A stretch of 64,000 nucleotides of DNA, taken from positions 32,198 through 96,197 of the forward strand of contig CAXXNZ010000024.1 in assembly GCA_963676075.2 (NCBI GenBank), read 5' to 3'. Each line of letters begins with the position of its first letter. The first letter of the stretch is position 1. The notes under the pieces were generated by a model. That model did no database searches, was not told the DNA's origin, and saw only the letters and a list, made by a program, of their open reading frames with translations. Shown here piece by piece: positions 1 through 64,000 of this stretch. A program made the position numbers and the translations under genes. This DNA is from Devosiaceae bacterium. GTDB lineage: Bacteria > Pseudomonadota > Alphaproteobacteria > Rhizobiales > Devosiaceae.

Positions 1-531
1 GGCATTACCGCCGCCGAAGCCGAATTCCTGCCCAAGATCGCACTGACCGGGATGGTCAACCGGACCTGGGGCGGCCTCTCGGTCGAAGACAACCGTTTTG
101 GCACGACCACACTCGATTCCGACCAGCCAAATGCCGCCATCGGCATTGGCATCAGGTTCCCGATCTTTGACGGCGGCATGCGCAAGTCGCGTCTCGACAC
201 GGCCCGAGCCCACGCCGCCGCCACTGAACAGGATTTTGCCAAGCTGCAAAGCGAAGCGGCGCGGCAGATTGTCGTCGCCTATGATGCGTTAAGGACCGGG
301 CTGTCCGGCCACAGGGCGGCATCTGAGCTGGTCAAGGCGGCACGGACCAACCATCAGGCAGCGCTCGAATACTACGAGAACGGCCTCGGCACCCTGTCCG
401 AGGTCAGCATCACCCAGACCGGTCTTCTCAAGGCCCTTTTTGCCGAGGCCCAGGCGCGCTCCAATGTCTTTGGCGCGGCGGCCACGCTGGCCTTCGCCAC
501 CGGTCAATTGACAAACGCCAACGTGCCGTAG
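1..531 (+). CDS. TolC-family outer membrane efflux protein, C-terminal part (5' end outside window)
   Basis: Frame 1 is open from base 1 to TAG 529-531. The track ORF 52..531 shows outer-membrane-factor style helical repeats (IFDGGMRKSRLDTARAHAAATEQDF, ALEYYENGLGTLSEVSITQTGLL). Confidence 0.65.
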   Translation, partial: GITAAEAEFLPKIALTGMVNRTWGGLSVEDNRFGTTTLDSDQPNAAIGIGIRFPIFDGGMRKSRLDTARAHAAATEQDFAKLQSEAARQIVVAYDALRTGLSGHRAASELVKAARTNHQAALEYYENGLGTLSEVSITQTGLLKALFAEAQARSNVFGAAATLAFATGQLTNANVP

Positions 532-543
532 CCCACGCAGTTA

Positions 544-1569
544 TTAGCGAACGAGAATTCCACGCCTGATGGCCTGCTGCTGCGCTTTCAGCGCCAGTTC
601 GGTCACGGTGAAGGTGTGGGACTGCGGACAGGCCGTGTCGGTGCGGTCGCGGATATCGGCGGCCAGGTTCTCGAAATAGGGCAGCTCGGCGGTCGAGCAA
701 TCGACATATTCGTAGTCGGTGCCGTTGAACAGGAACAGGTGGTCGGTGCCAGGGCGCCCCTTGAGGTCGACATATTTGCGCAGCTCGATCTGGCCCTCGG
801 TGCCATAGAGGAACAACCGCCCGTCGCCCCAGTTCGGCAGGGCATCGGCAGTGTACCAGTCGAGACGGACATAGCCCTGCGTGTCGCCGCCGGTCAGGTT
901 CATCTCACCGAAGTCCTCGAACTGCGGATGATCGGGATTGACGAAATTGCCGACCGCCGCATGGACGATCTCGGCGCTGTCTAGCCCGGCGAAATGCAGA
1001 TACTGGTCGATCTGGTGGGTGCCGATATCGGCAAGAATGCCGCCATAGAGCGCCGGGTCAAAAAACCAGTCCGGACGCATCTGGATATTGAGCCGGTGCG
1101 GTCCCATGCCGACAGTCTGCACGAGCTTGCCGATGCGGCCCTGACGTACAAGTTCGGTGGCGACCGTCACGGCACGCACCTCAAACCGTTCCGAGAAATC
1201 GACACTCCAGATACGTCCTGTTTCAGCGACGACGGCCCGGATTCGCTCGAGCTCTTCAAGGGTGATGCAGCCGGGCTTGTCGAGCATGACGTCCTTGCCG
1301 TGGCGCATGGCCTCGATGGCAAGGTCGGCCCGTTCATGCGGCGCCGCCGCAATCAGGACCAGTGCGATCGACTCGTCATCGAGAATGCGCTGACGCTCGG
1401 CGATTCTCGGGGTGTCGGGAAAGCGTTTGAGGAAACCGGCGAGCGGTTGCGGCTCGCCCTTTGTCCAGTATCCCGCCATCTCGCAGCCGGCAGCGATCAT
1501 GCCCTCTGCCATGCCGTAGATGTGGCGATGATCAAGGCCGATCGCGGCAAAGCGCACGCCCATATTCAT
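544..1569 (-). CDS. Gfo/Idh/MocA family oxidoreductase
   Basis: 341-aa ORF. N-terminal Rossmann-like start RFAAIGLDHRHIYGM and family-typical length. GGAGG lies upstream of ATG 1569. Confidence 0.8.
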   Translation of the reverse strand: MNMGVRFAAIGLDHRHIYGMAEGMIAAGCEMAGYWTKGEPQPLAGFLKRFPDTPRIAERQRILDDESIALVLIAAAPHERADLAIEAMRHGKDVMLDKPGCITLEELERIRAVVAETGRIWSVDFSERFEVRAVTVATELVRQGRIGKLVQTVGMGPHRLNIQMRPDWFFDPALYGGILADIGTHQIDQYLHFAGLDSAEIVHAAVGNFVNPDHPQFEDFGEMNLTGGDTQGYVRLDWYTADALPNWGDGRLFLYGTEGQIELRKYVDLKGRPGTDHLFLFNGTDYEYVDCSTAELPYFENLAADIRDRTDTACPQSHTFTVTELALKAQQQAIRRGILVR

Positions 1570-1603
1570 TGTGTCCTCCTTGCCGCACCGACGGCGGCTG
1601 TTC

Positions 1604-2384
1604 TTATAGGCGCGACAGCGTCAGGCCACCATCGGCATTGATGACGCTGCCGGTTTGAAAATCCCATTTCCGGTCCGGCGAGAGCGCTGACGGCAGAAGC
1701 GACATCGGCGCCTTCGCCCCAGCGCGCGGCCGGCACGAGGCCATCGGCGATCAGGGCATCGTATTTCGACGAGACCTTGGCGGTCATATCGGTGCGTATG
1801 ATGCCCGGCCGAACCTCGAACACCGGAATGCCCTCCGGCGCAAGTCTTGCGGCGAAGCCTTGCACCGCCATGGCAAGGCCCGCCTTCGAGACCGAATATT
1901 CGACCCGGTTGAGCGAAACCATTTCAGCCGAACAGGAGGTGACGAAGATCAGCGCCTGCCCCGGCTTCGGGCCGGCGGCAATCATCCGGTTGGCAACGGC
2001 CTGAGCGAAAAAGAACGCACCGCGCAAATTGACGCCCATCACCTTGTCGTAATTTTCAGGCGTGGTTTCAAGGATATCGAGCCGCTGCGGTGGCGCGATG
2101 CCGGCATTGGACACCAGCACATCGACGGGATCGAGCGCCGCCTCGACGTCCATGAGCACACGGTGGTGATCGTCGAGATCGTCGATCCGTCCATCAATAT
2201 AGGTCACCCGCGTCTCGTGGCGGGCGATCTGCTTGAGGGCAGCTTGCGCCACATCATCTTCGGGTGCAGTGCCGGTGATGGCAACATCGAAGCCGTCGGC
2301 GGCAAGGGCGTCGGCGATCGCCAGCCCGATGCCACGACGGCCGCCGGTGACAAGGGCGACGCGGCGGTGTTCGGAAGTGCTCAT
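1604..2384 (-). pseudogene. SDR family oxidoreductase (3-oxoacyl-ACP reductase-like) with a +1 frameshift near the 3' end
   Basis: The N-terminus has the SDR cofactor motif ALVTGGRRGIGLAIA. After ...LAGPEMGFS the track frame becomes junk (NRQRHQCRWW...). Dropping one base in the T3/A4 runs at 1654-1661 gives TGSVINADGGLTLSRL-TAA (stop 1604-1606), the canonical SDR C-terminus. That leaves a normal spacer with GGAGG before the next gene. 781 nt minus 1 = 260 codons. Confidence 0.75.
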
Positions 2385-2396
2385 GCCAGTCTCTCC

Positions 2397-3770
2397 CTAG
2401 ATAGCAAAGAAGGTCGGATAGGGTTCACCCGAGCCCATGCGACCGATCAGATGGACCAGTTCGCGCATGTGATAATCGCCCCACATCGTCGCTTCGCCGG
2501 ACGGGTTCCTGCGCCCCGGCTGCACATGGTCCCAGCCGTTCGGGCGGTGGTACTGGGAGTGCAGCACCAGGCCCTGATGATCGGCATCGGACGACAGGTA
2601 GTTGGGACCGAGCAGGGTGTTGAGCACCGTCAGTCCGGCCTGAACATAGCTCGCCGCATTGTCGCGCTTGTTGGCTGCAAGCCAGTTGCCATAGCGGATC
2701 AACCCTTGGGCGCCGATGGCGGCAGCCGAAGAGTCGACCGGCTCGATGTCGTTTTCGGGTTCCGACGGGCGGGCATAGACATCTCCGAGCGCCTTGAGTC
2801 CCGGCGCGCCGGTGTCCCAATAGGGAATGCCGTCGGTCGCGGTGTGTGCGATGTAGAAATCGCATGTCGCCGCGGCAGCGCGGTCGAACAGATCGACGAC
2901 CTCGGCTTTGCCGCCGAGGCCGGCAAATGGTGTGTCGTCAAGCGTGTCGAACCATTCGAGCAACTCGGCATACCCGGCCATGGCCCAGCTGAGCCCGCGC
3001 GTCCAGGTGGAAAACCCTGTGTAGCCCTGCTGGGTGCCGACACAACGGAAAGCGCCGCTGACGGTGTTGAAGATCGCCTCATGGGCGGTGCGGCCACGCT
3101 CGTCCCAGATGTCCCGCCCCTCGCCCCAGAACAGATTGTACTGGGCCGTCGCCCGCGCATGGGCGATCAGCCTGTCGAACAACGGGATGACAGCATCGCC
3201 CTCGCCCTTGACGACATGGCCGAGCTGATGGCCGAGCGCCAGGATCCTGAGGGTGCGCATGGTGTCGATGAACAACGAATGCGGACCGTTGAAGGAATGG
3301 ATATAGCCCTTGCCACCGCCGAGATCGGTCCAGCGCCGCGCCTGCACTGCCGCGGAGGCCTTTATAGCCAGCGCGAAATATTCCTTTTGCCATTCATTGT
3401 GCGGAATACGGCCCTCTTTCATCAGTCGTAGCAGGTTGCCGTAGGTCGAGACCTGGTTGAAGCCGTGATCGTGCACGCCGAAATGGGTGATATGGGCCGG
3501 CATGTCGGCGCGGGTGCGCGCGAGGCCGAGTGCCAGAAAGCTCTCGTCGCCTGTCGCGTCGAACTGCAGGAGGGCCGAACCGAATTCGAACCCTTGCGTC
3601 CAGTCGGTCCAGCCGCGCGGCGAATAGAGCCCGGCGACGGTGTGCACCGGCGCGCCGGCGGAGCGGTCGAGCGTCTGGTCGATCGACATGATCTTGGTTC
3701 CGGAGACCTGCCACATGGTCCCGATCGCCGGCAGCAAGGCGCCCGGTGTCAGAGTAAAGTCGATTTTCAT
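2397..3770 (-). CDS. glycoside hydrolase family 88-like (unsaturated glucuronyl hydrolase-like) protein
   Basis: 457-aa ORF with motifs recalled from GH88: HDHGFN, STWTRGLSWAMAGY, DSSAAAIGAQGL, MWGDYHMREL. Family assignment is from memory of these motifs, not a search. Confidence 0.55.
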   Translation of the reverse strand: MKIDFTLTPGALLPAIGTMWQVSGTKIMSIDQTLDRSAGAPVHTVAGLYSPRGWTDWTQGFEFGSALLQFDATGDESFLALGLARTRADMPAHITHFGVHDHGFNQVSTYGNLLRLMKEGRIPHNEWQKEYFALAIKASAAVQARRWTDLGGGKGYIHSFNGPHSLFIDTMRTLRILALGHQLGHVVKGEGDAVIPLFDRLIAHARATAQYNLFWGEGRDIWDERGRTAHEAIFNTVSGAFRCVGTQQGYTGFSTWTRGLSWAMAGYAELLEWFDTLDDTPFAGLGGKAEVVDLFDRAAAATCDFYIAHTATDGIPYWDTGAPGLKALGDVYARPSEPENDIEPVDSSAAAIGAQGLIRYGNWLAANKRDNAASYVQAGLTVLNTLLGPNYLSSDADHQGLVLHSQYHRPNGWDHVQPGRRNPSGEATMWGDYHMRELVHLIGRMGSGEPYPTFFAI

Positions 3771-3962
3771 CGGGCGTCCCTTGATCCTGAGCGTGTTTTT
3801 CCTAGCAGAAGGAATGACCGATCCGTGTCCGACTAATGCGCCCGGCGTGCCCGGCTTCGGGCGATTGCGCGCCGAAACGATGTCGTCAGTCTTGACTCCT
3901 CCATGCCCCGAAACCTAACACTACCAACCAGTAAGTAACAAGACTCGTCGGGGGTGGGGGAG

Positions 3963-5122
3963 ATGGCGGCAACCGATCGAATTGGCATCATCATGCACGG
4001 CGTGACCGGGCGCATGGGGATGAACCAGCATCTCATTCGCTCGATACTTGCCATCCGCGAGGAAGGCGGGCTGGCGCTCAGTGACGGATCGCGGGGTCAT
4101 GCCCGATCCTATCCTTGTCGGGCGCAATGCAGACAAGATCGAACGACTGGCCAAAACGCAGGGCATCGAGCGCTGGACCACCGATATCGACGCCGCATTG
4201 GCCAATCCAGACGACACAGTGTTTTTCGATGCCGCCTCGACCCAGTTGCGCCCGGCACTGCTGCGCAAGGCGATCGACGCCGGCAAGCATGTTTATTGCG
4301 AAAAGCCAGTATCGGACGGTCTCGACGCAGCGATCGAGATTGCCCGCTATGCGCAAAAAGCCGGCGTCAAGAACGGCATCGTCCACGACAAGCTCGACCT
4401 GCCCGGCCTGATCAAGCTCAAGCGCCTGAGAGAGACCGGCTTTTTCGGCCGCATCCTGTCGGTCAGGGGCGAGTTCGGCTACTGGGTCTTTGAAGGCGAC
4501 TGGATGCCGGCTCAACGCCCAAGCTGGAACTACCGTGCCGAGGAGGGCGGCGGCATCGTCTGGGACATGCTCTGTCACTGGCGCTACGTGCTGGACAACG
4601 TCATTGCGCCGGTCAAATCGGTCAGTTGCACCACTGCCACCCATATCCCCGACCGCTGGGACGAGCAGGGTAAGCACTACGCGGCAAATGCCGATGACGC
4701 CGCTTATGCCACCTTTGAGCTCGAAGGCGGCATCGTCGCCCATATCAATTCGAGCTGGTGCACCCGCGTGCGCCGCGACGACCTGGTCACTTTCCATGTC
4801 GATGGCACCCACGGCTCCGCCGTTGCCGGGCTGCACAAGTGCTATTCCCAGCACCGCGTCAACACGCCCAAGCCGGTGTGGAACCCCGACGAGCCACAAA
4901 CGCTCGACTTCTTCTCCGGTTGGGAAGAAGTGCCGGACAATGCCGTCATGGACAACGGCTTCAAGGTGCAGTGGCAGCAGTTCCTGCGTCACGTCCTCGA
5001 GGATGCGCCCTGGCACTACACGCTGAGCGAGGGCGCCAAGGGCGTTCAACTCGCCGAGGCCGGCTACAGGAGTGCGTGCGCGCGAGCGGCGCTGGATCGA
5101 TCTCGAAGATCTCGACATCTAG
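3963..5122 (+). pseudogene. Gfo/Idh/MocA family oxidoreductase interrupted by two +1 frameshifts
   Basis: The Rossmann N-terminus [19 protein letters not shown]...LALSDGSR is in frame 0. The body [18 protein letters not shown]...HVYCEKP... is in frame 1, and the two join if one G of GGGG 4093-4096 is removed. The C-terminus ERRWIDLEDLDI-TAG (5120-5122) is in frame 2, with the junction around 5074-5084. 1160 nt minus 2 = 386 codons. The track ORF 4048..5382 otherwise overruns the next gene by 260 nt. Confidence 0.7.
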
Positions 5123-5125
5123 GGG

Positions 5126-5978
5126 ATGACGCCGGTGCCGGACAAAAGAGCCACGCTGCAACCGCACCACCTGTCCCTCAACACGGCGACGGTCCGGGCG
5201 CAATGGACCCTGGCCGAGGCCATAGACGGCTGTGCCCGCCATGGCTTCGGGCGGCATTTCGCCCTGGCGCGACAAGCTCCACGAGATGGGCGCCGACAAC
5301 GCTGCCCGCGCCATTTCCGATGCCGGGATCGGCGTGTCGGGCCTATGCCGCGGCGGCTGGTTCACGGCGGAAGGCGCGCTGACTGACACGGTGATCGACG
5401 ACAACCGCCGGGCCGTCGATGAAGCGGCAAACGATCGGCGCCGAGTGCCTTGTCTTCGTTGTCGGCGGCTTGCCCGAAGGCTCATGCGATATCGCCGCCG
5501 CCCGCAACCTTATTGAGGACGGGCTCGGACAAACGCTTGAGTATGCGCGCAAGGCGGGTGTCAGGCTTGCCATCGAACCCCTGCACCCGATGTATGCCGC
5601 CGACCGCGCTCTGGTGAACACGACGCGCCAGGCGCTCGACATCTGCGATCGACTGGGCGACGGCATCGGCGTAGTGCTCGACGTTTATCACATCTGGTGG
5701 GACCCCGAGATCGAGGCTCAGATCGCCCGCGCCGGCAGGGAGCGGATCATGGCCTTCCACGTCTGCGACTTGGCTGGTGCCGACAAAGGACATGTCTGAA
5801 CGACCGCGGCATGATGGGCGACGGCGTCATCGACATTCCCCACCTGCGCCACGCGGTCGAGGCGAATGGATATTCCGGCCTGGTCGAGGTCGAGATCTTT
5901 TCCGCTAAGGATTGGTGGACGCGCGACGCCGACGAGGTGATGCGAACCATCATCGCGCGTGCTGCGGAATATTGCTGA
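5126..5978 (+). pseudogene. sugar phosphate isomerase/epimerase (xylose isomerase-like TIM barrel) with 3-4 frameshifts
   Basis: The protein is split over track ORFs 5126..5386, 5232..5516, 5419..5799 and 5697..5978. Junctions: GCARHGFG|GISPWRDKL (GGG/C at 5049-5052), AVDEAA|TIGAECLVFVVGG (AAA 5429-5431) and AFHVCD|WLVPTKDM|LNDRGMMGDGVIDIP (TT 5770-5771 and T 5795). 853 nt minus 4 = 283 codons. Confidence 0.7.
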
Positions 5979-6112
5979 ACCGCTAGGTCGGATGGCGCAT
6001 TGGTTCTGGGCATTATCAGCAGCGATTCGGCATTGGCAGTCCACGCTCACGCGGCGCGGCAAGACCGCCGAAGAACAAATCTGATCGGCCGCCTTCCTGC
6101 AAAGGAGCATTC

Positions 6113-6773
6113 ATGAACGGCAGCACACCCGGCACCAAACTCATCCGCAAGAAGCGCGGACAGCGCGATTCCGCCGCCTCGCGCGCCGCGATCCTGCAAG
6201 CCGCACTCAACGAGTTCTCCTCGGCCGGCTACGAAGGTGCGCGCGTCGACCGAATCGCCGAAACGGCCGGCGTCAGCAAACCGCTGCTCTATGACTATTT
6301 CGGCGACAAGGACGATCTCTATGCCGCCGCCCTGCGCGAAGCCTATGTCCAGATCCGTCAGGCCGAAACCGATCTCAGTCTCGAGACGCTGGCGCCACGC
6401 GAGGCCATCCGCGAACTGGTGCTGTTCACCGTCGCTCACTACCGGCGCAATCCCTGGTTCATCGCCATGCTCAACACTGAAAACCTCAGGGGCGGCACGA
6501 CCGTAACCAAGCTCGCGGACCGCCAGGAAATCCAGTCAAGACTCCTGCTGGCGCTGCACGATGTGCTCTGAGCGCGGCAAAAAGGACGGCATTTTCCACC
6601 GCGAGATCTCGCCGGTCCGCCTTTACCTCGTCATTGCCTCGCTGTGCTGGTTTCCTGTCTCCAACCGCTTCACGCTGTCGGCAATTTTCGATCTCGATTG
6701 GGGTGACGCCGAGTTCGGCGAACATGCCGAGACCGTCGCCGACATCATCAACACCTGGCTGACAGCGAAATAG
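6113..6773 (+). pseudogene. TetR/AcrR family transcriptional regulator with one +1 frameshift
   Basis: The N-terminal TetR HTH is SRAAILQAALNEFSSAGYEGARVDRIAETAGVSKPLLYDYFGDK. The frame ends at TGA 6569-6571 inside GTGCTCTGAGCGC. Removing one base continues into track ORF 6561..6773 (RGKKDGIFHREISPVRLYLVIASL...). 661 nt minus 1 = 220 codons. Confidence 0.75.
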
Positions 6774-6951
6774 CCGGCTGGAAGGCGAGCCTGTCCGTCT
6801 CCCGATCGGATGTTAGGCCCGGCGTCAGCGGCAGTCCGGCGCCGAAAGTTCGTCCTTTTTCCGGAACGCAACGCACCGCCGCGACAATTCGATCGCAAAA
6901 AGCTCTGCATTTTTTCGAACCCGGCCTTGCATGCAGCGAGCGCAACACATC

Positions 6952-6961
6952 TTGTTAACAA
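6952..6961. promoter_or_regulatory. perfect 10-bp palindrome TTGTTAACAA, candidate operator upstream of the ABC operon
   Basis: Read directly. It lies 63 bp upstream of ATG 7024 and downstream of the TetR gene. No binding evidence. Confidence 0.2.
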
Positions 6962-7023
6962 ATGGCCTCGCCGCTAGGCTCTTATCTCCTTTCAACGCCG
7001 CAGCATCTCTCCGGAGCCCACAC

Positions 7024-8046
7024 ATGAACATGAAACTGTCGCTCGCACTCAGCGCCGCCGTCCTGACGCTCGTATCAGGCACCGCCTCGGCAAAAACCTT
7101 CACGGTCTCCTGGTGGGGCTACAATGGCGAGAAACTGCAGGCCAATATCATCGAGCCGTTCCAGAAACTGTGCGGCTGCGACGTCGTCTTCGAAACCGGC
7201 AACAACGCCGACCGCCTCAACAAGCTGAAAGCACGCGGCGGCAAGGGCGTCGACGTCATTTACCTGACCGACAGCTATTCCCAGCTCGGCATCGAGGAAG
7301 GCATCTTCCAGAAGATCGATCCCGCTAAGATCCCCAATCTCGACAAGCTCTACGACCTGGCCAAGGATCCGCAGGGCGGGTATGGCCCGGCCTATACCGT
7401 CGGCCGCGCCGGCATCGTCTATGACGCCGACAAGGTCGACCCGATCACCTCGTGGGACGATCTGTGGCGCGAGGATCTGAAGGGTCAGATCACCCTGCCC
7501 GATATCACCACCACCGCCGGCCCGATGGTCGTGGTTCAGGCCGGCAAGCATGCCGGCGTCGATGCCTACACCGATCCCGATGCGGCGTTCGCCGCCGTCG
7601 AGGCGCTCAAGCCGAATTCGGTGAAAAACTATCACACCGGCTCCGAACTGGTGAACCTGTTCTCGACCGGCGAAGTGAGCGTTGGCCTCGCCCAGGACTT
7701 CACCATGAACTCGTTGAAAAAGGCCGTGCCGAGCGCCGTCTGGGCCGACCTCACCGATGGCGACATCGCCACGCTCAACACCATCAACATCCCGACCGGC
7801 GCCGAAAACGTCGATCTGGCCTATGAGTTCATCAACTTCGTGCTGTCGACCGAGATCCAGCAGATCGAAGCCGAACAGGGTGTCGACGCGCCGGTGAACA
7901 CCGAAGTCGAGCTCACCCCGGAACAGGCGGCGCTGTGGACCTATGGCGCCGACGCGATCGCCAAGCTCAGCCGGATGGACTACGCCAAGATGAACGCCGA
8001 CAAGGCCGACTGGATCGACCGCTGGAACGAAATCTTCGGCATGTAA
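7024..8046 (+). CDS. ABC transporter periplasmic substrate-binding protein (PotD/PotF-like, family 1)
   Basis: Track ORF 6931..8046. The likely start is ATG 7024, giving signal peptide MNMKLSLALSAAVLTLVSGTASA. It is followed by two permeases and an ATPase. Confidence 0.8.
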   Translation: MNMKLSLALSAAVLTLVSGTASAKTFTVSWWGYNGEKLQANIIEPFQKLCGCDVVFETGNNADRLNKLKARGGKGVDVIYLTDSYSQLGIEEGIFQKIDPAKIPNLDKLYDLAKDPQGGYGPAYTVGRAGIVYDADKVDPITSWDDLWREDLKGQITLPDITTTAGPMVVVQAGKHAGVDAYTDPDAAFAAVEALKPNSVKNYHTGSELVNLFSTGEVSVGLAQDFTMNSLKKAVPSAVWADLTDGDIATLNTINIPTGAENVDLAYEFINFVLSTEIQQIEAEQGVDAPVNTEVELTPEQAALWTYGADAIAKLSRMDYAKMNADKADWIDRWNEIFGM

Positions 8047-8054
8047 AACAGGCC

Positions 8055-8084
8055 GGACCGCCCTGTCTCCTGGCAGGGCGGTCC
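8055..8084 (+). terminator. intercistronic stem-loop after the SBP gene (11-bp perfect stem, no T tract)
   Basis: GGACCGCCCTG (8055-8065) pairs with CAGGGCGGTCC (8074-8084), with an 8-nt loop. It probably acts as an attenuator or mRNA stabiliser rather than a full terminator. Confidence 0.4.
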
Positions 8085-8137
8085 GTGACTTTCCCTTACG
8101 GCACGTCTCCGCGCCGTTCTGAAAAGCAGACTTTCGC

Positions 8138-8965
8138 ATGAAGCCACGACTGCAAGCCTGGCTGCTGGCCTTCCCCGCAACGCTGTTCGTCGGCGTCTGT
8201 CTTGGCTGGCCTGTGCTGTCGACGCTGGCAACGACCTTTGGCGAAGAGGCCGGGCCGTTTGCCACCTATGTCAAGTTCTTCACCTCCGCCTTCCGCGTCA
8301 CCGTCCTGACGCGCACGTTCGAGATCGCCGTGATCACGACGGCGATTTCCGTCGTCATCGGTTTCGCCACCGCATGGGTGGTGGCGCGCGCACCGGGCCG
8401 GATGAAGAGCATTCTCATCATCGCCTCGGTGTTTCCACTGCTGACCTCGGTTGTCGTGCGCTCGTTCGCCTGGCTGGTGATCCTCGGCAAGAACGGCATC
8501 CTCAACAAGGCGCTGCTCTTTATCGGCGTCACCGACGAACCGCTGTCGATGCTCTACACCGAAGGCTCGGTCATCGTCGCCATGGTCTATCTGTTCGTGC
8601 CACTTATGATCCTGACGCTTGTCGGCGTGCTTGAGGGCATCCCGCGGGATCTGACCGAAGCGGCCGCTTCGCTTGGCGCGACGCCGGCCGCGGCCTTCCG
8701 TCAGGTGGTGTTCCCGATGGCGGTGCCGGGGCTGATCGTCGGCGCGGTTCTGGTCTTCACTGGTTCGTTCACCTCCTATGCCACCCCGCAATTGCTCGGA
8801 GGCGACCGGCAGATGATGATGGGCACCTTCCTTTACCAGCGCGCCATGGTGATCTTCGACTGGGTCGGCGCCTCGACGATCGCCGCAGTCATGGTGGTGG
8901 TCACCCTCACAACGGTCCTTTTGATGTCGCGCCTGGCGCGCAAGCTCAATCCGGTGGTCGGATGA
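8138..8965 (+). CDS. ABC transporter permease
   Basis: 275-aa multi-pass hydrophobic ORF between the SBP gene and the second permease. Its stop overlaps the next start (ATGA at 8962). Confidence 0.85.
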   Translation: MKPRLQAWLLAFPATLFVGVCLGWPVLSTLATTFGEEAGPFATYVKFFTSAFRVTVLTRTFEIAVITTAISVVIGFATAWVVARAPGRMKSILIIASVFPLLTSVVVRSFAWLVILGKNGILNKALLFIGVTDEPLSMLYTEGSVIVAMVYLFVPLMILTLVGVLEGIPRDLTEAAASLGATPAAAFRQVVFPMAVPGLIVGAVLVFTGSFTSYATPQLLGGDRQMMMGTFLYQRAMVIFDWVGASTIAAVMVVVTLTTVLLMSRLARKLNPVVG

Positions 8966-9750
8966 ACACACGTATCCATCCCGCCCTGATCGCCTTTGCC
9001 ACGCTGACGTTCATCTTCCTGATCGGACCGCTGATCATCATCATCGGCACGGCGCTGTCGGACACCACCTTCCTGACCTTCCCGCCGCAGGGACTGTCGA
9101 TGCGCTGGTTCGCCAACATCTTCGAGATCTCGGCCTTCAAGACCACCATGGTGACGAGCTTCACGCTTGCCATTCTCGGCACGCTACTGTCGCTGACCAT
9201 CGGCGTGCCGGCTGCCTATGCGCTGGCCCGCTACCGGATCGAATTGCCGAAGTTCCTTGCCAATCTCTTCGTGCTGCCGATCCTCGTGCCGGAAATCGTC
9301 CTCGGTTTCTCGCTGCTGAAATCGGTGGCCACTGGCGCGGGAGCCTCGATCTGGGTGAGCCTCTTGATCGGCCACGCGCTGCTGGTCCTGCCCTATTGCG
9401 TGCGCGTTGTCGGCGCCTCGCTCAATTCCTTCGACTTCTCGGTCGAGGAAGCCGCCATTTCGCTCGGCTGCCCGCGCTGGAAGGCCTTCTTCACCATCGT
9501 TCTGCCCAATATCCGCGCCGGCGTCATCGCCGCGTTCATCCTGGCCTTCATCACCTCCATCAACGATGTCTCGGTTTCGATCTTTTTGACCGGACCGGGC
9601 ATTTCCACCCTGCCGATTCAGCTTCTCGCCCATATGGAGCAGTTCTTCGATCCGACGATCGCTGCCGTCTCCGTGCTTCTGATGGGCGTCACCGTCGCCG
9701 TGATGGCGGTGGTGGAATGGACGCTCGGCCTCACATTCCTGACGAAATGA
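8962..9750 (+). CDS. ABC transporter permease
   Basis: 262-aa hydrophobic ORF with an EAA-like loop (EEAAISLGCPRWKAFFTIVLP). Confidence 0.85.
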   Translation: MNTRIHPALIAFATLTFIFLIGPLIIIIGTALSDTTFLTFPPQGLSMRWFANIFEISAFKTTMVTSFTLAILGTLLSLTIGVPAAYALARYRIELPKFLANLFVLPILVPEIVLGFSLLKSVATGAGASIWVSLLIGHALLVLPYCVRVVGASLNSFDFSVEEAAISLGCPRWKAFFTIVLPNIRAGVIAAFILAFITSINDVSVSIFLTGPGISTLPIQLLAHMEQFFDPTIAAVSVLLMGVTVAVMAVVEWTLGLTFLTK

Positions 9751-9762
9751 TCCCGCGCGCCC

Positions 9763-10821
9763 ATGACCGTCTCGCTCACAATCGATAACGTTTCAGCCCA
9801 ATACGGCAGCACACGGGTGCTGGAAGATCTGTCGCTCAAGGTGGCCGAAGGTGAACTGGTTTCGCTGCTCGGCGCCTCCGGATGCGGCAAGACAACAACG
9901 CTCAGGGCTGTCGCCGGCTTCCTGCAACCGACGGCGGGCACGATCCGCCTTGGCGACCGCGACATCACCCATGTGCCGGCCCATGCCCGCAACATCGGCC
10001 TGGTCTTTCAGACCTATGCCCTGTTCCCGCATCTGTCGACGCTCGACAACGTCGCCTTCGGATTGCGGCAACGCGGCGTAGCCAAGGCTGAGCGCCACAA
10101 ACGTGCCCATGAGATGATCGAACGGGTCGGGCTCAAAGGCTTCGCCGATCGCTATCCCGGCAATCTGTCCGGCGGCCAACGTCAGCGCGTCGCTCTGGCC
10201 CGCGCCCTTGTCATCGAACCGCCTCTGCTGATGTTCGACGAACCACTTTCCAATCTCGACGCCAAGCTCAGGATCGACATGCGCGTCGAAATCCGCCGCA
10301 TGCAGCGGGCGGGCGGCACCACGGCGCTCTATGTCACCCATGACCAGGAAGAGGCGTTTTCGATTTCCGACCGCGTCGCCATCATGAACCAGGGCCGGAT
10401 CATGCAGCTCGATGTGCCGGAAGTGCTCTATTCGCGGCCAGCCAACGCCTTCGTCGCCGATTTCGTCGGCTTCGTGAACATGATCCCGATGCAGGCAGGT
10501 GGCGAGGACGACAAGGGCACGATCGCAAAGATGCAGGGCGGCGCCAGCCTGCATCTGTCGAAAGCCGATTTCACAGTGCCCGGCAAGGATTTCGTGCTCG
10601 CAACACGCCCGGAAGGATTGAGCGTCGCGCTTGAAGGCGATGGCATTCCGGCACAACTTGGCCTCAGGACCTATCTCGGCCGCGCCTATCAATATCGCTG
10701 CACCACTGCTGCCGGCGAGGTCATCGCCAACGGTCCGCTCTCCGAGCCGCTCGAACCGGGAACCAATGTGGTTCTGGTCCCACAGCCCGACCAGTGCTGC
10801 CTGCTGCCGGCCGAATCCTGA
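9763..10821 (+). CDS. ABC transporter ATP-binding protein (PotA/MalK-like)
   Basis: Walker A GASGCGKTT, signature LSGGQRQRVALARAL, Walker B LLMFDEP, and a C-terminal TOBE-like domain. Confidence 0.9.
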   Translation: MTVSLTIDNVSAQYGSTRVLEDLSLKVAEGELVSLLGASGCGKTTTLRAVAGFLQPTAGTIRLGDRDITHVPAHARNIGLVFQTYALFPHLSTLDNVAFGLRQRGVAKAERHKRAHEMIERVGLKGFADRYPGNLSGGQRQRVALARALVIEPPLLMFDEPLSNLDAKLRIDMRVEIRRMQRAGGTTALYVTHDQEEAFSISDRVAIMNQGRIMQLDVPEVLYSRPANAFVADFVGFVNMIPMQAGGEDDKGTIAKMQGGASLHLSKADFTVPGKDFVLATRPEGLSVALEGDGIPAQLGLRTYLGRAYQYRCTTAAGEVIANGPLSEPLEPGTNVVLVPQPDQCCLLPAES

Positions 10822-12144
10822 TGACGATTACCCTGACCAATGCCCGCATCCTGACCATGGACGCCGGGCTGACCGAATTCGCCACTGGCTGGATCCGCAT
10901 TGAAGGCGACCGCATCGCGGCGCTCGGGGCTGGCGCGCCGCCCGAGGGCACGGGCGAGGTGATCGACATGGGCGGCGATCTGATCATGCCCGGCATGGTC
11001 AATCCGCACTGCCACATGACGATGACGCTGTTCCGTGGCCTTGGCGAGGATGTCGACGACCGGCTGTTCCGCTATGTGCTGCCGCTGGAGCGCCAATGCA
11101 TCACGCCGGAAACGGTTGAGATTGGCACGCGTCTGGCGGCGCTGGAGCTGATCCGCGCCGGTGTCACCACCGTCGCCGACATGTACTATTTCGAAACCAC
11201 TGTCGGCAACGTCGTCGCCGAAGCGGGCATGCGTGGCGTCGTCGGCCAGACGCTGGCGGACTTTTCGGCGCTCTGACCACAAGAGCTTCGACGAGGCGTT
11301 TGCCCTGACCGAGGAACTGGCCGAGACCTTCGCCGGCCATCCGCTGGTCACCGCGTCGATCGCGCCACATGCCCCCTATTCCACCGATATCCCCGTGATG
11401 GCGCGGATTGCAGAATGGTCGGATGCCCACCCGGATGTGCCGGTACAGCTGCACATGGCCGAAATGGTCAGCGAGAACGAATGGGCCGAACGCACCCACG
11501 GCATGCGCCCGGTTCAGGTGGTCGACAAGGCCGGCCTGCTCAAGCCCGGCCTGATTGCCGCCCATTGCCTGTTCGTCAGCGAAGACGACATGGACCGCAT
11601 GGCGGCTGAGGACGTTCGCGTCGCGCACAATGCCCGTTCGAATGCCAAGGCCGGACGCGGCATCGCGCCGGTCGAAGCGATGCGGCAGCGCGGCATCCCC
11701 GTCGGCATCGCGACCGATGGCCCGATGAGCGGCAACACACTCGATCTGTTCGCCCAGTTCGGACCGGTGACCATGTTCCAGAAGCTCCTCGGGAACTCCC
11801 GCAAGCCGATGCCGGCCGTCGAGGTCATCCGCATGGCGACGCTCGAAGGCGCCAAAGTGCTGGGCATGGACAGCCGGATCGGTTCGCTCGAACCCGGCAA
11901 ACAGGCCGACCTGATCAGGATCTCGCTCGACGATCCACGGGTTCAACCGGTCTACGACGTCTATGCGACCCTGGTTTTCGCGGCGATGCCTAGCGATGTC
12001 CGCGACGTCATGGTCGCCGGCAAGTGGCTGATGCGCGACCGCGCGGTCACGACGCTGGAACAAGACAAGGTCGTTGCCGACGCGCTGCAGGTCGCCGCCG
12101 ATTTCAACGCCCGCATTCAAGAGATTGACCGGAAAAAAACATGA
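10821..12144 (+). pseudogene. amidohydrolase (chlorohydrolase / aminohydrolase family) with one +1 frameshift
   Basis: The N-terminal part, MTITLTNARILTMD...MPGMVNPHCHMTMT (metal-binding HxH), stops at TGA 11274-11276 inside GCGCTCTGACCAC. The rest (DHKSFDEAF...HMAE...ATDG...) is in track ORF 11161..12144. 1324 nt minus 1 = 441 codons. The start overlaps the upstream stop (TGATG). Confidence 0.75.
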
Positions 12145-13517
12145 CTACCGAAGACATCCTCGCCCATGTCGACAACACCATCGACGCGCGGCTCGCCCGT
12201 CTGTTCGACCTGATCCGCATCCCGTCGATCTCTACCGACCCGACCCGCGCCGAGGACTGCAAGCGCGCCGCCGAGTGGCTGGCTGCCGACCTCAGGTCGT
12301 TCGGCGCTGACGCTTCGCCGCGTGAGACCATCGGCCATCCGATGGTCGTCGGCCATATGCCCGGCGACGGCCCGCACGTGCTGTTTTACGGCCATTACGA
12401 CGTGCAGCCCGTCGATCCGCTCGACCTCTGGGACACCGATCCGTTCGAACCGGTTCTGAAGCCGGCCCCGAATGGTGATACCCATATCGTGGCGCGTGGT
12501 GCCTCAGACGATAAAGGCGCGCTGATGACCTTTGTCGAAGCTTGCCGGGCGTGGACGGAAGTGCGCGGCAAGCTGCCGATCTCGGTCAGCTTCCTGTTCG
12601 AGGGCGAAGAGGAAAGCGGCTCGCGCTCACTGGTCCCCTTCCTCGATGCAACGGCCAAAGAACTCAGCTGCGATACGGTTCTGGTCTGCGACACCGACAT
12701 GTGGGACCCGAAGACCCCGGCCGTCACCACCATGGTGCGCGGCTTCGTCGCCCAGGAAATCACCCTGACCGCCGCCGACCGCGACCTTCATTCCGGCATG
12801 TTCGGCAATGCGGCGCGCAATGCCGTGACGCTCTTGACCGATATCTTGACCTCACTGCGCGCGCCGGACGGCGGCGTCGCGGTCGAGGGCTTTTACGATG
12901 GCGTCACCGAACTGCCCCAGGAGGTGAAGGACATCTGGGCACGCCTGCCCTTCGACGGAGATGCCTTTCTCAACAATATCGGCTTGAAGGTCCCGGCGGG
13001 AGAGGCGGACCGGAGCGTTCTCGAACAGATCTGGGCGCGGCCGGCCTGCGATATCAACGGCATCTGGGGCGGTTATACCGAACCCGGATTCAAGGCGGCG
13101 ATCCCCGCCAAGGCACACGCCAAGCTCTCCTTCCGGCTCGTTGCCGGTCAGGATCCGCAAAAGATCCGCGACGCTTTCCGCGCCCATGTACTCGCACGCC
13201 TGCCCGAAGACTGCTCGGTGGAATTCGCCGATCACGGCCTCGCACCCGCCGTCTCAATGCCGACCGACAGCAAGTGGCTCAAGGCAACGCTCGCCGGCAT
13301 TGCCGATGAATGGGGCGACGCCGCCATTGCCGGCACCGGCGGCTCGATCCCGATCATTGCCGCCTTGCAGAAATATCTCGGCGCCGATGCCCTGCTGGTC
13401 GGTTTCGCCAATTTCGACAACCGCATTCACTCTCCGAACGAGAAATACGACCTGTCGAGCTATCACAAGGGCATACGCTCCTGGGTGCGGATCCTCGAAA
13501 AGCTCGCCGCGGCATGA
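12141..13517 (+). CDS. M20 family metallopeptidase / dipeptidase (ArgE/DapE/ACY1 family)
   Basis: 458-aa ORF with HYDVQP, ARGASDDKG and FEGEEESGS motifs typical of M20 enzymes. Starts are overlapped on both sides. Confidence 0.8.
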   Translation: MTTEDILAHVDNTIDARLARLFDLIRIPSISTDPTRAEDCKRAAEWLAADLRSFGADASPRETIGHPMVVGHMPGDGPHVLFYGHYDVQPVDPLDLWDTDPFEPVLKPAPNGDTHIVARGASDDKGALMTFVEACRAWTEVRGKLPISVSFLFEGEEESGSRSLVPFLDATAKELSCDTVLVCDTDMWDPKTPAVTTMVRGFVAQEITLTAADRDLHSGMFGNAARNAVTLLTDILTSLRAPDGGVAVEGFYDGVTELPQEVKDIWARLPFDGDAFLNNIGLKVPAGEADRSVLEQIWARPACDINGIWGGYTEPGFKAAIPAKAHAKLSFRLVAGQDPQKIRDAFRAHVLARLPEDCSVEFADHGLAPAVSMPTDSKWLKATLAGIADEWGDAAIAGTGGSIPIIAALQKYLGADALLVGFANFDNRIHSPNEKYDLSSYHKGIRSWVRILEKLAAA

Positions 13518-14410
13518 CCCGGCGCGTCATCATCGACACCGACCCAGGGATCGACGACGGAATCGCCATCCTGTTCGCGCTGGCGCACCCCGACCTTGAT
13601 GTTGCCGCCATCACCACGGTGGCCGGCAATATCGGCATCGAAACGACGACGCGCAATGCCTTGCGCATCCTGGCGCTGGCCGACAAAAGCGTTCCGGTCC
13701 ATGCCGGTGCCGCAACGCCGCTGATCCGTCGGCCAGCTGATGAAGTTCGCATCCATGGCACGGACGGATTGGGCGGCGTCAGTTTTCCGGAGCCGCAGGA
13801 AGCGGCTTCCGAGGAACCGGCCCATGAGGCGCTGATCCGTATGCTGACCGATGCCCCTGCCGGCACGATCGACATTCTGGCGCTGGCTCCGATGACCAAT
13901 ATTGCCCGCCTCGTCAGGGAAGCACCTGACGTGGCGCATCGCATCGGTCGCCTGATCGCCATGGGCGGCGCCGTGCGCGAGCCGGGCAACGTCGGGCCGC
14001 GCTCGGAATTCAACATCGCACATGATCCTGAGGCAGCCGAAATCGTCTTCTCCGCCGGCCTGCCCCTGACGCTGATCCCGCTCGACGTGACCCGCAAGGT
14101 GCGCGCCGACGCCAGCTATCTTTCGCGTCTCACGGCGCTCGGCACGCCTCAGGCCTATGCCTGCCGCGACCTGATCGCCGCCTATTTCGATGCCACGAAG
14201 GGCAGCGCCAGCCGCCCGCTGCACGACCCATGTGTACCACTGCTGGCCTTGCGTCCCGACCTGTTCACCACTGAAACGCTATCCGTCTCAGTCAATCTCG
14301 ATAAAGGTGACCTGGCAGGAACAATCGAAGACGGCACGCATGCGACCGATATCGCCATGGGCGTCGACGCCCCGGCAGTGCTGGACCTGTTGGCAGAAAC
14401 GCTCGGCTAG
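13514..14410 (+). CDS. nucleoside hydrolase
   Basis: ATG 13514 overlaps the upstream TGA (ATGA). The N-terminal signature is VIIDTDPGIDDGIAILFAL. Confidence 0.85.
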   Translation: MTRRVIIDTDPGIDDGIAILFALAHPDLDVAAITTVAGNIGIETTTRNALRILALADKSVPVHAGAATPLIRRPADEVRIHGTDGLGGVSFPEPQEAASEEPAHEALIRMLTDAPAGTIDILALAPMTNIARLVREAPDVAHRIGRLIAMGGAVREPGNVGPRSEFNIAHDPEAAEIVFSAGLPLTLIPLDVTRKVRADASYLSRLTALGTPQAYACRDLIAAYFDATKGSASRPLHDPCVPLLALRPDLFTTETLSVSVNLDKGDLAGTIEDGTHATDIAMGVDAPAVLDLLAETLG

Positions 14411-14512
14411 ATCTTTTCACTGTTTCACGGAAACACTGAAACGACCTAATCTATTGTTTTATCGCATTTTCAAACCGCAAAACCGGTCCCCACTTTTGCT
14501 GAAAATGCTCTA
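14411..14512. repeat. dispersed intergenic repeat, copy A (full length)
   Basis: By eye it aligns at roughly three quarters identity with 27887-27998. Its first 40 bp also align with 45964-46003. It fills the gap between two convergent genes. Confidence 0.5.
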
Positions 14513-15667
14513 ATTACCGAGCTCTCCACGCACCACTTCGCACCAGTAGCGTACGCCATACGGAATGGCGTCGTCGTTGAAGTCATAGCCGGTGTTGTGA
14601 TGAAGGGCGTTTTCCGTCGCCGGACCATTGCCGAGCCAGACGTAGCACCCCGGCGCTTCGGCAGCTAAATCGGCAAAATCGTCACCGGCTGTCGAGGGTG
14701 GGAATGCGGTCAACACCTTGTCTTCTCCAACGGCGCGTTGCGCTGCTGCCTGCGCAACAGCGGTCGGTGCGGCAGCGTTGACCACCGGCGGAATACGGCG
14801 GGTAAAGCTATAATCGGCGCTGATGCCGAACGCTTCGGCGGCGCCACGGGCCAGCCGGCCAATGGCACGTTCCAGCAGGTCGCGAACTTCCGGGGTATAG
14901 GCGCGCGCGGTGCCACCGATCTCGACAAAATCGGGAATGACGTTCAGCGCCGCGAAGTCCCCTGCCCTGATGGCGCAGGCCGACACCACCGCCGGCTGCA
15001 GCGGATCGACCTCGCGGGCGACGATAGTGTGGAGCATCGACAGGAACTGGCCCGATGCGGCGACGGCGTCGCGGCCGAGATGCGGCTTGGCGCCATGGGT
15101 GCCGATGCCGCGAAAGGTGACCATCCAACTGTCTGACGAGGCGAGCTGCGGTCCCTCGACGGCGGCAATCTGGTCGACCGCAAGACCGGGCATGTTGTGC
15201 AAACCGTAAACGGCATCGACCGGAAAACGTTTGAACAATCCGTCCCTGACCATGGCCGCTGCACCACCGCGTCCTTCTTCCGCTGGCTGGAAGATAAAAT
15301 GCACCGTGCCGGAGAAATCGCGCGTCTCGGCAAGTTGCGCCGCCGCACCGAGCAGCATGGTCGTGTGGCCGTCATGACCGCAAGCATGCATCTTGCCATC
15401 GCTCAGCGAACGCCAAGGCGGCGTGCCGGTTTCGGGCATGGCAAGCGCATCCATGTCGGCGCGGAGCGCAATAGCCCGGTTGCCGTCACCCACCCGCAGC
15501 GTGCCGACCACGCCCGTCCCGCCAAACCCGCGCGTCACCTCGAGTCCGAGCCTTTCAAGCCGCTCGGCGACGATGGCGCTGGTGCGCACCTCCTCGAAGC
15601 CCAGTTCGGGATGGGCGTGAAGGTCGCGTCTCAGGGCAACCAGATCGGTCAAAAATTGTTCGTTCAT
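14510..15667 (-). CDS. M20 family amidohydrolase (hippurate hydrolase / N-acyl-amino-acid amidohydrolase-like)
   Basis: Track ORF 14510..15700. The likely start is ATG 15667 (MNEQFLTDLVALRRDLHAHPELGFEE). It has the MHACGHDGH motif. Confidence 0.8.
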   Translation of the reverse strand: MNEQFLTDLVALRRDLHAHPELGFEEVRTSAIVAERLERLGLEVTRGFGGTGVVGTLRVGDGNRAIALRADMDALAMPETGTPPWRSLSDGKMHACGHDGHTTMLLGAAAQLAETRDFSGTVHFIFQPAEEGRGGAAAMVRDGLFKRFPVDAVYGLHNMPGLAVDQIAAVEGPQLASSDSWMVTFRGIGTHGAKPHLGRDAVAASGQFLSMLHTIVAREVDPLQPAVVSACAIRAGDFAALNVIPDFVEIGGTARAYTPEVRDLLERAIGRLARGAAEAFGISADYSFTRRIPPVVNAAAPTAVAQAAAQRAVGEDKVLTAFPPSTAGDDFADLAAEAPGCYVWLGNGPATENALHHNTGYDFNDDAIPYGVRYWCEVVRGELGN

Positions 15668-15735
15668 CTCCGTCCCCGGATTGCCTGACGCACAATTCAC
15701 CCTATGGTGCGCGTCTCGCTCTGGAAGGCCCGCTC

Positions 15736-16416
15736 ATGCATATCGATCCGCACGATTTCTGGCAGGTTCTGTTTGCGCCCGGTGACGTGGAAGAAGGCGT
15801 GCTTGCCGGCGGAAACGGCTATGCCGCGGCCCTCCCTGACGGGCGCAGAATCATATTGCCGCTCCGCATCCTGCCGGGCAACAGCGAAAGGGCCGTTGCC
15901 TCGCTAATCGTCAATCAGGCAAGCTTCGCAGTGCTCGATGCGCTGGCCGACGCCCTAGCCGAAACGCTTGGTCCGGAACGCCCGGATGTCGTTGTCTCGG
16001 TGCCGACGCTCGGTCTGCCGCTGGCCGAAGGCGTGGCCCGGCGGCTTGGCCATGCCCGCAAGGTCGCGCTCTCGACCAGCCGTAAGTTCTGGTACGACGA
16101 GGCGCTGTCTGAACCGCTCAAATCCATCACCACGCCCGATCAGGCAAAGCGCATCTATCTCGATCCGCGCATGCTGCCGCTGCTGGCCGGCAAGCGGATT
16201 GTGGTTATCGACGATGTCATCAGCTCGGGCTCGTCCATGCGCTCGGTCCTGCGTCTTCTTGAAACAGCGGGTGCCGAACCGGTCGCCATCGGCGTCGCCA
16301 TGCTTCAGGGCGAGGTCTGGCAAAACAACCTGGCCGAGGATGTGCACTGCCCGATTCATGGCGTGCTGAGAACGCCGATTCTTGCCCGATCGGGAACCAC
16401 GTGGCGCGCAACCTGA
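15736..16416 (+). CDS. phosphoribosyltransferase family protein
   Basis: 226-aa ORF with the PRPP-binding loop RIVVIDDVISSGSSM. Confidence 0.7.
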   Translation: MHIDPHDFWQVLFAPGDVEEGVLAGGNGYAAALPDGRRIILPLRILPGNSERAVASLIVNQASFAVLDALADALAETLGPERPDVVVSVPTLGLPLAEGVARRLGHARKVALSTSRKFWYDEALSEPLKSITTPDQAKRIYLDPRMLPLLAGKRIVVIDDVISSGSSMRSVLRLLETAGAEPVAIGVAMLQGEVWQNNLAEDVHCPIHGVLRTPILARSGTTWRAT

Positions 16417-16478
16417 CCGGTTTTGAGGTCACTCAAGCGAGACATGATACGGGATACATACCTGCATTTATGATTTGG

Positions 16479-16512
16479 AAAAAAGATGGGCGCACTCGGT
16501 CAGAGCACGCCC
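16479..16512 (-). terminator. rho-independent terminator of abfA (also at 52079-52112)
   Basis: The minus strand reads GGGCGTGCTC-TGACC-GAGTGCGCCC (10-bp stem including two G-U pairs) followed by ATCTTTTTT. Confidence 0.5.
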
Positions 16513-16539
16513 AGTGCAGGTGGGAGGTATCTGGTGGGA

Positions 16540-18051
16540 TCAGGCCTTCAGCCGGATCACCTGATACGAGTAGGCCGGCAGCTCGAGGCTGACGGTTCCG
16601 CCCTCGACCGAGGCGCCCTGGCCGTCGCACGGGGCAACTTCTTCAGGCTTTTCCGGTGAGTTGACCGCTTCGAGATCGGGATGGGTCATCACCTTGTGTT
16701 CGATGATGCGCGCCGCGTCAAAGCCCTGCAGCGCGACGTCGAGCACGATGGCCTCGCTCGGATGGCGGTTGACGATGAACAGCGTCAACGTGCCGTCTTC
16801 CGCATTGTGCACCGCCGAGGCGTCGACATAGGGCACATTGTCGCCATGCTCGCAATCATAGCCCGGGCTGTTAACGTTGAGACGCAGAGCCGTGCCCCGG
16901 CCATAAATCGAGGCGTAGTAATAGGGGTAGTAGATGGTCTGCTTCCACGCCGGACCGCCCTTGACGGTCATGATCGGCGCGATGACGTTCACCAGCTGGG
17001 CGATGGCGGCGATCTTGACCACATCCGAACGCCGGATGAAGGTGTTGAGCGCCAGCCCGACCATCAGCACGTCTTCGAAGTTGTAGATGTCCTCAAGCAG
17101 ACCCGGCGCATGCGGCCAGCCGTCATTGCCCTCGAGGATCTTCCTGTCCTGCTCGTTCGAGTGGTACCACACGTTCCATTCGTCGAACGAGATGTAGACG
17201 TTCTTGTTGGAGCGCTTCTTGGCCTTCACATAATCGATCGTGCTGGCGACCGTGCCGATATAGCGATCCAGTTTCTCGTTCAATGCCAGGAAGTTGGCCG
17301 TGTTCTTCTCCGGATTGCGGAAGTACATGTGCAGTGAGATGTAATCGACGTTCTCGTAGGACTGGTCCAGCACCGTCGCTTCCCAGTCCGGATAGCTCGG
17401 CATGTCGGCATGCGAAGACCCGCACACCACAAGTTCGAGGTTCCTGTCGAAGGCCCTGACCGCCTTGGCGGTCTCGTTGGCCAGATGGCCATATTCGGCG
17501 GCGGACTTGTGACCGACCTGCCAGGGACCGTCCATCTCGTTGCCCAGCGCCCAGAGCTTGACGTTCCACGGGTCCTTGCGGCCGTTCTTCTTCCTGAGAT
17601 CCGACCAGTACGACCCGCCGGGATGATTGACGTATTCGATGAAGCTGCGCGCCTCGTCGAGCCCGCGTGAGCCAAGGTTCAACGCCAGCATCATCTCGGT
17701 GCCGACGCTGTCGGCCCAGTCGGCGAACTCGTGGATGCCGACCTCGTTGGATTCCGAGGTGTGCCAGGCCAGATCGAGCCGGGTCGGACGCTGGTCCTTG
17801 GGACCAACCCCGTCTTCCCAGTTGTAGGCGGAAACGAAATTGCCGCCCGGATAACGCACGATCGGCACATTGAGCGCCTTGACCATGTCGATCACGTCGC
17901 CGCGCATGCCATTGGCATCGGCGGTTGGATGGCCGGGCTCGTAGATGCCGGTATAGATCGCCCGCCCCAGGTGCTCGAGAAAAGCACCGTAGAGCCTCTT
18001 GTCGATCTCGGCGATGGTGAAATCCTTATGCGCCGTGATGGTCGCGCGCAT
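16540..18051 (-). CDS. abfA: alpha-L-arabinofuranosidase, GH51
   Basis: 503-aa ORF of typical GH51 length with family motifs (VRYPGGNFVS, WALGNEMDGPWQ, ISFDEWNVW). Confidence 0.9.
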   Translation of the reverse strand: MRATITAHKDFTIAEIDKRLYGAFLEHLGRAIYTGIYEPGHPTADANGMRGDVIDMVKALNVPIVRYPGGNFVSAYNWEDGVGPKDQRPTRLDLAWHTSESNEVGIHEFADWADSVGTEMMLALNLGSRGLDEARSFIEYVNHPGGSYWSDLRKKNGRKDPWNVKLWALGNEMDGPWQVGHKSAAEYGHLANETAKAVRAFDRNLELVVCGSSHADMPSYPDWEATVLDQSYENVDYISLHMYFRNPEKNTANFLALNEKLDRYIGTVASTIDYVKAKKRSNKNVYISFDEWNVWYHSNEQDRKILEGNDGWPHAPGLLEDIYNFEDVLMVGLALNTFIRRSDVVKIAAIAQLVNVIAPIMTVKGGPAWKQTIYYPYYYASIYGRGTALRLNVNSPGYDCEHGDNVPYVDASAVHNAEDGTLTLFIVNRHPSEAIVLDVALQGFDAARIIEHKVMTHPDLEAVNSPEKPEEVAPCDGQGASVEGGTVSLELPAYSYQVIRLKA

Positions 18052-18104
18052 GGCTCCCTCCCCTAAAAAGCAATATTATTGGTCTGTACCTGTTCCTCGG
18101 ATAC

Positions 18105-18133
18105 ATATGAGCGCGACAAACCCCACCCGTCAA
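18105..18133 (-). promoter_or_regulatory. sigma-70-like promoter for abfA (also at 53705-53733)
   Basis: The minus strand reads TTGACG (18133-18128), a 17-nt spacer, then TCATAT (18110-18105). This resembles the alphaproteobacterial CTTGAC-N17-CTATAT consensus. The 11-bp palindrome CAATA-N-TATTG at 18071-18081 lies between it and the RBS. Confidence 0.35.
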
Positions 18134-18148
18134 GACGCAATCAAACCC

Positions 18149-19102
18149 TCATCGCTGCTGGTACAACCGCAAAACAATGTCCTGGTCGTAGTTCCCAAAT
18201 CCTCGGCCGAAGATGTTGATGCCGCCCGGGTGCTTGGCGTCTTCATGCACGCCGATTCTCAGACGGATGGATTGGTGGTCGTTCAGGTTGAGGTCGGCGA
18301 GGGTGACATCGGAGATGCGAACGCCGTCGACATAGGAGCCGTTCTGGCCGATGCGCCAGGTTTTCAGCTTGCCGTATTGCGAGCCTTTCAGCTTCCACCA
18401 GTCGGGCGTGTAAACCCCGCGCTTGTCGCCGAAATCGCCTGGCGAGGTCCAGGTGCCGACATCGACGCCATTGACGCCGAGCGCAATGTCCGAAGGCCAG
18501 TCGGCGCTGGTGCCCGGCACTTCCGAACTCAATTCGAGACTAAACTCGATGGCGCTCAGCGTGTCGACCGAATGCCGGGCCGTGTTGGGGAACTGGTACT
18601 CGACAAAGCCGCGCGTGAACCACAACAGCCCGGCCTTCATGCGATCCGGATCGAGGAAGGCGTCGGGAACATCGAGCAGCCCGACAATGCCGTCCGGCGT
18701 GCAAAGCCCGCACGGTGCCGCCACTTCGAAACTCGAAAACAGTCCGATCGGCATCGCCACCTCGATGCCGTCGTTGCGCGTACCCTCGAGATCGTCGCGG
18801 AAAGCGACGAGGATTTCGTCATAGGTTGAATGGCAGATCTTCTGATTGCCCTTGCGCGCCTTCTGCAGCTCGGTGCGGATGAGACCAGCCTTTTCGAGCA
18901 GCGCGGCATTGGACGACGCGGTCGATTGCGGCAAGTCGAGCCGCGCCGCTATGTCGTTGATATTGAGTGGTCCTTCGGCATGAAGCAGCTGCAGCATGGC
19001 AATACGAACCGGCGACGCGAGCCCCTTGAGGACATCATTGTCTTCTTCCGGGTCAACCAAAAGAAAATTGCGTGCCAAACCGCCACACCAACCCCGATAC
19101 AC
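18149..19102 (-). CDS. ArsR-family (winged HTH) transcriptional regulator with a large C-terminal domain
   Basis: HTH region LKGLASPVRIAMLQLLHAEGPLNINDIAARLDLPQSTASSNAALLEKAGLI. The start is uncertain: GTG 19102 or TTG 19078, which would give MARNFLLVDPEE. Confidence 0.75.
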   Translation of the reverse strand: MYRGWCGGLARNFLLVDPEEDNDVLKGLASPVRIAMLQLLHAEGPLNINDIAARLDLPQSTASSNAALLEKAGLIRTELQKARKGNQKICHSTYDEILVAFRDDLEGTRNDGIEVAMPIGLFSSFEVAAPCGLCTPDGIVGLLDVPDAFLDPDRMKAGLLWFTRGFVEYQFPNTARHSVDTLSAIEFSLELSSEVPGTSADWPSDIALGVNGVDVGTWTSPGDFGDKRGVYTPDWWKLKGSQYGKLKTWRIGQNGSYVDGVRISDVTLADLNLNDHQSIRLRIGVHEDAKHPGGINIFGRGFGNYDQDIVLRLYQQR

Positions 19103-19454
19103 TTCAAGACAATGTGTGTATCAGGCATTTTGGTATAATCAAGAAAAACTGAAAATCCGCGCATGAAAGTGCCGTAACCGGCGAGGATACGGAGCGATCG
19201 GTCAGGTGACCACCTGGCCCCCTGCTGGACCGCTCACGGCGAAAAGTGTCGATCCGATCTCATTGACACATTTGCACCGGCCGACCGGGCGTCCCGGTCA
19301 TCGCCCCGGGACGCATTTCCCGCTTTTCATGAATACGCGCCGTGTGAACCTTGTCGCCACTGATCCATCAAACGGCAAGCTTCTGCTGCCGCAGACTGCG
19401 ACAACATATCGCCTTTCTGCGCGGGTCGACGGCCACTGACAGCAGGCGGAACGC

Positions 19455-19847
19455 TCAGCCGAGGGTCAGGAAGGTGGCGAGAAGATCGGTACGGGTCAAC
19501 ACGCCAACCAACTCGCCATTGCGCACCACCGGATAGGCGCGGAAAGGCTTGTTAATGAAGGCTTCGGCGGCGGTGACGAAATCGGTCTCGGCATCGAGCG
19601 TTTCAACGTCGGTGGTCATGTAGTCCTTGGCCGAACCGCGCCATTGCCGATAATAGCCGGCGTTCAGGGCCGAGCGGAAACAGTCCTTTTGCGTCAGCAC
19701 GCCGACGATGGAGCCGGTGTCGTCAAGAACGGGCGCGATCTGGCTCCTCGCCTTGACCAAAGCCGCGACGGCGTCGCGGATCGGCATGTCGGGGCCGAGA
19801 CGCACGATGTCCTTCTGCATGACCGAGTCGATGCGTTCTTCAGTCAT
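19455..19847 (-). CDS. CBS domain-containing protein
   Basis: 130-aa ORF with two CBS-like repeats (VMQKDIVRLGPDMPIRDAVAAL..., DYMTTDVETLDAETDFVTAAEAF...). Its start overlaps the nqrM-like stop by 8 nt. Confidence 0.8.
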   Translation of the reverse strand: MTEERIDSVMQKDIVRLGPDMPIRDAVAALVKARSQIAPVLDDTGSIVGVLTQKDCFRSALNAGYYRQWRGSAKDYMTTDVETLDAETDFVTAAEAFINKPFRAYPVVRNGELVGVLTRTDLLATFLTLG

Positions 19848-20010
19848 GAGTGTGGGCCTCCTGACGCCGTGGACAGATCTCGCACTGGCCGCCGCCGACG
19901 CAGTCGAGGCCGCCGCATGAGGTCTGCGGCGGCTTGCCGGTCAGCATGAGACCTGCAGCCAGCCCGGTTGCGGCAAGAGCGACGATCGCGATGGCCAAAA
20001 GTGCTTCCAT
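19840..20010 (-). CDS. nqrM: NqrM-like (Na+)-NQR maturation protein, 56 aa (below the ORF-track cutoff)
   Basis: My translation is MEALLAIAIVALAATGLAAGLMLTGKPPQTSCGGLDCVGGGQCEICPRRQEAHTHD. It has one TM helix followed by a SCGGL...C...C..C cysteine cluster, as in NqrM/DUF539. The start lies 9 nt after the apbE stop, preceded by TAGGA. Confidence 0.6.
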   Translation of the reverse strand: MEALLAIAIVALAATGLAAGLMLTGKPPQTSCGGLDCVGGGQCEICPRRQEAHTHD

Positions 20011-20019
20011 GAGTTGATC

Positions 20020-21009
20020 CTACGCCAGAAATGTATCGAAAGCACCGGTGGACATGCGCTTGAGGCCCTGAGCGTTTTTGAGGACGAACAGGGCGCTGAC
20101 GCCGTGCCGGCGCGCCAGGTCAACGCCTTTTGCCGAACCGGCCGCGAACAGCGCCGTGGCCCAGCCGTCGGCCGACATCGTCTCGGCGGCGATGACCGAG
20201 ACCGACAGAAGACTGGAGTTGGCCGGCTCGAGCGTTGCCGGGTCGATGATGTGGCTATAGCGCCTGTTGCCGACATCGTAGCCATTGGCACGGCTGCCGG
20301 AGGTGGCGACGGCCATGTTGCCGAGATTGAGCACCTCGACGGCGCCGTTGACGCCGGGGCGCGGATCCTCGATGGCAACATGCCAGGACCTGCCGGATGG
20401 ATGCATGCCTGAGGCGCGCAACTCGCCGCCGAGATCGATGAGGAAATCCTCGTGTCCGGCGGAGCGGACGATGTCGGCCATGCGATCCAGGGCATAGCCC
20501 TTAGCAATACCGCAGAGATCGAGCGTCAGCCTATCATTGGCCTTGCTAAGGGCATCGGGTTCCAGCCCGATATGGCGCCAGTCGGTCGCGTCGCCGCCAT
20601 CGATCGGCCCGAATCCCCAGCGCGAGACCAACGGTCCGACGGTCGGATCGAACGCGCCGCGGCTCAAACCGGCGAGGGCAAGGGCGGCTTCGGTGACGCG
20701 GACCAGTTCTGCCGGCATCTTCAGAGTACCGGACGGCGCCCGGTTGAACGTGCTGACATCGGAATCGGTGCGCCAGGGCGACATCTGAAGATCGACGCGC
20801 GCCAGCATGTCCTCGATCGGCCGGCGCAGAGTTTCGAGATCGACGCTGTCCGGCGTGGCAATGCTCCATTCGGTCGCGAACGCCCGGCCCTCAATGAACC
20901 TAAGCGACGGAGCACCGAATGCAATGCCGGGCAGGCCGAAGGCCAAGGCCGAGGCGCCTCCAAGGGCGAGAAATCTGCGTCGGTCGATCCTGGGGGTCGG
21001 AATGCTCAT
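20020..21009 (-). CDS. apbE: FAD:protein FMN transferase (ApbE family) with a twin-arginine signal
   Basis: 329-aa ORF. N-terminus MSIPTPRIDRRRFLALGGASALAFG. ApbE-typical body (MSPWRTDSDVSTFN, DLCGIAKGYALD). Confidence 0.85.
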   Translation of the reverse strand: MSIPTPRIDRRRFLALGGASALAFGLPGIAFGAPSLRFIEGRAFATEWSIATPDSVDLETLRRPIEDMLARVDLQMSPWRTDSDVSTFNRAPSGTLKMPAELVRVTEAALALAGLSRGAFDPTVGPLVSRWGFGPIDGGDATDWRHIGLEPDALSKANDRLTLDLCGIAKGYALDRMADIVRSAGHEDFLIDLGGELRASGMHPSGRSWHVAIEDPRPGVNGAVEVLNLGNMAVATSGSRANGYDVGNRRYSHIIDPATLEPANSSLLSVSVIAAETMSADGWATALFAAGSAKGVDLARRHGVSALFVLKNAQGLKRMSTGAFDTFLA

Positions 21010-21012
21010 GGG

Positions 21013-22239
21013 TCAGATTCCAAAATCGTCGTTGAAGATAGACTGCCGCTCGACGCCGAGGCGGTCGAGCATAGCGAAGACGGCCGAGATCATCACCGGC
21101 GGACCGCACAGATAATATTCGCAGTCCTCCGGCGCCGGATGGTTGCTCATGGCGTTGCGGACAACCTCGTGGATGAAGCCGGTCGCGCCAATCCAGCGGT
21201 CGCCGGGCGCGGGCTCCGACAGGGCCGGAATCCAGGTGAAATTGTCGTTTTCGGCAGCGATGGCGTCGAATTCCTCGCGGTAGAACAGGTCGGCGGCCGA
21301 GCGCGCACCGTAATAAAAGGTCATCTTGCGCTTGGTCTTGAGCCCGATCTGCTCATGCACCATGGCCCGCATCGGCGCCATGCCGACACCACCGCCGATG
21401 AACACCATCTCGCGGTCGGTCGGCTGGATCTGGAAATCGCCATAGGGGCCGGAGGCCTCGATGGTATCGCCGGGCTTCAGCGCGAACAGGTGCGAAGAGA
21501 CGACGCCAGGCGTGATGTCTTCCTCGTGGCCGGCAGGCGGCACGGCGAGGCGGATATTGAACACCAGCTTGCCATTGGCGACGTCCTCGGGACGACAGGC
21601 GATCGAATAGGCGCGGGTCACGGGTTTTGGCGATTCGGCATGCATCTGGCGCCAGCCGGCGATATTCCAGATCTCCTCGAACTCGTGCGGCATGTTGAGC
21701 GCACCGAGATCGAGCGTGTAGGCCGGGGCCGTCAACTGCATGAAATTGCCGGCGGTGAAGGAGATGTCGTGTCCTTTTGGCACATCGAGCACCAGTTCGC
21801 GGATCAGCGGCGCCAGCATGCGATTGGAGGCGACGGTGCACTCGAAACCTTCGGCGACGAGAATTTCGGTCGGCACTTCGACCGAGACCGGCCCGCGCAG
21901 CTGGCATTGGCAGGCAAGGCGCTTGTTGGCCCGGCGCTCGGCGGCCGACAGCACGCCCTTCTCGTTGGCCAGCGGTTCGCCACCGCCCTCGCCGGTAACC
22001 GTCACCCGACACAGCCCGCAGGTGCCGGAGCCACCGCAAGCGGCGGGAATGCCGACGCCGGCGTTGTGCAAGACGTTGAGCAGGCGGTCGCCGCGCGCCG
22101 CCGTAATGATCTTGCCTTCGTTGACGGTGACCGTCACCGCCTCCTGGGGAACAAGACCGCGTTTGGCGAACACCAGCCCGATCGCCATGATGACGATCAG
22201 CCCGATGATGACGGAACTGCCAATGCCGATTTCGATCAT
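21013..22239 (-). CDS. nqrF: NADH:quinone reductase subunit F (TM helix, 2Fe-2S, FAD/NADH domains)
   Basis: 408 aa. Cysteine ligands CGGSGTCGLCRV...LACQC. FAD motif RAYSIA. NAD motif FIGGGVGMAP. The C-terminus is NDDFG. Confidence 0.9.
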   Translation of the reverse strand: MIEIGIGSSVIIGLIVIMAIGLVFAKRGLVPQEAVTVTVNEGKIITAARGDRLLNVLHNAGVGIPAACGGSGTCGLCRVTVTGEGGGEPLANEKGVLSAAERRANKRLACQCQLRGPVSVEVPTEILVAEGFECTVASNRMLAPLIRELVLDVPKGHDISFTAGNFMQLTAPAYTLDLGALNMPHEFEEIWNIAGWRQMHAESPKPVTRAYSIACRPEDVANGKLVFNIRLAVPPAGHEEDITPGVVSSHLFALKPGDTIEASGPYGDFQIQPTDREMVFIGGGVGMAPMRAMVHEQIGLKTKRKMTFYYGARSAADLFYREEFDAIAAENDNFTWIPALSEPAPGDRWIGATGFIHEVVRNAMSNHPAPEDCEYYLCGPPVMISAVFAMLDRLGVERQSIFNDDFGI

Positions 22240-22850
22240 ACCGTCACCATCAGCGCGAATGCGGAGAAGCCGAGCGACATCATGCCGGCAAGGATGAAGG
22301 TGATGCCGAGCCCCCGGAGACCACCCGGCAGGTCGGCATACGCCATGCGCTGGCGGATGCCGGCGAGGATGACGACGGCAACAGCAAAGCCGAAGCCGCC
22401 GCTCAAGCCGTAAACAAGCGATTCAAGCACGTCGTAATGACGATCGACGGCGAGCAGCGAGCCGGCGAGAATGGCGCAATGAACCGTCAGAAGCGGCAGG
22501 AAGACGCCGAAGGAGGCGTATATCGCCGGGAAAAACCGGTCCATCACCATTTCGATGAGCTGAATCGAGGCCGCGATGACGCCGATGAAGGCAATGAGCT
22601 TCAAATAGCTGAGATCGAGTTCGGGATAGCCAGCCCAGGCCCAGGCGCCGGGTTTCAGCAAGAACTGGTAGATCGCCTGGTTGAGCGCGGCCGTGACGCC
22701 GAGCGAGGCGGTGACCGCGATGCCAAGACCAATGGAGGTCGCAACATTGCGCGACAGGGCCATGAAGGTGCACAGCCCGAGGAACAGGGTCAGCGGCATG
22801 TTCTCGACAAAGACCGCTCTGAGGATAAAGCCGAGGGGATCGTTCATCAT
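22236..22850 (-). CDS. nqrE: NADH:quinone reductase subunit E
   Basis: 204-aa membrane ORF that aligns throughout with NqrE as I recall it (FVENMPLTLFLGLCTF, FLPLLTVHCAI, GLRGLGITFI). Confidence 0.85.
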   Translation of the reverse strand: MMNDPLGFILRAVFVENMPLTLFLGLCTFMALSRNVATSIGLGIAVTASLGVTAALNQAIYQFLLKPGAWAWAGYPELDLSYLKLIAFIGVIAASIQLIEMVMDRFFPAIYASFGVFLPLLTVHCAILAGSLLAVDRHYDVLESLVYGLSGGFGFAVAVVILAGIRQRMAYADLPGGLRGLGITFILAGMMSLGFSAFALMVTV

Positions 22851-23512
22851 GCCCGGCTCTCCTTCTTTTCAGGAGCCTGATGCTCGGGCGGCTCGATCTG
22901 GTAGGTGTTGAGCGAGCGCACCAGCCACACCAGCCCGCCAAGCAGGAAGAAGGCGCTCGGGGCCAGGAGCATCAGGGCCATCGGCGTGTACCAGCCGCCC
23001 TGGTCGATCGTCGGCAGGACCTGAAGACCGAGCAGACTGCCCTTGCCGAACAGTTCGCGCACGCCGCCGATGATGATCAGCACGAGCGAGTAGCCGAGGC
23101 CGTTGCCGAGGGCATCAAGCATCGAGGGCAGTGGCGGATTGGAACGGGAGAAGGATTCGGTGCGCCCCAACACGATGCAGTTGGTGGTGATCAGCGAGAC
23201 ATAGACCGACAGGCGCTTGGAAATATCGAAGAAATAGGCCTGCAGGAACTGGTCGATGACGATCACCAGCGAGGCGACGATGATGATCTGGACGATCAGG
23301 CGGATCGAATCCGGAATGTGGTGGCGAATGAGGCTGACAAAGAACGCCGACAGAACCAGCACAACGGTCAGCGAGGCGGCCATGGTGATGGCGGTATCGA
23401 GCGAGGTCGTCACCGCCAGCGCCGAGCACAACCCGAGAATCTGCAGCAGAACCGGGTTCTGCTTGATCAGCGGGTCGGACAATGTGCTCCAGAACAATCC
23501 CTTGCCGGCCAT
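22847..23512 (-). CDS. nqrD: NADH:quinone reductase subunit D
   Basis: 221-aa membrane ORF with NqrD-like blocks (LQILGLCSALAVTT, SLITTNCIVLGR, LMLLAPSAFF). Confidence 0.85.
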   Translation of the reverse strand: MAGKGLFWSTLSDPLIKQNPVLLQILGLCSALAVTTSLDTAITMAASLTVVLVLSAFFVSLIRHHIPDSIRLIVQIIIVASLVIVIDQFLQAYFFDISKRLSVYVSLITTNCIVLGRTESFSRSNPPLPSMLDALGNGLGYSLVLIIIGGVRELFGKGSLLGLQVLPTIDQGGWYTPMALMLLAPSAFFLLGGLVWLVRSLNTYQIEPPEHQAPEKKESRA

Positions 23513-23515
23513 GGC

Positions 23516-24316
23516 CTAGAATTCTCCTCGTTGCACCGCATCGAAGAACTTGCCGTAGCCATTCGGCCCCATCCAGAAGCGGATGATCCGCGACATGGCA
23601 TTGGACGTCTTGGTGGCGCCGGTGATGCCGTCGACTTCATAATCGTTGCTGGCCGGGCCGTGCTGCACGGCGAACCGCAACTCGCCATTGGCGTCGCGCA
23701 CCTTCACGCCGGCGAATTGCGCCTGCCAGGCCGGCTCCTCGATACGGCCGCCGAGACCTGGCGTTTCGACCTGGTCGGTAATCGCGAGGCCGGCGATGGT
23801 GTTCATGTCGCCATGCATGGCGATCATGCCCTGGATCGGACCCTGATAGCCGGCGCCGCTGAAGGGCAGGATGGCCAGGGATACCTCCTCGCCACTCCTC
23901 AGGATGTAGATCTGGACGAAGTCGGGCCGCGCACCAAGACCGGCAGTATCCTCCGCCGGCGTCAACTGCGTGTAATTGGTCGGGTCCTGCAGGGCGGCCT
24001 CGAGCGTTGCCGGGGTCACGTCCTTGGCCGCCCAACCGGTTTCGAGGTTGACGACCACCGCCGACAGCGCATCCCCGCCGGCGTCGGCGATCAGATCCTT
24101 CATGCCCGGAATGGCCGAGATCAGCGCTTCAAGCCGGACCTGTTGTTCGTGGGCGCGATTGGCCGACTGGATGGGCCTGAGGACAACGGTTGCGCCGTTG
24201 ACGGCCAGGGCACAGACCGCCGCGACCAGGAAGGCCACGACGATCGTCTTCGTGCGGCTTTCGTTGGGAAGCGCCAGAAAGCCCTTCCACCACGAAAAGG
24301 GATTGAGATCAGCCAA
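23516..24316 (-). CDS. nqrC: NADH:quinone reductase subunit C (FMN-binding)
   Basis: 266 aa with one N-terminal TM helix. It retains the flavinylation motif DGITGATKTS. Confidence 0.8.
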   Translation of the reverse strand: MADLNPFSWWKGFLALPNESRTKTIVVAFLVAAVCALAVNGATVVLRPIQSANRAHEQQVRLEALISAIPGMKDLIADAGGDALSAVVVNLETGWAAKDVTPATLEAALQDPTNYTQLTPAEDTAGLGARPDFVQIYILRSGEEVSLAILPFSGAGYQGPIQGMIAMHGDMNTIAGLAITDQVETPGLGGRIEEPAWQAQFAGVKVRDANGELRFAVQHGPASNDYEVDGITGATKTSNAMSRIIRFWMGPNGYGKFFDAVQRGEF

Positions 24317-25085
24317 GGTTCCGTCTCCTCAGGGCAAGCCACGAGGCAATTGCGATTTCGTCGAGAATGGGTGCGCACAGATTGGCGAGCAACGCCGCCG
24401 CGATGGACAGCTGGATGGCGGCCGCTCCCTGCCAGTACAGGGTGAACAGAACGATCAATCCGGCAAACAGCGCCCCGTAGAGCCAACGCCCGAGCTGGGT
24501 CGCGGCGCTGGCGACGGGATCGCAGACCAGAAGCACCAGCACCACGGCGACCGCGGGGTAGATGTCGGAAAAATCGACGCCGCCGAGAGAAGCGATGCCG
24601 AACACGACAAGGGCGCCGAGAATGATACGGGCGGAAAACACACCCGTCAGCCAGCCGACGAGGGCGGCGGGAATGGCGGCCCAGCCGATTTGAGCGATGA
24701 GGTCGGGCCAGGGTGCCTGCGGAAACCCGAACCCGACAAAGGACAGCATGACGGTCGCCGGGTTGAGGATGTTGCGGCCCCAGCCGCCGAAGACGAGTTC
24801 GGCCATGACCACGCCGAAACTCAACCCGAGCAACACCTGAACGACGTTGAGCTCGCGCGGCACGAGGATGGCAATGGCGAGCGCGGTCACGGCGCCGGCG
24901 AACGAGGGCGGCTGGGCGCGCGCCAGCATGAACACCACGTGCCAGATGCCGGCGAAGACCAGAAAGAAAATCAGTCGCCCGACGGCCGCAATGCCTTCGA
25001 CCTGCAGCCACATCACCGTCAGGGGCAGCAAGGAGGCCAGGACCATTAGCGCGACGGTTTCGCGATCCCACAATCCGCGTATCAA
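24309..25085 (-). CDS. nqrB: NqrB/RnfD-family membrane subunit, unusually short (258 aa), with no S/T-G-A-T flavinylation motif
   Basis: Conserved blocks FGGWGRNILNPATV and CDPVASAATQLGRW match NqrB/RnfD. The loop between them that normally carries the FMN-threonine is absent. The ORF overlaps nqrA (ATGA) and nqrC (8 nt), so it looks intact. Confidence 0.7.
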   Translation of the reverse strand: MIRGLWDRETVALMVLASLLPLTVMWLQVEGIAAVGRLIFFLVFAGIWHVVFMLARAQPPSFAGAVTALAIAILVPRELNVVQVLLGLSFGVVMAELVFGGWGRNILNPATVMLSFVGFGFPQAPWPDLIAQIGWAAIPAALVGWLTGVFSARIILGALVVFGIASLGGVDFSDIYPAVAVVLVLLVCDPVASAATQLGRWLYGALFAGLIVLFTLYWQGAAAIQLSIAAALLANLCAPILDEIAIASWLALRRRNLG

Positions 25086-26359
25086 CCCACTTCCTCCTCT
25101 GCGATCCGTTCGAGCAGTGTCGTCAGCACGTCGGAAAAACGCGGTTCGGCGCCGGTGACATAGTCGACCAGCGCCATGTCCTCGGCCAGAAAAGACAGCG
25201 CGCCGAGCTTGACCGCGGTTTCAGCGTCTCCTGCCGACAGGGCGCGCAACAGCGCCGCGGTGGGCAGGCTGCCGCCCATGGCCTGATCGAGCGCCGCAGT
25301 CGGAATGATCGGCAGCGGGCGCGAGGCGCCCTGCAGTGCCGACAGGAACCAATGGCGCCGGTGCTGGCCGGATTCTCCGCTCAAAATGGTCGCCTGGCGC
25401 TGTCGCGGGCCGAGCCAGCGAGCCTCGTGGCCATCGAGCGCAGACCCCGAAAGGATGGAGTGACGTCCCGGCTTGACCAGACCGTGGCTCAACCCGCGCA
25501 GGTCGGCGCCAGGCTGGCAATGGACATAACGTTGTTCGCGCAGGGCAGAACCGGTGACCGAGATCAGCCTGGTCTCGGGAACCAGACCGGTCTCGAGAAA
25601 TGCACCGATGCCGGCGACGTCCTCGGCATGCACGTCCCAGACCGGCTTGCCAGTGTCGGCGGGATAGTTGCGATGGATCTGGAAGCCGGGCAGGCCCCAG
25701 GGATGCTGCCCGCCGCTCTTGATGACCCGGACGCGTTCGCCCAGGCCCGAGGTATCGAAAAGGGTCTTGCCGCGCGGCTGGCAGACAAAGATCGGTCCAT
25801 CTCCGAGCATCGTGAGGGCGCGAAGACCGCGCGCGAACTCTTCCTCGTGACCGGACAGGGCCAGGCGTGGTTCGGGCGCACCGGGGCGGGTGTCGATCGC
25901 CATGACGAAAATCGCCGTCGGCACCTCGGCCGGCACCGGCTCCCCACCGAACGGCCGCGAGCGGAAAGCGCTCCACAGCCCGGATTCCTGCAATGACGTG
26001 CGCATCGCCGCCGGCGCGTCGAGGCTGTTGGCGGCACTGGTGTCGAAACTGTGACGGCCCGCTTCTGATTCGGCATAGAAAACGATGCGCGACAACCGGC
26101 GACCGGCGTTGAGGCCGATCTTGGCGACCCGGGCCGCCATCGGCGCCGTCACGACGATTTCAGGGTAGTGACGCGAACGCAGAACCGGAGCGCCCTGCGC
26201 CACGCGGTCGCCCTCCGCAACCAGAGGCTCGACGCGAAAATCGTCGTCCCAGGCTGCAGTTAGCCCTGCTTCCTCGGTGATTTGCACCGGCACGGCGCGT
26301 GACGGAGCGGGAAGATCCGCCACGTGAACGCTCAAGCCGCCTCTGATTGGCCACTGCAC
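25082..26359 (-). CDS. nqrA: NADH:quinone reductase subunit A
   Basis: NqrA-like blocks (ESGLWSAFRSRPFG, AIFVMAIDTRP, LGALSFLAEDMALVDYV). The track ORF extends to 26440. The likely start is GTG 26359 (MQWPIRGGLSVHV, matching the usual IxIKKGLDLPI N-terminus), preceded by GGAGA. Confidence 0.8.
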   Translation of the reverse strand: MQWPIRGGLSVHVADLPAPSRAVPVQITEEAGLTAAWDDDFRVEPLVAEGDRVAQGAPVLRSRHYPEIVVTAPMAARVAKIGLNAGRRLSRIVFYAESEAGRHSFDTSAANSLDAPAAMRTSLQESGLWSAFRSRPFGGEPVPAEVPTAIFVMAIDTRPGAPEPRLALSGHEEEFARGLRALTMLGDGPIFVCQPRGKTLFDTSGLGERVRVIKSGGQHPWGLPGFQIHRNYPADTGKPVWDVHAEDVAGIGAFLETGLVPETRLISVTGSALREQRYVHCQPGADLRGLSHGLVKPGRHSILSGSALDGHEARWLGPRQRQATILSGESGQHRRHWFLSALQGASRPLPIIPTAALDQAMGGSLPTAALLRALSAGDAETAVKLGALSFLAEDMALVDYVTGAEPRFSDVLTTLLERIAEEEVG

Positions 26360-26490
26360 CCGTCTACATCTCCGTTTGCCCCCGCAACACGGATCCTGAA
26401 GCGGTCCTCGTATTGCGAAACGTCGACTAATTAAGTACACTTACCGTAGCAACGACACGACTGTTCAGCAAGCGCGACTAGGGGGCTAGC

Positions 26491-27684
26491 ATGCTTAAAC
26501 GAATGATCAGCCGGAGTGGGCTCATCGCTGCGGCAACGATTATGTCCTTGTGGGCGCTTGCGGCGGCGTTCGCCCAGGCAGCTCCCGAGACACCCGCCGC
26601 TGGCGAAGGAGCACCTGCTGGCGAGGCGTCGGCTTACGTCTTCCCGGAAAGCGGACCCTTCAACCCCGAAAAGATCGGCATCCCGCAAGCGGCGATGATC
26701 GACGCCTGGGTGCGGTCAGCGCATGCGGACAGGTCGGCCGAAGCCTTTTCGCACTGGGATGCTGAAGGCGAGATTCCTCCGGCCTGTTCGGTCTGCCACT
26801 CTGGAGCGGGCTTCCGTTCGCTTCTGGGTCTTGACGGCAGTCCCAAGGGTCTGCCCGAACACCCGATCCCGGTCGGCGGCGTCGTCGACTGCGAGACTTG
26901 CCACAATCCGAAGCTGGCCGAAATCAAGGAAATCACCTTCCCGTCTGGGGTTGTTCATCCCGTCGTCGGCGTGGAGGCCGCCTGCATGAGCTGCCATCAG
27001 GGTCGCGAATCGGGTGTGGATGTCGCCGAGGCCACCGTGGATATGGACGACGACACGCCGAATGCGGAACTCCGCTTCATCAATCCGCACTACCGGTTGG
27101 CGGCCGCCACCAATCTCGGCGGCTACGGCAAGGTCGGCTACCAGTATCCGGGCAAGACCTATTCTGGCCGGTTCATGCATGCCAAGCCGATCGGCACCTG
27201 CGTTTCCTGTCACGATCCGCACGCACTGGAGGTCAAGACAGAGACCTGCGCCACCTGTCACTTCACCGACGATCCGGACATGATCCGCATCTCGCACGTG
27301 AGCTTCGACGGCAGCGGCGACACCAACAAGGGCATCAAGTCCGACATCCAGGCGAACGCCGACACGCTGATGGATACCATCCGCGCCTACGCCGCGAACG
27401 TCGTCGGAACGCCGATGATCTATGACGGCAACCGCTATCCGTACTTCTTCGCCGATGCGAATGGCGACGGCCAGGTGGATCAGACCGACGAGGGCAAGAC
27501 AATCGCCTACAACAGCTGGACCCCACGCCTGCTCAAGGCTGCGTTCAACTGGAAGGTCATTGCCGCAGATCCCGGCATCCACGCCCACAACCCTTACTAT
27601 GCCCTCGAACTGATCTACGATTCAGTCGAAGACCTGGGCAATGCCGATGGCGTAGACGTCGATATGGGCACGATGCTGAGGTAA
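26491..27684 (+). CDS. secreted pentahaem c-type cytochrome
   Basis: 397 aa. Signal peptide ...SLWALAAAFAQA. Five CXXCH motifs: CSVCH, CETCH, CMSCH, CVSCH, CATCH. AGGGGG lies before the ATG. Confidence 0.75.
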   Translation: MLKRMISRSGLIAAATIMSLWALAAAFAQAAPETPAAGEGAPAGEASAYVFPESGPFNPEKIGIPQAAMIDAWVRSAHADRSAEAFSHWDAEGEIPPACSVCHSGAGFRSLLGLDGSPKGLPEHPIPVGGVVDCETCHNPKLAEIKEITFPSGVVHPVVGVEAACMSCHQGRESGVDVAEATVDMDDDTPNAELRFINPHYRLAAATNLGGYGKVGYQYPGKTYSGRFMHAKPIGTCVSCHDPHALEVKTETCATCHFTDDPDMIRISHVSFDGSGDTNKGIKSDIQANADTLMDTIRAYAANVVGTPMIYDGNRYPYFFADANGDGQVDQTDEGKTIAYNSWTPRLLKAAFNWKVIAADPGIHAHNPYYALELIYDSVEDLGNADGVDVDMGTMLR

Positions 27685-27720
27685 TCGTCGCCTGCGGGCG
27701 AGGACATACCGGACATGATT

Positions 27721-27750
27721 GAGCGGGGGCATTGCTCCCGCTCTTTTTTT
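27721..27750 (+). terminator. rho-independent terminator of the cytochrome gene
   Basis: GAGCGGG (27721-27727) pairs with CCCGCTC (27737-27743), followed by TTTTTTT (27744-27750). Confidence 0.7.
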
Positions 27751-27886
27751 GGACTCTTGCGGGATGACCAACGGGTTTGTGTTTTTAGTCCGTAACGCAG
27801 ATTTATTGAAACAAATTGGCCCTCCAATCTCAGGGGACTGTTTGCGTCTGGCTGCTAGGATCTTTCTGGACACGGAGATTGCGCCA

Positions 27887-27998
27887 GATCATTTCACCGT
27901 TTCGCAAGAACTTTGAAATGATCTGACCCATTGTTCTGTCGCATTTTCGAGCCGCGAACGTGGTTCACGCTTAAGCGGAATAAGCGGAAAATGCTGCA
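27887..27998. repeat. dispersed intergenic repeat, copy B (full length, with an internal 9-bp tandem duplication TAAGCGGAA x2)
   Basis: Aligns with 14411-14512 (shared blocks TTTCAC-GTTTC, ATTGTT-T-TCGCATTTTC, GAAAATGCT). Confidence 0.45.
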
Positions 27999-28248
27999 GA
28001 ACGTTCCCCTGACGGCCCGGTCGACCTCGTATTCGACGTGACGCCGGTCAGGCGATGCCACAAGCGACCCCAGAGGGGCTCAATGGCCCGCCGGTCGGTT
28101 TCGTACCCACCTGCCATCCAGACATACCCAGTGAAAAAGCCACCGCAGGGCGCCGATGACGCGGGCCAAACGGTTCCGCTTGCCGTATTGGCATGCGTTC
28201 GCGGATCTCTGGCCCGAGGCCAGGCCTGATCGGAGTTTGCTACAGGTT

Positions 28249-29103
28249 TTAGCTGAGAACCGGGAAACGGCCGGTGTCGAGGATCTCGCACGCCCGTGCG
28301 ACGCCTGCGGCCGTCGGCGGCTCGGTATCGGCGAGGGTATAGGGCAGCCCGAGAGCTTCCCACTTGTGCTCGCCCATCTTGTGGAAGGGCAGAACCTCGA
28401 GGCGCTCGATTGTGTCGAGACGGTTGGTGATGTCACGCACCGCCTTGATGTTGTCCTCGCCGTCGGTAAGGCCGGGAACCAGCACGAAGCGGATCCACAT
28501 TTTCTTGCCCATGGCGGAAAGACGCTCGGCGAAATCGATGGTCGGCTGCAGGTCGACGCCGGTGGTCTTTTTGTAGACATCAGGCAGGCCGGACTTGATG
28601 TCGAGCAACACCAGATCGGTCTCAGCCAGCAGTTCGTCCGACGCCTTGGCACCGAGATAGCCGGAGGTATCAAGAGCGGTGTGCAGACCTGCCTTCTTGC
28701 ACTCACGCAAAAGGCCGAGGGTGAATTCGGGCTGCACCAGCGGTTCGCCACCCGAAATGGTCACGCCGCCGCCGGTCGCCTTCATGAAATTCTTGTAGGA
28801 CGTGATATCCGAAATCAGACCGGCGCCGTCGGTCAGCTTGCCGCCGCGCTTCATCTTCATGCAGTCGGGGTTGTGGCAATAGGCGCAAGTCAGCGGACAA
28901 CCGCTGAGAAACACCACGTAGCGGACGCCGGGACCGTCAACCGCCCCGGCCGTCTCGACGGAGTGCACATAGCCAGAGAACGCAGCTGCCGCCGCGTTCC
29001 GCCCCCCATCGGGGAGCGGAACGTCGGCGGATGGGTTCGGCATGGGGCTTCCGAAACCGAGATCGAAAGCCGCCTCACCGCGAAGTGCTTCAGGCTCTTT
29101 CAT
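28249..29103 (-). CDS. pflA: pyruvate formate-lyase activating enzyme (radical SAM)
   Basis: Radical-SAM cluster CPLTCAYC. Glycyl-radical-activase blocks ([27 protein letters not shown]). The alternative start ATG 29043 would avoid the overlap with pflB. Confidence 0.9.
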
Positions 29104-31396
29104 GGAAGGTCCTGGAGATGACGTCTTTCTGCTGGTCCTTGGTCAGCTTGATGAAGTTGACCGCGTAACCGGAGACCCGGATCGTCAGCTGCGGATAGTT
29201 TTCCGGATGATCCATGGCATCAAGCAGCGTTTCCTTGTTGAGGACGTTGACGTTGATGTGCTGGCCACCGGCGGTGTTGTCATTGGCGGCAAAGTAGCCG
29301 TCAAGCAGCCCCGCAAGGTTCTTGGCCCTGTCGGCTTCTGTCTTGCCGAGCGCGCCCGGCACCACCGAGAAGGTGTAGGAGATGCCATCCTGGGCATTGG
29401 CATAGTCGATCTTGGCAACCGAAGCCATCGAGGCCAGGGCACCCTTGTGATCGCGGCCGTGCATCGGGTTGGCGCCCGGAGCGAAGGGCTCGCCGGCCTT
29501 GCGGCCATCCGGGGTCGACCCGGTCTTCTTGCCGTAAACGACATTGGACGTGATGGTCAGCACCGACTGGGTGTGGGTGGCGTTGCGATAGGCCGGCGTG
29601 CGGCGGATCTTGTCCATGAAGCTGTCAACCAGCCCGGCTGCGATCATGTCGACGCGGTCGTCGTTGTTGCCGTAGCGCGGCAGATCTTCTTCCGGCATTT
29701 CCTGAACGAAGTCGGTGATAAGACCACGCTCGTCACGCACCACCCGTACCTTGCCGTACTTGATCGCTGCCAGCGAGTCGGCGGCCACCGAGAGACCGGC
29801 GATGCCGCAGGCCAGGGTCCGCATGACATCACGGTCGTGCAGGGCCATTTCCAGCCGCTCGTAGCTGTACTTGTCGTGCATGTAGTGGATGATGTTGAGG
29901 GCGTTGACATAGGTCTTGGCCAGCCAGTCGGTCATCACCGAGAAGCGGGACATCACTTCGTCATAGTCGAGATAGTCGCCGGTGATCGGCGCGGTGACCG
30001 GGCCGACCTGGGCGCCGGAGATCTCGTCCTTGCCGCCGTTCAGCGCATAGAGCATCGCCTTGGCGAGGTTGGCGCGGGCGCCGAAGAACTGCATCTGCTT
30101 GCCGATGCGCATCGGAGATACGCAGCAGGCGATGCCGTAGTCGTCGCCCCAGTATGGACGCATGACTTCGTCGTTCTCGTACTGGATGGCGCAGGTCTCG
30201 ATCGAGATGTCGGCGCAGAAGGTCTTGAAGGCCTCGGGCAGACGGTCGGACCACAACACGGTGAGGTTCGGTTCGGGCGACGGGCCGAGATTGCGAAGGG
30301 TCTGCAGGAACCTGAAGCTCGACTTGGTGACAAGCGGACGACCGTCCGCGGCCATGCCACCGATCGCTTCGGTGACCCAGGTGGGGTCGCCGGAGAACAG
30401 CTCGTCATATTCGGGCGTCCTGAGGAAACGGACAAGGCGGAGCTTGATGACGAACTGGTCGATCAGGGCCTGGGCCTCGGCTTCGGTCAGCGTGCCTTCC
30501 TTGAAGTCGCGCTCGAAATAAACATCGAGGAAGGTCGAGACACGGCCGAGCGACATGGCGGCGCCGTTCTGTTCCTTGACCGCGCCGAGATAGCCGAAAT
30601 AGAGCGCCTGGACCGCTTCCTTCCCGGTCGTGGCCGGCTTGGAAATGTCGATGCCATAGAGCATGGCCATTTCCTTGAGGTCGGCAAGAGCGCGGAGCTG
30701 TTCGCTCATTTCCTCGCGCAGCCGGATCGTGTCTTCGTCGAGGATGTGGTTGTCGAGGTCGGCCTTCTCGGCTTTCTTGGCCTTGATCAGCGCATCGACG
30801 CCGTAAAGCGCGACACGGCGATAGTCGCCAATGATGCGGCCGCGGCCATAAGCATCGGGCAGGCCGGTGACGATACCCGATTTGCGGGCAGCGCGGATCT
30901 CGGGGGTGTAGGCGTCAAACACGCCCTGGTTGTGCGACTTGCGATAACGGGTGAAGACCTTTGCCGTCTCGGGATCGATCTCCCAGCCATAGGCCTTGAG
31001 ACCGGCGATCACCATGTTGACGCCACCGGTCGGCATGATCGCCCGCTTCAGCGGCTTGTCGGTCTGAAGACCGACGATGGTTTCAAGGCTCTGGTCGATA
31101 TAGCCGGCCTCGTGCGACAGCAGGTCAGAGGGGATCGAGGTGTCGGCATCGAGGACGCCGCCGGCATCGCGTTCTTTCTTGAGCAGCTCCTTGACCGTGT
31201 CCCACAGCATGGTGGTTTCCTGAACCGGACCGGCGAGGAAACTGCCATCGCTTTCGTAAGGCGTGAAATTGCGGACAATGAAGTCGCGCACATCGATCAT
31301 ATCCTGCCACGGGCCTCTGGCAAAACCGCGCCAGGCATCCGTTCCCGTCGGCGCCGTCTCGTTCTGGGCATTGTCGATTTGCGTGATGTGCAGCAT
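29090..31396 (-). CDS. pflB: formate C-acetyltransferase (pyruvate formate-lyase)
   Basis: 768 aa. Glycyl-radical motif RVSGYAV near the C-terminus, catalytic CC in IACCVSPM, and PflB-typical N-terminal blocks. Confidence 0.95.
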
Positions 31397-31597
31397 TTTC
31401 CTGCCTTTCTTGTCTTTTCCGGAGTACGTCGCGCCTTTGGAGGCGAGCGCCGCAACCCCGATCGGGGGGTCGGATCAACGGGGGGTCAGCTGTCCGTGCC
31501 GCCGATGTATGCCCCTGCAGGCCGAATTTGACCTCACGGAAGATGGAACCAGCTATGCGCATACTGGATAGCTAGGGTCGTATTTGATTGAAGCCGA

Positions 31598-31621
31598 TAA
31601 AACCCTTTGTTTGCAAGGGGT
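31598..31621 (-). terminator. candidate terminator downstream of kynU
   Basis: The minus strand reads ACCCCTTG-CAAA-CAAAGGGT followed by TTTAT. A second hairpin (CCCCG-N4-CGGGG) lies at 31628-31641. Confidence 0.35.
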
Positions 31622-31817
31622 TCAATGCCCCGGACACGGGGTTGTGATATTCCCTTTCCTGCATACGGAGATGCACTGCGTCAACCCGCCGCACGAAGGC
31701 CACGGCGATTGCGGGGCGATTTGGTCACGGGGAATGCACGGGGCGCATAGTTCGCTGTCAGGCTCGGCGGGAGGCCGTTGCCAAAAGCGGTCGACATGTC
31801 GACATCGCCGGCCCGGT

Positions 31818-33059
31818 TCAGGTGACGCGCGCACGCTCTTTATACCGGACGTCATCCCACAGACGCTGGTCGATAACCTCAGCGATGACCCCTGCGGCGC
31901 GGCGCACGTCGGCCTCATCGAGGAAGAGCGGGGTGAACCCGAAGCGCATGATGTCGGGGGTCCGGAAGTCCCCGATGACGCCCCTGTCGATCAGGGCCCG
32001 GATCGCAGCATAGCCATGCGCGAAGGAAAACGAGACATGCGCGCCTCTCAACGCGGCCTGACGCGGCGAGGCCAGAATCAGTTCCGGACAGGACTTCTCC
32101 ACTTCAGAGATGAACAGCTCCGACAGCTCGATCGTTTTGGCGCGGATATCAGCGAGGTCGACGCCGTCCCAGACATCGAGCGCACTATCGAGGATGGCCA
32201 GCTGCACCACGGGCGGCGTGCCGACGCGCATACGTTCGGTCGACATCGCCGGCCGGTAGTCGAGATCCATGGCAAAGGGCTCGTCATGGCCCATCCACCC
32301 AGCGAGGGCCGGCTTCACACTGGTGGCAAGATCGGGCCGGACATAGATGAACGCTGGCGCGCCGGGGCCGCCGTTGAGGTACTTGTAGGTGCAGCCGACG
32401 GCGAACTCGGCGTTGGAAGTGGCAAGTTCGATCGGCATCGTGCCCGCCGTGTGGGCAAGATCCCAGACCATGACAGCTCCCGCATCGTGAGCGCTACGCG
32501 TGATGGCGCCCATATCGTGCAGGCGGCCGGTGCGGTAGTCGGCCTGGGTCAGCATGACCACCGCGACACTGTCGTCGATGGCACCGGCAATGGCGTCCGG
32601 TGCGATCTTCCTCAGCTCGTAATCCCTGTCGATCAGATCGATCAGCCCACCGGCGATATAGAGATCGGAGGGAAAATTGCCGGTGTCGGTGAGAATGACC
32701 CTGCGGTCCGGACGCATTTTCAGCCCGGCCGCCAGAGCCTGAAAAACCTTGATCGACAGCGTGTCACCCGTCGCCACCGATCCCGCCGGCGCGCCGATCA
32801 GCCCGGCGATGCGCGATCCGACGCGCCCAGGCAGCATCATCCAGTCGGCGGAATTCCACGCCCTGATCAGCTCGCTGCCCCATTCGGCGACAATGGTCTT
32901 TGTCGCGGCATCCATGACCGCGCGGGGCAACGGACCGAGCGAGTTGCCGTCGAGATAGATGATGCCGTCCGGCAGATCAAAGAGATCCTTCCTCGGCAGT
33001 TGCGTCGATCCCATGATCGCGTCCTTTCGCATCGGTGCCAGGCGCCGGGCCGGCTTCAC
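31818..33059 (-). CDS. kynU: kynureninase
   Basis: 413-aa ORF with kynureninase-typical blocks (IYLDGNSLGP, FPSDLY, WDLAHTAG, GCTYKYLNGGPG). The start may be an internal ATG (33029 or 33014). Confidence 0.85.
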   Translation of the reverse strand: MKPARRLAPMRKDAIMGSTQLPRKDLFDLPDGIIYLDGNSLGPLPRAVMDAATKTIVAEWGSELIRAWNSADWMMLPGRVGSRIAGLIGAPAGSVATGDTLSIKVFQALAAGLKMRPDRRVILTDTGNFPSDLYIAGGLIDLIDRDYELRKIAPDAIAGAIDDSVAVVMLTQADYRTGRLHDMGAITRSAHDAGAVMVWDLAHTAGTMPIELATSNAEFAVGCTYKYLNGGPGAPAFIYVRPDLATSVKPALAGWMGHDEPFAMDLDYRPAMSTERMRVGTPPVVQLAILDSALDVWDGVDLADIRAKTIELSELFISEVEKSCPELILASPRQAALRGAHVSFSFAHGYAAIRALIDRGVIGDFRTPDIMRFGFTPLFLDEADVRRAAGVIAEVIDQRLWDDVRYKERARVT

Positions 33060-33760
33060 GCCCGCTGTGATAGCAGTCGCGCCGCCCGCCCGTCACCCGT
33101 CCGGTCCAAGGCTTGACCTCGCATCGCCGGCACGCCGGTGCCAAAGACAATCCATCCCACAGCCGCGACGACATAGACTAGCTGCCCCGGACGGCCTGCA
33201 CCTGCCGATATATGAACATGGCCTGATACTTCTGTGGAAGCACACCAGACGGGATTTCGAAATACTTAAAGTTGCACTGGTTTTGTATGGTTTTATTAAC
33301 CGCGGCGCATCACGGACAACAAGGCGCGTATGCCGTCAATACACCTTCCGGGGCCATCCATTTCAGATCAAGTCTTCGGGCAGTACCAAAGTGCGAATCT
33401 TGTCATCAATTCGCGCCACACCAAACATGTATACAATGGACGAAACCTCTGAGTTTTATGCAGGAACTCAAGAGATGGTTTGGGAAAACCCACCCCCTGC
33501 CGCTCATCTTTTCTTCTGAATCCTTCAGAAATGCCAAATTGTCGCAGGTAAATCTTGAGCGCTTTACTTTATCAGACTTAATATGATGAAGATTGAAACC
33601 CAGAAGTAACAAATATTTAATTTCTGATGCTTTAGCGTATTTACAGCTTCCCCGAGATTAAAAGTAACCCGCTTCCAAAAATGTGCCCGCAGCTGAACTT
33701 CCCGGACGCTTCGTCAGTTCGGAAGACGAGCGCATTTTGCCCCAAATCCTGGAGGTCAAG

Positions 33761-34087
33761 ATGACGACCGAACGTGCTCATTCCCTGCAATTGACAGGTG
33801 AGATGACGTTGCGCCACGCCGGTGCGCTGCATGAACAATTGCGCGGCGTTGCCGCGGTTCATGATCGGGTCGACATCGACTGTGCCGGCGTTTCCGAGAT
33901 CGATATCAGCGCGCTCCAGCTGCTGGTCGCCGCATCCAAATCTGCCGTGGCTGCGGGCAAGTCCGTGTCGGTGCGTTTTCCCGAAGGCGGCGCCCTCGAT
34001 ACGGTTTTGCGCCGTGCAGGATTTCTTTCCCCGAGTGGACAGCCAACGGCGCCTGAATCCGGCCCCTGGAAACACGATATCGGCTAG
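33761..34087 (+). CDS. STAS-domain (anti-sigma-antagonist-like) protein at the head of the che cluster
   Basis: The track ORF starts at 33683. The likely start is ATG 33761, preceded by GGAGG (33751-33755). STAS-like sequence LQLTGEMTLRHAGALHEQL...IDCAGVSEIDISALQLLVAA. Confidence 0.65.
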   Translation: MTTERAHSLQLTGEMTLRHAGALHEQLRGVAAVHDRVDIDCAGVSEIDISALQLLVAASKSAVAAGKSVSVRFPEGGALDTVLRRAGFLSPSGQPTAPESGPWKHDIG

Positions 34088-34102
34088 TCGCGAGCGAACA
34101 TC

Positions 34103-34471
34103 ATGACAAAGACAATTCTGACAATCGACGATTCTGCCTCTGTCAGGCAGATGGTATCCATGACGCTGACCGCCGCCGGCCACAAGGTGATCGAGGCCGG
34201 CAATGGCGCGGAAGGCTATGACACGGCCACCAGCGAAACCGTGCACGCCGTGCTCACCGACCTCAATATGCCGGTGATGAACGGGCTCGAGTTCATTCGC
34301 AAATTCCGCGGCCATCCCGCCGCCAAGGGTGTGCCGATCATCCTTTTGACGACTGAATCCGATGAAGGCCTCAAGCGCGAAGCCAAAGAGGCCGGCGCCA
34401 CCGGCTGGATCGTAAAACCCTTCAAACAGGAACAGCTCGTCGCCGTCATCAAGAAGGTGACCGGGCTATGA
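34103..34471 (+). CDS. cheY: chemotaxis response regulator CheY
   Basis: 122-aa single REC domain (ILTIDDS, LTDLNMP, KPF). Confidence 0.9.
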   Translation: MTKTILTIDDSASVRQMVSMTLTAAGHKVIEAGNGAEGYDTATSETVHAVLTDLNMPVMNGLEFIRKFRGHPAAKGVPIILLTTESDEGLKREAKEAGATGWIVKPFKQEQLVAVIKKVTGL

Positions 34472-36519
34472 GTACAGACCCCGCCGACACCTTCCGCCAG
34501 GAAGCGCGCGAACTGCTCGAAACGCTCGAACAAGGGCTTCTCGATCTCGAAAGAACCCCGACCGATACCGACCTGATCAACGCCGTTTTCCGCGCCCTGC
34601 ACACGATCAAGGGCTCGGGCGCCATGTTCGGCTTTGTCGAGGTCGCAGGCTTCGTCCATGAATTCGAAACCGCTTTCGACCGGGTGAGAAAAGGCCAGAG
34701 CGTGGCCACGCCCGAACTGATCGGAGTGGCGCTCGATGCCAAGGACCACGTCCATATCCTCATCGAGACCCCCGATGCCTCCGGCGATCGTGGCGATGCG
34801 ATCATAGCCGCCTTGCGGGCGATCGTTGAAACCGATGAATTTCCCGAATCTCCCCTTGCCGCCGCCCCCGAAAAGCCGGTGGAAGCCGAAACCGCGCCGG
34901 GCCAACTGCGCCGCTGGCGTATCCGTTTCAGCCTGCCCGAGGACAGCCTTGTCCAGGGCACCAACCCCCTGCCGCTGCTCGACGAAATCCGCGAGATCGG
35001 CCCGTGCACGATCACGGCGCTGACCGACGCCGTGCCGCCGCTCGAGGTTATCGATCCCGAAGCCATGCACCTGAGCTGGCAGGTCGATCTCGAAGCGGAA
35101 GATCCGCACGAGGCGATCGACGACGTCTTCCTGTTCATCCGCGATGGCATGGAGCTGTCGATCGAGCCGCTGGACGATGAGGTGGATACTGGCACGCCAG
35201 CCGCGCCGGAAGCCGAGCCCGCACCGGCACAAGCCGAAGAGCCGGTCGCGGCAAAAGACGAACCAACCGCGTCGCCCCAACCGGCAAAGCCGGCGGCGCA
35301 AGACAAGGCCGCCGCGGCAGCGGCAGGCGGTTCGACATCGCTCCGCGTGGCCGCCGAACGGCTCGACGAGTTGATGGACCGGGTCGGCGAACTCGTCATC
35401 GCCCAGTCGCGCCTGTCGCAGATGGCCGCCGGAAGTTCCGATATCAATCTCAAGTCCATCTCTGAAGAACTCGAACGCCTGTCCTCGGGCCTCAGGGACA
35501 CGACCATGGGCATCCGCATGGTGCCGATCGGAACGCTGTTCGGCCGCTTCCGCCGCCTCATCCACGATCTGTCGCGCGATCTCGATAAACAGATCGATTT
35601 CGTCACCACCGGTGAAGAGACTGAACTCGACAAGACCATGATCGAGCGCCTGGCCGATCCGCTGGTGCACCTGATCCGCAACGCCATCGATCATGGCATT
35701 GAGGACACAGGCGACCGGCTCGAGACCGGCAAGGCAAAAAAGGGCACGGTGCGCCTGTCGGCGGTCTACGCCGGTGCAGAAGTGGCGATCTCGGTATCCG
35801 ACGACGGCGCCGGGCTCGATCCGGCGCGCATCCGCATAAAGGCCGAGGAAGCCGGGCTTGTGGCCCCGGATGCCAAGATCAGCGACCAGGATCTCAACAT
35901 GATGATCTTCGCGCCGGGCTTCTCGACGGCCAAGGAAGTGACCTCACTGTCCGGACGGGGCGTCGGCATGGACGTGGTCAAGAAGACCATCGACGGACTT
36001 CGCGGCAATATCGAACTCACGAGCGAAAAAGGCGCCGGCACCACCGTGACGCTGCGGCTGCCGCTGACGCTTGCCATTATCGACGGCATGCTCGTCCGGG
36101 TCGGCTCCGGCCGCTACACCATTCCGCTCTCGGCGGTCGAGGAATGCGTCGAACTGCCGGCCGATGCCGACACCTCCTCACGCGGCCGCCATTTCCTCGA
36201 CATCCGTGGTGAGCTGGTTCCGTTCCTCAGGCTCAGGGAGCAGTTCAATCTGCCGGGCGAGCCCGATGACTATGAAAAGGTTGTCGTCGTGTCCGCCGGC
36301 GAAGGACGGGTCGGACTGGTCGTCGACCAGATCATCGGCAACAACCAGACGGTCATCAAGCAGCTGTCCAAGCTCCATTCCGATCTCAAGTCCTTCTCGG
36401 GCGCCACCATCCTCGGCGATGGAGCCGTCGCTCTCATCCTGGACACGGCGTACCTGGTCAGCACCGGCCAGAGCCGCGAAGACCGCCACGTCAACGACCA
36501 GACCGGGAGGGCAGCATGA
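34468..36519 (+). CDS. cheA: chemotaxis histidine kinase CheA
   Basis: 683 aa. Hpt site FRALHTIKGSGAMFGF, an Ala/Pro-rich linker, HATPase blocks (HLIRNAIDHGIE, DDGAGLD, GRGVGMDVV) and a C-terminal CheW-like domain. Confidence 0.95.
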   Translation: MSTDPADTFRQEARELLETLEQGLLDLERTPTDTDLINAVFRALHTIKGSGAMFGFVEVAGFVHEFETAFDRVRKGQSVATPELIGVALDAKDHVHILIETPDASGDRGDAIIAALRAIVETDEFPESPLAAAPEKPVEAETAPGQLRRWRIRFSLPEDSLVQGTNPLPLLDEIREIGPCTITALTDAVPPLEVIDPEAMHLSWQVDLEAEDPHEAIDDVFLFIRDGMELSIEPLDDEVDTGTPAAPEAEPAPAQAEEPVAAKDEPTASPQPAKPAAQDKAAAAAAGGSTSLRVAAERLDELMDRVGELVIAQSRLSQMAAGSSDINLKSISEELERLSSGLRDTTMGIRMVPIGTLFGRFRRLIHDLSRDLDKQIDFVTTGEETELDKTMIERLADPLVHLIRNAIDHGIEDTGDRLETGKAKKGTVRLSAVYAGAEVAISVSDDGAGLDPARIRIKAEEAGLVAPDAKISDQDLNMMIFAPGFSTAKEVTSLSGRGVGMDVVKKTIDGLRGNIELTSEKGAGTTVTLRLPLTLAIIDGMLVRVGSGRYTIPLSAVEECVELPADADTSSRGRHFLDIRGELVPFLRLREQFNLPGEPDDYEKVVVVSAGEGRVGLVVDQIIGNNQTVIKQLSKLHSDLKSFSGATILGDGAVALILDTAYLVSTGQSREDRHVNDQTGRAA

Positions 36520-37011
36520 GCACCATAGCATCCGGCCCGATGCGTGCCCTGACCATCAGGCTGCAGGACGAACATTTTGCCGTCGAGGCCGAAAACGTTC
36601 GCGAAATCCTCGATCTTGTGCCGATCACCGAGGTGCCCAACGCCTCGCCCTTCGTCAGCGGACTGATCAATGTGCGCGGCCGCGTCGTGCCGTTGGCCGA
36701 TCTCAGGGTGATGTTCGACATGGACCGGCCCAGAGCCGGACGAGGACACCAGGATCGTCGTCATCGAAACCAGTATCGAAGGCGAACCGACCGTTGTCGG
36801 CATCCTCGCCGACAAGGTTCATGACGTCACCGATATCGAGGCCACGGATATCCGCGAGGCGCCGCGCGTCGGCATGCGCTGGCGCCCTGAATTCGTGAAG
36901 GGAATTGGACGCTGGAACGGCGATTTCATCGTCATACCCGACCTCGGACGCATTTTTGAATCACGGGGCGCCTCCGGCGCGACCATGGAAGACGAAAGGG
37001 CTTCTCGATGA
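36516..37011 (+). pseudogene. cheW: CheW coupling protein with one +1 frameshift
   Basis: Frame 0 gives ...GLINVRGRVVPLADLRVMFDMDRP, then junk. Removing one base at CCC/A 36729-36732 gives EPDEDTRIVVIETSIEGEPTVVGILADKVHDV..., ending at TGA 37009-37011, which overlaps the mcp start. 496 nt minus 1 = 165 codons. Confidence 0.75.
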
Positions 37012-39116
37012 GACTGACAATCAAGACCAAACTGACCGCGACCTTTGTCGTTGTGGTGGCACTGTCCGCAGCCAGCATGTTCCTGGCGCTTCAGAGCCTG
37101 GGGCAGCTCAATCAAACCATGGATAATATCATCAACGGCCCCGTGGACCGCTCGATGACCATGTCGAAAATGGAAACCGAGATGGTTTCAATCGCCAACC
37201 AGGCGCGCGGCATGCTGCTCAGCACCACTGCCAACGACATGACAGCCGCCTGGGACAAATTGGTTGCTGATTACGATAACGTCCACGAAAAGGGCAAATC
37301 GCTGATTGGCAAGTTTACCGTCGCCGAGTCCAACACCCAGATGAGCAACTTCGTTTCCATCATGGAGACCTATCGCACCAAGATCGAAGCGATGAAGGAC
37401 GAGGCTCTGAAGAACACTGGTGAGATTGCCTACGCCATCTCGACCGGTGAGGCCAAGACCACAAAGACGGCATTCGACACCGCCATTTCCCGGCTTACCG
37501 CCAGTCTCGAATCCCGCATGAACGGCGGCGATCTGTCAGCCCTGAAACCCTATCAGGCAGCCATCGATTTCGCGCTGGGAGCCGACGAAGCGTTCAGCCG
37601 GCATCGCGGCGTTCTGTTGGCCGCCAGCCATCCCCAAGAGCAGGATCAGTTGATCGAGCTCTATCGGGGAGACCTTGCCACGCTGGCATCGCGCAGCGAT
37701 GCGCTCGGCCGGCTTCTTGGATCCGCGGATCGGCAGATGTTTGACGCCACCCAGACCGAGTTGACAAAACTCACCGCTGCCATGACCGAAGCCGTCGACA
37801 CATCGGCGCAACGTTCCATTCTCAATGCGACCGAGTTGGCCAATGCTGCCGGTGCAGCCGAACGCGCCCAGGCAACGGCGATCCTCACTGATATGGTCGC
37901 GGCCAATGACGTGGTCTTGCAGAAAGCCGTGTCAGACGCCAACGACCTGTATCAGAGCAATTTCATGCTTCTGGTCAGCATTCTGATCGGTTCCGCCGTG
38001 ATCGCCGCGGCAGCGGCCCTCTGGATCATCGTCTCGATTTCCCGTGCGCTGAACAGCGCCGTCAAGCTGGCCAATTCGGTTGCCGATGGCGATCTCAATG
38101 TCAGTGCCGAAGCGCGCGGCAATGATGAAGTCGCCGATCTGATCAAGGCACTCAACGCCATGGTCGGGCACCTGCGCGACGTCGTCGGCAAGGTGACTTC
38201 GGCGACGCGCAACGTCGCCTCCGGCAGTCAGGAACTGTCGGCCACCGCCGAACAGCTCAGCCAGGGCGCTACCGAACAGGCATCCTCGACCGAAGAAGCC
38301 TCGGCATCGATGGAGGAAATGGCCTCGACGATCAAGCAGAGCGCCGACAATGCCTCCCAGACCGAGGTCATTGCCCGCCAGTCCGCCGCCGACGCCAAGG
38401 CCAGCGGTGAAGCGGTCGACAAGTCGGTCAAGGCCATGCAGACCATCGCCGAAAAGATCATGGTCGTGCAGGAAATCGCCCGCCAGACCGATCTGTTGGC
38501 CCTCAACGCCGCCGTCGAGGCCGCACGGGCCGGCGAACATGGTCGCGGTTTTGCGGTCGTCGCCTCCGAAGTCAGAAAGCTCGCCGAACGCAGCCAGACC
38601 GCTGCGGCGGAGATCTCGACCCTTTCCGACGACACGGTCAAGGCGGCACGGTCCTCGGGCGAGATGCTGGCCAAGCTGGTGCCCGACATCCAGCGCACGG
38701 CCGAACTGGTCGAGGAAATCTCGGCCGGAAGCCGCGAGCAAAATGCTGGCGCCGCCCAGATCAACATGGCGATCCAGCAGCTCGACAAGGTGACCCAGCA
38801 GAACACCAGCGCCGCCGAGGAAATGTCGGCGACCTCGGAGGAACTGGCGGGCCAGGCCGAGGAACTGGAAGCGGCCATTTCCTACTTCAAGCTCGACGAT
38901 GCCCATCTTGCTGGCAAGGGCAAGTCGACCCAAGCAGAAAGACGCGCCTCCGCAAAACCCCATGGCGTCGCTAACCTGCGCTCGGCCGTGATGGAAAAGG
39001 CACCGCACATGCAGCCCAGAAAGTCGGCATCGACGGGGTCGGGTGGCTTCGAGCTCGATCTTGGTGACGCCGACGACGAACTCGACAGCGAGTTCACCCG
39101 CGCCGGCGCGGCCTGA
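37008..39116 (+). CDS. methyl-accepting chemotaxis protein (two TM helices, periplasmic helical sensor, HAMP)
   Basis: 702 aa. Signalling tip [40 protein letters not shown]. Confidence 0.9.
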
Positions 39117-39401
39117 GCCAGAACCGCTCGGTGCAGTGTCGGTACGTGATTGTGGGAGATCGGGTGCGGCGAGCATCAGGCTCGCGGCCCCCGGTTACTC
39201 CACCGGCACCTCCACCCGTTCGCGGCATCCATCCTGGGAACGGGTCACCACACCAGACTCGGGGAACCCAATCCGTTCCCTTGCAACGAAATCACCGCTC
39301 CGATCGGCGGTAACTACCAACACAAGACGATTCACGACGATTTCACGAGGACGCTCGGTGCGTCCGGTCATCCGGCACACCGACTGTGAAAGGACCTAAA
39401 C

Positions 39402-41609
39402 GTGAGACTTACAATCAAGGCAAAACTGACCGCCACATTCATAGTGGTTGTGGCCATGTCCGCAGGAGGCATGCTCTTGGCCAACCAAGACCTTGCGAGC
39501 CTCGATGATTCCTTCAACAACGCTATGAACGGCCCGGTCAAACGCATCTCCATTGCCGAGAACATCCAGAAGCTCTCCCTGGAAGTGGCGCAGGCCGAAA
39601 AGGACCTCATCCTGTCCACCGACGAGGCGACGAAGAACCAGATCGTCGCGACAATCGAGGAAGAGGCCAACCAAATCCGCGATCTGGAAAACCAGCTTCG
39701 TGACCTCTCGGATGAGGAAGGCCTGAGGCGGATCGACACGTTCAGCACCGATTGGGAGAGCTATCTCAAGCTCGACGAGCAGATTCAGCATTTTGCGCTG
39801 ATGAACTCCGACACGCATGCGCGTCTTCTTGCACAGAGCGACGGCGCAACGGCCTATGTCGCCATGATCGAGCCACTGCGCGACCTGCAGGATCGGCTTG
39901 CAGACAATCCGATGCCGACAGCCACCGACATGCAGACGCTTGGCGCGGTCGGACGACTGGAAGCCGATATCTCGGGGCTGCGTGCAACCCTGCTCGATGT
40001 CCTGGTGACACAGGACGATCCTGCCGCACAGGCCAAATATTCCGCCGAGGTGGACGACCAGGTTGCCCGGATCACACAGACCATCAAGGCGACGCCCCAG
40101 ATCTCCGCACAGGACCGGGCGCTGTGGCAGGGTTTCTCCGACCGCTTCGGCAAATGGACGGAGATCGCCGACACTTATCGCAACGTCTCGCTCGAGAATG
40201 GCAGCGCCAAGGCGCATGACCTGGCAGTCGGCGAAGCGGCAACGGCCCGGATCCTTGCCATGTCCAAGCTCGATGACGTCATCGCGCTCGAAAACGAGCA
40301 GTTGAACCAGGCCTCGGTCGACAACGGCCAGCTCTACGAACACAGCCGTTCCCTGCTGATCGCGCTGATGATCGCCTCAATCCTGATCGCGGCCGGCGCC
40401 GCCACCTGGATCGTGCTTGGGATCAGTCGTGGCCTGAACCGGGTGATGGCCTCGGTCGGCGCGGTCGCCATTGGCGATCTCGACAACACCATCGAGGTGA
40501 CATCGAACGACGAAATCAAGGACCTTATCGACAAGGTCAATGTGATGACCGAGAACCTGCGCGTAACGGCTGCGATCGCCGACGATATTGCCAATGGCGA
40601 TCTTACCGTCGAACCCAAGCCCTTGTCCGACAAGGACACGCTTGGCCTGGCGCTCGAACGCATGGTCACGCGCCTTCGCAGCGTCATCGCCGATGCCATC
40701 TCCTCGGCGGAGAGCGTCTCCTCGGGCAGTCAGCAGTTGTCATCGACGGCGGAAGAGCTCAGCCAGGGTGCGACCGAGCAGGCCTCGTCCACCGAAGAGG
40801 CATCGGCCTCGATGGAGGAAATGGCCTCTACCATCAAGCAGAGCGCCGATAACGCCTCTCAGACCGAAAAGATCGCTCGCCAATCGGCGTCCGACGCCCA
40901 ACTGAGTGGGGACGCTGTCGGCAAGGCAGTGGCTGCCATGAAGACCATCGCCGAAAAGATATCGGTGGTGCAGGAGATTGCCCGTCAGACCGATCTGCTG
41001 GCGCTCAACGCCGCGGTGGAAGCGGCCCGGGCCGGCGAACACGGTCGAGGCTTCGCCGTGGTGGCTTCCGAAGTCAGAAAGCTCGCCGAACGCAGCCAGT
41101 CGGCCGCCACCGAAATCTCGGCCCTTTCCGGCGACACGGTCACTGCGGCGACATCGGCTGGCGAAATGCTCGGCAAACTGGTGCCGGACATCCAGCGCAC
41201 CGCCGAACTGGTGGGCGAAATCTCGGCCGCTACCCGCGAGCAGAACGCCGGCGCCTCCCAGATCAACACGGCCATCCAGCAGCTCGACCAGGTGACCCAG
41301 CAGAACACCAGCGCAGCCGAGGAAATGTCCTCGACAGCAGAGGAGTTGGCCGGTCAGTCCGAGCAGCTTCAATCAGCGATCAGCTATTTCAAGATCAGCG
41401 CTCAGCACAAAACCGATACGGCTGCCGCAAACGCAACCATGAGCGATGGCACCGGAAAGTCGCGGCCGGGCACGGGCGGCAAGGCAGTGCCAAAGGCGCC
41501 GTCCGCCGCAAAGACCGCTGGCAAGAGCAGGAACAGCGGCGGGTTCGATCTCGATCTGGACCGCGGAGAAGACGAACTCGACGGCGAGTTCAGTCGCAGC
41601 GTAGCTTAG
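39402..41609 (+). CDS. methyl-accepting chemotaxis protein, paralogue of the upstream mcp
   Basis: 735 aa with a GTG start. The first ~25 aa and last ~230 aa are nearly the same as the upstream mcp, while the sensor domain is different. Confidence 0.9.
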
Positions 41610-41623
41610 CGAAGGACCCAAGA

Positions 41624-42085
41624 ATGGCTGACAAACAGCAATATGTCACACTGCGTGTCGCCGAAGAGCTCTACGCAGCGCCAGTGGAGCGGGTGCAGGA
41701 AATTCTCGACGTGTGTCCGATCTCGAGATTGCCGCGTGCCCCGGCTCACCTGCTTGGCATGATCGATGTCCGTGGCGAAGGCACACCGGTATTCGATCTG
41801 CGTGCAACCCTCGATTTTCCGCCCACGGAGGATACGGTGAACACGCGCATCGTCGTGCTCTTCGTGCAGTCCGGAACAGGAGAAACCCGCATCGGCCTCA
41901 GGGCCGACAGGGTGATCGAGGTCACGGCTCTCGATGCCGATGAACTCGATCCACCACCTCAGATCGGGCGCTCGAACGCCGCCCATGCCATCGTCGGCAT
42001 CGGACGGCGCAACGGCGCTTTCGTCACTGTTCTCGACCTCGATCATCTTCTGGCCGAGGACGCAATATCGGTCAGGGCCGCTTGA
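41624..42085 (+). CDS. cheW: CheW coupling protein
   Basis: 153-aa intact CheW-like domain (YVTLRVAEELYAAPVERVQEIL, GMIDVRGEGTPVFDLR). Confidence 0.9.
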   Translation: MADKQQYVTLRVAEELYAAPVERVQEILDVCPISRLPRAPAHLLGMIDVRGEGTPVFDLRATLDFPPTEDTVNTRIVVLFVQSGTGETRIGLRADRVIEVTALDADELDPPPQIGRSNAAHAIVGIGRRNGAFVTVLDLDHLLAEDAISVRAA

Positions 42086-42104
42086 TATCCGGCTGACAAA
42101 ACTG

Positions 42105-42129
42105 CCGGGCGCAGATTCATTGCGCCCGG
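42105..42129 (+). other. intra-operon stem-loop between cheW and cheR
   Basis: CCGGGCGCA (42105-42113) pairs with TGCGCCCGG (42121-42129), with a 7-nt loop and only TT after it. Confidence 0.3.
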
Positions 42130-42148
42130 TTCGAATGGAGTACCCGCG

Positions 42149-43018
42149 GTGCCAAATGTAGCATACGAATTGCCTGCGACCGGCTTGGAGGATCACCTCA
42201 GCGTCCGGGACTTCAATCGGATTTCCGATCTCATCGGAGAAAAGGTCGGGATCAAGCTGCCGCCGGCCAAGAGCAGCCTGGTCGAAGGCCGGCTTCGGAA
42301 ACGCATGAGGGCGGGCGGTTTCGAGAGCCTTGGCGATTATTGCCAATGGCTGTTCAACAACAACGGGTTGGATCAGGAGCTTTTGCATCTGATCGACGCG
42401 GTCACAACAAACAAGACCGACTTCTTCCGCGAGCCCGATCATTACGACAACCTCGAGAAGATGATCGTGCCGGAGTTGCTGCGGGTTCGCGAACGCAACC
42501 CGTTGATCAAGGTCTGGAGCGCGGCCTGCTCCAATGGTGCCGAAGCCTTTTCGGCCGCCATGGTTCTGGAAGACATGCTGCGGGTCAACAACACCTTCCG
42601 CTATGCCGTGCTGGGTACGGATGTGGCGATCTCGGTGCTCGAACAGGCGCGGCGCGCTGTTTATGCGTCGGACTGGATGGAACCGGTCCCCGCCGAAATG
42701 CTGTCACGCTATGTCATGCGCGCGCGTCGCCCAGGTTCACGGCCGGACGTCCGTATCGTCCCGGAGCTCAGGCGCCGGACAGCCTTCCGTCATCTCAACC
42801 TCATGGAAAAGTCGTACGGGATCGACCGGGACGTTGACGTGATCTTCTTGCGCAACGTTCTGATCTATTTCGAGAAACCTGTTCAGGAGGCGGTGATCTC
42901 GCGGCTTGTTGGCCACTTGCGACCCGGCGGGTTTCTTCTGCTTGGCCATTCCGAATCCATGATCGGCAGTGGCTTCTCCCTGACCCAGGTCGCTCCTGCA
43001 ACCTTTCAGAAGATTTGA
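42149..43018 (+). CDS. cheR: chemotaxis protein methyltransferase CheR
   Basis: 289 aa with a GTG start. CheR blocks [14 protein letters not shown] and [14 protein letters not shown]. Confidence 0.9.
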
Positions 43019-44172
43019 GTGCCTCAATGCCGGAAATGGCTGCCAGACCAGCGACGGGAGACAGGATCAAGGTCCTGATCGTCGACGATTCCGCCTCGGT
43101 GCGGACGGCGCTCAGCGACATCCTTTCCAGCGATCCCGCATTCGAGGTGATGGCGCCTGCCGGCGATCCCTATATTGCCGCCGAGCGCATTCGCAAGCAG
43201 GTTCCCGACGTCATCTTCCTCGACATCGAAATGCCACGCATGGACGGCCTGACCTTCCTGAGAAAGCTTCTGGCGCAGAAGCCGATCCCGGTCGTCATCT
43301 GTTCGAGCCTGGCCGAATCCGGGTCGGACACACTGATGCAGGCACTTGAAGCCGGAGCGGTCGACGTGGTGACCAAGCCGCGCATCGACACCGCCCAGTT
43401 CCTGCAGGATTCGCGAATGCGCATCTGTGACGCCGCCAAGGCGGCAGCTCAGGTGCAATTGACCGGGCGGCGACGGGCGCCGCCTCCAGTCAAGGTCGAG
43501 ACCAAGCTTACTGCCGACGTGGTGATTGCGCCGGTGACACCGCAACGGCTTGCCGCGCTCAAGGCGCGCACGCCTCAGACGGAACCGGTGGTCTGCATCG
43601 GCGCCTCGACCGGCGGCACGGAAGCGCTCCGCGAGGTGCTCGTCGACCTGCCGGCGGATGCACCGGGCATCGTTATTGTCCAGCACATGCCGGAAAAGTT
43701 CACCGAAGCCTTTGCCCGCCGGCTCAACACCCTGTGCGCCATGACGGTCAGCGAGGCGCGAAACGGCGACATCCTCGAAGCGGGCAAGGTGCTGATCGCG
43801 CCGGGCAATCGGCACATGGTGCTCCGGCGCAATGCCAAACGTTACACCGTCGATATCCTCGATGGACCTCATGTGGCGCGTCATCGTCCTTCGGTTGACG
43901 TGCTGTTCCGTTCCGCCGCTCAGAATGCCGCCGCCAATGCCGTCGGCTTGCTGTTGACCGGCATGGGCGACGACGGCGCCCAGGGTCTGCTCGAGATGCG
44001 CCAAGCCGGCGCCATGACCTACGCCCAGGACCAGGCGTCGAGCGTCGTGTTCGGCATGCCGGGGGCCGCGGTCGACAAAGGCGCTGCCGTCAAGGTTGTT
44101 TCCCTCGACCGCGTCGCGACAGAAATCGTCGGAATCCGGCGGAGTGGTGCCGAAAAGCAGGTGGATTTGTGA
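43015..44172 (+). CDS. cheB: protein-glutamate methylesterase CheB (REC plus esterase domain)
   Basis: 385 aa. REC block [11 protein letters not shown]...[10 protein letters not shown]. Esterase blocks [23 protein letters not shown]. Confidence 0.9.
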
Positions 44173-45965
44173 TGCCGCAATCAGCAGAACGCAGAGACGA
44201 GCGGGATACGGGGCCGGAACTGACGGCCAGCATTACCGGGCAAATCGGGTCGATTGTCGCCGAACTTGCCACCCCGATCGCGCAGATCGACGAGTCCTTC
44301 GTTCAGGTCGGCAACAAGCTGGTCGAGTGTTCCGGTCGCCTGTCAAAGGTCACCGCCGCCTTCGAGGAATTGCCGGCGGATCTTGAAGGCGCCGAGCTGA
44401 TCAGTGCGACATCCAAGCTCGAAGAGGTGATCGGGCATGCCAGCGAGATTGCCGAGGGCTTCGCCTCCGAACAGTCCGATCTCGACGAGCTGGTCAGGAA
44501 GGTGGATGCCGCCCGTGCGCCGATGGCCAGCCTGCGCAAGGTCATCCAGATGATCGGCATTTTGTCGATTAATGCCCGTGTTGTCGCCGCCGGCATGGTG
44601 GGCGACGGCGACATCGGTGTGTTCACCGACGACATTTCGGACCTTTCCAAGACTGCAACCGCAACCATTGCGCACTTCTTCAAAGCCTATGAACAGCTGT
44701 CGACAGTGGTTCATAAGGCTGCGGCCGAGCGTGACAGGTTCCAGCAGGCACAGCGCGACACGCTGAAACAGGCAGCCGTGCGCCTGTCGGGCAATCTCGA
44801 GCAGATTGTCGGCAAGCGCGAGCAGTCTGCCGCCAATAGCGCCGAGACCACCCGCGTGACGCGTGACATCAACGGCCAGATCGGCACGACGGTCATGGCC
44901 ATGCAGGTCGGTGACGCCACGCGTCAGCGTATCGAGCATCTCGTCGCCGCCTTCGGGGATATCGCCGCCCTCATGACGGGCAAAGCGCCAGCCGGACTTG
45001 ATGTGCCAGATGAGGTCGATGCACCGATGATCGCCTCGCTGCTCCACGTTCTCGACACTCTTCTAGAGGCAGCGCTTGCCGAATATGACGATGGCGTGGT
45101 TGTGGCTGATCGGTCGCTGACAACGCTCATGACGCATGCCGGCGAAATCATGGAGCAAAGCGTTGCCCTTTACGGGCAGAGGGATCACCGGGGGGAATCG
45201 GCTCTCGGTGCACTCGACGACGACATGCGCCAGGTCGGGGTTACGCTCGGGTCGTGCGAGGTTGCCCGCCGCAAGCTCGACGCCGCCGCCACATCGGTCG
45301 GCGAGATGGTGGCCCAGCTTCTCAGCCATGTCGAAGCCGTACAGCATATCGAAGCCAGCATGCGGCTGGTCACGCTCAATGCGGCGATCAAATGCGCCCA
45401 GCTCGGTCCGGAAGGCAAGGCGCTCGACGTCATTGCCAAGCAGTTGCGCGAGCTCACCGCCGATACCGTAACTTCGGCCGAGACGGCCATGAGAGTGCTC
45501 AACGACGCAGCCGAACGTGCAAGCGCAGTCGTCAAGACGGCAAACGGCGAAGCCTCCGGCCGCATTTCCGAACTTGTGGGGGATGCCGAAGAGGCGATCT
45601 CCTTGTTCGAGACGGTCGACAGGCAGTTGAGCGCCGCCCTTTCGCTGCTCGACGACCAATGCGACGCCGCCAAGATCCTGCTCTCGGAAGCCAGGCAGGA
45701 TTTTGCCGGTCACGCCGTCATCTCGGAATCGCTCGCCGATGCGCATATCGAGCTGGGCGAAATGATCACGACGCTCGGCGCGCCGGAAGTGACACGGCTC
45801 GCATCCGATGCATTCGGCGAGGCGTTCCTCGCCCACCTGCGCAGTTACTACACCATGGAAAGTGAACGCCGGATCCACGACGCAATCATCGGCGTCGTGA
45901 TGCAGAATGCCGCTGAGGACAGCACCGATGCCGCCGAAGACGACATGGATCTCGGTCTGTTTTAA
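44169..45965 (+). CDS. cytoplasmic MCP-related protein with two degenerate signalling-tip motifs (function unknown)
   Basis: 598 aa, with no hydrophobic TM segment seen. The start is GTG 44169 or ATG 44172, overlapping the cheB stop. The segments [35 protein letters not shown] and [33 protein letters not shown] align with the MCP tip [31 protein letters not shown]. Confidence 0.55.
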
Positions 45966-46003
45966 GTCATTTCACTGTTTCATGGAAACGTCGGAACATC
46001 CTG
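45964..46003. repeat. dispersed intergenic repeat, copy C (first half only)
   Basis: AAGTCATTTCACTGTTTCATGGAAACGTCGGAACATCC aligns with the first 40 bp of copies A and B. It starts at the stop codon of the upstream gene, as copy A does. Confidence 0.35.
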
Positions 46004-46152
46004 CGCACAAACGGGCATCGGCTGTGCACGAGGATGCACACTCCATGCGCTGAACCAGCACTGCATCTTGCGCCCGATGGCGGATACGAAGGCGGCGCTG
46101 CCCGAAAACAGCGCCGCAAGACAGTTCGGCGGAACGCGAACGAAAAACCCGA

Positions 46153-47076
46153 TCAGCCTTCGTTCATGCGCACGAAGCGGCCGTCCGCCTGCTCGATCAT
46201 CTTGCTTGTCGCCGCCTTGGCCAGCATCGCGTCGCTGGCCGTGATCAGATCGGTGGCAGTCTTGAGATCGCCGTGACCTGCGTTCTCGGTCGACAGCACC
46301 GACGCCTTGAGCAGTTTGGCATATGGATGCTGCGGGTTCTCGAGCACAGGACGCGCCGGCCCCATTTCAACCACCCGGCCCTTTTGCATGATGATGATGC
46401 GATCCGAGATGTAATAGGCCGTGGCGAGGTCGTGGGTGATGTAGATGACATGCACGCCGAAATCGTCGCGCAGCGACCTGAGCAGATTGACGATCGCCAT
46501 GCGCAAGGACGCATCGACCATCGACACCGGCTCGTCGGCAATCAGCACTTTCGGATCGCAGACCAGCGCCCGCGCAATGGCGCAACGCTGCAGCTGCCCA
46601 CCCGAAAGCTCATGCGGATAACGGCCCTTGATTTCGCCCAGTGACAAGCCGACCTTGACCAAGGCCTCGTCCATGGCCTTTTCGACAGCGTCGTGATCGC
46701 TGAACTGGAGGAATGCCCTGGCCGTCGACTCGATATAGCGGTCGACACGCTTGAGCGGGTTGAACGCCTCGAACGGATTCTGGAACACCGGCTGCATCTT
46801 GGCCATGAAGGCGGTGCGATCCTTGCCCCACATGCCGGTCGGAACCGGCTGCCCTTCGAACCGGATGGTGCCCTGGGACGGCGTATCGAGACCGAGGATC
46901 ATGCGCGCCAGCGTCGTCTTGCCGGAGCCGGATTCGCCGATGATCGTGAAGATCTCCGGCTTTTCCTTTTCCAGCACGAAATTGGCATCGACAACGGCGT
47001 CGGTGATGGTGCGTCCGAGAATGCCGCCCGAAGCAAAGCGCCGGTTGACGTGATCGACTTCGAGAAGGTGGGTCAT
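46153..47076 (-). CDS. ABC transporter ATP-binding protein (DppF/OppF-like)
   Basis: Walker A GESGSGKTT, signature LSGGQLQRCAIARAL, Walker B LIADEP. Confidence 0.9.
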   Translation of the reverse strand: MTHLLEVDHVNRRFASGGILGRTITDAVVDANFVLEKEKPEIFTIIGESGSGKTTLARMILGLDTPSQGTIRFEGQPVPTGMWGKDRTAFMAKMQPVFQNPFEAFNPLKRVDRYIESTARAFLQFSDHDAVEKAMDEALVKVGLSLGEIKGRYPHELSGGQLQRCAIARALVCDPKVLIADEPVSMVDASLRMAIVNLLRSLRDDFGVHVIYITHDLATAYYISDRIIIMQKGRVVEMGPARPVLENPQHPYAKLLKASVLSTENAGHGDLKTATDLITASDAMLAKAATSKMIEQADGRFVRMNEG

Positions 47077-48110
47077 GATTTCGCCTCCGCACCGATCGGC
47101 ATGTCGGCATCAAGAACCGGGCGCACCTCGTCGGCACGCCAGCACGCGGAACGGTGTTCCTCGCCCACGGTCGCAAGCGGCGGCACCTCGGTGCGGCACT
47201 TGTCGATGGCAAGCGGACAGCGCGGGTGGAAGCGGCAACCAGCCGGCGGATCGGCGAGGTTTGGAGGTCGTCCTTCAAGCGCCGGGCGCTGGCGCGTGTC
47301 GCCGATGCGCGGCAGACTGGCGACCAGATGCGCCGTATAGGGATGCTTGGGGCTGCGGAACAGGTCGCGGGTACGTGCTTCCTCAACCAGACGACCGGCA
47401 TAGATGATGCCGACCCGGTCGGTGATGTTGGCGTGCACCGCCATGTCATGGGTGACAAAAACCACCGACGACTTGATCTCCTGCTGGATGTTCCGGAGCA
47501 GGGCGAGAACGTCCTTTTGCACCACGACGTCGAGCGCGGTGGTCGGCTCGTCGGCAATGATGAATTCGGGATGACAAACCGTTGCCAGACCGATGGTGAC
47601 GCGCTGACGCATGCCGCCGGAAAGCTCGTGCGGATAGGACGTCAACACCGATGCCGGCAGCTTCAGGTGCTCAAGATGGTCCTTGACCCGGTCCCAGAAC
47701 GGCGTGCCTGTAAGGCCGAGCGGACGCTGGGCAAAATCGGCGAAGCTTTTCTCGATCCGCCGCACCGGGTTCAGCACGCTCATCGAGCCCTGCATGATAT
47801 AGCTCAGGTTCTTCCAGCGAATATTCTTGAGCGTTTCTTCGCTGGCCTTGGTCGGATCGACTATCTTGCCGCCGAAATCGAAGCTGACGCTTCCGGAAAC
47901 GACCTCCAGCGGCGGCCTGATGGCGGCGGCGAGCACCTTGATGAAGCTGGTCTTGCCGCTCGAGCTCTCGCCGGCGATGCCGTAGATCTCGTTGCGCTTG
48001 ACCGTCATGGTGATGTCGTCGACAGCCCGCACTTCGCGCGAGATGCCGTAATAGTTCATCAGGTAGTAGGCCTTGAGCCCTTCGACGGTGAGGATGTCTT
48101 TCTCACTCAT
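47073..48110 (-). CDS. ABC transporter ATP-binding protein (DppD/OppD-like)
   Basis: Walker A GESSSGKTS, signature LSGGMRQRVTIGLA, Walker B IIADEPTTALD, and a C-terminal oligopeptide-type Cys-rich tail (CRFHPRCP). Confidence 0.9.
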   Translation of the reverse strand: MSEKDILTVEGLKAYYLMNYYGISREVRAVDDITMTVKRNEIYGIAGESSSGKTSFIKVLAAAIRPPLEVVSGSVSFDFGGKIVDPTKASEETLKNIRWKNLSYIMQGSMSVLNPVRRIEKSFADFAQRPLGLTGTPFWDRVKDHLEHLKLPASVLTSYPHELSGGMRQRVTIGLATVCHPEFIIADEPTTALDVVVQKDVLALLRNIQQEIKSSVVFVTHDMAVHANITDRVGIIYAGRLVEEARTRDLFRSPKHPYTAHLVASLPRIGDTRQRPALEGRPPNLADPPAGCRFHPRCPLAIDKCRTEVPPLATVGEEHRSACWRADEVRPVLDADMPIGAEAKS

Positions 48111-48964
48111 GCGCCCATCCTCCGCAAGCGGCTGCGCGGATCGATATATTCATTCATCGACACCGCCAAAAGGAACAACCCGATGAACAGCATGACCACC
48201 AGAATCACCGGAATGGCGATCCACCACCAGATGCCGACCACCAGGGCCGAGTGGTTATTGGCCCAGAACAAGGTCGTGCCCACCGTCGGGATCGTGATGT
48301 TGGTGAACCCGAGCACGGCCAGCGTCACTTCCAGACCGATCGACCAGATCATGTTGGCCATGGCCGTCGAAAAGACGATCGGCATGACATAGGGCAGGTG
48401 CTCCTCGAACATGATCTTGAGCGGCGACATGCCGGCAAACATTGCCTGGCGGGTGAACTCGCGGTGCCTCAGTCCAAGTGCCACGGTCCGGATCAGGCGC
48501 GCGTCATAGGGCCAGCCAAAGCAGGCCATGACCAGCGCCAGATTGAACGAATTGAGGTCGCTCCTCAAAACGAAATAGAACAGCAACAGGATCGGGAAGA
48601 TCGGTATCGACACGAAGATGTCGGCGAAGAACATCAGCACCCGGTCGACAACGCCGCCCATGTAACCGGCCACCATGCCGACGAAGATCGAGATCAGACG
48701 GCTGACAAGTGCGACGGTCAGACCGAAGGTCAAAGAATTCCAGAAGGCGGTGGACAATTGCCAGAACATGTCCTGGCCGCGCGAATTGGTGCCGAACCAG
48801 TACTGGGCATTCGGCGCCACATCCATGGGCGCGGCATAGACCAGGCTTGGATCAACCGGCGCAAGGAAATGCAGAAAGCCGAAGATGACGATCAAACCGA
48901 CAAACACGATGCCGATGGCGAATTCGATATTGTAGCGAAACAGGTCGCGGAAAACGCTGAACAT
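48107..48964 (-). CDS. ABC transporter permease (DppC-like)
   Basis: 285-aa multi-pass ORF overlapping the downstream ATPase start. Confidence 0.85.
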   Translation of the reverse strand: MFSVFRDLFRYNIEFAIGIVFVGLIVIFGFLHFLAPVDPSLVYAAPMDVAPNAQYWFGTNSRGQDMFWQLSTAFWNSLTFGLTVALVSRLISIFVGMVAGYMGGVVDRVLMFFADIFVSIPIFPILLLFYFVLRSDLNSFNLALVMACFGWPYDARLIRTVALGLRHREFTRQAMFAGMSPLKIMFEEHLPYVMPIVFSTAMANMIWSIGLEVTLAVLGFTNITIPTVGTTLFWANNHSALVVGIWWWIAIPVILVVMLFIGLFLLAVSMNEYIDPRSRLRRMGA

Positions 48965-48967
48965 GAT

Positions 48968-49972
48968 CTATTCCACCCTCACGCGCGGATCGAGGATCGG
49001 ATGGATGAGGTCGATAACGAAGATCGCCGTTGCAACGGCGATGATCGCGATCGATGAGACCGCAAGCACCACCGAGGTGTCGCCCTCGACCACGGCGCGC
49101 ACCAGAAGCGAGCCGAGTCCGGGATAGGAGAACACCTGCTCGACGATGATGGTGCCGGAAAAGATTAATCCAAGTGTCATGGCCAGTGAGGTCAATTGAG
49201 GGATCATTGCGTTGCGGATGACGTAGCCGAACAGGATCGTCGGACGCCTGACGCCGGCGAGTTCGGCGTAGGTGACGTAATCCTCGGTGACGATGTTCGA
49301 GACCAGGGCGCGCATGCCGAGGAACCAGGTTCCGATGCCCACCAGCACCAGGGACAGGGCTGGCAGGATGGCATAATGCAGCACCGAGAGGACGAATTCG
49401 GGCGTCAAGCCCGGCCTGACGTTCATGGCGAAACCACCGGAAATGGGCAGGATCGGCCACAGGAATCCGAAGAAGATCACCATCAGGAAGGCGACGATGT
49501 AATGCGGGATCGGCTGAATGCCGATGGCGACGATGCCGAAGGCCTTGAGGAACCGGTTGTTCTGATAGTAGCCGGCCAGACCGCCAAGGATGTTGCCGAT
49601 CAGCCAGTTGATGATGATCGTGGTCACCAAAAGACCGGCAGTCCACGGCAGGGCCAGCATGACCAGCCTCAGTGCCGGTGTCGGGAAGGCCAGAAGCGAC
49701 GGGCCGAGATCACCTTGAAGGAAACGTCCCCAGAAATTGAGGTATTGCTGCCACAAAGGCACATCCATGCCAAACAGCTCGTTCAAGGTGGCCCGCAGTG
49801 ACTCAATGGCTTCGGGGCTGTAGGTCGAACGGCCGGTCACGCGGCCGACAATGGAGTCGACCGGACTGATGGGCGTGAGATGTGAAATGAAAAACGCGGC
49901 GGAGATGCCGGCGAATACAACGGCTGCAAGCTGCAGGAAGCGCTTGAGCACGAACAGGAGATAGGCCTTCAT
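48968..49972 (-). CDS. ABC transporter permease (DppB-like)
   Basis: 334-aa multi-pass ORF with N-terminus MKAYLLFVLKRFLQL, typical of this permease family. Confidence 0.85.
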   Translation of the reverse strand: MKAYLLFVLKRFLQLAAVVFAGISAAFFISHLTPISPVDSIVGRVTGRSTYSPEAIESLRATLNELFGMDVPLWQQYLNFWGRFLQGDLGPSLLAFPTPALRLVMLALPWTAGLLVTTIIINWLIGNILGGLAGYYQNNRFLKAFGIVAIGIQPIPHYIVAFLMVIFFGFLWPILPISGGFAMNVRPGLTPEFVLSVLHYAILPALSLVLVGIGTWFLGMRALVSNIVTEDYVTYAELAGVRRPTILFGYVIRNAMIPQLTSLAMTLGLIFSGTIIVEQVFSYPGLGSLLVRAVVEGDTSVVLAVSSIAIIAVATAIFVIDLIHPILDPRVRVE

Positions 49973-50056
49973 TGCTGTTGATTGTCCTTTCCGGTCCGTG
50001 CTGTCCGGAGTGTGGCGCCCGGTCGTGACCGGGCGCCTTGCCTAAGGATTGCTCGC

Positions 50057-51964
50057 TTATTGAGCGGGCTTCAGCTGGGTGAAGATATACTTCGAGTTCG
50101 ACCAGTTGTTGACGATATTGGCATAGGGCTTCTCTTCCGCAGTCGGGAAACCGGTCCAATAACGCGTATCGTAAGCCGAGAACACGTTGAACGACATGAT
50201 CGGCGTGATCGGCATCTCGTCCACCATCAGCTTGATGAACTCGTCGCCGAGCGCGACGTTGGCTTCATGATCGGTGAACTCGGTGACGCGCATCTTTTCG
50301 ATGATCGCATCGAGCCGCGGATCGGACCAACGCTGCCAGTTGCGGGACGGCTGACGTTCGCCAGGCGCTGCAACATAGTCGGAATGCCAGCTGTCGAGGA
50401 AGAAGCTGAGGTCGGGATTGCCGCCCCAGGTCTCGATCGACCAGGCCGTGGCAACATCGAACTGACCAAGATCAAGCGTGGTGCCGAAGATCACCGGGTC
50501 AGCGACCGGGGTCGTTTCGATACCGGCAAGCGTCCACTGCTGGGCGATGTCGGTGCCGAGACGGTTCACGACGCCATCGGTGAAGGTGTTGAGCGTGATC
50601 TTGAACTGCTCACCATCGGGCTTGAACCACTTGCCGCCCTGCTTGGTGAATCCGGCAGCCTCCAACAGCTCGGTTGAAGCCTGTTCGTTCTTCTTCCACC
50701 AGCCGTAACCGAACGACTTGTGGATCATGGCCTCTTCAGAGGGCACGGCCTCGCCGAACTGCGGCCGGACCATATCGGCGATACGGTCGCCAACGGTCGG
50801 ATCGTACGGCTTGATCTTCGACTTGCCGGTGTCCAGCTCGTAGTTGATCATGTAGTCCTGCAACGGCCCATGATAGTCGTCCGTATGCGTACCGGTCGGC
50901 GGCATGGCAATGGCGGAGAGCGTCGCAGCACCGCGATAGGATGCCATCGACATTTCCACCGGATCGAGCAGCAGGGTCAGGGCCCAGCGAACGCGCTTGT
51001 CGTCAAACGGCTTCTTCTGGTTGTTGAAGATCGCCATGATCAGCGTGGGATCGGGATGGGCATAGGGGAAGCCCGGGAACCAGCCACGTGCGTGTTCGTC
51101 CTGCTTGGCAAGGCTGAACATGCCTTCAGGCGACAGGTCGTGGATCATGTCGAGGTTGCCATTGACCATTTCGATCAGGCGCTTGTCGACGTCCGGAATT
51201 GACTGGTAGATGATGTACTTCGGCGCGGGTTCACCCCACAGGGCCAAAGCCGTCTTGTCCCAGTCCGGGCGCTTTTCCCAGATGTACCAGTAGCCGTTCG
51301 GGTCGTACGAATGCAGGGTGTACGGGCCCAGGCCGACCGGCGGGTTGAAGTTGAACGACTTCGGATCTTCCACAGCCTCGAAAACGTGCTTGGGCATGAT
51401 CCAGGCCGCGTTCCAACGCACCATGAACAGGGCGTGGAAGCGGGCATTCGGCTTCTTCAGCTTGAAGTGAACCGTATAGTCGTCCGGCGTGTCGACGCTT
51501 TCGACTGCGTCGGCGAACGGTGCGCTCCACTGATAGCCAGGGTTGTCCTTCTGAAGGTCGACCGTGTACTTGACGTCAGCGGAGGTGAACGGAACGCCAT
51601 CACTCCAGGTGATGCCGTCGCGCAGCTTCACGGTCATTTCCGTGAAGTCTTCATTGTACTGCCAGGGTTCAACGGCCAGTTCGTTGTAGAGCGAACCGTC
51701 GAGACCGGCATCCGGATCGATGAACCACAAGGTGTCGAGCACGAGCTGATGCAAGCCGTTCGAATTGGCGGCACCAGACCCGGCAACCCAAAGGTTGAAC
51801 GTGTCCGGATTGGAGGCGGGGGCCTCCGGATTGTTGATGATCAGTGTTTCGTTGCGTGGCAAATCCATCGTTGGCGCCAAAGCTGCGTCTTGCGCCATAG
51901 CCGAGGATGCAAAGCCAACAACCGCCATGGCGGCCGCAGCCGCCAGCGTAGTGAAGGTCTTCAT
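50057..51964 (-). CDS. ABC transporter substrate-binding protein, family 5 (peptide/oligosaccharide type)
   Basis: The track ORF extends to 52006. The likely start is ATG 51964, after GGGAGG, giving signal peptide MKTFTTLAAAAAMAVVGFASSAMA. Confidence 0.85.
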   Translation of the reverse strand: MKTFTTLAAAAAMAVVGFASSAMAQDAALAPTMDLPRNETLIINNPEAPASNPDTFNLWVAGSGAANSNGLHQLVLDTLWFIDPDAGLDGSLYNELAVEPWQYNEDFTEMTVKLRDGITWSDGVPFTSADVKYTVDLQKDNPGYQWSAPFADAVESVDTPDDYTVHFKLKKPNARFHALFMVRWNAAWIMPKHVFEAVEDPKSFNFNPPVGLGPYTLHSYDPNGYWYIWEKRPDWDKTALALWGEPAPKYIIYQSIPDVDKRLIEMVNGNLDMIHDLSPEGMFSLAKQDEHARGWFPGFPYAHPDPTLIMAIFNNQKKPFDDKRVRWALTLLLDPVEMSMASYRGAATLSAIAMPPTGTHTDDYHGPLQDYMINYELDTGKSKIKPYDPTVGDRIADMVRPQFGEAVPSEEAMIHKSFGYGWWKKNEQASTELLEAAGFTKQGGKWFKPDGEQFKITLNTFTDGVVNRLGTDIAQQWTLAGIETTPVADPVIFGTTLDLGQFDVATAWSIETWGGNPDLSFFLDSWHSDYVAAPGERQPSRNWQRWSDPRLDAIIEKMRVTEFTDHEANVALGDEFIKLMVDEMPITPIMSFNVFSAYDTRYWTGFPTAEEKPYANIVNNWSNSKYIFTQLKPAQ

Positions 51965-52139
51965 CGTATTCCTCCCATTCAGACGCCCACCTTTGAGGAC
52001 GCCCATGCATCAGCAGGCTACAATAACCCACACTTTTGTCAACATGATACGGGATACATACCTGCATTTATGATTTGGAAAAAAGATGGGCGCACTCGGT
52101 CAGAGCACGCCCAGTGCAGGTGGGAGGTATCTGGTGGGA

Positions 52140-53651
52140 TCAGGCCTTCAGCCGGATCACCTGATACGAGTAGGCCGGCAGCTCGAGGCTGACGGTTCCG
52201 CCCTCGACCGAGGCGCCCTGGCCGTCGCACGGGGCAACTTCTTCAGGCTTTTCCGGTGAGTTGACCGCTTCGAGATCGGGATGGGTCATCACCTTGTGTT
52301 CGATGATGCGCGCCGCGTCAAAGCCCTGCAGCGCGACGTCGAGCACGATGGCCTCGCTCGGATGGCGGTTGACGATGAACAGCGTCAACGTGCCGTCTTC
52401 CGCATTGTGCACCGCCGAGGCGTCGACATAGGGCACATTGTCGCCATGCTCGCAATCATAGCCCGGGCTGTTAACGTTGAGACGCAGAGCCGTGCCCCGG
52501 CCATAAATCGAGGCGTAGTAATAGGGGTAGTAGATGGTCTGCTTCCACGCCGGACCGCCCTTGACGGTCATGATCGGCGCGATGACGTTCACCAGCTGGG
52601 CGATGGCGGCGATCTTGACCACATCCGAACGCCGGATGAAGGTGTTGAGCGCCAGCCCGACCATCAGCACGTCTTCGAAGTTGTAGATGTCCTCAAGCAG
52701 ACCCGGCGCATGCGGCCAGCCGTCATTGCCCTCGAGGATCTTCCTGTCCTGCTCGTTCGAGTGGTACCACACGTTCCATTCGTCGAACGAGATGTAGACG
52801 TTCTTGTTGGAGCGCTTCTTGGCCTTCACATAATCGATCGTGCTGGCGACCGTGCCGATATAGCGATCCAGTTTCTCGTTCAATGCCAGGAAGTTGGCCG
52901 TGTTCTTCTCCGGATTGCGGAAGTACATGTGCAGTGAGATGTAATCGACGTTCTCGTAGGACTGGTCCAGCACCGTCGCTTCCCAGTCCGGATAGCTCGG
53001 CATGTCGGCATGCGAAGACCCGCACACCACAAGTTCGAGGTTCCTGTCGAAGGCCCTGACCGCCTTGGCGGTCTCGTTGGCCAGATGGCCATATTCGGCG
53101 GCGGACTTGTGACCGACCTGCCAGGGACCGTCCATCTCGTTGCCCAGCGCCCAGAGCTTGACGTTCCACGGGTCCTTGCGGCCGTTCTTCTTCCTGAGAT
53201 CCGACCAGTACGACCCGCCGGGATGATTGACGTATTCGATGAAGCTGCGCGCCTCGTCGAGCCCGCGTGAGCCAAGGTTCAACGCCAGCATCATCTCGGT
53301 GCCGACGCTGTCGGCCCAGTCGGCGAACTCGTGGATGCCGACCTCGTTGGATTCCGAGGTGTGCCAGGCCAGATCGAGCCGGGTCGGACGCTGGTCCTTG
53401 GGACCAACCCCGTCTTCCCAGTTGTAGGCGGAAACGAAATTGCCGCCCGGATAACGCACGATCGGCACATTGAGCGCCTTGACCATGTCGATCACGTCGC
53501 CGCGCATGCCATTGGCATCGGCGGTTGGATGGCCGGGCTCGTAGATGCCGGTATAGATCGCCCGCCCCAGGTGCTCGAGAAAAGCACCGTAGAGCCTCTT
53601 GTCGATCTCGGCGATGGTGAAATCCTTATGCGCCGTGATGGTCGCGCGCAT
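52140..53651 (-). CDS. abfA: alpha-L-arabinofuranosidase, GH51 (second, identical copy)
   Basis: Its 503-aa translation is identical to that of 16540..18051. Confidence 0.9.
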   Translation of the reverse strand: MRATITAHKDFTIAEIDKRLYGAFLEHLGRAIYTGIYEPGHPTADANGMRGDVIDMVKALNVPIVRYPGGNFVSAYNWEDGVGPKDQRPTRLDLAWHTSESNEVGIHEFADWADSVGTEMMLALNLGSRGLDEARSFIEYVNHPGGSYWSDLRKKNGRKDPWNVKLWALGNEMDGPWQVGHKSAAEYGHLANETAKAVRAFDRNLELVVCGSSHADMPSYPDWEATVLDQSYENVDYISLHMYFRNPEKNTANFLALNEKLDRYIGTVASTIDYVKAKKRSNKNVYISFDEWNVWYHSNEQDRKILEGNDGWPHAPGLLEDIYNFEDVLMVGLALNTFIRRSDVVKIAAIAQLVNVIAPIMTVKGGPAWKQTIYYPYYYASIYGRGTALRLNVNSPGYDCEHGDNVPYVDASAVHNAEDGTLTLFIVNRHPSEAIVLDVALQGFDAARIIEHKVMTHPDLEAVNSPEKPEEVAPCDGQGASVEGGTVSLELPAYSYQVIRLKA

Positions 53652-53748
53652 GGCTCCCTCCCCTAAAAAGCAATATTATTGGTCTGTACCTGTTCCTCGG
53701 ATACATATGAGCGCGACAAACCCCACCCGTCAAGACGCAATCAAACCC

Positions 53749-53812
53749 TCATCGCTGCTGGTACAACCGCAAAACAATGTCCTGGTCGTAGTTCCCAAAG
53801 CCTCGGCCGAAG
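53749..53812 (-). pseudogene. 3'-terminal 64-nt remnant of the ArsR-type regulator gene
   Basis: Corresponds to 18149-18212 (stop codon plus the last ~20 codons). Upstream of 53812 the sequence is unrelated to the regulator gene. Confidence 0.7.
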
Positions 53813-54103
53813 CCTCATGCATCGGGTAGCGAGCGACTGATAATCCTGAAGAACGAGCGCGGGCGAGGATTCGGGCGCGACACGCGTTGTCGCTTCCGGG
53901 CCTGGCGTTCACATCGGCTGATGCGGCTTGCTGCATGGGAGGAAAGTGCAAGAGTCTGTTTCCCCGAATGGTCTTGTCGGATCGATCGAACGACCGCCGC
54001 GCCTTGGGGCAGGAAGAGCTCTTGCTGGGCAAATAGCCTGTATCGCATCCGAGCAGGTGGTTCGGATGCGAGCGGGAGCGGGCTTTTGCTGGGTCGGTGC
54101 CCG

Positions 54104-54355
54104 CTATTTGGCATCTCCGACCGCGAATCGGGAAGCTGATCCTGTACTGGCAGCTTTTGCGCCGCGGCGAGGCTTGGCGGCTTGCCATCCCGCCTGACCT
54201 AATCCTGTGCCGGAGGGCAGATGCAGTGTCTTCGGACCGCTGGCACGGGGTGCGGGCTGATCAGTCGTCGCCTCGGTCGGCTTGGCAACGTGGTCCACCA
54301 CTTGGGTGAACTCGGCAAAAAGTGTCTCGGCGCGCTTTCGCGCTGGTGTTTGCAT
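54104..54355 (-). CDS. hypothetical small protein (weak call)
   Basis: 83-aa ORF MQTPARKRAETLFAEFTQVV... with AAGGA upstream. No recognisable family, and it sits in an ORF-poor stretch. Confidence 0.2.
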   Translation of the reverse strand: MQTPARKRAETLFAEFTQVVDHVAKPTEATTDQPAPRASGPKTLHLPSGTGLGQAGWQAAKPRRGAKAASTGSASRFAVGDAK

Positions 54356-54386
54356 TTTTCGGTATCCTTGAAGAGATGGGCGGCGC

Positions 54387-54410
54387 GGGACCGTCTCGAA
54401 AGACGGTCCC
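54387..54410 (-). terminator. stem-loop downstream of cspA
   Basis: GGGACCGTCT pairs with AGACGGTCCC (perfect 10-bp stem, 4-nt loop) 9 nt after the csp stop. There is no clear T tract on the minus strand. Confidence 0.45.
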
Positions 54411-54418
54411 GTTTCTGC

Positions 54419-54628
54419 CTAGTCGGCCATTTGCAGATTGGTTGCCGAAACCCTGCCGTCACGACCATTCTCGAGCTCGTAGGAGAGCTTCTGGCCTTCC
54501 GCGAGGCCGGTCATTCCGCCCTGCTCAACCGCGGAAACATGGACGAATGCGTCCTTTCCACCGTCGTCGGGAGAGATGAAGCCAAAGCCTTTTGTGGAAT
54601 TGTAGAACTTAACTGTACCAGTAATCAT
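54419..54628 (-). CDS. cspA: cold-shock protein (CspA family)
   Basis: 69 aa. MITGTVKFYNSTKGFGFISPDDGGKDAFVHVSAV carries the RNP1/RNP2 motifs. A long untranslated leader lies upstream. Confidence 0.95.
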   Translation of the reverse strand: MITGTVKFYNSTKGFGFISPDDGGKDAFVHVSAVEQGGMTGLAEGQKLSYELENGRDGRVSATNLQMAD

Positions 54629-54953
54629 AAGTAATTGCCTTAGTTTGCCCGAGCATGACGCATGCGGACGCGTTTTCCCTGCGCAACAGGCGCAGGAACC
54701 TAAACGTTCGCAATGTCAACGGAAAACCAAGCACGCCGGTAGGCCGGCAGATCAGATAGCCAAGGACGGCTGAAAACGTACGCTTACACGGATAGGCCGC
54801 TAAAGTGTTTTTTTCAAGACAAATTCCTTAAAGTGCGAGACTGGAGGGCAGCCGCCGCTTTAAATGACAAATAATTCGCCCCGAATAGGTGCACGTGTTA
54901 ACGTTCTCTTAGCGCTGGCAATATTGTCGGCGCACCTATCGATTGGAAAAATC

Positions 54954-55304
54954 ATGCAAATGCCGGACTGGACGAAACCCGCGCTTATGGGCGCGGCGGC
55001 GGGCGCCGTCGTACTGGCTATTCTGGGCTTTACCTGGGGCGGCTGGGTAAGTGGCGGGGCGGCACAGGATATGGCGGACAAGCAGATTCAAACGGCGGTC
55101 GCCTCCGCATTGACACCCTACTGCGTTCTGAAGTCGCAAACCGATCCGAACCGGGTCGCCGTGCAAGGGGAACTCGACACCGCTTCCGGTTACCAGCATC
55201 AGACAATCATCGAAAAGGCCGGATGGGCCACGCCTCTGGGAGAGGATGCGCCGAACCACCAACTGGCACGCGCCTGCCTGACAGCCCTGAACGATAAGAG
55301 CTGA
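54954..55304 (+). CDS. hypothetical membrane protein
   Basis: The track ORF starts at 54864. The likely start is ATG 54954 (MQMPDWTKPALMGAAAGAVVLAILGF), giving one TM helix and then a soluble domain. Confidence 0.45.
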   Translation: MQMPDWTKPALMGAAAGAVVLAILGFTWGGWVSGGAAQDMADKQIQTAVASALTPYCVLKSQTDPNRVAVQGELDTASGYQHQTIIEKAGWATPLGEDAPNHQLARACLTALNDKS

Positions 55305-55879
55305 CTCTTTCTCCGCAACTGCGCCTTGGCGCAAACCAACGCCGGGTCGGCATTTCGTTCGACCCGGCCTGCCGGCCACCCGTTGGATTGAATAAAATCG
55401 AAATCCGGGACTGGCCATCAAGCCGATCATGTTGCCTTTTGCCGGCGAACATATGAATTTCATCGCGGCGATATTTTCATTCCAGCACAAATATTATCGG
55501 GAATGCGAAGAAGAACAGGGCCGGAGCTCCTAAAAATCGTGCCCTAAAAGTGAAATTCTGGGCACCTTCGAAAACTTTCGTTCGAAAAATACTCGGCACC
55601 TTCCTCTTGATAGTTTTCATGGAAAGGACCATATCGATGGTAGGCAAGATTTAGTGGCTTTCGCCATTTACCTACGACCCTTGCGCCCGTTCCAGGTTCA
55701 GGTTTTCGCTGAACCCGAAGCCATTGTTTCGCTCCCGGCGCAACAATCTCTCCGAATGGTCCTCTGATCCGACCTTGCTTCTGTGGGCGACCTATGCCCT
55801 GGGTCGGCGCGCGCAGCCTTTCGCCTTCGACTTCGACCCCGGCAATGACCGCCTACGTGGCGGCGGAAGGTAGCGATAA

Positions 55880-56020
55880 ATGGCAAAGAGTCAGAAACGC
55901 AGCAATCGGGAACCGAAAAAGCCAAAGGCAGCACGAGCTCCCAAGGAGACCCTGCCCGCATCAGGACTGTCCGTTTCCGGCAAGCTCGAACGCTCCACGT
56001 CTCCCCATAAAGGGCGGTAA
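55880..56020 (+). CDS. small basic hypothetical protein, 46 aa (below the ORF-track cutoff)
   Basis: My translation is MAKSQKRSNREPKKPKAARAPKETLPASGLSVSGKLERSTSPHKGR. It ends 4 nt before the next ORF. The lysine-rich N-terminus resembles small proteins I recall from other alphaproteobacteria, which I have not verified. Confidence 0.3.
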   Translation: MAKSQKRSNREPKKPKAARAPKETLPASGLSVSGKLERSTSPHKGR

Positions 56021-56024
56021 GCTC

Positions 56025-56306
56025 ATGGAGTCCATTCGAACCACCGAGTCCGTGGTTACCTTTCACCACCCTTTCACTCTGCCTTCGGTGGGCGCCACGC
56101 AGCCGGCCGGCACCTATCGGCTGGTTGTTGACGAGGCGGAAATCGACGGGCTGAGCTTCAACGCCTATCGCCGCATCGCAACCATGCTGCATCTGCCAGC
56201 AATCGGGGTCGATGCTGCAAAGCAACAGGTTTTTGTCGTCGAACCGCGCGAACTCGAAGCGGCGATGACGGCAGACGCAACCGAACCAATGGAAAGCTGC
56301 CGCTGA
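56025..56306 (+). CDS. hypothetical protein
   Basis: The likely start ATG 56025 gives MESIRTTESVVTFHHPFTLPSVGATQPAGTYRLVVDEAEI... (93 aa). Confidence 0.45.
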   Translation: MESIRTTESVVTFHHPFTLPSVGATQPAGTYRLVVDEAEIDGLSFNAYRRIATMLHLPAIGVDAAKQQVFVVEPRELEAAMTADATEPMESCR

Positions 56307-56608
56307 TGCAATATCTTGGAAAGATCTCCGGTCGCGGCGTGCTTCAGCGCATGGGCCTTGCCGTCGCCAATGCCGATTACGAGATCGAGGTATTCCGGCT
56401 CAATCAGGGTCTGGTGAAAGCCTCGGGTGAAATGTCGCTTAAAAACGACGCGACGACAAACATGACAGGCGTATCCAACATGCAATTGCTGACGGATACC
56501 GGCGAGGTTCTGGAAATCAAGCGACCAAAGGCCGACCGCCCTCTTGGACGGTTCTTCGATTTCGAGGTGACGGGAAACATTGACGGCGTCGGAAGCTGGC
56601 ATCGCTGA
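56306..56608 (+). CDS. hypothetical protein
   Basis: 100-aa ORF whose ATG overlaps the upstream TGA (TGATG), suggesting translational coupling. Confidence 0.4.
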   Translation: MQYLGKISGRGVLQRMGLAVANADYEIEVFRLNQGLVKASGEMSLKNDATTNMTGVSNMQLLTDTGEVLEIKRPKADRPLGRFFDFEVTGNIDGVGSWHR

Positions 56609-56742
56609 TGCACCCACATGCGGCGCTATGACCTGCCATCGCCGCAGTTTCCTGCTGACCGTTGGACGGTGACGGTTTCTGTCAGGGCCGACGCGGTCGC
56701 GCGTCTCCCAACCATCCCCATACGCTCAGAAAAGGAGCCGGA

Positions 56743-57588
56743 ATGCTCATTCGGTTCGGATATGAAATCACTGTCGCCTGCACGCAGCCGACGGCCATGA
56801 TCTCGCTCATGTCCGTTCATGGCGAGCGAGCGGCAGACATGCGCAGTCCGGAGCGGGTGGTGACGACCCCGCCTGTGGAGACGTCCATCTATTACGACCT
56901 CGCCGGCAATACCTGCCGGCGCTTTGTTGCGCCAGCGGGTGATTTCACCATCTGGAGCGACGGCACGATCGAAGACAGTGGCGAGCCCGATCCCCAAATC
57001 ACCGACGCGCAAGAGGTCCCGGTGCGGGATATCCCCGACGCGGCCCTCGTTTATCTGCTCGGCAGCCGCTATTGCGAAACGGACCGTTTGAGCCAGATCG
57101 CCTGGGATCTGTTCGGCCACATGCAGCCGGGCTGGTCCCGCGTTCAGGCCGTCTGCGATTACGTTAACGACAGGATCCGCTTCGACTATCAGAAGGCGAA
57201 ATCGACGCGGACGGCGTTCGAGACCTATGAGGAGCGGGTCGGCGTTTGTCGCGACTATGCGCATCTGGCAATCGCGTTCTGCCGATGCCTCAATATCCCG
57301 GCGCGTTATGTGAACGGCTTTCTCGGCGATATCGGGGTTTCGATCATGGCGCCCGACGACTTCAGCGCCTGGATGGAAGTCTATCTGGGTGGACAGTGGG
57401 TGACGTTCGATCCCCGCAACAACACGCCTCGCATCGGGCGCATCATCGTGGCACGCGGCCGCGATGCCGCCGATGTCCCGCTCATCAACTCCTTCGGCCC
57501 GCACACCCTGAAGTCGTTCCGGGTCTGGACCTATGATGTAACGGGGCTGCCGTCCCCCAACGATAATGACAGCGACAGCGGAAATTAG
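56743..57588 (+). CDS. transglutaminase-like cysteine peptidase family protein
   Basis: The likely start is ATG 56743, after GGAG. Core motif GVCRDYAHLAIAFCRCLNIPARYVNGF, with downstream H/D residues (AWMEVYLGGQWVTFDP). Confidence 0.85.
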   Translation: MLIRFGYEITVACTQPTAMISLMSVHGERAADMRSPERVVTTPPVETSIYYDLAGNTCRRFVAPAGDFTIWSDGTIEDSGEPDPQITDAQEVPVRDIPDAALVYLLGSRYCETDRLSQIAWDLFGHMQPGWSRVQAVCDYVNDRIRFDYQKAKSTRTAFETYEERVGVCRDYAHLAIAFCRCLNIPARYVNGFLGDIGVSIMAPDDFSAWMEVYLGGQWVTFDPRNNTPRIGRIIVARGRDAADVPLINSFGPHTLKSFRVWTYDVTGLPSPNDNDSDSGN

Positions 57589-57637
57589 CAGCGGGTCACG
57601 CCATGGCCGAGCAACGCTCGCCCGTCAGCACTGGAAG

Positions 57638-57898
57638 CTATCTTCGCGTCACGACAACCGCGATGCTCTTCAGACTATCGGGTTCCGCCGGCGCCACCGC
57701 CGCCGCCACACCGTTGGACAGATCCGGCTCCTCGACAACCCGTTCATTGTTTTCGTTGACGCACTTGACCCTATAGATCGCCGGCCCGGTGTCGTAGGGC
57801 AGGCAGGCAAGCACCTTGCAGGCGCCCTGTGGCCGATTGCTGCGCAACGGCGCCGAAGACAGCTCCAGCATCTGACCGACTTTGAACTTGTGCGGCAT
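57638..57898 (-). CDS. hypothetical protein
   Basis: 86-aa ORF MPHKFKVGQMLELSSAPLRSNRPQGACKVLACLPYDTGPAIYRVKCVNENNERVVEEPDL. Confidence 0.45.
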   Translation of the reverse strand: MPHKFKVGQMLELSSAPLRSNRPQGACKVLACLPYDTGPAIYRVKCVNENNERVVEEPDLSNGVAAAVAPAEPDSLKSIAVVVTRR

Positions 57899-58114
57899 GA
57901 TCCGCTCCTCGCAATTGGGAGCGCGTAACGCTCCAAAGGCATTCTTGGATTTTTCAATGCCGGGTTCCGCCGAAATGCGGTCGAGGGCCCTGTCGGTGTC
58001 CCGCAGACGGCCTTGCTTGTCAACGTCGCAATGGCGCGCCGGATCGCTCAGCGATCGTCTCGGCAGCTCTGGCCGCGCGTCATGGATTGAGAAACGCGAC
58101 CGCGATTCTGCGCA

Positions 58115-59116
58115 TCACGGCAGGTTTTCACCGAAATATATCTGAAGCGGCACCGGAGAAGCTGGCGGGAAAGGCTCGCCCTTCGTTGCCAGATCAAGCA
58201 TGCGGAACGCCGTGTCTGCTTCTTTCACCGGGTCCTGGGCAATCAGGGCGTCGATGACCCCAGCGAGCATCAGATTGCGCGAGAAAACCGACAGTTCATG
58301 CGCAATGAAGGTGACCTCCTGCGCCCGCTTTGCCTCTTCAAGTCCGGCAGCGATGCCCCTGTTGCCGCCCGCCACATTGTAGATGCCGCACAAGTCGTCA
58401 TGTGCCGACAAAAGATCCGTCATGGCCTGGTGCGACGCGGAAATGCCGTCATGAGTATCCGGAGCCAGAACGATGCCGAGCCCAGGAGCCATTTCCGCCA
58501 GCTTGGCCCGAAACCCGTTCTCGCGTTCCTCGTGACCGCGATAACTCGGAGAGCCACGGAACAGGGCAACCTTGCCTTTTTCGCGACCGTTGAGATGCAG
58601 ACACATCAGATGCCCCGCCAGCCGCCCGGCAGCGCGATTGTCGACGCCGACATAGGCGGCACGATCGCTGTTGGCGATGTCCGAGACCAATGACACGACA
58701 GGAATGTTTCGCGTCGAGAGCTCGCGAATGGCCTCGCGCACCAGCGGGTGGTCAAGGACAATCGCCGCGAAGCCGGTGACTCCCTCGCAATGCTGAAATT
58801 CGTGACACAGCGACGCGACGTCGAAGTTCTCGACCCGGACCAGACTGGTCTCGATCCCTTCCGCCTCAAGGGCACGACCACGCTGCTCGATCGCCTTGGA
58901 CAGCATCGACAAGAAGCTGTTGGTGCCGCCAGGAACAAGAAAACGGAAATGCCGTTTCGTGCCGCCGGCCGCCTGTGGCGAACTCATGGCAAAGCCCAGC
59001 TTCCTGGCGGCCAACTCGATTTTCTCGCGTGTTTTGTCGCGCACCTTGCCGCGGCCGTTCAACACCCGGTCCACTGTCGAAACCGAGACGCCTGCGGCGC
59101 GCGCGATGTCCTTCAT
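58115..59116 (-). CDS. LacI family transcriptional regulator
   Basis: The likely start ATG 59116 gives the HTH MKDIARAAGVSVSTVDRVLNGRGKV. The C-terminal domain is a periplasmic-binding-protein-like sugar-binding domain. Confidence 0.85.
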   Translation of the reverse strand: MKDIARAAGVSVSTVDRVLNGRGKVRDKTREKIELAARKLGFAMSSPQAAGGTKRHFRFLVPGGTNSFLSMLSKAIEQRGRALEAEGIETSLVRVENFDVASLCHEFQHCEGVTGFAAIVLDHPLVREAIRELSTRNIPVVSLVSDIANSDRAAYVGVDNRAAGRLAGHLMCLHLNGREKGKVALFRGSPSYRGHEERENGFRAKLAEMAPGLGIVLAPDTHDGISASHQAMTDLLSAHDDLCGIYNVAGGNRGIAAGLEEAKRAQEVTFIAHELSVFSRNLMLAGVIDALIAQDPVKEADTAFRMLDLATKGEPFPPASPVPLQIYFGENLP

Positions 59117-59210
59117 TCCGGTCCTGATCACGTCCGCTCTCCCTTGGGGGAACACCAAGATGACGTATTATTCGTCATTTTTCAAGAATTATTGACATCA
59201 TCAATGCCAC

Positions 59211-59230
59211 TGATGTAACGAATTCCATCA
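59211..59230. promoter_or_regulatory. imperfect 20-bp palindrome, candidate LacI-type operator
   Basis: TGATGTAACG/AATTCCATCA (7 of 10 positions symmetric) lies in the AT-rich divergent region between lacI and the permease gene. A second inverted repeat, TGACG-N7-CGTCA, is at 59161-59177. Confidence 0.2.
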
Positions 59231-59268
59231 TAAAAATGAATAATTAGCTGTCATACAGGGAGGATGCG

Positions 59269-60276
59269 GTGTCCGAGCAATCGCCGGCAGAGCAAAACGC
59301 GAAAGCGATCGGGGAAGCTGCTTCGACAAACGGGAGCTCTCTGCTCTCGCGGTTTTTTGCCGTAAGGGAAGCGCCGATCTTCATCATGTTGGCGCTGCTG
59401 TTCATCATCTTGTCGGTGATCAGTCCCTATTTCCTGACAGCGCGCAATCTCGCCAACGTCGCCCAGCAGATTTCGGTTGTGGGAATCGTCGCCCTGGGTG
59501 AGGCGCTGGTGATCATCTCGGGCGGGCTCGACCTTTCGGTCGGCGCTGTCATCGGCCTGTCCGCAGTCTCGGCCGCGTTGGTCGCCCAGCATACCGGCAG
59601 TCCGTCTCTGGGCATTTTCGCCGCCATCGGCGTCGGCGCGCTGTTTGGGGCAGCCAATGGCCTGTTCGTGGCGCGTCTGAAGATCAATCCCTTCATCACG
59701 ACACTCGGCACCATGTCGGTGGCGCGCGGCACGGCGCTTCTGATCACCAATGCCCGTCCGCAACAGTTCGACAACTGGGCAACCTTTCTCGGTGGCGGGC
59801 GCATTTTCGGCGTGCCGGCACAGTTTGTCTGGCTGGTTCTGCTGTCAATCATGGTCTGGATCTTCGCCACCCGCACGCGCTGGGGTCGCAACATCTACGC
59901 CATGGGTGACAGCCTAAAGGCCGCCCGCTACGCCGGCGTCGATACCGACAAGCTGACGATCGGGGTCTTCACCCTGTCCGGCACGCTGGCGGGTTTCGGC
60001 GGCCTGCTCATCGCCGGTCTTCTCAACAACGCCAACCCCAATCTCGGCCTCGGCTACGAAATGGACGTCATCGCAGCGGTCATTCTCGGCGGCGTGGCCC
60101 TGACCGGCGGGCGTGGCGCCATTCCCGGCGTCGTTGCCGGCGCGGCGCTGATGGGCCTGTTGCGCAATGGCTTCGTGCTTCTGAGCGTTTCGGCTTACTG
60201 GCAGACGATCGTCATCGGCCTGGTCGTCCTGTTCGCGGTCGGCGCCGACAGCTTCAGCCGCCGCGGCAAGGAATAG
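59269..60276 (+). CDS. sugar ABC transporter permease (RbsC-like)
   Basis: 335 aa with a GTG start after GGGAGG. Multi-pass membrane protein with RbsC/AraH-type blocks (GGLDLSVGAV, TLGTMSVARG). Confidence 0.85.
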   Translation: MSEQSPAEQNAKAIGEAASTNGSSLLSRFFAVREAPIFIMLALLFIILSVISPYFLTARNLANVAQQISVVGIVALGEALVIISGGLDLSVGAVIGLSAVSAALVAQHTGSPSLGIFAAIGVGALFGAANGLFVARLKINPFITTLGTMSVARGTALLITNARPQQFDNWATFLGGGRIFGVPAQFVWLVLLSIMVWIFATRTRWGRNIYAMGDSLKAARYAGVDTDKLTIGVFTLSGTLAGFGGLLIAGLLNNANPNLGLGYEMDVIAAVILGGVALTGGRGAIPGVVAGAALMGLLRNGFVLLSVSAYWQTIVIGLVVLFAVGADSFSRRGKE

Positions 60277-60318
60277 CCGTACCAACCAAGACCAAGATCA
60301 ACTCAAGTGGAGGAAACC

Positions 60319-61326
60319 ATGAGTATTACCAGCCTTACACGGCGTCGCTTCCTGACGGCGACCGGCGCAGGTCTCGTCATTCCGATGATTCCGAGCCTGT
60401 CGTTCGGCGCGGAAGTCGCGCTGCCCCCCGAAGCCGTGGAGTTCGGCGCAACGGTCAAGGCACTCGGCGCCTCGCCCCGCCCGCTGCGCATTGCCTGCCT
60501 GTCCTTCCAGAGTGCTGCATTCTGGGACGCGGTCTCCGAAGGTATCGTTTCGGCCAAGAACTATCTGGCGCCACTCAATTCGACCGTCGACCATCTGTCC
60601 TATGGCACGTCCATCGACGTCGAATCCGTCGTCAATGGTCTCAACGCTGCGCTGGCCAAACAGTATGACGGCATCGCCGCCGTCACCGTGTTCGACGGTG
60701 CGGTGTCCAAGGTCAACGAGGTCATCGCCGCCGGCGTGCCGTTGATCAACTATGTGGCCGATTCCGCCGAGCGCTCCAACCGCACCTCCTCGCTCGGCCA
60801 GGTGGCCATCAATGCCGGCAAGGCGGCTGGCGAGTTCATTTCCAACCAGCTCGGCGGCAAGGGCAAGGTAGCGGTCATCACCGGCTGGTTCGGCGCGCCG
60901 CAGCTCGACGACCGCATGAACGGCATGATCGACTATCTCAAGGCCAACGCGCCGGGCATCGACATCATCGAGCCGATCGAGAACAAGGACGATGCCAATA
61001 CCGCCTACCAGCAGGCCTCCGACCTGATCACAGCGCACCAGGACCTTGACGTCATCTACGTCACCGGCGGCGGCCCGGAAGGTGCGGCCAAGGCGATCCG
61101 CGACGCAGATCTGACCGGCAAGGTCTTTGTCGTCGGCTACGACTACCTGCCTGACCGCAAGACCTATCTCGATCAGGGCGAAATGCTGGCGTTGGTCAGC
61201 CAGGACCCGCAGCGGCAGTCTTTCGACTCCATCGTCATGCTGCACAACATCCTCGCTTTCGGCACCGAGTATCCGGCCGATATCGAGATCGAGGCCCGGA
61301 TGACAACCGGCAAATACGCCAAATAG
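60319..61326 (+). CDS. sugar ABC transporter substrate-binding protein (RbsB-like) with a Tat-type signal
   Basis: ATG 60319 follows GGAGG. N-terminus MSITSLTRRRFLTATGAGL. Confidence 0.85.
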   Translation: MSITSLTRRRFLTATGAGLVIPMIPSLSFGAEVALPPEAVEFGATVKALGASPRPLRIACLSFQSAAFWDAVSEGIVSAKNYLAPLNSTVDHLSYGTSIDVESVVNGLNAALAKQYDGIAAVTVFDGAVSKVNEVIAAGVPLINYVADSAERSNRTSSLGQVAINAGKAAGEFISNQLGGKGKVAVITGWFGAPQLDDRMNGMIDYLKANAPGIDIIEPIENKDDANTAYQQASDLITAHQDLDVIYVTGGGPEGAAKAIRDADLTGKVFVVGYDYLPDRKTYLDQGEMLALVSQDPQRQSFDSIVMLHNILAFGTEYPADIEIEARMTTGKYAK

Positions 61327-61383
61327 CCTTTCGGCCGGCCCGCATGCGGGCCGGCTTCATCTCCTCTGCCCGGAACGTTTCCC

Positions 61384-62877
61384 ATGCCCGAACCTTTTGC
61401 CACAGCCTCAGGCGCGCCATTTCTTGAACTGCGCCATATCGTCAAGAGCTTCGACGGCGTGACAGTCCTGAAACAGGTGGACTTCACGGTCACCGAAGGC
61501 GAGATCATCGGCCTGATCGGCGAAAACGGCGCCGGCAAGAGCACCTGCATGAACATCATTGCCGGCGAGCTAGCGCCCAATGATGGCGACGTGCTGATCG
61601 ACGGCAAGCCCGTACGTCTCAACGGCGTCTCGGCCGGGCTGGATCAGGGCATCCGCTTCATCCACCAGGAGTTGTCGCTGGTGGGCGCCCTAACCGTGGC
61701 CGAAAACATATTTCTCGGTGATTACGCCTCCAACCGGTTCGGCTTTCTCGACAGGAAGAAGCTGAAAAAGGCGGCCGCCGAAACGCTTGCGCGCGTGCGC
61801 GCCAGCCACATCGATCCCCTGACGCGGGTGGAAACCCTGCGCGCCGGTGACCAGCAGATGGTCGAGATCGCCAAAGCGCTGGCGCACGGCCGGCCGCGCC
61901 TGCTGATCATGGACGAACCGACCTCCTCGCTGACCGAACACGAGGCCTCGGCGCTGTTCGATCTGGCCTCCGAGCTGGCCGCGGCCGGAACGGCGATCAT
62001 CTTCATCACCCACCGTCTGGAGGAAATCCAGGCCATCAGTCACCGCGTCGTCGTTCTGCGCGACGGCGAAAAGGTGGCCGAACTGCCGGTGCCAGTCAGC
62101 CGTGAAACCATGATCGCCCAGATGGTCGGCAAGGAATCCGCTGTTTCGCAGCCGGTTATACGAACGGTCGATGGCGAGCCGGTCCTGCGGGTCAACGACA
62201 TCAGCGATGGCAACCTGGCAAATATCGTCTTCGAGTTGCGCCGTGGCGAAATTCTCGGGCTTTTCGGCCTGGTCGGCTCCGGCCGAACCGAACTGCTTGA
62301 AATCCTGTTCGGCATCCGTCCGAAAAGGCGCGGCGAACTCTGGCTTGCCCAAAGCCTGAACAAAGAAACCCCGAGCATTCGCATGGTCACTGAGTCCCGC
62401 AAGACCAGCGGCATCCTCCCCCTGCATTCGGTCGCCGATAACGTGGCTATATCGGCCTGGCCACAATTGCAGCGCGGTCTGTTCATCAACCGCAAGGACC
62501 AGACGGCTTTGGTCGAGGACGCGCGCAATCGCTTCCGCATTCGCGTCGCCCGTACCGAACAGCCGATCACCTCCCTGTCCGGTGGCAACCAGCAAAAGGC
62601 CCTTCTGGCCCGCGCCTTCGCGGCCAAGCCGGATATCCTTCTGCTCGACGAACCGACACACGGCGTCGATGTCGGCGCCAAGGGCGAAATCTACACCCTT
62701 ATCCGGCAGATGGCGGATGCCGGCATGGCGATCATCCTGGCCTCCTCGGAAGTTCCCGAGCTTATGGCCATCGTCGATCGCTGCGTAGTGCTGTCCTTGC
62801 AGCAACAGGCCGGCATCCTGACCCGAGACCAATTGGCGGAAGAACAGCTGCTCAAGCTCGCCTTTTCGCGACACTAA
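61384..62877 (+). CDS. sugar ABC transporter ATP-binding protein (RbsA-like, two fused ATPase domains)
   Basis: 497 aa. Walker A GENGAGKST, then a second domain with signature LSGGNQQKALLARA and Walker B LLLDEPTHGVD. Confidence 0.9.
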   Translation: MPEPFATASGAPFLELRHIVKSFDGVTVLKQVDFTVTEGEIIGLIGENGAGKSTCMNIIAGELAPNDGDVLIDGKPVRLNGVSAGLDQGIRFIHQELSLVGALTVAENIFLGDYASNRFGFLDRKKLKKAAAETLARVRASHIDPLTRVETLRAGDQQMVEIAKALAHGRPRLLIMDEPTSSLTEHEASALFDLASELAAAGTAIIFITHRLEEIQAISHRVVVLRDGEKVAELPVPVSRETMIAQMVGKESAVSQPVIRTVDGEPVLRVNDISDGNLANIVFELRRGEILGLFGLVGSGRTELLEILFGIRPKRRGELWLAQSLNKETPSIRMVTESRKTSGILPLHSVADNVAISAWPQLQRGLFINRKDQTALVEDARNRFRIRVARTEQPITSLSGGNQQKALLARAFAAKPDILLLDEPTHGVDVGAKGEIYTLIRQMADAGMAIILASSEVPELMAIVDRCVVLSLQQQAGILTRDQLAEEQLLKLAFSRH

Positions 62878-62891
62878 CCCTGCGGACGATC

Positions 62892-63536
62892 ATGAAAAAC
62901 GTACTTTGTTTTGGCGATTCAAATACCTGGGGCGCCGTCCCGGTGGAAACCTATGGGGTCAACCGGCGCTATCCGTTGCAAGACCGCTGGCCAAGTGTGC
63001 TCCAATCGGAGCTGGGGCCGGGTTGGCACATCATCGCCGAAGGCCTGCCGGCCCGCACCACGGTGCTCGGAGATGCGGTTGGTGGCGAACACTTTTCCGG
63101 CCTGAGTTACCTCAAGCCCTGCATGCTTAGCCACACGCCGATTGACTGGCTTGTTGTGATGCTCGGCACCAACGACCTCAAGCGGCAATTCGATCTGGAA
63201 CCCCAAGATGTCGCCGAAGGCCTCGATCGTGTTCTGATCGAAGCCAGGGGCGTGGCCGAACTGACCGGCGACACGATGCGAACCCTAGTTGTGTGCCCTC
63301 CGCCCCTGACCGAGACAGGCGTGTTCGCCGCCATGTTCCGTGGCGCCAGCAGCAAGTCCGGACGCCTTGCAGGCCCCATGGAAGCTGTTGCGCGCAAAAG
63401 AAACGCCGGTTTTCTAGATGCTGGCAAGGTCATCTCTTCAAGCACCGTCGACGGCATCCATCTCGCTGCCGATCAGCATATGGCGCTTGGCAAAGCCGTG
63501 GCGAATAGCCTTGCGGAGCTTGAGGCAACGCCCTAA
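62892..63536 (+). CDS. SGNH/GDSL hydrolase family protein (arylesterase-like)
   Basis: 214 aa. Block I is LCFGDSNTWG and block III is GTND. The catalytic DGIH lies near the C-terminus. Confidence 0.75.
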   Translation: MKNVLCFGDSNTWGAVPVETYGVNRRYPLQDRWPSVLQSELGPGWHIIAEGLPARTTVLGDAVGGEHFSGLSYLKPCMLSHTPIDWLVVMLGTNDLKRQFDLEPQDVAEGLDRVLIEARGVAELTGDTMRTLVVCPPPLTETGVFAAMFRGASSKSGRLAGPMEAVARKRNAGFLDAGKVISSSTVDGIHLAADQHMALGKAVANSLAELEATP

Positions 63537-63767
63537 TCGCAAACGCAGCAGCGCACCAAAAATCGTTCCCCGAGCCAACCGCATCAACGCATTGATGACG
63601 TCTTGATATCAAGCTGACGGGCCGAACTGGGGCCGTCACCTGATGTCGGTGTCGCGGCCATCGGTTTTGCCAGAACTGCCGTGTGCGTGTAGAAGCACCG
63701 GCTTCTGTTGACGGCATTGTCCGTGACAGGCGCGTGTCGTAAAACAAGACCAATCGAGGCGTATTAA

Positions 63768-64000
63768 TGATGTGCTCCCCTGGTCGGCGCAGGCGTTTTG
63801 TCTGCGCGCTTATTCTTGCCCTGGCCAGCCTGGTGTCGGCGACCATCGGGGCCGTGGCGGATGATGTTCCCACGGTGCGCATCGGCGTCATCACCCCACG
63901 CGACATCATGGGACCGGAATACAGCTGGGGCGGCACACTCGACCAGCTCTCAAGCGCCCTGCCGCAGTACCGGTTCGTCATGGAGGTTTTCGACCGCGAC
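63768..64000 (+). CDS. N-terminal part of a secreted/periplasmic-domain protein (3' end outside window)
   Basis: The frame is open from ATG 63768 to the window end. My translation is MMCSPGRRRRFVCALILALASLVSATIGAVADDVPTVRIGVITPRD..., a signal peptide followed by a PhnD-like solute-binding fold start. Weak call. Confidence 0.35.

Follow-up and report, generated by a model that had tools for sequence, protein, structure and literature searches.

In a genome of a Devosiaceae bacterium, two copies of abfA are found in a direct repeat, and comparison with related loci indicates that they are in all likelihood the outcome of one old chromosomal rearrangement, which was inherited and whose copies have been kept identical by intragenomic homologous recombination. 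The window, i.e., the whole stretch of 64,000 nucleotides that was analysed, displays the layout A-R-D-R-B, in which R is the repeat, D the intervening 33.8-kb block, and A and B the outer flanks, as an initial annotation made from the sequence alone had correctly described.

Results

Structure and contents of the repeat

Three concordant comparisons (a repeat search, a constant-offset scan and a base-by-base comparison) delimited a direct repeat of 1771 nt at an offset of 35,600 nt, with one mismatch (T at 18200, G at 53800), zero indels and 99.94% identity between copies R1 and R2 (Table 1), confirming the 1.77-kb repeat, offset and lone difference of the initial annotation. The edges are sharp, as identity falls at once to random level (~25-30%) beyond either of them, and the flanks of R1 and R2 show zero residual similarity to each other by blastn, tblastx and tblastn. 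The possibility that R1 and R2 are ancient paralogues whose homology runs on in diverged form, with conversion limited to one tract of it, was ruled out, since neither DNA nor protein similarity was found past either edge. The sole further repeat returned by self-BLAST of the window was a pair of MCP paralogues (79%).

Each copy of R contains the last 64 nt of a regulator gene, the regulator-abfA spacer, the whole of abfA and a 98-nt part of the spacer between abfA and SBP. The mismatch between R1 and R2 corresponds to a synonymous third-codon position within the regulator segment, where 20 of 20 amino acids are identical (tblastn). Further, the motif TATGTATCC had four matches against 0.02 expected by chance, all four within R, and is a candidate operator. 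A sigma-70 promoter scan of R2 returned no consensus match, so it is conservation that suggests a promoter in the spacer.

The abfA product displays the Pfam domain Alpha-L-AF_C (E 3e-49), and its homologues, named alpha-N-arabinofuranosidase or ArfA, contain PF06964 and PF22848, the Devosia and Pelagibacterium proteins being 73-76% identical. Given its family domains and its close resemblance to annotated proteins, abfA is assigned as a GH51 alpha-L-arabinofuranosidase gene (abfA/arfA). Among the matches listed in a scan of GTDB genomes, the best reached 73% amino acid identity (Devosia); in a plasmid database, matches were limited to abfA itself, at ~73% nucleotide identity on Rhizobium plasmids, and a close replicon was not found there. 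Regulator orthologues in relatives are 58-72% identical and adjoin abfA. The gene content initially proposed, namely abfA, an intact regulator beside copy 1 and a five-gene transporter beside copy 2, was borne out by Pfam.

Table 1. Features of the abfA repeat, its junctions and the intervening block (window coordinates; a dot stands for no strand)
Feature	Position	Strand	Remarks
A-side junction	16424..16441	.	18 nt outside R1; window 16479->16424 homologous to L082 11676-11731
Repeat copy R1	16442..18212	-	In gene orientation: regulator 3' end (18149-18212), 97-nt spacer, abfA, 98-nt tail
abfA copy 1, GH51 alpha-L-arabinofuranosidase, 503 aa	16540..18051	-	3' of the intact regulator; without transporter behind
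Intact regulator, 317 aa, HTH_20/ArsR-type domain	18149..19102	-	Last 64 nt within R1; adjoins abfA copy 1
Rest of D, first part	19103..46152	.	CBS protein, ApbE, NqrF-A, multihaem cytochrome, PFL activase, PFL, kynureninase
Rest of D, second part	19103..46152	.	CheY, CheA, two MCPs, CheR, CheB, MCP-like 598-aa gene
Derived junction, transporter end / che cluster end	45966..46152	.	Window and L081 only
Family-5 ABC transporter genes	46153..52006	-	SBP_bac_5, two BPD_transp_1, two ABC_tran/oligo_HPY; adjoin abfA copy 2
ATPases	47073-48110 and 46153-47076	-	ABC_tran/oligo_HPY
Permeases	48968-49972 and 48107-48964	-	BPD_transp_1
SBP	50057-52006	-	SBP_bac_5
Repeat copy R2	52042..53812	-	Equal to R1 except 53800 (G versus T at 18200)
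Terminator-like hairpin and T-run	52087..52113	-	3' of abfA, within R; twin 16487-16513; conserved in L081, L082, L083
abfA copy 2	52140..53651	-	Protein identical to copy 1; first gene of the abfA-SBP-permease-permease-ATPase-ATPase half
TATGTATCC motif	53699..53707	-	5' of abfA; also 52052-52060 5' of SBP; twins 18099-18107 and 16452-16460
Regulator 3'-end relic	53749..53812	-	20 codons and stop; outer edge of R2; L083 alignment starts at window 53811
B-side junction flank	53813..54260	.	Homologous, with indels, to L081 R2 flank

Gene content of block D

The Pfam scan lay within window 13,300-61,300, and in the ~30 D-region genes scanned the domains identified were metabolic, respiratory, chemotaxis and transport only, with zero integrase, transposase, replication or transfer domains. 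No tRNA or tmRNA genes were found in the window, nor were short att-like repeats, the 1.77-kb gene segment being the sole bracketing repeat, and the GC content of D (0.58-0.66) is like that of the flanks. The initial annotation was thus right that this is not a classical island. An integrative element or genomic island was rejected on the lack of an integrase, of att or tRNA sites and of compositional contrast, together with the presence of the block in an outgroup; a composite transposon was discarded because the repeat encodes abfA only, and no transposase. Several frameshifted genes were observed at window 3963-6770.

Ancestral unit in relatives

The regulator-abfA-SBP-permease-permease-ATPase-ATPase unit, which the initial annotation had rebuilt by joining both halves of the window across R, was found contiguous in at least seven distant genomes from Devosia, Rhizobium and others (L001, L004, L005, L009, L024, L025 and L027). 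The same unit is contiguous in a close outgroup (L083, abfA 94% amino acid identity), with Nqr-ApbE-CBS upstream, and the che cluster and kynureninase lie ~6 kb further upstream on the same contig, in the order of the window; the gene order of D as a whole is the same, and the block lies on one 1.17-Mb contig, presumably chromosomal. In alignments to L083, both halves of the window join precisely at the edges of R, the transporter region being collinear at 90.4% nucleotide identity with this outgroup and 94.2% with L081, a relative described below. The order shown in the relatives, che cluster-kynureninase-PFL-cytochrome-Nqr-ApbE-CBS-regulator-abfA-SBP-permease-permease-ATPase-ATPase, represents the ancestral state, and by alignment the regulator relic at R2 evidently marks a breakpoint within the ancestral regulator gene. 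The outgroup block is flanked by GFO/trehalase/ABC genes beside the che cluster and by EF-G-like/SorC genes beside the transporter, neither of which corresponds to B or A of the window; hence, the block lies in another neighbourhood there. Since these flank genes are absent from the window, A and B are not traceable to the ancestral neighbourhood, and an additional translocation step could conceivably have taken place in the history of the block.

A second genome with the same layout

The A-R-D-R-B layout of the window is also found on one 184,472-nt contig (ENA ERZ22147072:ctg24311l; L081 and L082) from an independent assembly of another sample. The abfA product (P0001, 96% amino acid identity to the window) is encoded twice there, by genes in direct orientation at a distance of 32,955 nt, in the contexts B-abfA-transporter-che and Nqr...regulator-abfA-A'. 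The repeat of this relative spans 1731 nt with one mismatch, followed by 38 more nt past a 99-nt insertion; its downstream edge matches that of the window to the nucleotide, and the upstream edges are at most 6 nt apart. The unique junction flanks are orthologous between the two assemblies and 12-15% diverged. At the position of the transporter/che junction, the outgroup L084 and the relatives L085 and L086 each display another neighbour, and L085 and L086, whose che region is about as close to the window as that of L081 (p-distance about 0.12-0.15), have no transporter beside the che cluster. Two readings fit: the A-R-D-R-B layout may mark a subclade whose internode is short, or recombination may have carried it from one lineage to another. 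Because a genome with 7.5% divergence in R shows the same layout and homologous junctions, the duplication is regarded as old and shared; by these comparisons, it is present in at least two diverged lineages and arose before the compared genomes separated.

These data bear on whether the locus is real. Long near-perfect repeats are classic mis-join points, and the frameshifted genes mentioned above could mean imperfect consensus quality; nevertheless, an assembly or concatenation artefact, i.e., a single abfA copy or two loci misjoined through a collapsed repeat, is highly improbable, as the identical mis-join would be needed in two independent assemblies from distinct samples and species-level lineages, the second showing the layout on a single 184-kb contig. 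Further, the junction flanks are unique, orthologous and diverged between assemblies, and the edges of the repeat are clean at biologically sensible places (inside the regulator gene and in a spacer).

The initial annotation had also noted that the layout would be produced by a single-crossover (Campbell-type) integration of a circular molecule, or by an equivalent duplicative rearrangement. We consider a recent integration of this kind, in which a 33.8-kb circle with the regulator-abfA-transporter unit and D entered a resident abfA between A and B, very unlikely, even though A-R-D-R-B is its exact product, the joint of the circle restores the conserved operon, and related metagenomes do contain abfA genes that stand alone in other surroundings (L087, L090). 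The shared layout and homologous junctions in a genome with a 7.5% diverged R indicate that the event was not recent; D, of housekeeping type, is devoid of replication, partition, transfer and integrase genes, and the window of tRNA genes; and the outgroup block is contiguous on its long, presumably chromosomal contig. In addition, the repeat edges derive from the operon (regulator relic and spacer tail), which implies that the target was itself an operon fragment; a resident target would have had to possess the regulator relic (64 nt) and the operon spacer (98 nt) beforehand, which demands extra steps. The LacI-linked solitary abfA genes of L087 and L090 were rejected as such a target, their LacI being unrelated to the B-flank LacI (~28-30% amino acid identity) and their upstream region being without a regulator relic. 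Thus, of both proposals, the duplicative rearrangement is the better reading. It is possible that an excised chromosomal circle was re-inserted long ago in a Campbell-like manner, and this would still need later homogenisation of the copies.

Concerted evolution of the copies

The copies of the window (W1, W2) differ at one of 1771 sites and those of the relative (X1, X2) at one site within the repeat, whereas 133-138 of 1769 sites (7.5-7.8%) differ between both genomes. Among the variable sites in R, 132 group by genome and 0 by position. Polarised with the outgroup L083, 47 substitutions are derived in the window and 58 in L081/L082, each being present in both copies of the genome concerned. 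At the codon level, abfA displays 70 synonymous and 18 non-synonymous differences and is, on this pattern, under purifying selection. The initial annotation had proposed that relatives with the same order and diverged copies would indicate an old stable duplication; the order is indeed the same, but the copies are identical within and diverged between genomes, which points to an old duplication with concerted evolution. From the site pattern we infer gene conversion, or unequal exchange, as the means by which the copies evolve in concert. Ongoing gene conversion is the one that stands among the three reasons offered for their identity, as the L081/L082 layout with its 7.5% diverged R speaks against both a very recent event and an assembly artefact. 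The lone mismatch had been ascribed to a contig-end error, a view that is not sustained because the single mismatch of the relative falls at the homologous column; this sharing of a column is only loosely explained.

Grouping of sites by genome would likewise be obtained if the window and L081/L082 lineages had undergone recent rearrangements independently, with no need for concerted evolution, and the che-cluster end, with another neighbour in each of L084, L085 and L086, is a rearrangement hot spot. Such parallel duplications are nonetheless barely credible: three novel junctions (B/regulator relic, transporter/che and R1/A) would have to be recreated with the same B and A flanks, R1/A is placed identically to the nucleotide in both genomes, and beyond each junction the non-repeat sequence is homologous.

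Proposed origin and present state of the locus

On the minus strand, the derived order may be written B / regulator relic-abfA-transporter / che...Nqr-CBS-regulator-abfA / A; compared with the ancestral block, this order is circularly permuted and has abfA at either end. The best-fitting route to it, which we infer from the end state of the locus, would start with a tandem duplication of the ~35.6-kb block; the promoter-proximal copy would then have lost by deletion the segment from che to most of the regulator gene, and the distal copy its transporter. Relics of the deleted first D copy, sought in the 2.9-kb gene-poor B flank, yielded noise-level tblastx matches only, so this route is without direct support from relics, and no intermediate genome was found among the relatives. 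An 'empty' B/A site was sought via the GH88-like gene of the A side, and in L088 and L089 this gene is accompanied by TetR/Tct/AP_endonuc/GFO and no B genes. As each half kept a complete abfA and its upstream spacer, the regulator on the side of copy 1 can probably still control abfA copy 2 and the transporter in trans.

The comparison shows that, after the rearrangement, mutations in one copy were time and again transferred to, or erased from, the other, most likely by gene conversion, possibly together with unequal sister-chromatid exchange. If R1 and R2 crossed over, the 33.8 kb between them would be lost or amplified, the geometry being one known from amplicons; since D has been kept in both lineages, deletions are presumably selected against. 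A history with the same rearrangement in which R was homogenised by cycles of unequal crossing-over (R-D amplification and collapse) instead of non-reciprocal conversion is unlikely. In its favour, R-D-R is the arrangement of segments that amplify and delete in Rhizobium (Romero et al., 1995, as summarised in PMC10932983), flanking repeats are likewise homogenised by amplify-and-collapse cycles, and the site pattern in R fits conversion and crossing-over equally. On the other hand, every cycle would involve states in which 33.8 kb of useful genes are doubled or missing, neither assembly shows signs of amplification, and for repeats dispersed in bacterial genomes, of which rRNA operons are an example, conversion without crossover is documented as commoner (PMC8022953). 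More doubtful still is the idea that R-D-R constitutes a selected, reversible amplicon, acting at the population level as a dosage or bet-hedging switch for a block with the Na+-NQR, pyruvate formate-lyase, the chemotaxis cluster and the arabino-oligosaccharide transporter. If so, the identity of the copies would be a by-product of amplify/loop-out cycles, and the presence of abfA on both operon halves would have been selected rather than being an accident of deletion endpoints.

Discussion

Gene pairs evolving in concert include tufA/tufB in Salmonella and the nifH copies in Rhizobium etli, and tandem duplication with random loss is a model for permuted gene orders, e.g., in organelle genomes. 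Like the rRNA, tuf and nifH duplicates, the abfA copies are near-identical within a genome and diverged between genomes, lie tens of kb apart on one replicon with flanks of positional orthology, and share a homogenised tract that ends sharply where homology ends. Unlike them, abfA belongs to the accessory glycoside-hydrolase genes rather than to the strongly expressed genes of translation or nitrogenase, has two copies only, and these derive from one split operon, each heading or ending another half. As in tandem duplication-random loss, the derived order is a segment out of two tandem ancestral blocks with one boundary gene still present twice; nevertheless, no intermediate or pseudogene relics were found, and both copies are intact and identical, neither of them decaying.

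Gene conversion drives concerted evolution of bacterial multicopy genes, for instance the rRNA operons of Escherichia coli (PMC8022953), and identical nifH copies and other direct repeats drive deletions and amplicons in Rhizobium etli (PMC10932983). In Rhizobium amplicons, long direct repeats bracket segments that are amplified or deleted by homologous recombination (Romero et al., 1995, J Bacteriol 177:973, as cited in PMC10932983). The abfA locus resembles them in having direct repeats that exceed 1 kb and are nearly 100% identical, in a segment of tens of kb, in belonging to an alphaproteobacterium (Rhizobium being related to Devosia), and in the predicted crossover outcomes, loop-out deletion and tandem amplification. 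It differs in that the repeat is a metabolic gene instead of IS elements or nif/symbiosis reiterations, and in being known from a 148-kb MAG contig. With Campbell-inserted islands it shares the A-R-D-R-B layout and direct repeats at both ends of the block; however, the repeat is a 1.77-kb gene and not a short att site, integrase, excisionase, tRNA target, transfer genes and compositional contrast are lacking, and the 'cargo' is contiguous with the operon on one long outgroup contig.

The abfA pair cleanly illustrates a process already known, and is neither a new element, a new mechanism nor an assembly error. For metagenome-assembled genomes, it constitutes a caution that a long near-identical repeat need not be recent or artefactual, and the locus is a ready test case in which conversion tracts are measurable from long-read metagenomes. 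It provides a natural example, in uncultured Devosia-related alphaproteobacteria, of an operon split by duplicative rearrangement with its boundary gene on both halves, and of a gene pair outside the housekeeping set that has evolved in concert across speciation-level divergence. By virtue of the direct-repeat geometry, respiratory, fermentative and chemotaxis genes spanning 33.8 kb would be open to deletion or amplification in these bacteria.

Extent and gene content of the repeat

The repeat proved to be as the initial annotation had described it, namely two direct copies (R1 and R2) of 1771 nt with an offset of 35,600, no indels and a single substitution (18200 T / 53800 G). Identity falls to background at the repeat edges, and searches at the DNA (gapped), translated and protein levels found no flank-versus-flank similarity beyond them; apart from this pair, the window has a single repeat, a paralogous stretch of two neighbouring MCP genes. 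Read in gene orientation, the intact regulator gene lies ahead of copy 1, and the genes after this copy are unrelated (phosphoribosyltransferase, M20 peptidase and nucleoside hydrolase). Ahead of copy 2 there is only the regulator relic, with a gene-poor stretch containing a cold-shock gene farther out; after it come SBP_bac_5 and two genes each for permeases and ATPases.

Features of the repeat and its surroundings; all relevant genes lie on the minus strand
Feature	Position in window	Strand	Description
Repeat copy R1	16442-18212		contains abfA1
Repeat copy R2	52042-53812		contains abfA2
Repeat, part 1 (gene orientation)		-	final 64 nt (20 codons + stop) of the 317-aa HTH_20/ArsR-type regulator gene
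Repeat, part 2		-	regulator-abfA spacer, 97 nt
Repeat, part 3		-	complete abfA, 503 aa; Pfam Alpha-L-AF_C, E 3e-49
Repeat, part 4		-	98 nt of spacer downstream of abfA, with strong terminator-like hairpin
Intact regulator gene	18149-19102	-	precedes copy 1
Adjacent MCP tandem paralogues	37008-39116 and 39402-41609		79% identical over 749 nt of signalling domain
Gene-poor stretch on the R2 side	53813-56661		2.9 kb; no high-GC3 ORF; GC lower, 0.57-0.59
Cold-shock gene	54419-54628	-	69 aa
TATGTATCC sites	16452-16460, 18099-18107, 52052-52060, 53699-53707		9-nt motif

Ancestral arrangement in relatives

Loci were retrieved by their abfA protein and, among the matches listed, a contiguous regulator-abfA-SBP-permease-permease-ATPase-ATPase unit on one strand was found in Devosia (L001), Rhizobium (L024 and L027) and Oryzifoliimicrobium (L025), as well as in several MAGs (L004, L005 and L009). 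In a closer genome, used as outgroup (protein P0002, 94% aa; ERZ21873832:ctg9746l, 1.17 Mb), locus L083 carries a single abfA in the order cytochrome-NqrA-F-ApbE-CBS-regulator-abfA-SBP-permease-permease-ATPase-ATPase. About 6 kb upstream of this block, on the same contig (L084), kynureninase and the che cluster are found in the order and orientation of the window, with an MCP-like gene at the end. When aligned to L083, the two window halves (19143->16442 and 53811->46149) adjoin precisely at the repeat edges; therefore, the earlier proposal that joining them rebuilds a coherent operon was correct. The window order is a circular permutation, with an abfA at each end, of an ancestral block that is contiguous on this long outgroup contig.

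A further genome sharing the layout

One contig of 184,472 nt from another ENA sample (ERZ22147072:ctg24311l) carries two genes for a further abfA protein (P0001, 96% aa), in direct orientation and 32,955 nt apart. One of its loci (L081) reads cold-shock gene...abfA-SBP-permease-permease-ATPase-ATPase-MCP-like-CheB-CheR, and the other (L082) cytochrome-Nqr-ApbE-CBS-regulator-abfA-TetR... The copies of this relative match over 1731 nt with 1 mismatch, followed by a 99-nt insertion in one of them and 38 nt more of matching sequence; the downstream edge of the repeat falls on the identical nucleotide in both genomes, and the upstream edges are at most 6 nt apart. Beyond R1, homology between window and relative extends for 18 nt and resumes in a TetR/AP-endonuclease/GFO/GH88 cluster (window 6777->1602); beyond R2, it runs from the junction outward to window 58079, including the gene-poor stretch, which is homologous to the L081 flank with many indels and, the cold-shock gene apart, contains small ORFs without Pfam matches. 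The flanks being homologous on both sides, all three novel junctions are thus common to both genomes, and the layout derives from a single rearrangement that either preceded the split of the lineages or was transferred between them as a unit.

Several local differences were also observed. L082 lacks a 9.6-kb window segment located between R1 and the TetR cluster (6778-16423; ABC transporter genes, IU-nucleoside hydrolase, M20 peptidase, phosphoribosyltransferase), this indel starting just 18 nt from the R1 edge. At window 3963-6770, the GFO_IDH_MocA, AP_endonuc_2 (xylose-isomerase-like) and TetR orthologues are split into 2, 4-5 and 2 reading frames, respectively, and are unbroken in L082 and in two other relatives with these genes (L088 and L089); the broken frames may reflect either a gene cluster in decay or local consensus indel errors. 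The relative also carries two copies, 89% identical, of a MITE-like element of about 104 nt, in the R1 tail (L082 11573-11680, with a CCA duplication-like flank) and, inverted, at the transporter|che junction (L081 17567-17670); the element is absent from the window, and similar-looking sequence occurs at the outgroup che-cluster end.

Concerted evolution of the repeat copies

The four copies of the two genomes were aligned together with the outgroup. Within genomes, the copies differ at 1 of 1771 sites in the window and at 1 site inside the repeat of the relative; between window and relative, 133-138 of 1769 sites differ (7.5-7.8%), and both are about 15% distant from the outgroup. Of the sites that vary across this set of four, 132 sort by genome and 0 by position, and polarisation with the outgroup assigned 47 derived substitutions to the window and 58 to the relative, each present in both copies of the respective genome. 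Given the shared origin of the duplication, this by-genome pattern therefore requires repeated homogenisation of the copies in each lineage. The process would most simply be non-reciprocal gene conversion, which is documented for bacterial multicopy genes (PMC8022953) and had been one of the options initially considered; unequal exchange with amplification and collapse of the segment predicts the same by-genome pattern. Codon differences in abfA (70 synonymous versus 18 non-synonymous) show purifying selection.

The lone inter-copy difference occupies the homologous column in both genomes (window 18200 / 53800; position 9852 in L082 and L081), which argues against the previous suspicion of a contig-end error. 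It is a synonymous third codon position in the regulator segment, 13 nt from the repeat edge in the window and 7 nt in the relative, where the relic copy holds the C of the outgroup in both genomes and the base of the regulator-linked copy is A (window) or T (relative). Plausibly, the outermost few nucleotides evade conversion for longer, since conversion needs homology on each side, and only synonymous sites are free to vary within a functional regulator gene. This explanation is incomplete, because two further third-position changes, still nearer the edge, are common to both window copies.

Origin of the rearrangement and content of the intervening block

The end state corresponds to a stretch taken out of a tandem pair of [che...regulator-abfA-transporter] blocks. 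In the simplest route, a tandem duplication of about 35.6 kb would have been followed by a deletion from the R2-side flank into the regulator gene, and by another starting 35 nt before the SBP start codon and extending across the transporter. The same end product would result if the block had been excised as a circle and inserted again, or from template switching during replication. Neither relics of the deleted parts, nor an intermediate genome, nor an empty site joining the two outer flanks were found, and the outgroup flanks differ from those of the window. The che-cluster end has four different neighbours among five related genomes, and is a rearrangement hot spot. In the che region, two other relatives (L085 and L086) are at roughly the distance of L081 from the window, and have no transporter at the che-cluster end; the layout therefore marks only part of the radiation. 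In the CheR region (window 42206-43200), the four close genomes form two haplotype groups (window and L085 versus L081 and L086), with distances of ~0.10 within and ~0.26 between groups, which vanish further along; this is a sign of recombination between lineages.

The intervening block (D, 19.1-46.1 kb) carries a chemotaxis cluster together with genes for a CBS protein, ApbE, Na+-NQR subunits, a multihaem cytochrome, kynureninase, and PFL with its activase. Genes for an integrase, a transposase, replication or transfer were not found in it, its base composition is not distinctive, and the window contains no tRNA genes. At the position of the tandem MCP genes, the outgroup (L084) and L086 have 1 MCP gene and L085 has 2. 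An NqrB-like gene (24309-25085) is just 258 aa long and covers roughly half of the NQR2_RnfD_RnfE profile; since the outgroup gene is equally 258 aa, a genuine short form or a split gene is more probable than an error.

The initial annotation is thus upheld on the topology, on the rebuilt operon and on gene conversion as an option; there is no support for a recent Campbell-type integration, an island or an assembly artefact.

Regulation and biological implications

Because R2 keeps the entire regulator-abfA spacer, abfA2 and the transporter are probably still transcribable and under trans control of the regulator whose gene adjoins abfA1. The motif TATGTATCC has 4 matches in the window versus 0.02 expected by chance, only in the regulator-abfA and abfA-SBP spacers and always inside the repeat; it is conserved only in part in the outgroup, and constitutes a candidate operator, putatively bound by the ArsR/HTH_20-type regulator. 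In L087 (ERZ21873832:ctg9747l) and L090 (JGI 3300010208), related abfA genes (84% and 90% aa, respectively) lie behind a LacI-type, not an ArsR-type, regulator; L090 retains the operon-type downstream spacer, and in L087 genes for PBP1C and alpha-2-macroglobulin come after abfA. The regulatory context of abfA has switched more than once in this group.

The case is well documented and represents an already known process, in which a duplicated gene flanking an amplicon-like segment evolves in concert; such 'amplicon' geometry is known in Rhizobium (PMC10932983, which cites Romero et al. 1995). Crossing-over between the two repeat copies would amplify or delete 33.8 kb, and the retention of the block in both lineages suggests that its loss by this route is counter-selected.

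Follow-up and report, generated by a model that had tools for sequence, protein, structure and literature searches.

An NQR-type respiratory operon with a short NqrB that lacks the FMN-attachment loop and with a neighboring c-type cytochrome gene

Gene content of the locus

The window, meaning the whole 64,000-nucleotide stretch of Devosiaceae DNA that was analyzed, carries on its minus strand nine tightly packed genes: nqrA to nqrF, apbE, an nqrM-like gene, and a gene for a stand-alone CBS-pair protein. Neighboring genes in this series overlap by 4 or 8 nt or are separated by gaps of 3-9 nt. All nine open reading frames were confirmed, and the matches of their products to Pfam and NCBIfam profiles bear out the preliminary description of the locus as an NQR-type operon. 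The six subunit genes stand in the same order as in the Na+-NQR operon of Vibrio cholerae, and apbE and an nqrM-like gene likewise come next. The proteins differ, however, in how closely they resemble canonical subunits. NqrD, NqrE, and NqrF score above the NCBIfam equivalog cut-offs, whereas NqrA (230 vs 505 bits), NqrB (78 vs 414), and NqrC (195 vs 255) fall below them, unlike their V. cholerae counterparts.

The subunits that carry electrons from NADH to the periplasmic side are intact. NqrF (408 aa, 21013-22239), the NADH-oxidizing FAD / 2Fe-2S subunit, is canonical (TIGR01941, 430 bits vs a cut-off of 295) and conserves C68, C74, C77, C110, the R-A-Y-S motif at 209-212, and GGGVGMAP. NqrD (221 aa, 22847-23512; NF006777, 299 bits vs 235) and NqrE (204 aa, 22236-22850; TIGR01940, 254 bits vs 248) each keep two cysteines, C29 and C112 in NqrD and C27 and C125 in NqrE, which correspond to the ligands of the intramembrane 2Fe-2S cluster defined in PMC9325719. 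NqrE also keeps P119, the equivalent of V. cholerae NqrE-P114 (the offset of 5 is the same as between C125 and C120). NqrC (266 aa, 23516-24316), the periplasmic FMN subunit, matches Pfam FMN_bind, and its motif D229-G-I-T-G-A-T235 predicts flavinylation. The cofactor ligands of this front half, and the NqrE proline as well, are at least 95% conserved, as counted over 51-52 homologues for NqrD and NqrE and 63 for NqrC.

NqrA (425 aa, 25082-26359) begins at a GTG codon that was placed by alignment with relatives and follows a conserved GGAG. Its Pfam matches are NQRA_N, NQRA_2nd, and NQRA_SLBB. Only one cysteine, C193, is conserved among 57 homologues, so NqrA has no Fe-S motif; it appears to be a cofactor-less cytoplasmic subunit that has diverged from canonical NqrA. 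In some lineages it is fused to the short NqrB.

The remaining three genes of the operon are accessory. ApbE (329 aa, 20020-21009), an FAD:protein FMN transferase, matches its Pfam family at 3.6e-72 and is encoded in 33 of 35 informative loci. The NqrM-like small membrane protein (56 aa, 19840-20010) scores 17.2 bits against Pfam NqrM, under the cut-off of 22. It consists of one N-terminal transmembrane segment and a cysteine cluster in which C32, C43, and C46 are conserved. Its gene was seen by tblastn in 22 of the 35 loci, and an ORF of 53-58 aa is called at the same position in distant loci. The CBS-pair protein (130 aa, 19455-19847) contains two CBS domains (total E-value 1.4e-26). Of 35 informative loci, 34 have its gene, as do the distant loci L008, L009, L010, L096, and L097 and the fusion-type locus L093; L095 lacks it. 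In other words, the CBS gene is the conserved last gene of the operon and a hallmark of the subtype, not a passenger, a status that had been overlooked. The V. cholerae nqr operon is not known to contain either a CBS-pair gene or a c-type cytochrome gene. Relative to it, the CBS-pair gene and the divergent cytochrome gene described below are constant additions.

The short NqrB and its family

The nqrB gene (24309-25085) starts with TTG and encodes a protein of 258 aa, compared with 415 aa in V. cholerae. Its only Pfam domain is PF03116. The V. cholerae protein matches it in just two pieces, residues 42 to ~125 (V. cholerae 137 to ~220) and 183-248 (V. cholerae 340-403). Four stretches of the V. 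cholerae protein are missing: the N-terminal ~50 residues, the loop after TMH1, a ~50-aa segment with Thr236 in its S-G-A-T motif, and ~15 aa before TMH8. When aligned by MAFFT to canonical NqrB and RnfD, every short form has a clean gap at V. cholerae ~223-270 (…DGYSGAT236…GNIPGS). A scan of ten proteins of the locus for [ST]-G-A-[ST] found none in NqrB, the sole instance being the NqrC site VDGITGATKT. Furthermore, no invariant Ser or Thr occurs between the FGGWGRN and DPV blocks among 21 clade members. The loss of the covalent FMN site, as judged from these alignments, is thus well supported. The short protein begins where V. cholerae NqrB has residue ~49, shortly ahead of TMH1. In V. cholerae, the N-terminal ~50 residues form the ubiquinone/inhibitor pocket (PMC9325719), and with them is lost the stretch that grips NqrA by binding its C-terminus. 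The preliminary description, which had noted the missing flavinylated-threonine loop and N-terminal extension, is supported on both points at the level of sequence and predicted structure.

Other features of NqrB are retained. The residues equivalent to the riboflavin ligands T162, N200, N203, and D346 of V. cholerae NqrB (T67, N105, N108, and D189) are kept in 21-24 of 24 close homologues, so that the ligand set is preserved at the sequence level; this had also been overlooked. Equivalents of D346 and D397 are universal in short NqrB. Unlike in V. cholerae, no acidic residue ever stands at the positions of D52 and E157, and the segment with E273 is deleted. In place of the G140-G141 pair the clade has A/S-G, and the wider family shows no conservation there.

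An AlphaFold model of the short protein (pLDDT 93.5, pTM 0.91) predicts that the NqrB/RnfD fold is retained. The top Foldseek matches of the model are V. cholerae NqrB and RnfD, with query-normalized TM-scores of up to 0.77. The match to RnfD (PDB 9eri_D, 7zc6_D, and 8rbq_D) equals that to NqrB (0.75-0.77 query-normalized, 0.63-0.65 target-normalized). Like RnfD, the short NqrB has neither the NqrB-specific N-terminal extension nor the insertion after TMH1. However, RnfD keeps an S-x-A-T-P flavinylation loop, and the short protein scores better against NqrB than against RnfD models (6.6e-22 vs 2.7e-13). Its operon partners are NqrF and NqrA, not RnfB and RnfC. By profile matches and residue conservation, neither RnfB, the poly-ferredoxin subunit, nor RnfC, which has Fe-S/FMN and an NAD+ site, is encoded at the locus; NqrF takes the place of RnfB, and NqrA is without an Fe-S motif.

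Is the short NqrB a genuine protein? A score so far under the equivalog cut-off would be expected if an otherwise ordinary Na+-NQR operon contained an nqrB that was misassembled, shortened by an in-frame deletion, or decaying into a pseudogene. Hundreds of independent genomes and metagenomes, mainly of heterotrophic marine Alphaproteobacteria, nevertheless encode a protein of this length and architecture. A search returned 551 homologues, the best 120 of which are all ~254-270 aa long or fragments. Proteins of ~258 aa number in the hundreds in Rhodobacterales and Hyphomicrobiales, and complete isolate genomes of Oricola, Hoeflea, Salipiger, and Octadecabacter encode them. The short architecture fills about 90 clusters at 50% identity. 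Against five relatives, the dN/dS of nqrB is 0.05-0.20. Because of this recurrence, the low dN/dS, and the confident model, the gene is considered functional, and a damaged or misassembled gene is ruled out for practical purposes, in agreement with the earlier view that this is not an obvious frameshift artefact. The wider family includes forms of 250-290 aa, down to ~30% identity, together with NqrA-NqrB fusions, all without the flavinylation site. A clade of short-NqrB operons, a possibility raised in the preliminary description, thus exists. The locus represents a conserved NQR subtype of its own, which is widespread and apparently undescribed.

The divergent cytochrome c gene

Divergent from nqrA on the plus strand lies a gene for a pentaheme cytochrome c (397 aa, 26491-27684), which falls just outside the segment covered by the preliminary description and was overlooked there. 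The protein has an N-terminal hydrophobic signal ending in AQA and five CxxCH motifs. Besides these motifs, five histidines (H78, H200, H230, H244, and H366) are invariant in 53 homologues. All five hemes are probably bis-His ligated, and the five additional histidines suggest that this secreted protein carries electrons and does not hold a catalytic heme. Pfam matches are only weak (c7/c3/c552), no significant sequence or fold match was found in the PDB, and the model is of moderate confidence (pLDDT 73), so the ligation is read from conservation. A terminator-like hairpin at 27721-27743 (plus strand; a consensus match only) follows the gene; its 10-bp stem (8 G-C) and subsequent T7 run suggest a monocistronic unit. 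The intergenic region between the two divergent genes (26360-26490), a putative promoter region, contains no sigma-70 consensus match and no FNR-type box. In related loci, TTGAT-N4-ATCAA with at most one mismatch is found between the cytochrome gene and nqrA in 16 of 49.

Among 50 informative loci, i.e., those with upstream sequence, a pentaheme homologue lies divergent and 84-283 bp from nqrA in 46, and a c-type cytochrome gene of one of three unrelated types stands beside nqrA in 49, although relatedness among many of the loci, and a few duplicates, make these counts an overstatement of independent observations. In L009, a trihemic c3-type cytochrome occupies the same divergent position; in L078 and L079, a PccH-type monoheme cytochrome gene lies directly upstream of nqrA on the same strand. 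The alphaproteobacterial locus L062 is the sole one of the 50 with no cytochrome near the nqr operon. Further afield, L096 and L097 carry a c3-type or multiheme gene at the same position, and the fusion-type operon L093 has no cytochrome nearby. Cytochrome types have thus been swapped by non-orthologous replacement at a fixed position. A reverse check that started from the cytochrome gave the same picture, as both homologues examined adjoin short-NqrB operons. Since the flanking genes differ between loci, the cytochrome-nqr pair travels as a unit.

Proposed electron exit and rival readings

How might such a complex work? The most likely model is that electrons from NADH would pass through FAD and 2Fe-2S in NqrF and the membrane-embedded 2Fe-2S of NqrD/E to covalent FMN on the periplasmic NqrC. 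This front half is intact, with ApbE and NqrM serving its maturation, and recent structural work locates redox-driven Na+ translocation in it. The back half is remodeled, as NqrB has lost both the covalent-FMN loop and the N-terminal part responsible for the ubiquinone/inhibitor pocket and for gripping NqrA, and NqrA has diverged; two constant companions, the genes for the secreted cytochrome and the CBS-pair protein, have been gained. FMN of NqrC would then hand its electrons to the dedicated periplasmic cytochrome, here the pentaheme protein, with no return via FMN of NqrB and riboflavin to ubiquinone. The complex would then be a probably Na+-coupled NADH:cytochrome c oxidoreductase that feeds periplasmic acceptors. 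A different electron exit is likely because NqrB has lost its flavin site and quinone pocket, cleanly and family-wide, and because the pairing with a cytochrome gene is almost constant. We give this particular exit a probability of about 0.5. Gene adjacency is not electron transfer, and the conserved riboflavin ligands and the kept, sometimes fused, NqrA suggest that NqrB keeps some role at its cytoplasmic face, in line with a return path that has been kept. If electrons were exported without a return path, membrane potential would be dissipated unless ion pumping compensates. The textbook NQR electron route probably does not apply to this variant.

RNF complexes, members of the same superfamily, are encoded together with a multiheme cytochrome in Methanosarcina acetivorans (MmcA-Rnf) and in Desulfovibrio rnf operons (a decaheme cytochrome), and the multiheme c-type cytochromes of such systems are considered to take up electrons at the membrane's outer face. 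The locus here shares this genetic coupling. However, those systems are ferredoxin-linked, with RnfB/RnfC and a flavinylated RnfD, whereas the present one is NADH-linked, with NqrF/NqrA and a non-flavinylated NqrB; no homology between the cytochromes is evident. A precedent for the exit comes from two-subunit Nqr/Rnf-like complexes, in which an NqrB/RnfD-like domain without the flavinylated threonine is paired with a flavinylated NqrC/RnfG-like extracytosolic subunit, and for which one-way transfer from NAD(P)H to extracytosolic acceptors was proposed (Méheust et al. 2021, PMC8238504; Huang et al. 2024, PMC11334425). Those complexes have only two subunits, with an NAD-binding domain (PF00175) fused to the NqrB-like C-terminus, and are found chiefly in Actinobacteria and CPR. 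The present system, in contrast, keeps the full NqrA-F set including NqrD/E, has a separate NqrF, and is found mainly in Alphaproteobacteria.

The conserved riboflavin ligands and universal D346/D397 equivalents also fit a complex that is still an NADH:quinone oxidoreductase. The covalent FMN of NqrC would extend directly to the riboflavin site of the compact NqrB, entering it or lying beside it, and quinone would be reduced by riboflavin at a new site; the cytochrome would be a side branch, serve as an alternative donor or acceptor, or simply share regulation. An extracytosolic FMN that samples a non-covalent flavin site has been proposed for an Nqr/Rnf-like complex from an AlphaFold-Multimer model (PMC11334425). 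The retention of NqrA and the loci without an adjacent cytochrome (L062 and L093) agree with such a quinone reductase. This reading is nonetheless doubtful, as the known pocket is gone, the glycine pair is not conserved, and riboflavin binding is no family-wide constraint, since of 61 distant short forms just 29 keep N200 and just 20 keep N203. It also leaves the near-constant cytochrome gene unexplained. Electron flow in the opposite direction is more improbable still. Here, a reduced periplasmic cytochrome c would donate to FMN of NqrC, and a Na+ gradient would drive electrons uphill via NqrD/E and NqrF to NAD+. The PccH family, one member of which replaces the pentaheme protein in one lineage, takes its name from a Geobacter protein required to take up electrons from cathodes, but a family name is no evidence of function. 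A Na+/H+ exchanger gene, adjacent in at least 16 related loci, could supply the gradient, and RNF complexes are reversible (PMC11889175). NQR, however, has been argued to be effectively unidirectional owing to two-electron NADH oxidation at NqrF (PMC12901251), and NqrF is canonical here. Inward transfer against membrane potential and uphill in redox terms would be costly, and the hosts are mainly heterotrophic.

The preliminary description had further raised a change of cofactors, electron path, or coupling ion. The loss of the covalent FMN site stands, and a changed path gains indirect support from the lost pocket and the conserved cytochrome. Nothing was found for a different ion. NqrD/E are canonical and, like RnfA/E, are now regarded as the route of Na+, to which neither NqrB nor RnfD is assigned (PMC11889175, PMC12901251); Na+ pumping may well be retained. 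In relatives, an adjacent Na+/H+ exchanger gene is common.

Operon layout and the compact NqrB

The nqr locus consists of nine co-directional ORFs on the minus strand, and ORF calling in the window found that their junctions are either overlaps of 4 or 8 nt or gaps of 3-9 nt. The ORFs are nqrA (25082-26359; 425 aa, GTG start), nqrB (24309-25085; 258 aa, TTG start), nqrC (23516-24316; 266 aa, TTG start), nqrD (22847-23512; 221 aa), nqrE (22236-22850; 204 aa), nqrF (21013-22239; 408 aa), apbE (20020-21009; 329 aa), an nqrM-like gene (19840-20010; 56 aa), and a CBS-pair gene (19455-19847; 130 aa). The mechanically called nqrA ORF extends to 26440, but an alignment with the upstream regions of relatives displayed a conserved GGAG just ahead of a GTG at 26359; this bears out the end coordinate assigned in the preliminary description. 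All gene assignments are backed by Pfam and NCBIfam. NqrD, NqrE, and NqrF pass the NCBIfam equivalog cut-offs for NQR (299 bits against 235, 254 against 248, and 430 against 295, respectively), whereas NqrA, NqrB, and NqrC fall below theirs (230 against 505, 78 against 414, and 195 against 255). In other words, the input side is canonical and the divergence lies in the subunits around NqrB. Long antisense ORFs over the operon, among them 20452-22413 (+, 653 aa) and 22880-24445 (+, 521 aa), are of the kind that commonly arises as an artefact in DNA with 62-66% G+C.

Conservation at the cofactor sites was counted at a level of at least 95% over 40-63 non-identical homologues from related loci. 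At that level, the NqrC motif D-G-I-x-G-A-T235, C29 and C112 of NqrD, and C27, C125, and P119 of NqrE are conserved, as are the four 2Fe-2S cysteines, the R-A-Y-S motif, and the GGGVGMAP NADH motif of NqrF and the three cysteines of the NqrM-like protein. NqrA has only one conserved cysteine and therefore no new Fe-S site, and an extra cofactor in this subunit was rejected on that ground. Two recent studies assign Na+ translocation to RnfA/E and NqrD/E, with reduction of the intramembrane 2Fe-2S cluster as the driving step, and state that the ion does not pass through RnfD or NqrB (PMC11889175, PMC12901251). If so, the locus has kept the pump module in full.

The short NqrB aligns with V. cholerae NqrB (PDB 7xk3_B) in two blocks only, residues 42 to ~125 with V. 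cholerae 137 to ~220 and residues 183-248 with V. cholerae 340-403. A MAFFT alignment of short forms with canonical NqrB and RnfD representatives and V. cholerae fragments located the losses, which are common to every short form. Each begins at the equivalent of a V-R-D motif just before TMH1, with ~50 N-terminal residues missing, and lacks the NqrB-specific insertion after TMH1, which RnfD also lacks. A clean gap at V. cholerae ~223-270 removes D-G-Y-S-G-A-T236, whose threonine carries the FMN, along with most of the membrane-interior loop, and ~15 residues before TMH8 are missing as well. A scan of all ten proteins of the locus found no [ST]-G-A-[ST] motif besides the NqrC site, which rules out an alternative flavinylation site elsewhere in the operon, and among 21 clade members the stretch from the FGGWGRN block to the DPV block has no invariant serine or threonine. 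The central claim of the preliminary description, that this NqrB lacks the loop with the flavinylated threonine, is therefore correct.

The losses extend to other functional residues of NqrB (V. cholerae numbering). Among the residues proposed for a Na+ path through NqrB, no short form has an acidic residue at the equivalent of D52 or E157, and the E273 segment is deleted. Conservation is also lacking at the G140-G141 pair, which has been tied to the binding of quinone and of korormicin. Gone as well is the N-terminal stretch, which in canonical NqrB binds korormicin and aurachin and is intertwined with the C-terminus of NqrA (PMC9325719). The riboflavin ligands T162, N200, N203, and D346 (Kishikawa et al., PMC9325719; Hau et al., PMC10643135) have equivalents in T67, N105, N108, and D189, which are conserved in 21 to 24 of 24 close homologues. 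In 61 distant short forms, N200 is kept in only 29 and N203 in only 20, and D397 and D346 (the latter as D or E) occur without exception. A b-haem in the short NqrB was ruled out, since a conserved histidine pair is wanting and H49 is clade-specific.

Is the short form real? A word-indexed search returned 551 NqrB homologues, the best 120 of which are 57-95% identical and almost all 254-263 aa long, and come from Rhodobacterales (including Salipiger, Tropicimonas, Pseudoruegeria, Paracoccus, Celeribacter, and Roseivivax) and from the Hyphomicrobiales genera Oricola, Martelella, Nitratireductor, and Breoghania. The nearest genome match in a genome-collection scan is a Devosiaceae MAG with 96% identity. 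An exhaustive HMMER search of 1.8 billion cluster representatives found a far wider set of proteins of 250-290 aa that match end to end at 30-40% identity, including those of Hoeflea phototrophica, Pelagibacterium, Thermohalobaculum, and a Planctomycetota MAG. In this wider set, the spacing from FGGxG to DPV is ~90-95 residues, against ~145-170 in most canonical forms, and the stretch between the two blocks is free of flavinylation motifs. The nqrB gene has a dN/dS of 0.05-0.20 against five relatives. An AlphaFold2 model built from 85 sequences has a mean pLDDT of 93.5 and a pTM of 0.91, and its best Foldseek matches are V. cholerae NqrB and RnfD chains (query-normalised TM-score 0.63-0.77); the core fold is thus predicted to be kept in a compact form. 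Clade conservation, dN/dS, and the confident model rule out an artefact or pseudogene. A neighbour-joining tree of NqrB/RnfD representatives separated long from short forms, but it is star-like and too weak for a single origin of the short forms to be claimed.

The HMMER search also returned NqrA-NqrB fusions of ~690 aa. Fusions of this kind belong to a high-GC lineage (homologues P0156, P0162, P0190, and P0198; locus L093, 6319-8385) with the operon order nqrAB-C-D-E-F-CBS, in which apbE is absent and no cytochrome is nearby.

A multihaem cytochrome beside nqrA

The preliminary description recognized the nqr operon but overlooked a divergent gene just upstream of it. This gene (26491-27684, plus strand) lies directly upstream of nqrA and encodes a secreted cytochrome c of 397 aa with a signal peptide and five CxxCH motifs, and it is followed by a strong terminator-like hairpin. 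The related loci comprised five genomic loci from the genome-collection scan with a single-protein query, 80 metagenomic loci from a scan with a clade alignment, nine contigs with named or distant NqrB homologues, and two loci reached from the cytochrome side. Linkage was counted by tblastn with the window's proteins in the 50 loci that extend 700 bp or more beyond nqrA on its upstream side. A cytochrome homologue was found on the opposite strand, 84-283 bp from nqrA, in 46 of the 50, a raw count that overstates independence because the loci are phylogenetically related and include a few duplicates. Among the exceptions, L009 carries a 116-aa triheme c3-type cytochrome at the same position, and L078 (3377-3916) and L079 (7921-8463), which are identical in sequence, carry a monohaem cytochrome c of the PccH family (Pfam PF22297, 2e-46) directly upstream of nqrA on the same strand. 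In L062, only a helicase lies upstream of nqrA. Two distant loci fit the pattern, L096 with a 144-aa c3-type cytochrome and L097 with a 362-aa multiheme one, and none was found near the fusion-type operon L093. The giant ORFs upstream of nqrA in L062 and L093, a helicase and a Met-zincin, are mutually unrelated and are not redox proteins.

Further evidence of linkage comes from the reverse check, in which the two ~390-aa cytochrome homologues that were checked (Octadecabacter and Jannaschia) each adjoined a short-NqrB operon. The outer genes vary from locus to locus, indicating that the cytochrome-nqr pair moves as a unit. It is difficult to see how unrelated c-type cytochromes could take over the place beside nqrA unless cytochrome and complex were functionally linked.

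The cytochrome belongs to no curated family, with weak matches to c7, c3, and c552 models, and has no significant sequence match in the PDB. Its structural model is of moderate confidence (pLDDT 73), and the best fold matches are to NrfA at E ~2 or worse in Foldseek. All five CxxCH motifs and five further histidines (H78, H200, H230, H244, and H366) are invariant in 53 homologues, from which we infer five bis-His haems and an electron carrier rather than an enzyme. An NrfA-type enzyme was rejected on the same residues, on the sub-threshold c552 similarity, and on the poor Foldseek scores. At residues ~318-335, the cytochrome has an invariant acidic loop, Y-F-F-A-D-A-N-G-D-G-x-x-D (D322, N324, D326, and D330), that resembles a calcium-binding D-x-N-x-D-G loop. 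Paralogues of ~680 aa (L091, 10001-12043; P0396, P0405, P0418, P0422, and others) share 40-49% identity over ~80% of the query and sit not beside nqr but amid further multihaem cytochromes and NHL-repeat proteins, in clusters that resemble extracellular-electron-transfer loci.

Electron route and relation to known complexes

How would electrons travel through such an enzyme? In the best-supported mechanism, the half of the complex from NADH to the FMN of NqrC, including the presumed Na+-coupling site, would work as in Vibrio; the return path from the FMN of NqrB through riboflavin to ubiquinone would be disabled or altered; and the periplasmic FMN of NqrC would exchange electrons with the dedicated c-type cytochrome. 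The enzyme would then be an NADH:cytochrome c oxidoreductase, probably coupled to Na+, a reading to which, judging from sequence and gene context, we give a probability of about one half. In the main rival reading, quinone reduction would be kept: the FMN of NqrC would have direct access to the riboflavin site, which is retained, in an arrangement that Huang et al. put forward for the two-subunit Nqr/Rnf-like complex (PMC11334425, PMC8238504). Conservation of the riboflavin ligands and retention of NqrA, sometimes fused to NqrB, speak for such a route; however, the quinone pocket is missing, the ligands have partly decayed in distant members, and the cytochrome is left unexplained, and we regard the route as rather unlikely. 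An inward, reversed flow of electrons appears quite improbable, as NqrF is canonical and NQR has been argued to be unidirectional (PMC12901251).

A further proposal is broader and more tentative. The operon could represent an unrecognised class of respiratory enzyme, a Na+-pumping NADH:cytochrome c oxidoreductase made from the pump half of NQR, which would hand electrons from NADH directly to c-type cytochromes in the periplasm without involving the quinone pool and would be widespread in marine Rhodobacterales and Hyphomicrobiales, with the CBS-pair protein as a regulator that senses nucleotides or ionic strength.

The input side resembles Na+-NQR, but of the defining features that could be tested, two are missing here, the covalently bound FMN of NqrB and the quinone pocket at its N-terminus; functionally, as an NADH:ubiquinone enzyme, the locus is therefore not classed with Na+-NQR. 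Nor does it count as an RNF, since NqrF and NqrA stand where RnfB and RnfC would be expected. The two-subunit Nqr/Rnf-like complex likewise has an NqrB-like domain without the flavinylated threonine (PMC11334425, PMC8238504). The locus is not that system. A member of the superfamily is paired with a multiheme cytochrome in Rnf-MmcA of Methanosarcina and in the rnf operons of Desulfovibrio; this pairing recalls the locus, but those are RNF complexes with a flavinylated RnfD. A search of full-text literature, in which subscription journals are thinly covered and a prior description is possible, found no published NQR of six subunits in which NqrB is non-flavinylated or which has a cytochrome as partner. 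The subtype thus appears undescribed; the observation itself is firm, and the family is both large and of ecological relevance.

Textbooks present NQR as a redox-driven Na+ pump, and it is also a target for antibiotics; the place where the ion crosses, in NqrB or in NqrD/E, and the contribution of each flavin are still debated. A widespread natural NQR that lacks the FMN of NqrB and the quinone pocket while NqrD/E, NqrC, and NqrF are intact is a ready-made dissection of the enzyme and bears directly on the debate over the site of Na+ pumping. If Na+ pumping persists, it would lend independent support to the NqrD/E pathway, and if the periplasmic cytochrome is reduced, NADH electrons would have a new quinone-independent entry into bacterial respiratory chains. 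Judging by source names, hundreds of marine alphaproteobacterial genomes have such operons annotated as Na+-NQR or the NqrB in them as RnfD, and metabolic reconstructions that assume NADH:ubiquinone activity in them may be wrong.

Neighbouring genes and regulation

The CBS-pair gene ends the operon in 34 of 35 informative loci and is also present in the most distant ones, including the fusion type. To our knowledge, canonical nqr operons have no CBS-pair gene. A Na+/H+ exchanger gene (PF00999) lies beside the cytochrome or the operon end in at least 16 related loci, for example L006 (15663-16832), L008 (6130-7317), L010 (6456-7619), L094 (10241-11398), and L097 (194-1393), and none is present in the window; this adjacency hints at a link to Na+ cycling.

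An FNR/Crp-type box, TTGAT-N4-ATCAA with at most one mismatch, was found in 16 of 49 cytochrome-nqrA intergenic regions (for example L020 at ~8.6 kb, L072, L080, and L088), where, by a rough calculation, well under one would be expected by chance. This suggests that oxygen- or NO-responsive control may operate in many lineages. No such box occurs in the cytochrome-nqrA intergenic region of the window or of its closest relatives, L001-L005, and FNR-type regulation of the window's own locus was rejected, the box being enriched in relatives and absent here.

Genes for a pyruvate formate-lyase (768 aa, with PFL-like and glycine-radical domains) and its activating enzyme (28249-31396, minus strand) adjoin the cytochrome gene and point to a facultatively anaerobic, fermentative host. 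A link between the lyase and the nqr locus was discarded, as the adjacency occurs only in the window and its closest relative L001. The operon flanks (16540-19102 and 37008-41609) include a gene for a 317-aa protein that combines an HTH of the ArsR/MarR type with a long C-terminal domain outside any known family, and two tandem genes for methyl-accepting chemotaxis proteins lie further on. A flanking ORF of 503 aa, judged from its translation, resembles an alpha-L-arabinofuranosidase.

What the first reader, a model, noticed from the sequence alone, without database searches (positions are those of the whole stretch)
44169..45965. 598-aa cytoplasmic protein with two degenerate MCP hairpin tips closes the che cluster
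The ORF overlaps the cheB stop and has no TM segment. It is predicted by eye to be largely helical. It contains two separate segments that align with the most conserved MCP tip: [35 protein letters not shown] (around aa 125-160) and [33 protein letters not shown] (around aa 405-440). In both, key tip residues are substituted, for example the E-A-A-R-A-G-E and R-G-F-A-V-V positions. A tandem double-tip soluble receptor-like protein is not a standard architecture. It could be an array scaffold, an array inhibitor, or a decoy for CheA/CheW.
Basis: partly seen in the sequence, partly recalled or inferred. Interest (0 to 1): 0.65.

Follow-up and report, generated by a model that had tools for sequence, protein, structure and literature searches.

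The report
Soluble double-hairpin chemoreceptor-like protein (TlpC-type)
The last gene of this chemotaxis cluster encodes a soluble protein made of two diverged copies of the chemoreceptor signalling hairpin; it is probably the same kind of protein as Rhodobacter sphaeroides TlpC, whose architecture has not been worked out.

Summary
The ORF is real. Its likely start is the ATG at 44172 (597 aa), which overlaps the cheB stop. The protein is all-helical with no membrane segment and has two receptor-tip-like segments.

- **C-terminal half:** an unambiguous MCP signalling domain. A family profile matches TM1143 at E 3.6e-19, although Pfam scores it below threshold.
- **N-terminal half:** a much more diverged copy. 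It scores 50.5 against the C half and 41.8 against MCPs in profile-profile comparison, versus at most 26.6 for controls. AlphaFold2 puts a hairpin turn at the predicted tip, and covariation is centred there.
- **Family:** at least 2,447 clusters at 50% identity across Alphaproteobacteria, about 580 aa. No model in Pfam or NCBIfam reaches its curated score. The gene almost always follows STAS-cheY-cheA-cheW-mcp-cheW-cheR-cheB, the position of tlpC in R. sphaeroides cheOp2.

Covariation suggests the two equal-length hairpins pack side by side with both tips at one end. That would make a single-chain mimic of a receptor dimer, unlike DosM, whose tips lie at opposite ends. The most conserved sites are an invariant polar motif at the far end of the bundle and a C-terminal LDD[LI][FL]F tail.

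I could not obtain the TlpC sequence, so membership rests on synteny, size and published description. Function is inferred: an array component that binds CheW/CheA.

The parts
44172..45965 (+). Gene for the soluble double-hairpin protein (597 aa from the ATG at 44172; a GTG at 44169 lies one codon upstream). Residue numbers in this report count from the GTG codon as residue 1.
44214..44594 (+). Hairpin 1, descending arm N1 (aa 16-142)
   Evidence: AF2 helix 16-142; covariation with aa 149-269 centred on 143-148
44541..44648 (+). First, strongly diverged tip segment (aa 125-160); predicted turn at aa 143-148 (44595-44612)
   Evidence: AF2 loop 143-148; tip-to-tip alignment with Tm14 and TM1143 and with the C tip
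44613..44975 (+). Hairpin 1, ascending arm C1 (aa 149-269)
44895..44942 (+). Invariant polar motif M-A-[LM][12 protein letters not shown] (aa 243-258), about 100 residues from the tip. Q246, D249, Q253, R254 and H257 are 100% conserved in the 253-sequence alignment (252 family members plus the window protein).
44976..45020 (+). Pro/Gly-rich linker between the two hairpins (aa 270-284), non-helical in the model and variable in the family
45021..45803 (+). Hairpin 2 (aa 285-545), homologous to the whole MCP signalling domain
   Evidence: profile against TM1143 at E 6e-10 and 3.6e-19; Foldseek top 14 hits are all MCPs; covariation centred on aa 411-416
45321..45503 (+). Second tip segment (aa 385-445): [32 protein letters not shown], with G413-P-E-G416 (45405-45416) at the position of the canonical G-E-x-G turn
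45810..45890 (+). C-terminal short helices (aa 548-574) carrying the conserved Y-T-M-x-x-E-R-x-x-H motif (aa 561-570, 45849-45878). They covary with the base of the bundle (aa 254-270, 282-300, 522-541).
45891..45962 (+). Low-confidence acidic tail (aa 575-598) ending ...EDDMDLGLF. Family consensus for the last six residues is L-D-D-[LI]-[FL]-F.
   Evidence: pLDDT below 50; tail statistics on 252 members
33683..34087 (+). STAS-domain gene that opens the conserved cluster
   Evidence: PF13466 at E 2e-16; same position in L081, L083 and L085
34103..36519 (+). cheY (34103-34471) and cheA (34468-36519)
36516..37008 (+). First cheW, frameshifted near 36730 in this window
37008..41609 (+). Two transmembrane MCP genes with 4HB, HAMP and MCPsignal domains (37008-39116, 39402-41609)
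41624..44172 (+). cheW (41624-42085), cheR (42149-43018) and cheB (43015-44172)

Best explanation
This gene encodes a soluble, chemoreceptor-derived component of the CheA/CheW signalling array. It belongs to a large alphaproteobacterial family that very probably includes R. sphaeroides TlpC.

Shown:
- The protein is an internal tandem duplication of the MCP signalling hairpin.
- The C-terminal copy (aa 285-545) keeps a recognisable receptor tip.
- The N-terminal copy (aa 16-269) has diverged almost beyond sequence recognition.
- There is no sensor domain, HAMP domain, membrane segment or methylation-site consensus.

Supported by covariation, moderate strength:
- The two equal-length hairpins (about 125 residues per arm, roughly 18 nm) lie side by side with both tips at the same end.
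- One chain would then form the four-helix bundle that an ordinary receptor makes as a homodimer, but with two non-equivalent tips.

Inferred:
- The tips dock the protein into receptor arrays through CheW and the CheA P5 domain, as published two-hybrid data show for TlpC.
- It acts there as a structural or regulatory element, not as a ligand-specific receptor.
- Regulation or partner recruitment happens at the other end of the bundle. An invariant polar cluster sits there (Q246, D249, T251, R252, Q253, R254, E256, H257 together with Y561, T562, M563, E566, R567, H570). So does a flexible tail ending in a conserved acidic-aromatic peptide.
- The gene is translationally coupled to cheB.
For: Homology of the C half to MCP signalling domains. 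Foldseek on the C-half model gives MCPs as its top 14 hits (2ch7 E 9e-6, TM 0.56-0.58).

Homology of the N half to the C half and to MCPs, with controls. AF2 places a hairpin turn at aa 143-148.

Covariation (mean-field DCA on 253 sequences, effective number about 171):
- Hairpin centres fall at aa 143-148 and 411-416.
- The signal persists 30-125 residues from the tips: ranks 2/197 and 0/185 against off-centre controls.
- It persists on variable columns only, with best offsets 289-294 and 827-828.
- N1 and C2 pack antiparallel at i+j = 554-559, where 559.5 is expected for level tips. This holds in every height bin (z 4.5 and rank 0/47 for aa 30-115) and is the best of 24 offsets on variable columns.
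- The C-terminal helices covary with the base of the bundle.

Family size: 2,447 clusters at E <= 1e-3, with nearly all of the top 150 being 550-615 aa.

Synteny: conserved in Devosiaceae, where cheB is adjacent in 69 of 75 loci. Also in Zavarzinia, Methylosinus and a Phaeovulum-like Rhodobacterales contig.

Literature:
- cheOp2 gene order (PMC7277832).
- TlpC is 580 aa, soluble, lacks HAMP and a methylation region, and localises to the cytoplasmic cluster (PMC3964821).
- TlpC binds CheW4 and CheA3 and has no obvious adaptation sites (PMC6829392).

No methylation consensus was found in the window protein.
Against: - Both AlphaFold2 runs give a secondary-structure string with an unbroken helix from aa 345 to 457/458, running through the C tip, and a 2-3 residue break at aa 458-460. 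Coordinates cannot be inspected here, so this conflict with homology and covariation is unresolved.
- Pfam scores the C half below its gathering score and does not see the N half.
- The covariation set is small. Conserved blocks give inflated scores with each other. The C1-N2 and N1-N2 contacts are weak or ambiguous on variable columns.
- Covariation cannot distinguish packing within one chain from packing between two chains.
- I could not obtain the R. sphaeroides TlpC sequence, and the searches that could reach Rhodobacterales did not return it.
- No binding, localisation or activity was tested here.
Confidence: 0.6

Rival explanations
1. DosM-like double-ended scaffold. The two hairpins point in opposite directions. 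The protein spans a two-layered cytoplasmic array and plugs one tip into each CheA/CheW baseplate.
For: There are two signalling-type hairpins in tandem. DosM sets the precedent (PMC7534058). R. sphaeroides cytoplasmic arrays are double-layered and label with TlpC-GFP (PMC3964821).
Against: Covariation places N1 against C2, antiparallel and at equal distance from the two tips, along the whole arm. An end-to-end rod does not predict this. The DosM partner with three concatenated CheW domains is absent; both CheW genes here encode single domains of about 153-165 aa. The linker joins the two hairpins at their bases, and all four arms have the same length.
Confidence: 0.12
2. Single-tip protein. 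Only the N-terminal hairpin has a true turn. The MCP-like motif of the C half lies in the middle of a long straight helix, as the AlphaFold2 secondary-structure strings suggest, and the chain reverses at aa 459-460.
For: Two independent AF2 runs, one of the full-length protein with 55 sequences and one of the C half with 150 sequences, give an unbroken helix from aa 345 to 457/458 at pLDDT of about 87-94.
Against: Covariation gives no signal for pairings centred on 459.5 or 340.5: z -0.6 and -1.0, and ranks 22/35 and 17/27 on variable columns. It peaks at aa 411-416 instead. The two glycines G413 and G416 sit at the canonical turn positions and are conserved. Profile alignment to TM1143 runs along both arms with the tips in register.
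Confidence: 0.12
3. Array-tethered CheY dock or CheY-P phosphatase. The invariant D249-x-T-x-Q253 on an exposed helix face would play the part of CheZ D143/Q147. The C-terminal ...DD..L.F tail would play the part of the CheZ C-terminal CheY-binding peptide.
For: E. coli CheZ reads MAQDFQDLTGQVIKR and ends VDDLLDSLGF. The family reads MALQ[VI]GDxTRQRIEH and ends LDD[LI][FL]F after a flexible linker. The motif is more conserved than either tip. No known CheY-P phosphatase gene (CheZ, CheC or CheX type) is present in this cluster.
Against: There is no sequence or profile similarity to CheZ. CheZ did not appear in PDB or Pfam searches run at permissive thresholds. The same stretch also resembles the conserved MCP motif [13 protein letters not shown] at the equivalent position of an ordinary receptor, so it may be an inherited receptor feature. 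The resemblance covers short motifs only.
Confidence: 0.07
4. Docking receptor for the adaptation enzymes. The conserved C-terminal peptide on a flexible linker tethers CheR and/or CheB, as the NWETF pentapeptide does in E. coli. It would serve the neighbouring MCPs, which lack such a tail.
For: The gene directly follows cheR-cheB and overlaps the cheB stop. The two MCPs of the cluster end without an xWxxF motif. The tail has a pentapeptide-like layout: a conserved aromatic C terminus about 38 residues (median) beyond the start of the Y-T-M-x-x-E-R motif in the last conserved helix.
Against: The tail lacks the tryptophan that defines known CheR-binding pentapeptides; W occurs in the last six residues of only 1 of 252 members. 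No methylation consensus is present in the protein itself. No test of CheR's pentapeptide-binding features was made.
Confidence: 0.09

Closest known systems
TlpC of Rhodobacter (Cereibacter) sphaeroides
   Same: It is the last gene of a cheY-cheA-cheW-...-cheW-cheR-cheB operon (PMC7277832). Size is about 580 aa. It is soluble, with no HAMP domain or methylation region and only weak similarity to MCPs (PMC3964821, PMC6829392). Rhodobacterales members of the family exist.
   Different: In this window and its relatives one to three MCP genes sit between the two cheW genes. Published descriptions say TlpC lacks the glycine turn, whereas this family keeps G-x-x-G in the C tip. Whether Devosiaceae have a separate cytoplasmic cluster is unknown.
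DosM (VC1403) of Vibrio cholerae, the double signalling domain receptor of F9-class systems
   Same: It is a soluble receptor consisting essentially of two signalling hairpins in tandem with no sensor domain, thought to act as an array scaffold (PMC7534058, PMC9321776).
   Different: DosM has two readily recognised signalling domains and works with a CheW of three concatenated domains. It forms a rod with one tip at each end. Here one copy is highly diverged, the CheW proteins have single domains, and covariation places both tips at the same end.
Canonical soluble MCPs (Thermotoga maritima Tm14 and TM1143 cytoplasmic domain; R. sphaeroides TlpT)
   Same: They have a long antiparallel helical hairpin with a conserved tip that binds CheW and CheA P5. 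The best sequence and fold matches of both halves are to these proteins.
   Different: Those proteins have one hairpin per chain and form the four-helix bundle as homodimers. They score above the Pfam threshold, and most carry methylation sites. This protein has two non-identical hairpins per chain, scores below threshold and has no methylation consensus.
CheZ (E. coli)
   Same: It is a long helical hairpin bundle with a D-x-x-x-Q pair on a helix and an acidic, hydrophobic C-terminal peptide on a flexible linker.
   Different: There is no detectable homology. The resemblance is limited to two short motifs. In this protein a whole MCP-type hairpin lies between the motif and the tail.

Membership tests
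MCP signalling domain (Pfam PF00015) | Score above the Pfam gathering threshold | tested here: not met
   20.1 bits against 34.6 for the window protein, one stretch at aa 380-478. Of 55 relatives, 50 match, and the best E-value among them is 1.6e-5.
MCP signalling domain (Pfam PF00015) | Profile-level homology to solved MCP cytoplasmic domains along both arms, with the tip in register | tested here: met
   C half: TM1143 at E 6e-10 and 3.6e-19, Tm14 at 6e-12, Tsr at 4e-11. N half: weaker, Tm14 at E 0.009 and hhalign score 41.8 against controls of at most 26.4.
MCP signalling domain (Pfam PF00015) | Antiparallel helical hairpin centred on the conserved tip | tested here: inconclusive
   Covariation is centred on aa 143-148 and 411-416. 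AF2 shows a turn at 143-148, but its secondary-structure string shows no break at 413-416.
MCP signalling domain (Pfam PF00015) | Methylation-site consensus [ASTG][ASTG]xx[EQ][EQ]xx[ASTG][ASTG] | tested here: not met
   No match in the window protein, even with the loose pattern.
TlpC (R. sphaeroides cheOp2) | Encoded directly after cheB at the end of a cheY-cheA-cheW-...-cheW-cheR-cheB operon | tested here: met
   Window; 69 of 75 Devosiaceae loci; Zavarzinia, Methylosinus and a Phaeovulum-like contig. cheOp2 order from PMC7277832.
TlpC (R. sphaeroides cheOp2) | About 580 aa, soluble, no HAMP domain, no methylation region, only weak MCP similarity | tested here: met
   597-598 aa here; family members 550-615 aa. 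No HAMP or membrane segment. Description of TlpC in PMC3964821 and PMC6829392.
TlpC (R. sphaeroides cheOp2) | Full-length sequence similarity to TlpC itself | not testable with these tools
   The TlpC sequence was not retrievable. The genome scan listed only its best 80 loci, all Devosiaceae-like. Searches seeded with distant and Rhodobacterales members returned 25 and 13 proteins, none of them named as R. sphaeroides.
TlpC (R. sphaeroides cheOp2) | Localises to a chemosensory cluster and binds CheW and CheA | not testable with these tools
   Experimental property (PMC6829392).
DosM / F9-class double signalling domain receptor | Two signalling domains in tandem in one chain | tested here: met
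   Internal duplication: hhalign score 50.5, E 8e-7, 234 columns. Only one copy is visible to Pfam.
DosM / F9-class double signalling domain receptor | Partner CheW with three concatenated CheW domains in the cluster | tested here: not met
   Both CheW genes encode a single domain, 153 aa and about 164 aa once the frameshift is repaired. The same holds in relatives.
DosM / F9-class double signalling domain receptor | The two tips lie at opposite ends of an extended rod | tested here: not met
   N1-C2 antiparallel covariation at equal height from the tips (i+j 554-559). The evidence is of moderate strength.
CheZ | Sequence or profile homology to CheZ (PF04344) | tested here: not met
   hhalign of E. 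coli CheZ against the family gives probability 0.2%. CheZ is absent from permissive Pfam and PDB searches.
CheZ | Catalytic D-x-x-x-Q on a helix plus a C-terminal CheY-binding peptide | tested here: inconclusive
   D249 and Q253 are invariant, and the tail LDD[LI][FL]F resembles VDDLLDSLGF. These are motif resemblances only.
Pentapeptide-bearing (NWETF-type) receptors | C-terminal xWxxF motif on a flexible linker | tested here: not met
   A flexible linker and a terminal F are present (206 of 252 members), but W occurs in the last six residues of only 1 of 252.

The most novel reading that the evidence does not exclude
The TlpC-type family may be a single-chain mimic of a receptor dimer whose two unequal tips only anchor it in the array. 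Its real function would then sit at the other end of the bundle. The invariant Q-x-G-D-x-T-R-Q-R-x-E-H / Y-T-M-x-x-E-R-x-x-H cluster and the CheZ-like C-terminal peptide would together bind CheY-P and dephosphorylate it (or otherwise process it) at the array. That would make it an alphaproteobacterial counterpart of CheZ built on a receptor scaffold.
Probability: 0.06. Interest if true: 0.85.

Novelty: new member of a known kind. Interest (0 to 1): 0.55.

Why it matters
TlpC has been known since 2002 as essential for R. sphaeroides chemotaxis and as a component of its cytoplasmic receptor cluster. The papers I could read still describe it as lacking clear homology to receptors, and none of them assigns it a mechanism.

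If this family includes TlpC, the analysis here gives it a concrete anatomy:
- two diverged receptor hairpins, probably folded into one four-helix bundle with two non-equivalent tips;
- an invariant polar site at the opposite end of the bundle;
- a conserved C-terminal peptide.

Each of these can be tested directly by mutagenesis, crosslinking and binding assays. A single-chain receptor "dimer" would also be a natural tool for asking what each of the two tips of a receptor dimer does in the array. That question cannot be addressed with symmetric homodimers.

The family is large (thousands of sequence clusters). No Pfam or NCBIfam model reaches its curated score for it. Members are annotated inconsistently as hypothetical protein, chemotaxis protein or "type VII secretion target".

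Tried and rejected
1. BLASTP of the N half against the C half, and hhalign with the narrow Devosiaceae alignment at default settings. These found nothing significant for the N half. The signal appeared only with the 253-sequence alignment and a greedier alignment setting, so I ran reversed and heptad-shuffled controls.
2. Fold search of the full-length model against the PDB. It returned only generic long coiled-coil matches and was uninformative.
3. Attempts to obtain R. sphaeroides TlpC. The genome scan listed only its best 80 of 196 loci, all Devosiaceae-like. Cluster look-up of 10 distant representatives named only a Zavarzinia protein. Profile and single-sequence searches aimed at Rhodobacterales found Phaeovulum and Rhodosalinus but not R. 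sphaeroides. The original TlpC, DosM and cytoplasmic-receptor review papers are not held.
4. CheZ homology: rejected at the sequence level.
5. Raw DCA top pairs were dominated by gap-rich columns. I recomputed on low-gap columns. I then found that conserved blocks score highly with one another whatever their position. I therefore rely on bins far from the tips and on variable-column tests with off-register controls.
6. I first read the 2-residue break at aa 459-460 in the AF2 string as a chain reversal. Covariation does not support this, and without coordinates the AF2 topology cannot be settled. The Foldseek scores of the C-half model (TM 0.56-0.58 to TM1143) fit either reading.
7. Membrane anchoring by the hydrophobic stretch at aa 125-143: rejected. 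The stretch contains N135 and R137 and lies in the arm of a confidently predicted soluble hairpin.
Full report
**1. The gene.** An ORF runs from 44169 (GTG) to 45965 on the + strand. An ATG lies one codon downstream at 44172, preceded by AGGTGG 7 nt upstream, and it shares its A with the cheB stop codon (TGATG). An identical database protein is 597 aa, so 44172 is the likely start. Residue numbers below count from the GTG codon as residue 1.

The gene closes a cluster on the + strand:
- STAS: 33683-34087
- cheY: 34103-34471
- cheA: 34468-36519
- cheW: 36516-37008
- two transmembrane MCP genes: 37008-39116 and 39402-41609
- cheW: 41624-42085
- cheR: 42149-43018
- cheB: 43015-44172

Downstream, on the other strand, lie ABC-transporter genes. 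The window contains no flagellar genes.

**2. The observation.** Pfam gives one MCPsignal hit, below threshold: E 6e-4, 20.1 bits against 34.6, at aa 380-478. It finds nothing at aa 125-160. NCBIfam gives nothing useful.

More sensitive tests change the picture for the C half.
- A profile of 55 relatives matches the whole TM1143 cytoplasmic domain at E 6e-10, with profile positions 272-546 aligned to residues 24-308 and the tips in register.
- A profile of 62 distant relatives gives TM1143 at 3.6e-19, Tm14 at 6e-12 and Tsr at 4e-11.

The C half is therefore a real MCP signalling domain.

The N half needed more work.
- BLASTP and a first hhalign run found nothing.
- Its profile nevertheless has MCPs as its best PDB matches, all tip to tip: Tm14 at E 0.009, Tm14 fragments at 0.023 and 0.028, TM1143 at 0.07.
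- The same profile weakly hits the C tip, in register, in 212 of 264 family proteins.
- With a 253-sequence alignment, hhalign aligns the N half to the C half over 234 columns (score 50.5, E 8e-7). It aligns the N half to a local MCP profile over 202 columns (score 41.8, E 2e-5).
- Reversed and heptad-block-shuffled controls score 12.6-26.6.

Against the canonical tip [28 protein letters not shown]:
- The C tip reads [28 protein letters not shown]. Both turn glycines are kept.
- The Devosiaceae consensus of the N tip reads [28 protein letters not shown]. In ungapped register it keeps the N, two A, the F, a V, the acidic residue and the L.

In detail: two diverged tips, one far more diverged than the other.

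**3. Fold.** AlphaFold2 on the full protein (55 sequences, pLDDT 85.7) gives helices 16-142, a loop at 143-148 and helices 149-269. This is a hairpin whose turn falls exactly at the N tip. A non-helical linker follows at 270-284, then helices to 574 and a disordered tail.

In that run and in a second run on the C half alone (150 sequences, pLDDT 90.1), the secondary-structure string shows an unbroken helix from 345 to 457/458. It passes through the C tip, with a short break at 458-460. I cannot see coordinates. Foldseek places the C-half model among MCP cytoplasmic domains: the top 14 hits are all MCPs, with 2ch7 at E 9e-6 and TM 0.56-0.58. That does not fix the position of the turn.

To obtain independent evidence I computed mean-field DCA on 253 full-length family members (effective number about 171) and summed scores along anti-diagonals.
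- The N half peaks at a centre of aa 143-148 (z 5.4, next best elsewhere 2.3). This matches the AF2 turn and serves as a positive control.
- The C half peaks at aa 411-416 (z 6.7). Nothing appears at the centres implied by a reversal at 459-460 or at 337-344 (z -0.6 and -1.0).

Conserved blocks score highly with each other whatever their position, so I repeated the tests in two stricter ways.
- Away from the tips (30-125 residues out): ranks 2/197 and 0/185 against off-centre controls.
- On variable columns only: best offsets are 289-294 and 827-828, and the AF2-string alternatives rank 22/35 and 17/27.

I conclude that both halves are hairpins centred on the tip motifs. The AF2 string remains an unexplained discrepancy.

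**4. Arrangement of the two hairpins.** The four arms have nearly equal lengths (127, 121, 128 and 129 residues), and the linker joins the hairpins at their bases.

Cross-half covariation peaks at i+j = 554-556 (z 6.3, elsewhere at most 2.9) and at j-i = 267-275 (z 4.8). Hairpins lying side by side with level tips would give 559.5 and 268.5.

Split by helix pair and by height:
- The N1-C2 antiparallel contact holds in every bin, including far from the tips (aa 30-115: z 4.5, rank 0/47).
- C1-N2 is patchy.
- The diagonal pairs N1-N2 and C1-C2 show signal mainly near the tips.

On variable columns, N1-C2 is still the best of 24 offsets and peaks at 558-559. C1-N2 is ambiguous.

This is the pattern of a receptor-like four-helix bundle built from two different hairpins. 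It is not the pattern expected for a DosM-like rod with tips at opposite ends. Covariation cannot say whether the packing is within one chain or between two chains. I rate the side-by-side bundle at about 60%.

The short C-terminal helices (548-574) covary with aa 254-270, 282-300 and 522-541, which form the base of the bundle.

**5. Family and context.** The N-half profile finds 2,447 clusters (50% identity) at E <= 1e-3, 1,175 at 1e-10 and 251 at 1e-30. Nearly all of the best 150 are 550-615 aa with the match at the N terminus.

Named members come from:
- Devosia and Pelagibacterium
- Zavarzinia
- Methylosinus, Shinella, Rhizobium, Novosphingobium, Azospirillum and Agrobacterium replicons
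- the Rhodobacterales genera Phaeovulum and Rhodosalinus

They are annotated as hypothetical protein, chemotaxis protein or "type VII secretion target".

Synteny is conserved. In 69 of 75 Devosiaceae loci with enough upstream sequence, cheB ends next to the gene, and in 59 of them with a 4-nt overlap. The order STAS-cheY-cheA-cheW-mcp(s)-cheW-cheR-cheB-X recurs in Zavarzinia, Methylosinus and a Phaeovulum-like contig. On an Agrobacterium leguminum plasmid a ParA-family gene follows cheB, and the X-like gene lies next to it on the other strand.

**6. Conserved sites.** Across 253 sequences at 22-100% identity, the most conserved stretch is not a tip. It is aa 243-258. Q246, D249, Q253, R254 and H257 are 100% conserved, R252 99%, E256 97%, and T251 and G248 94%. 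It lies about 100 residues from the N tip.

Also highly conserved are Y561 (98%), T562 (91%), M563 (99%), E566 (99%), R567 (100%) and H570 (94%) in the C-terminal helices, and G48 and L51 in N1.

The last six residues follow L-D-D-[LI]-[FL]-F. F is terminal in 206 of 252 members, and W is essentially absent. The median distance from the start of the Y-T-M-x-x-E-R motif to the C terminus is about 38 residues. The window protein ends DDMDLGLF. No methylation consensus is present.

The motif and the tail resemble E. coli CheZ (MAQDFQDLTGQ...VDDLLDSLGF). There is no CheZ homology. The motif resembles the conserved MCP stretch [13 protein letters not shown] about equally well.

**7. What it most likely is.** It is a soluble, receptor-derived array component of the TlpC type.

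The literature gives the cheOp2 order as cheY3-cheA2-cheW2-cheW3-cheR2-cheB1-tlpC (PMC7277832). It describes TlpC as follows:
- 580 aa, without a membrane segment, HAMP domain or methylation region (PMC3964821);
- located in the cytoplasmic cluster, binding CheW4 and CheA3, with no obvious adaptation sites, and its loss makes the cluster diffuse (PMC6829392);
- encoded with the proteins of the membrane-associated cluster yet localising to the cytoplasmic one (PMC10924463).

Position, size and properties all match.

DosM of V. cholerae is the described precedent for a two-signalling-domain receptor (PMC7534058, PMC9321776). It differs in three ways: its partner is a CheW of three concatenated domains, both of its domains are easily recognised, and its tips lie at opposite ends.

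**8. Mechanism.**
- Shown: the internal duplication of the signalling hairpin; the absence of sensor, HAMP, membrane and methylation features; the tight linkage to cheB.
- Supported: both hairpins fold at the tip motifs and pack side by side.
- Inferred: the tips insert into CheW/CheA lattices. The protein has a structural or regulatory role and is not a ligand-specific receptor. The invariant base cluster and the tail are where a partner or small molecule acts.

Candidate partners for the tail are CheY (resemblance to CheZ and FliM peptides) and CheR/CheB (layout like a pentapeptide tether, but without the tryptophan). Neither was tested.

**9. Verdict.** The gene is best filed as a new member of a known but poorly understood kind (TlpC-type). 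The architectural reading does not appear in the papers I could read. Interest is moderate to high for chemotaxis specialists, mainly because it turns TlpC into a set of testable structural hypotheses.

Noticed in passing
window 36516-37008: The first cheW of the cluster is split by a frameshift near 36730. Residues 1-72 and 72-164 of the 164-aa orthologue align at 94% and 97% identity in two different frames. This is either an assembly error or a pseudogene.
   Followed up: yes
window 16442-18199 and 52042-53799: An exact 1,758-bp duplicate (100% identity, 35,600 bp apart) carries a 503-aa alpha-L-arabinofuranosidase ORF (PF06964). It is either a very recent duplication or an assembly artefact.
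   Followed up: partly
window 33683-34087: A STAS-domain gene lies directly upstream of cheY. The same arrangement occurs in Zavarzinia (L081), Methylosinus (L083) and a Phaeovulum-like contig (L085), so it is probably part of the conserved chemotaxis cluster.
   Followed up: partly
L082 10956-13462 (Agrobacterium leguminum plasmid p1): Here the family member (576 aa, annotated 'chemotaxis protein') lies next to a ParA-family gene that follows cheB, and on the opposite strand. This recalls the tlpT-ppfA pair that positions the R. sphaeroides cytoplasmic cluster.
   Followed up: no
window 38147-38446 and 40649-40948: The two MCP genes of the cluster are paralogues. A 300-nt stretch is 74% identical, and the N termini are nearly identical ([13 protein letters not shown] / [13 protein letters not shown]). 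Neither ends in an xWxxF pentapeptide.
   Followed up: partly
plasmid records (e.g. CP132317.1, NZ_CP093339.1): Some members of this family are annotated 'type VII secretion target' in public records. This is probably a mis-annotation caused by their long helical-hairpin character.
   Followed up: no
window 44895-44942 and 45849-45878: The invariant polar residues include three Arg, two His, Asp, two Glu, two Gln and a Tyr. In the four-helix model they come together at the base of the bundle. This looks like a binding or catalytic pocket, but nothing identifies the ligand.
   Followed up: partly
models m273f1933cd64 and mb01b887c70a5 (aa 345-458): The AlphaFold2 secondary-structure strings show no break at the conserved G413-P-E-G416, although homology and covariation place a hairpin turn there. 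I could not resolve this without coordinates.
   Followed up: partly
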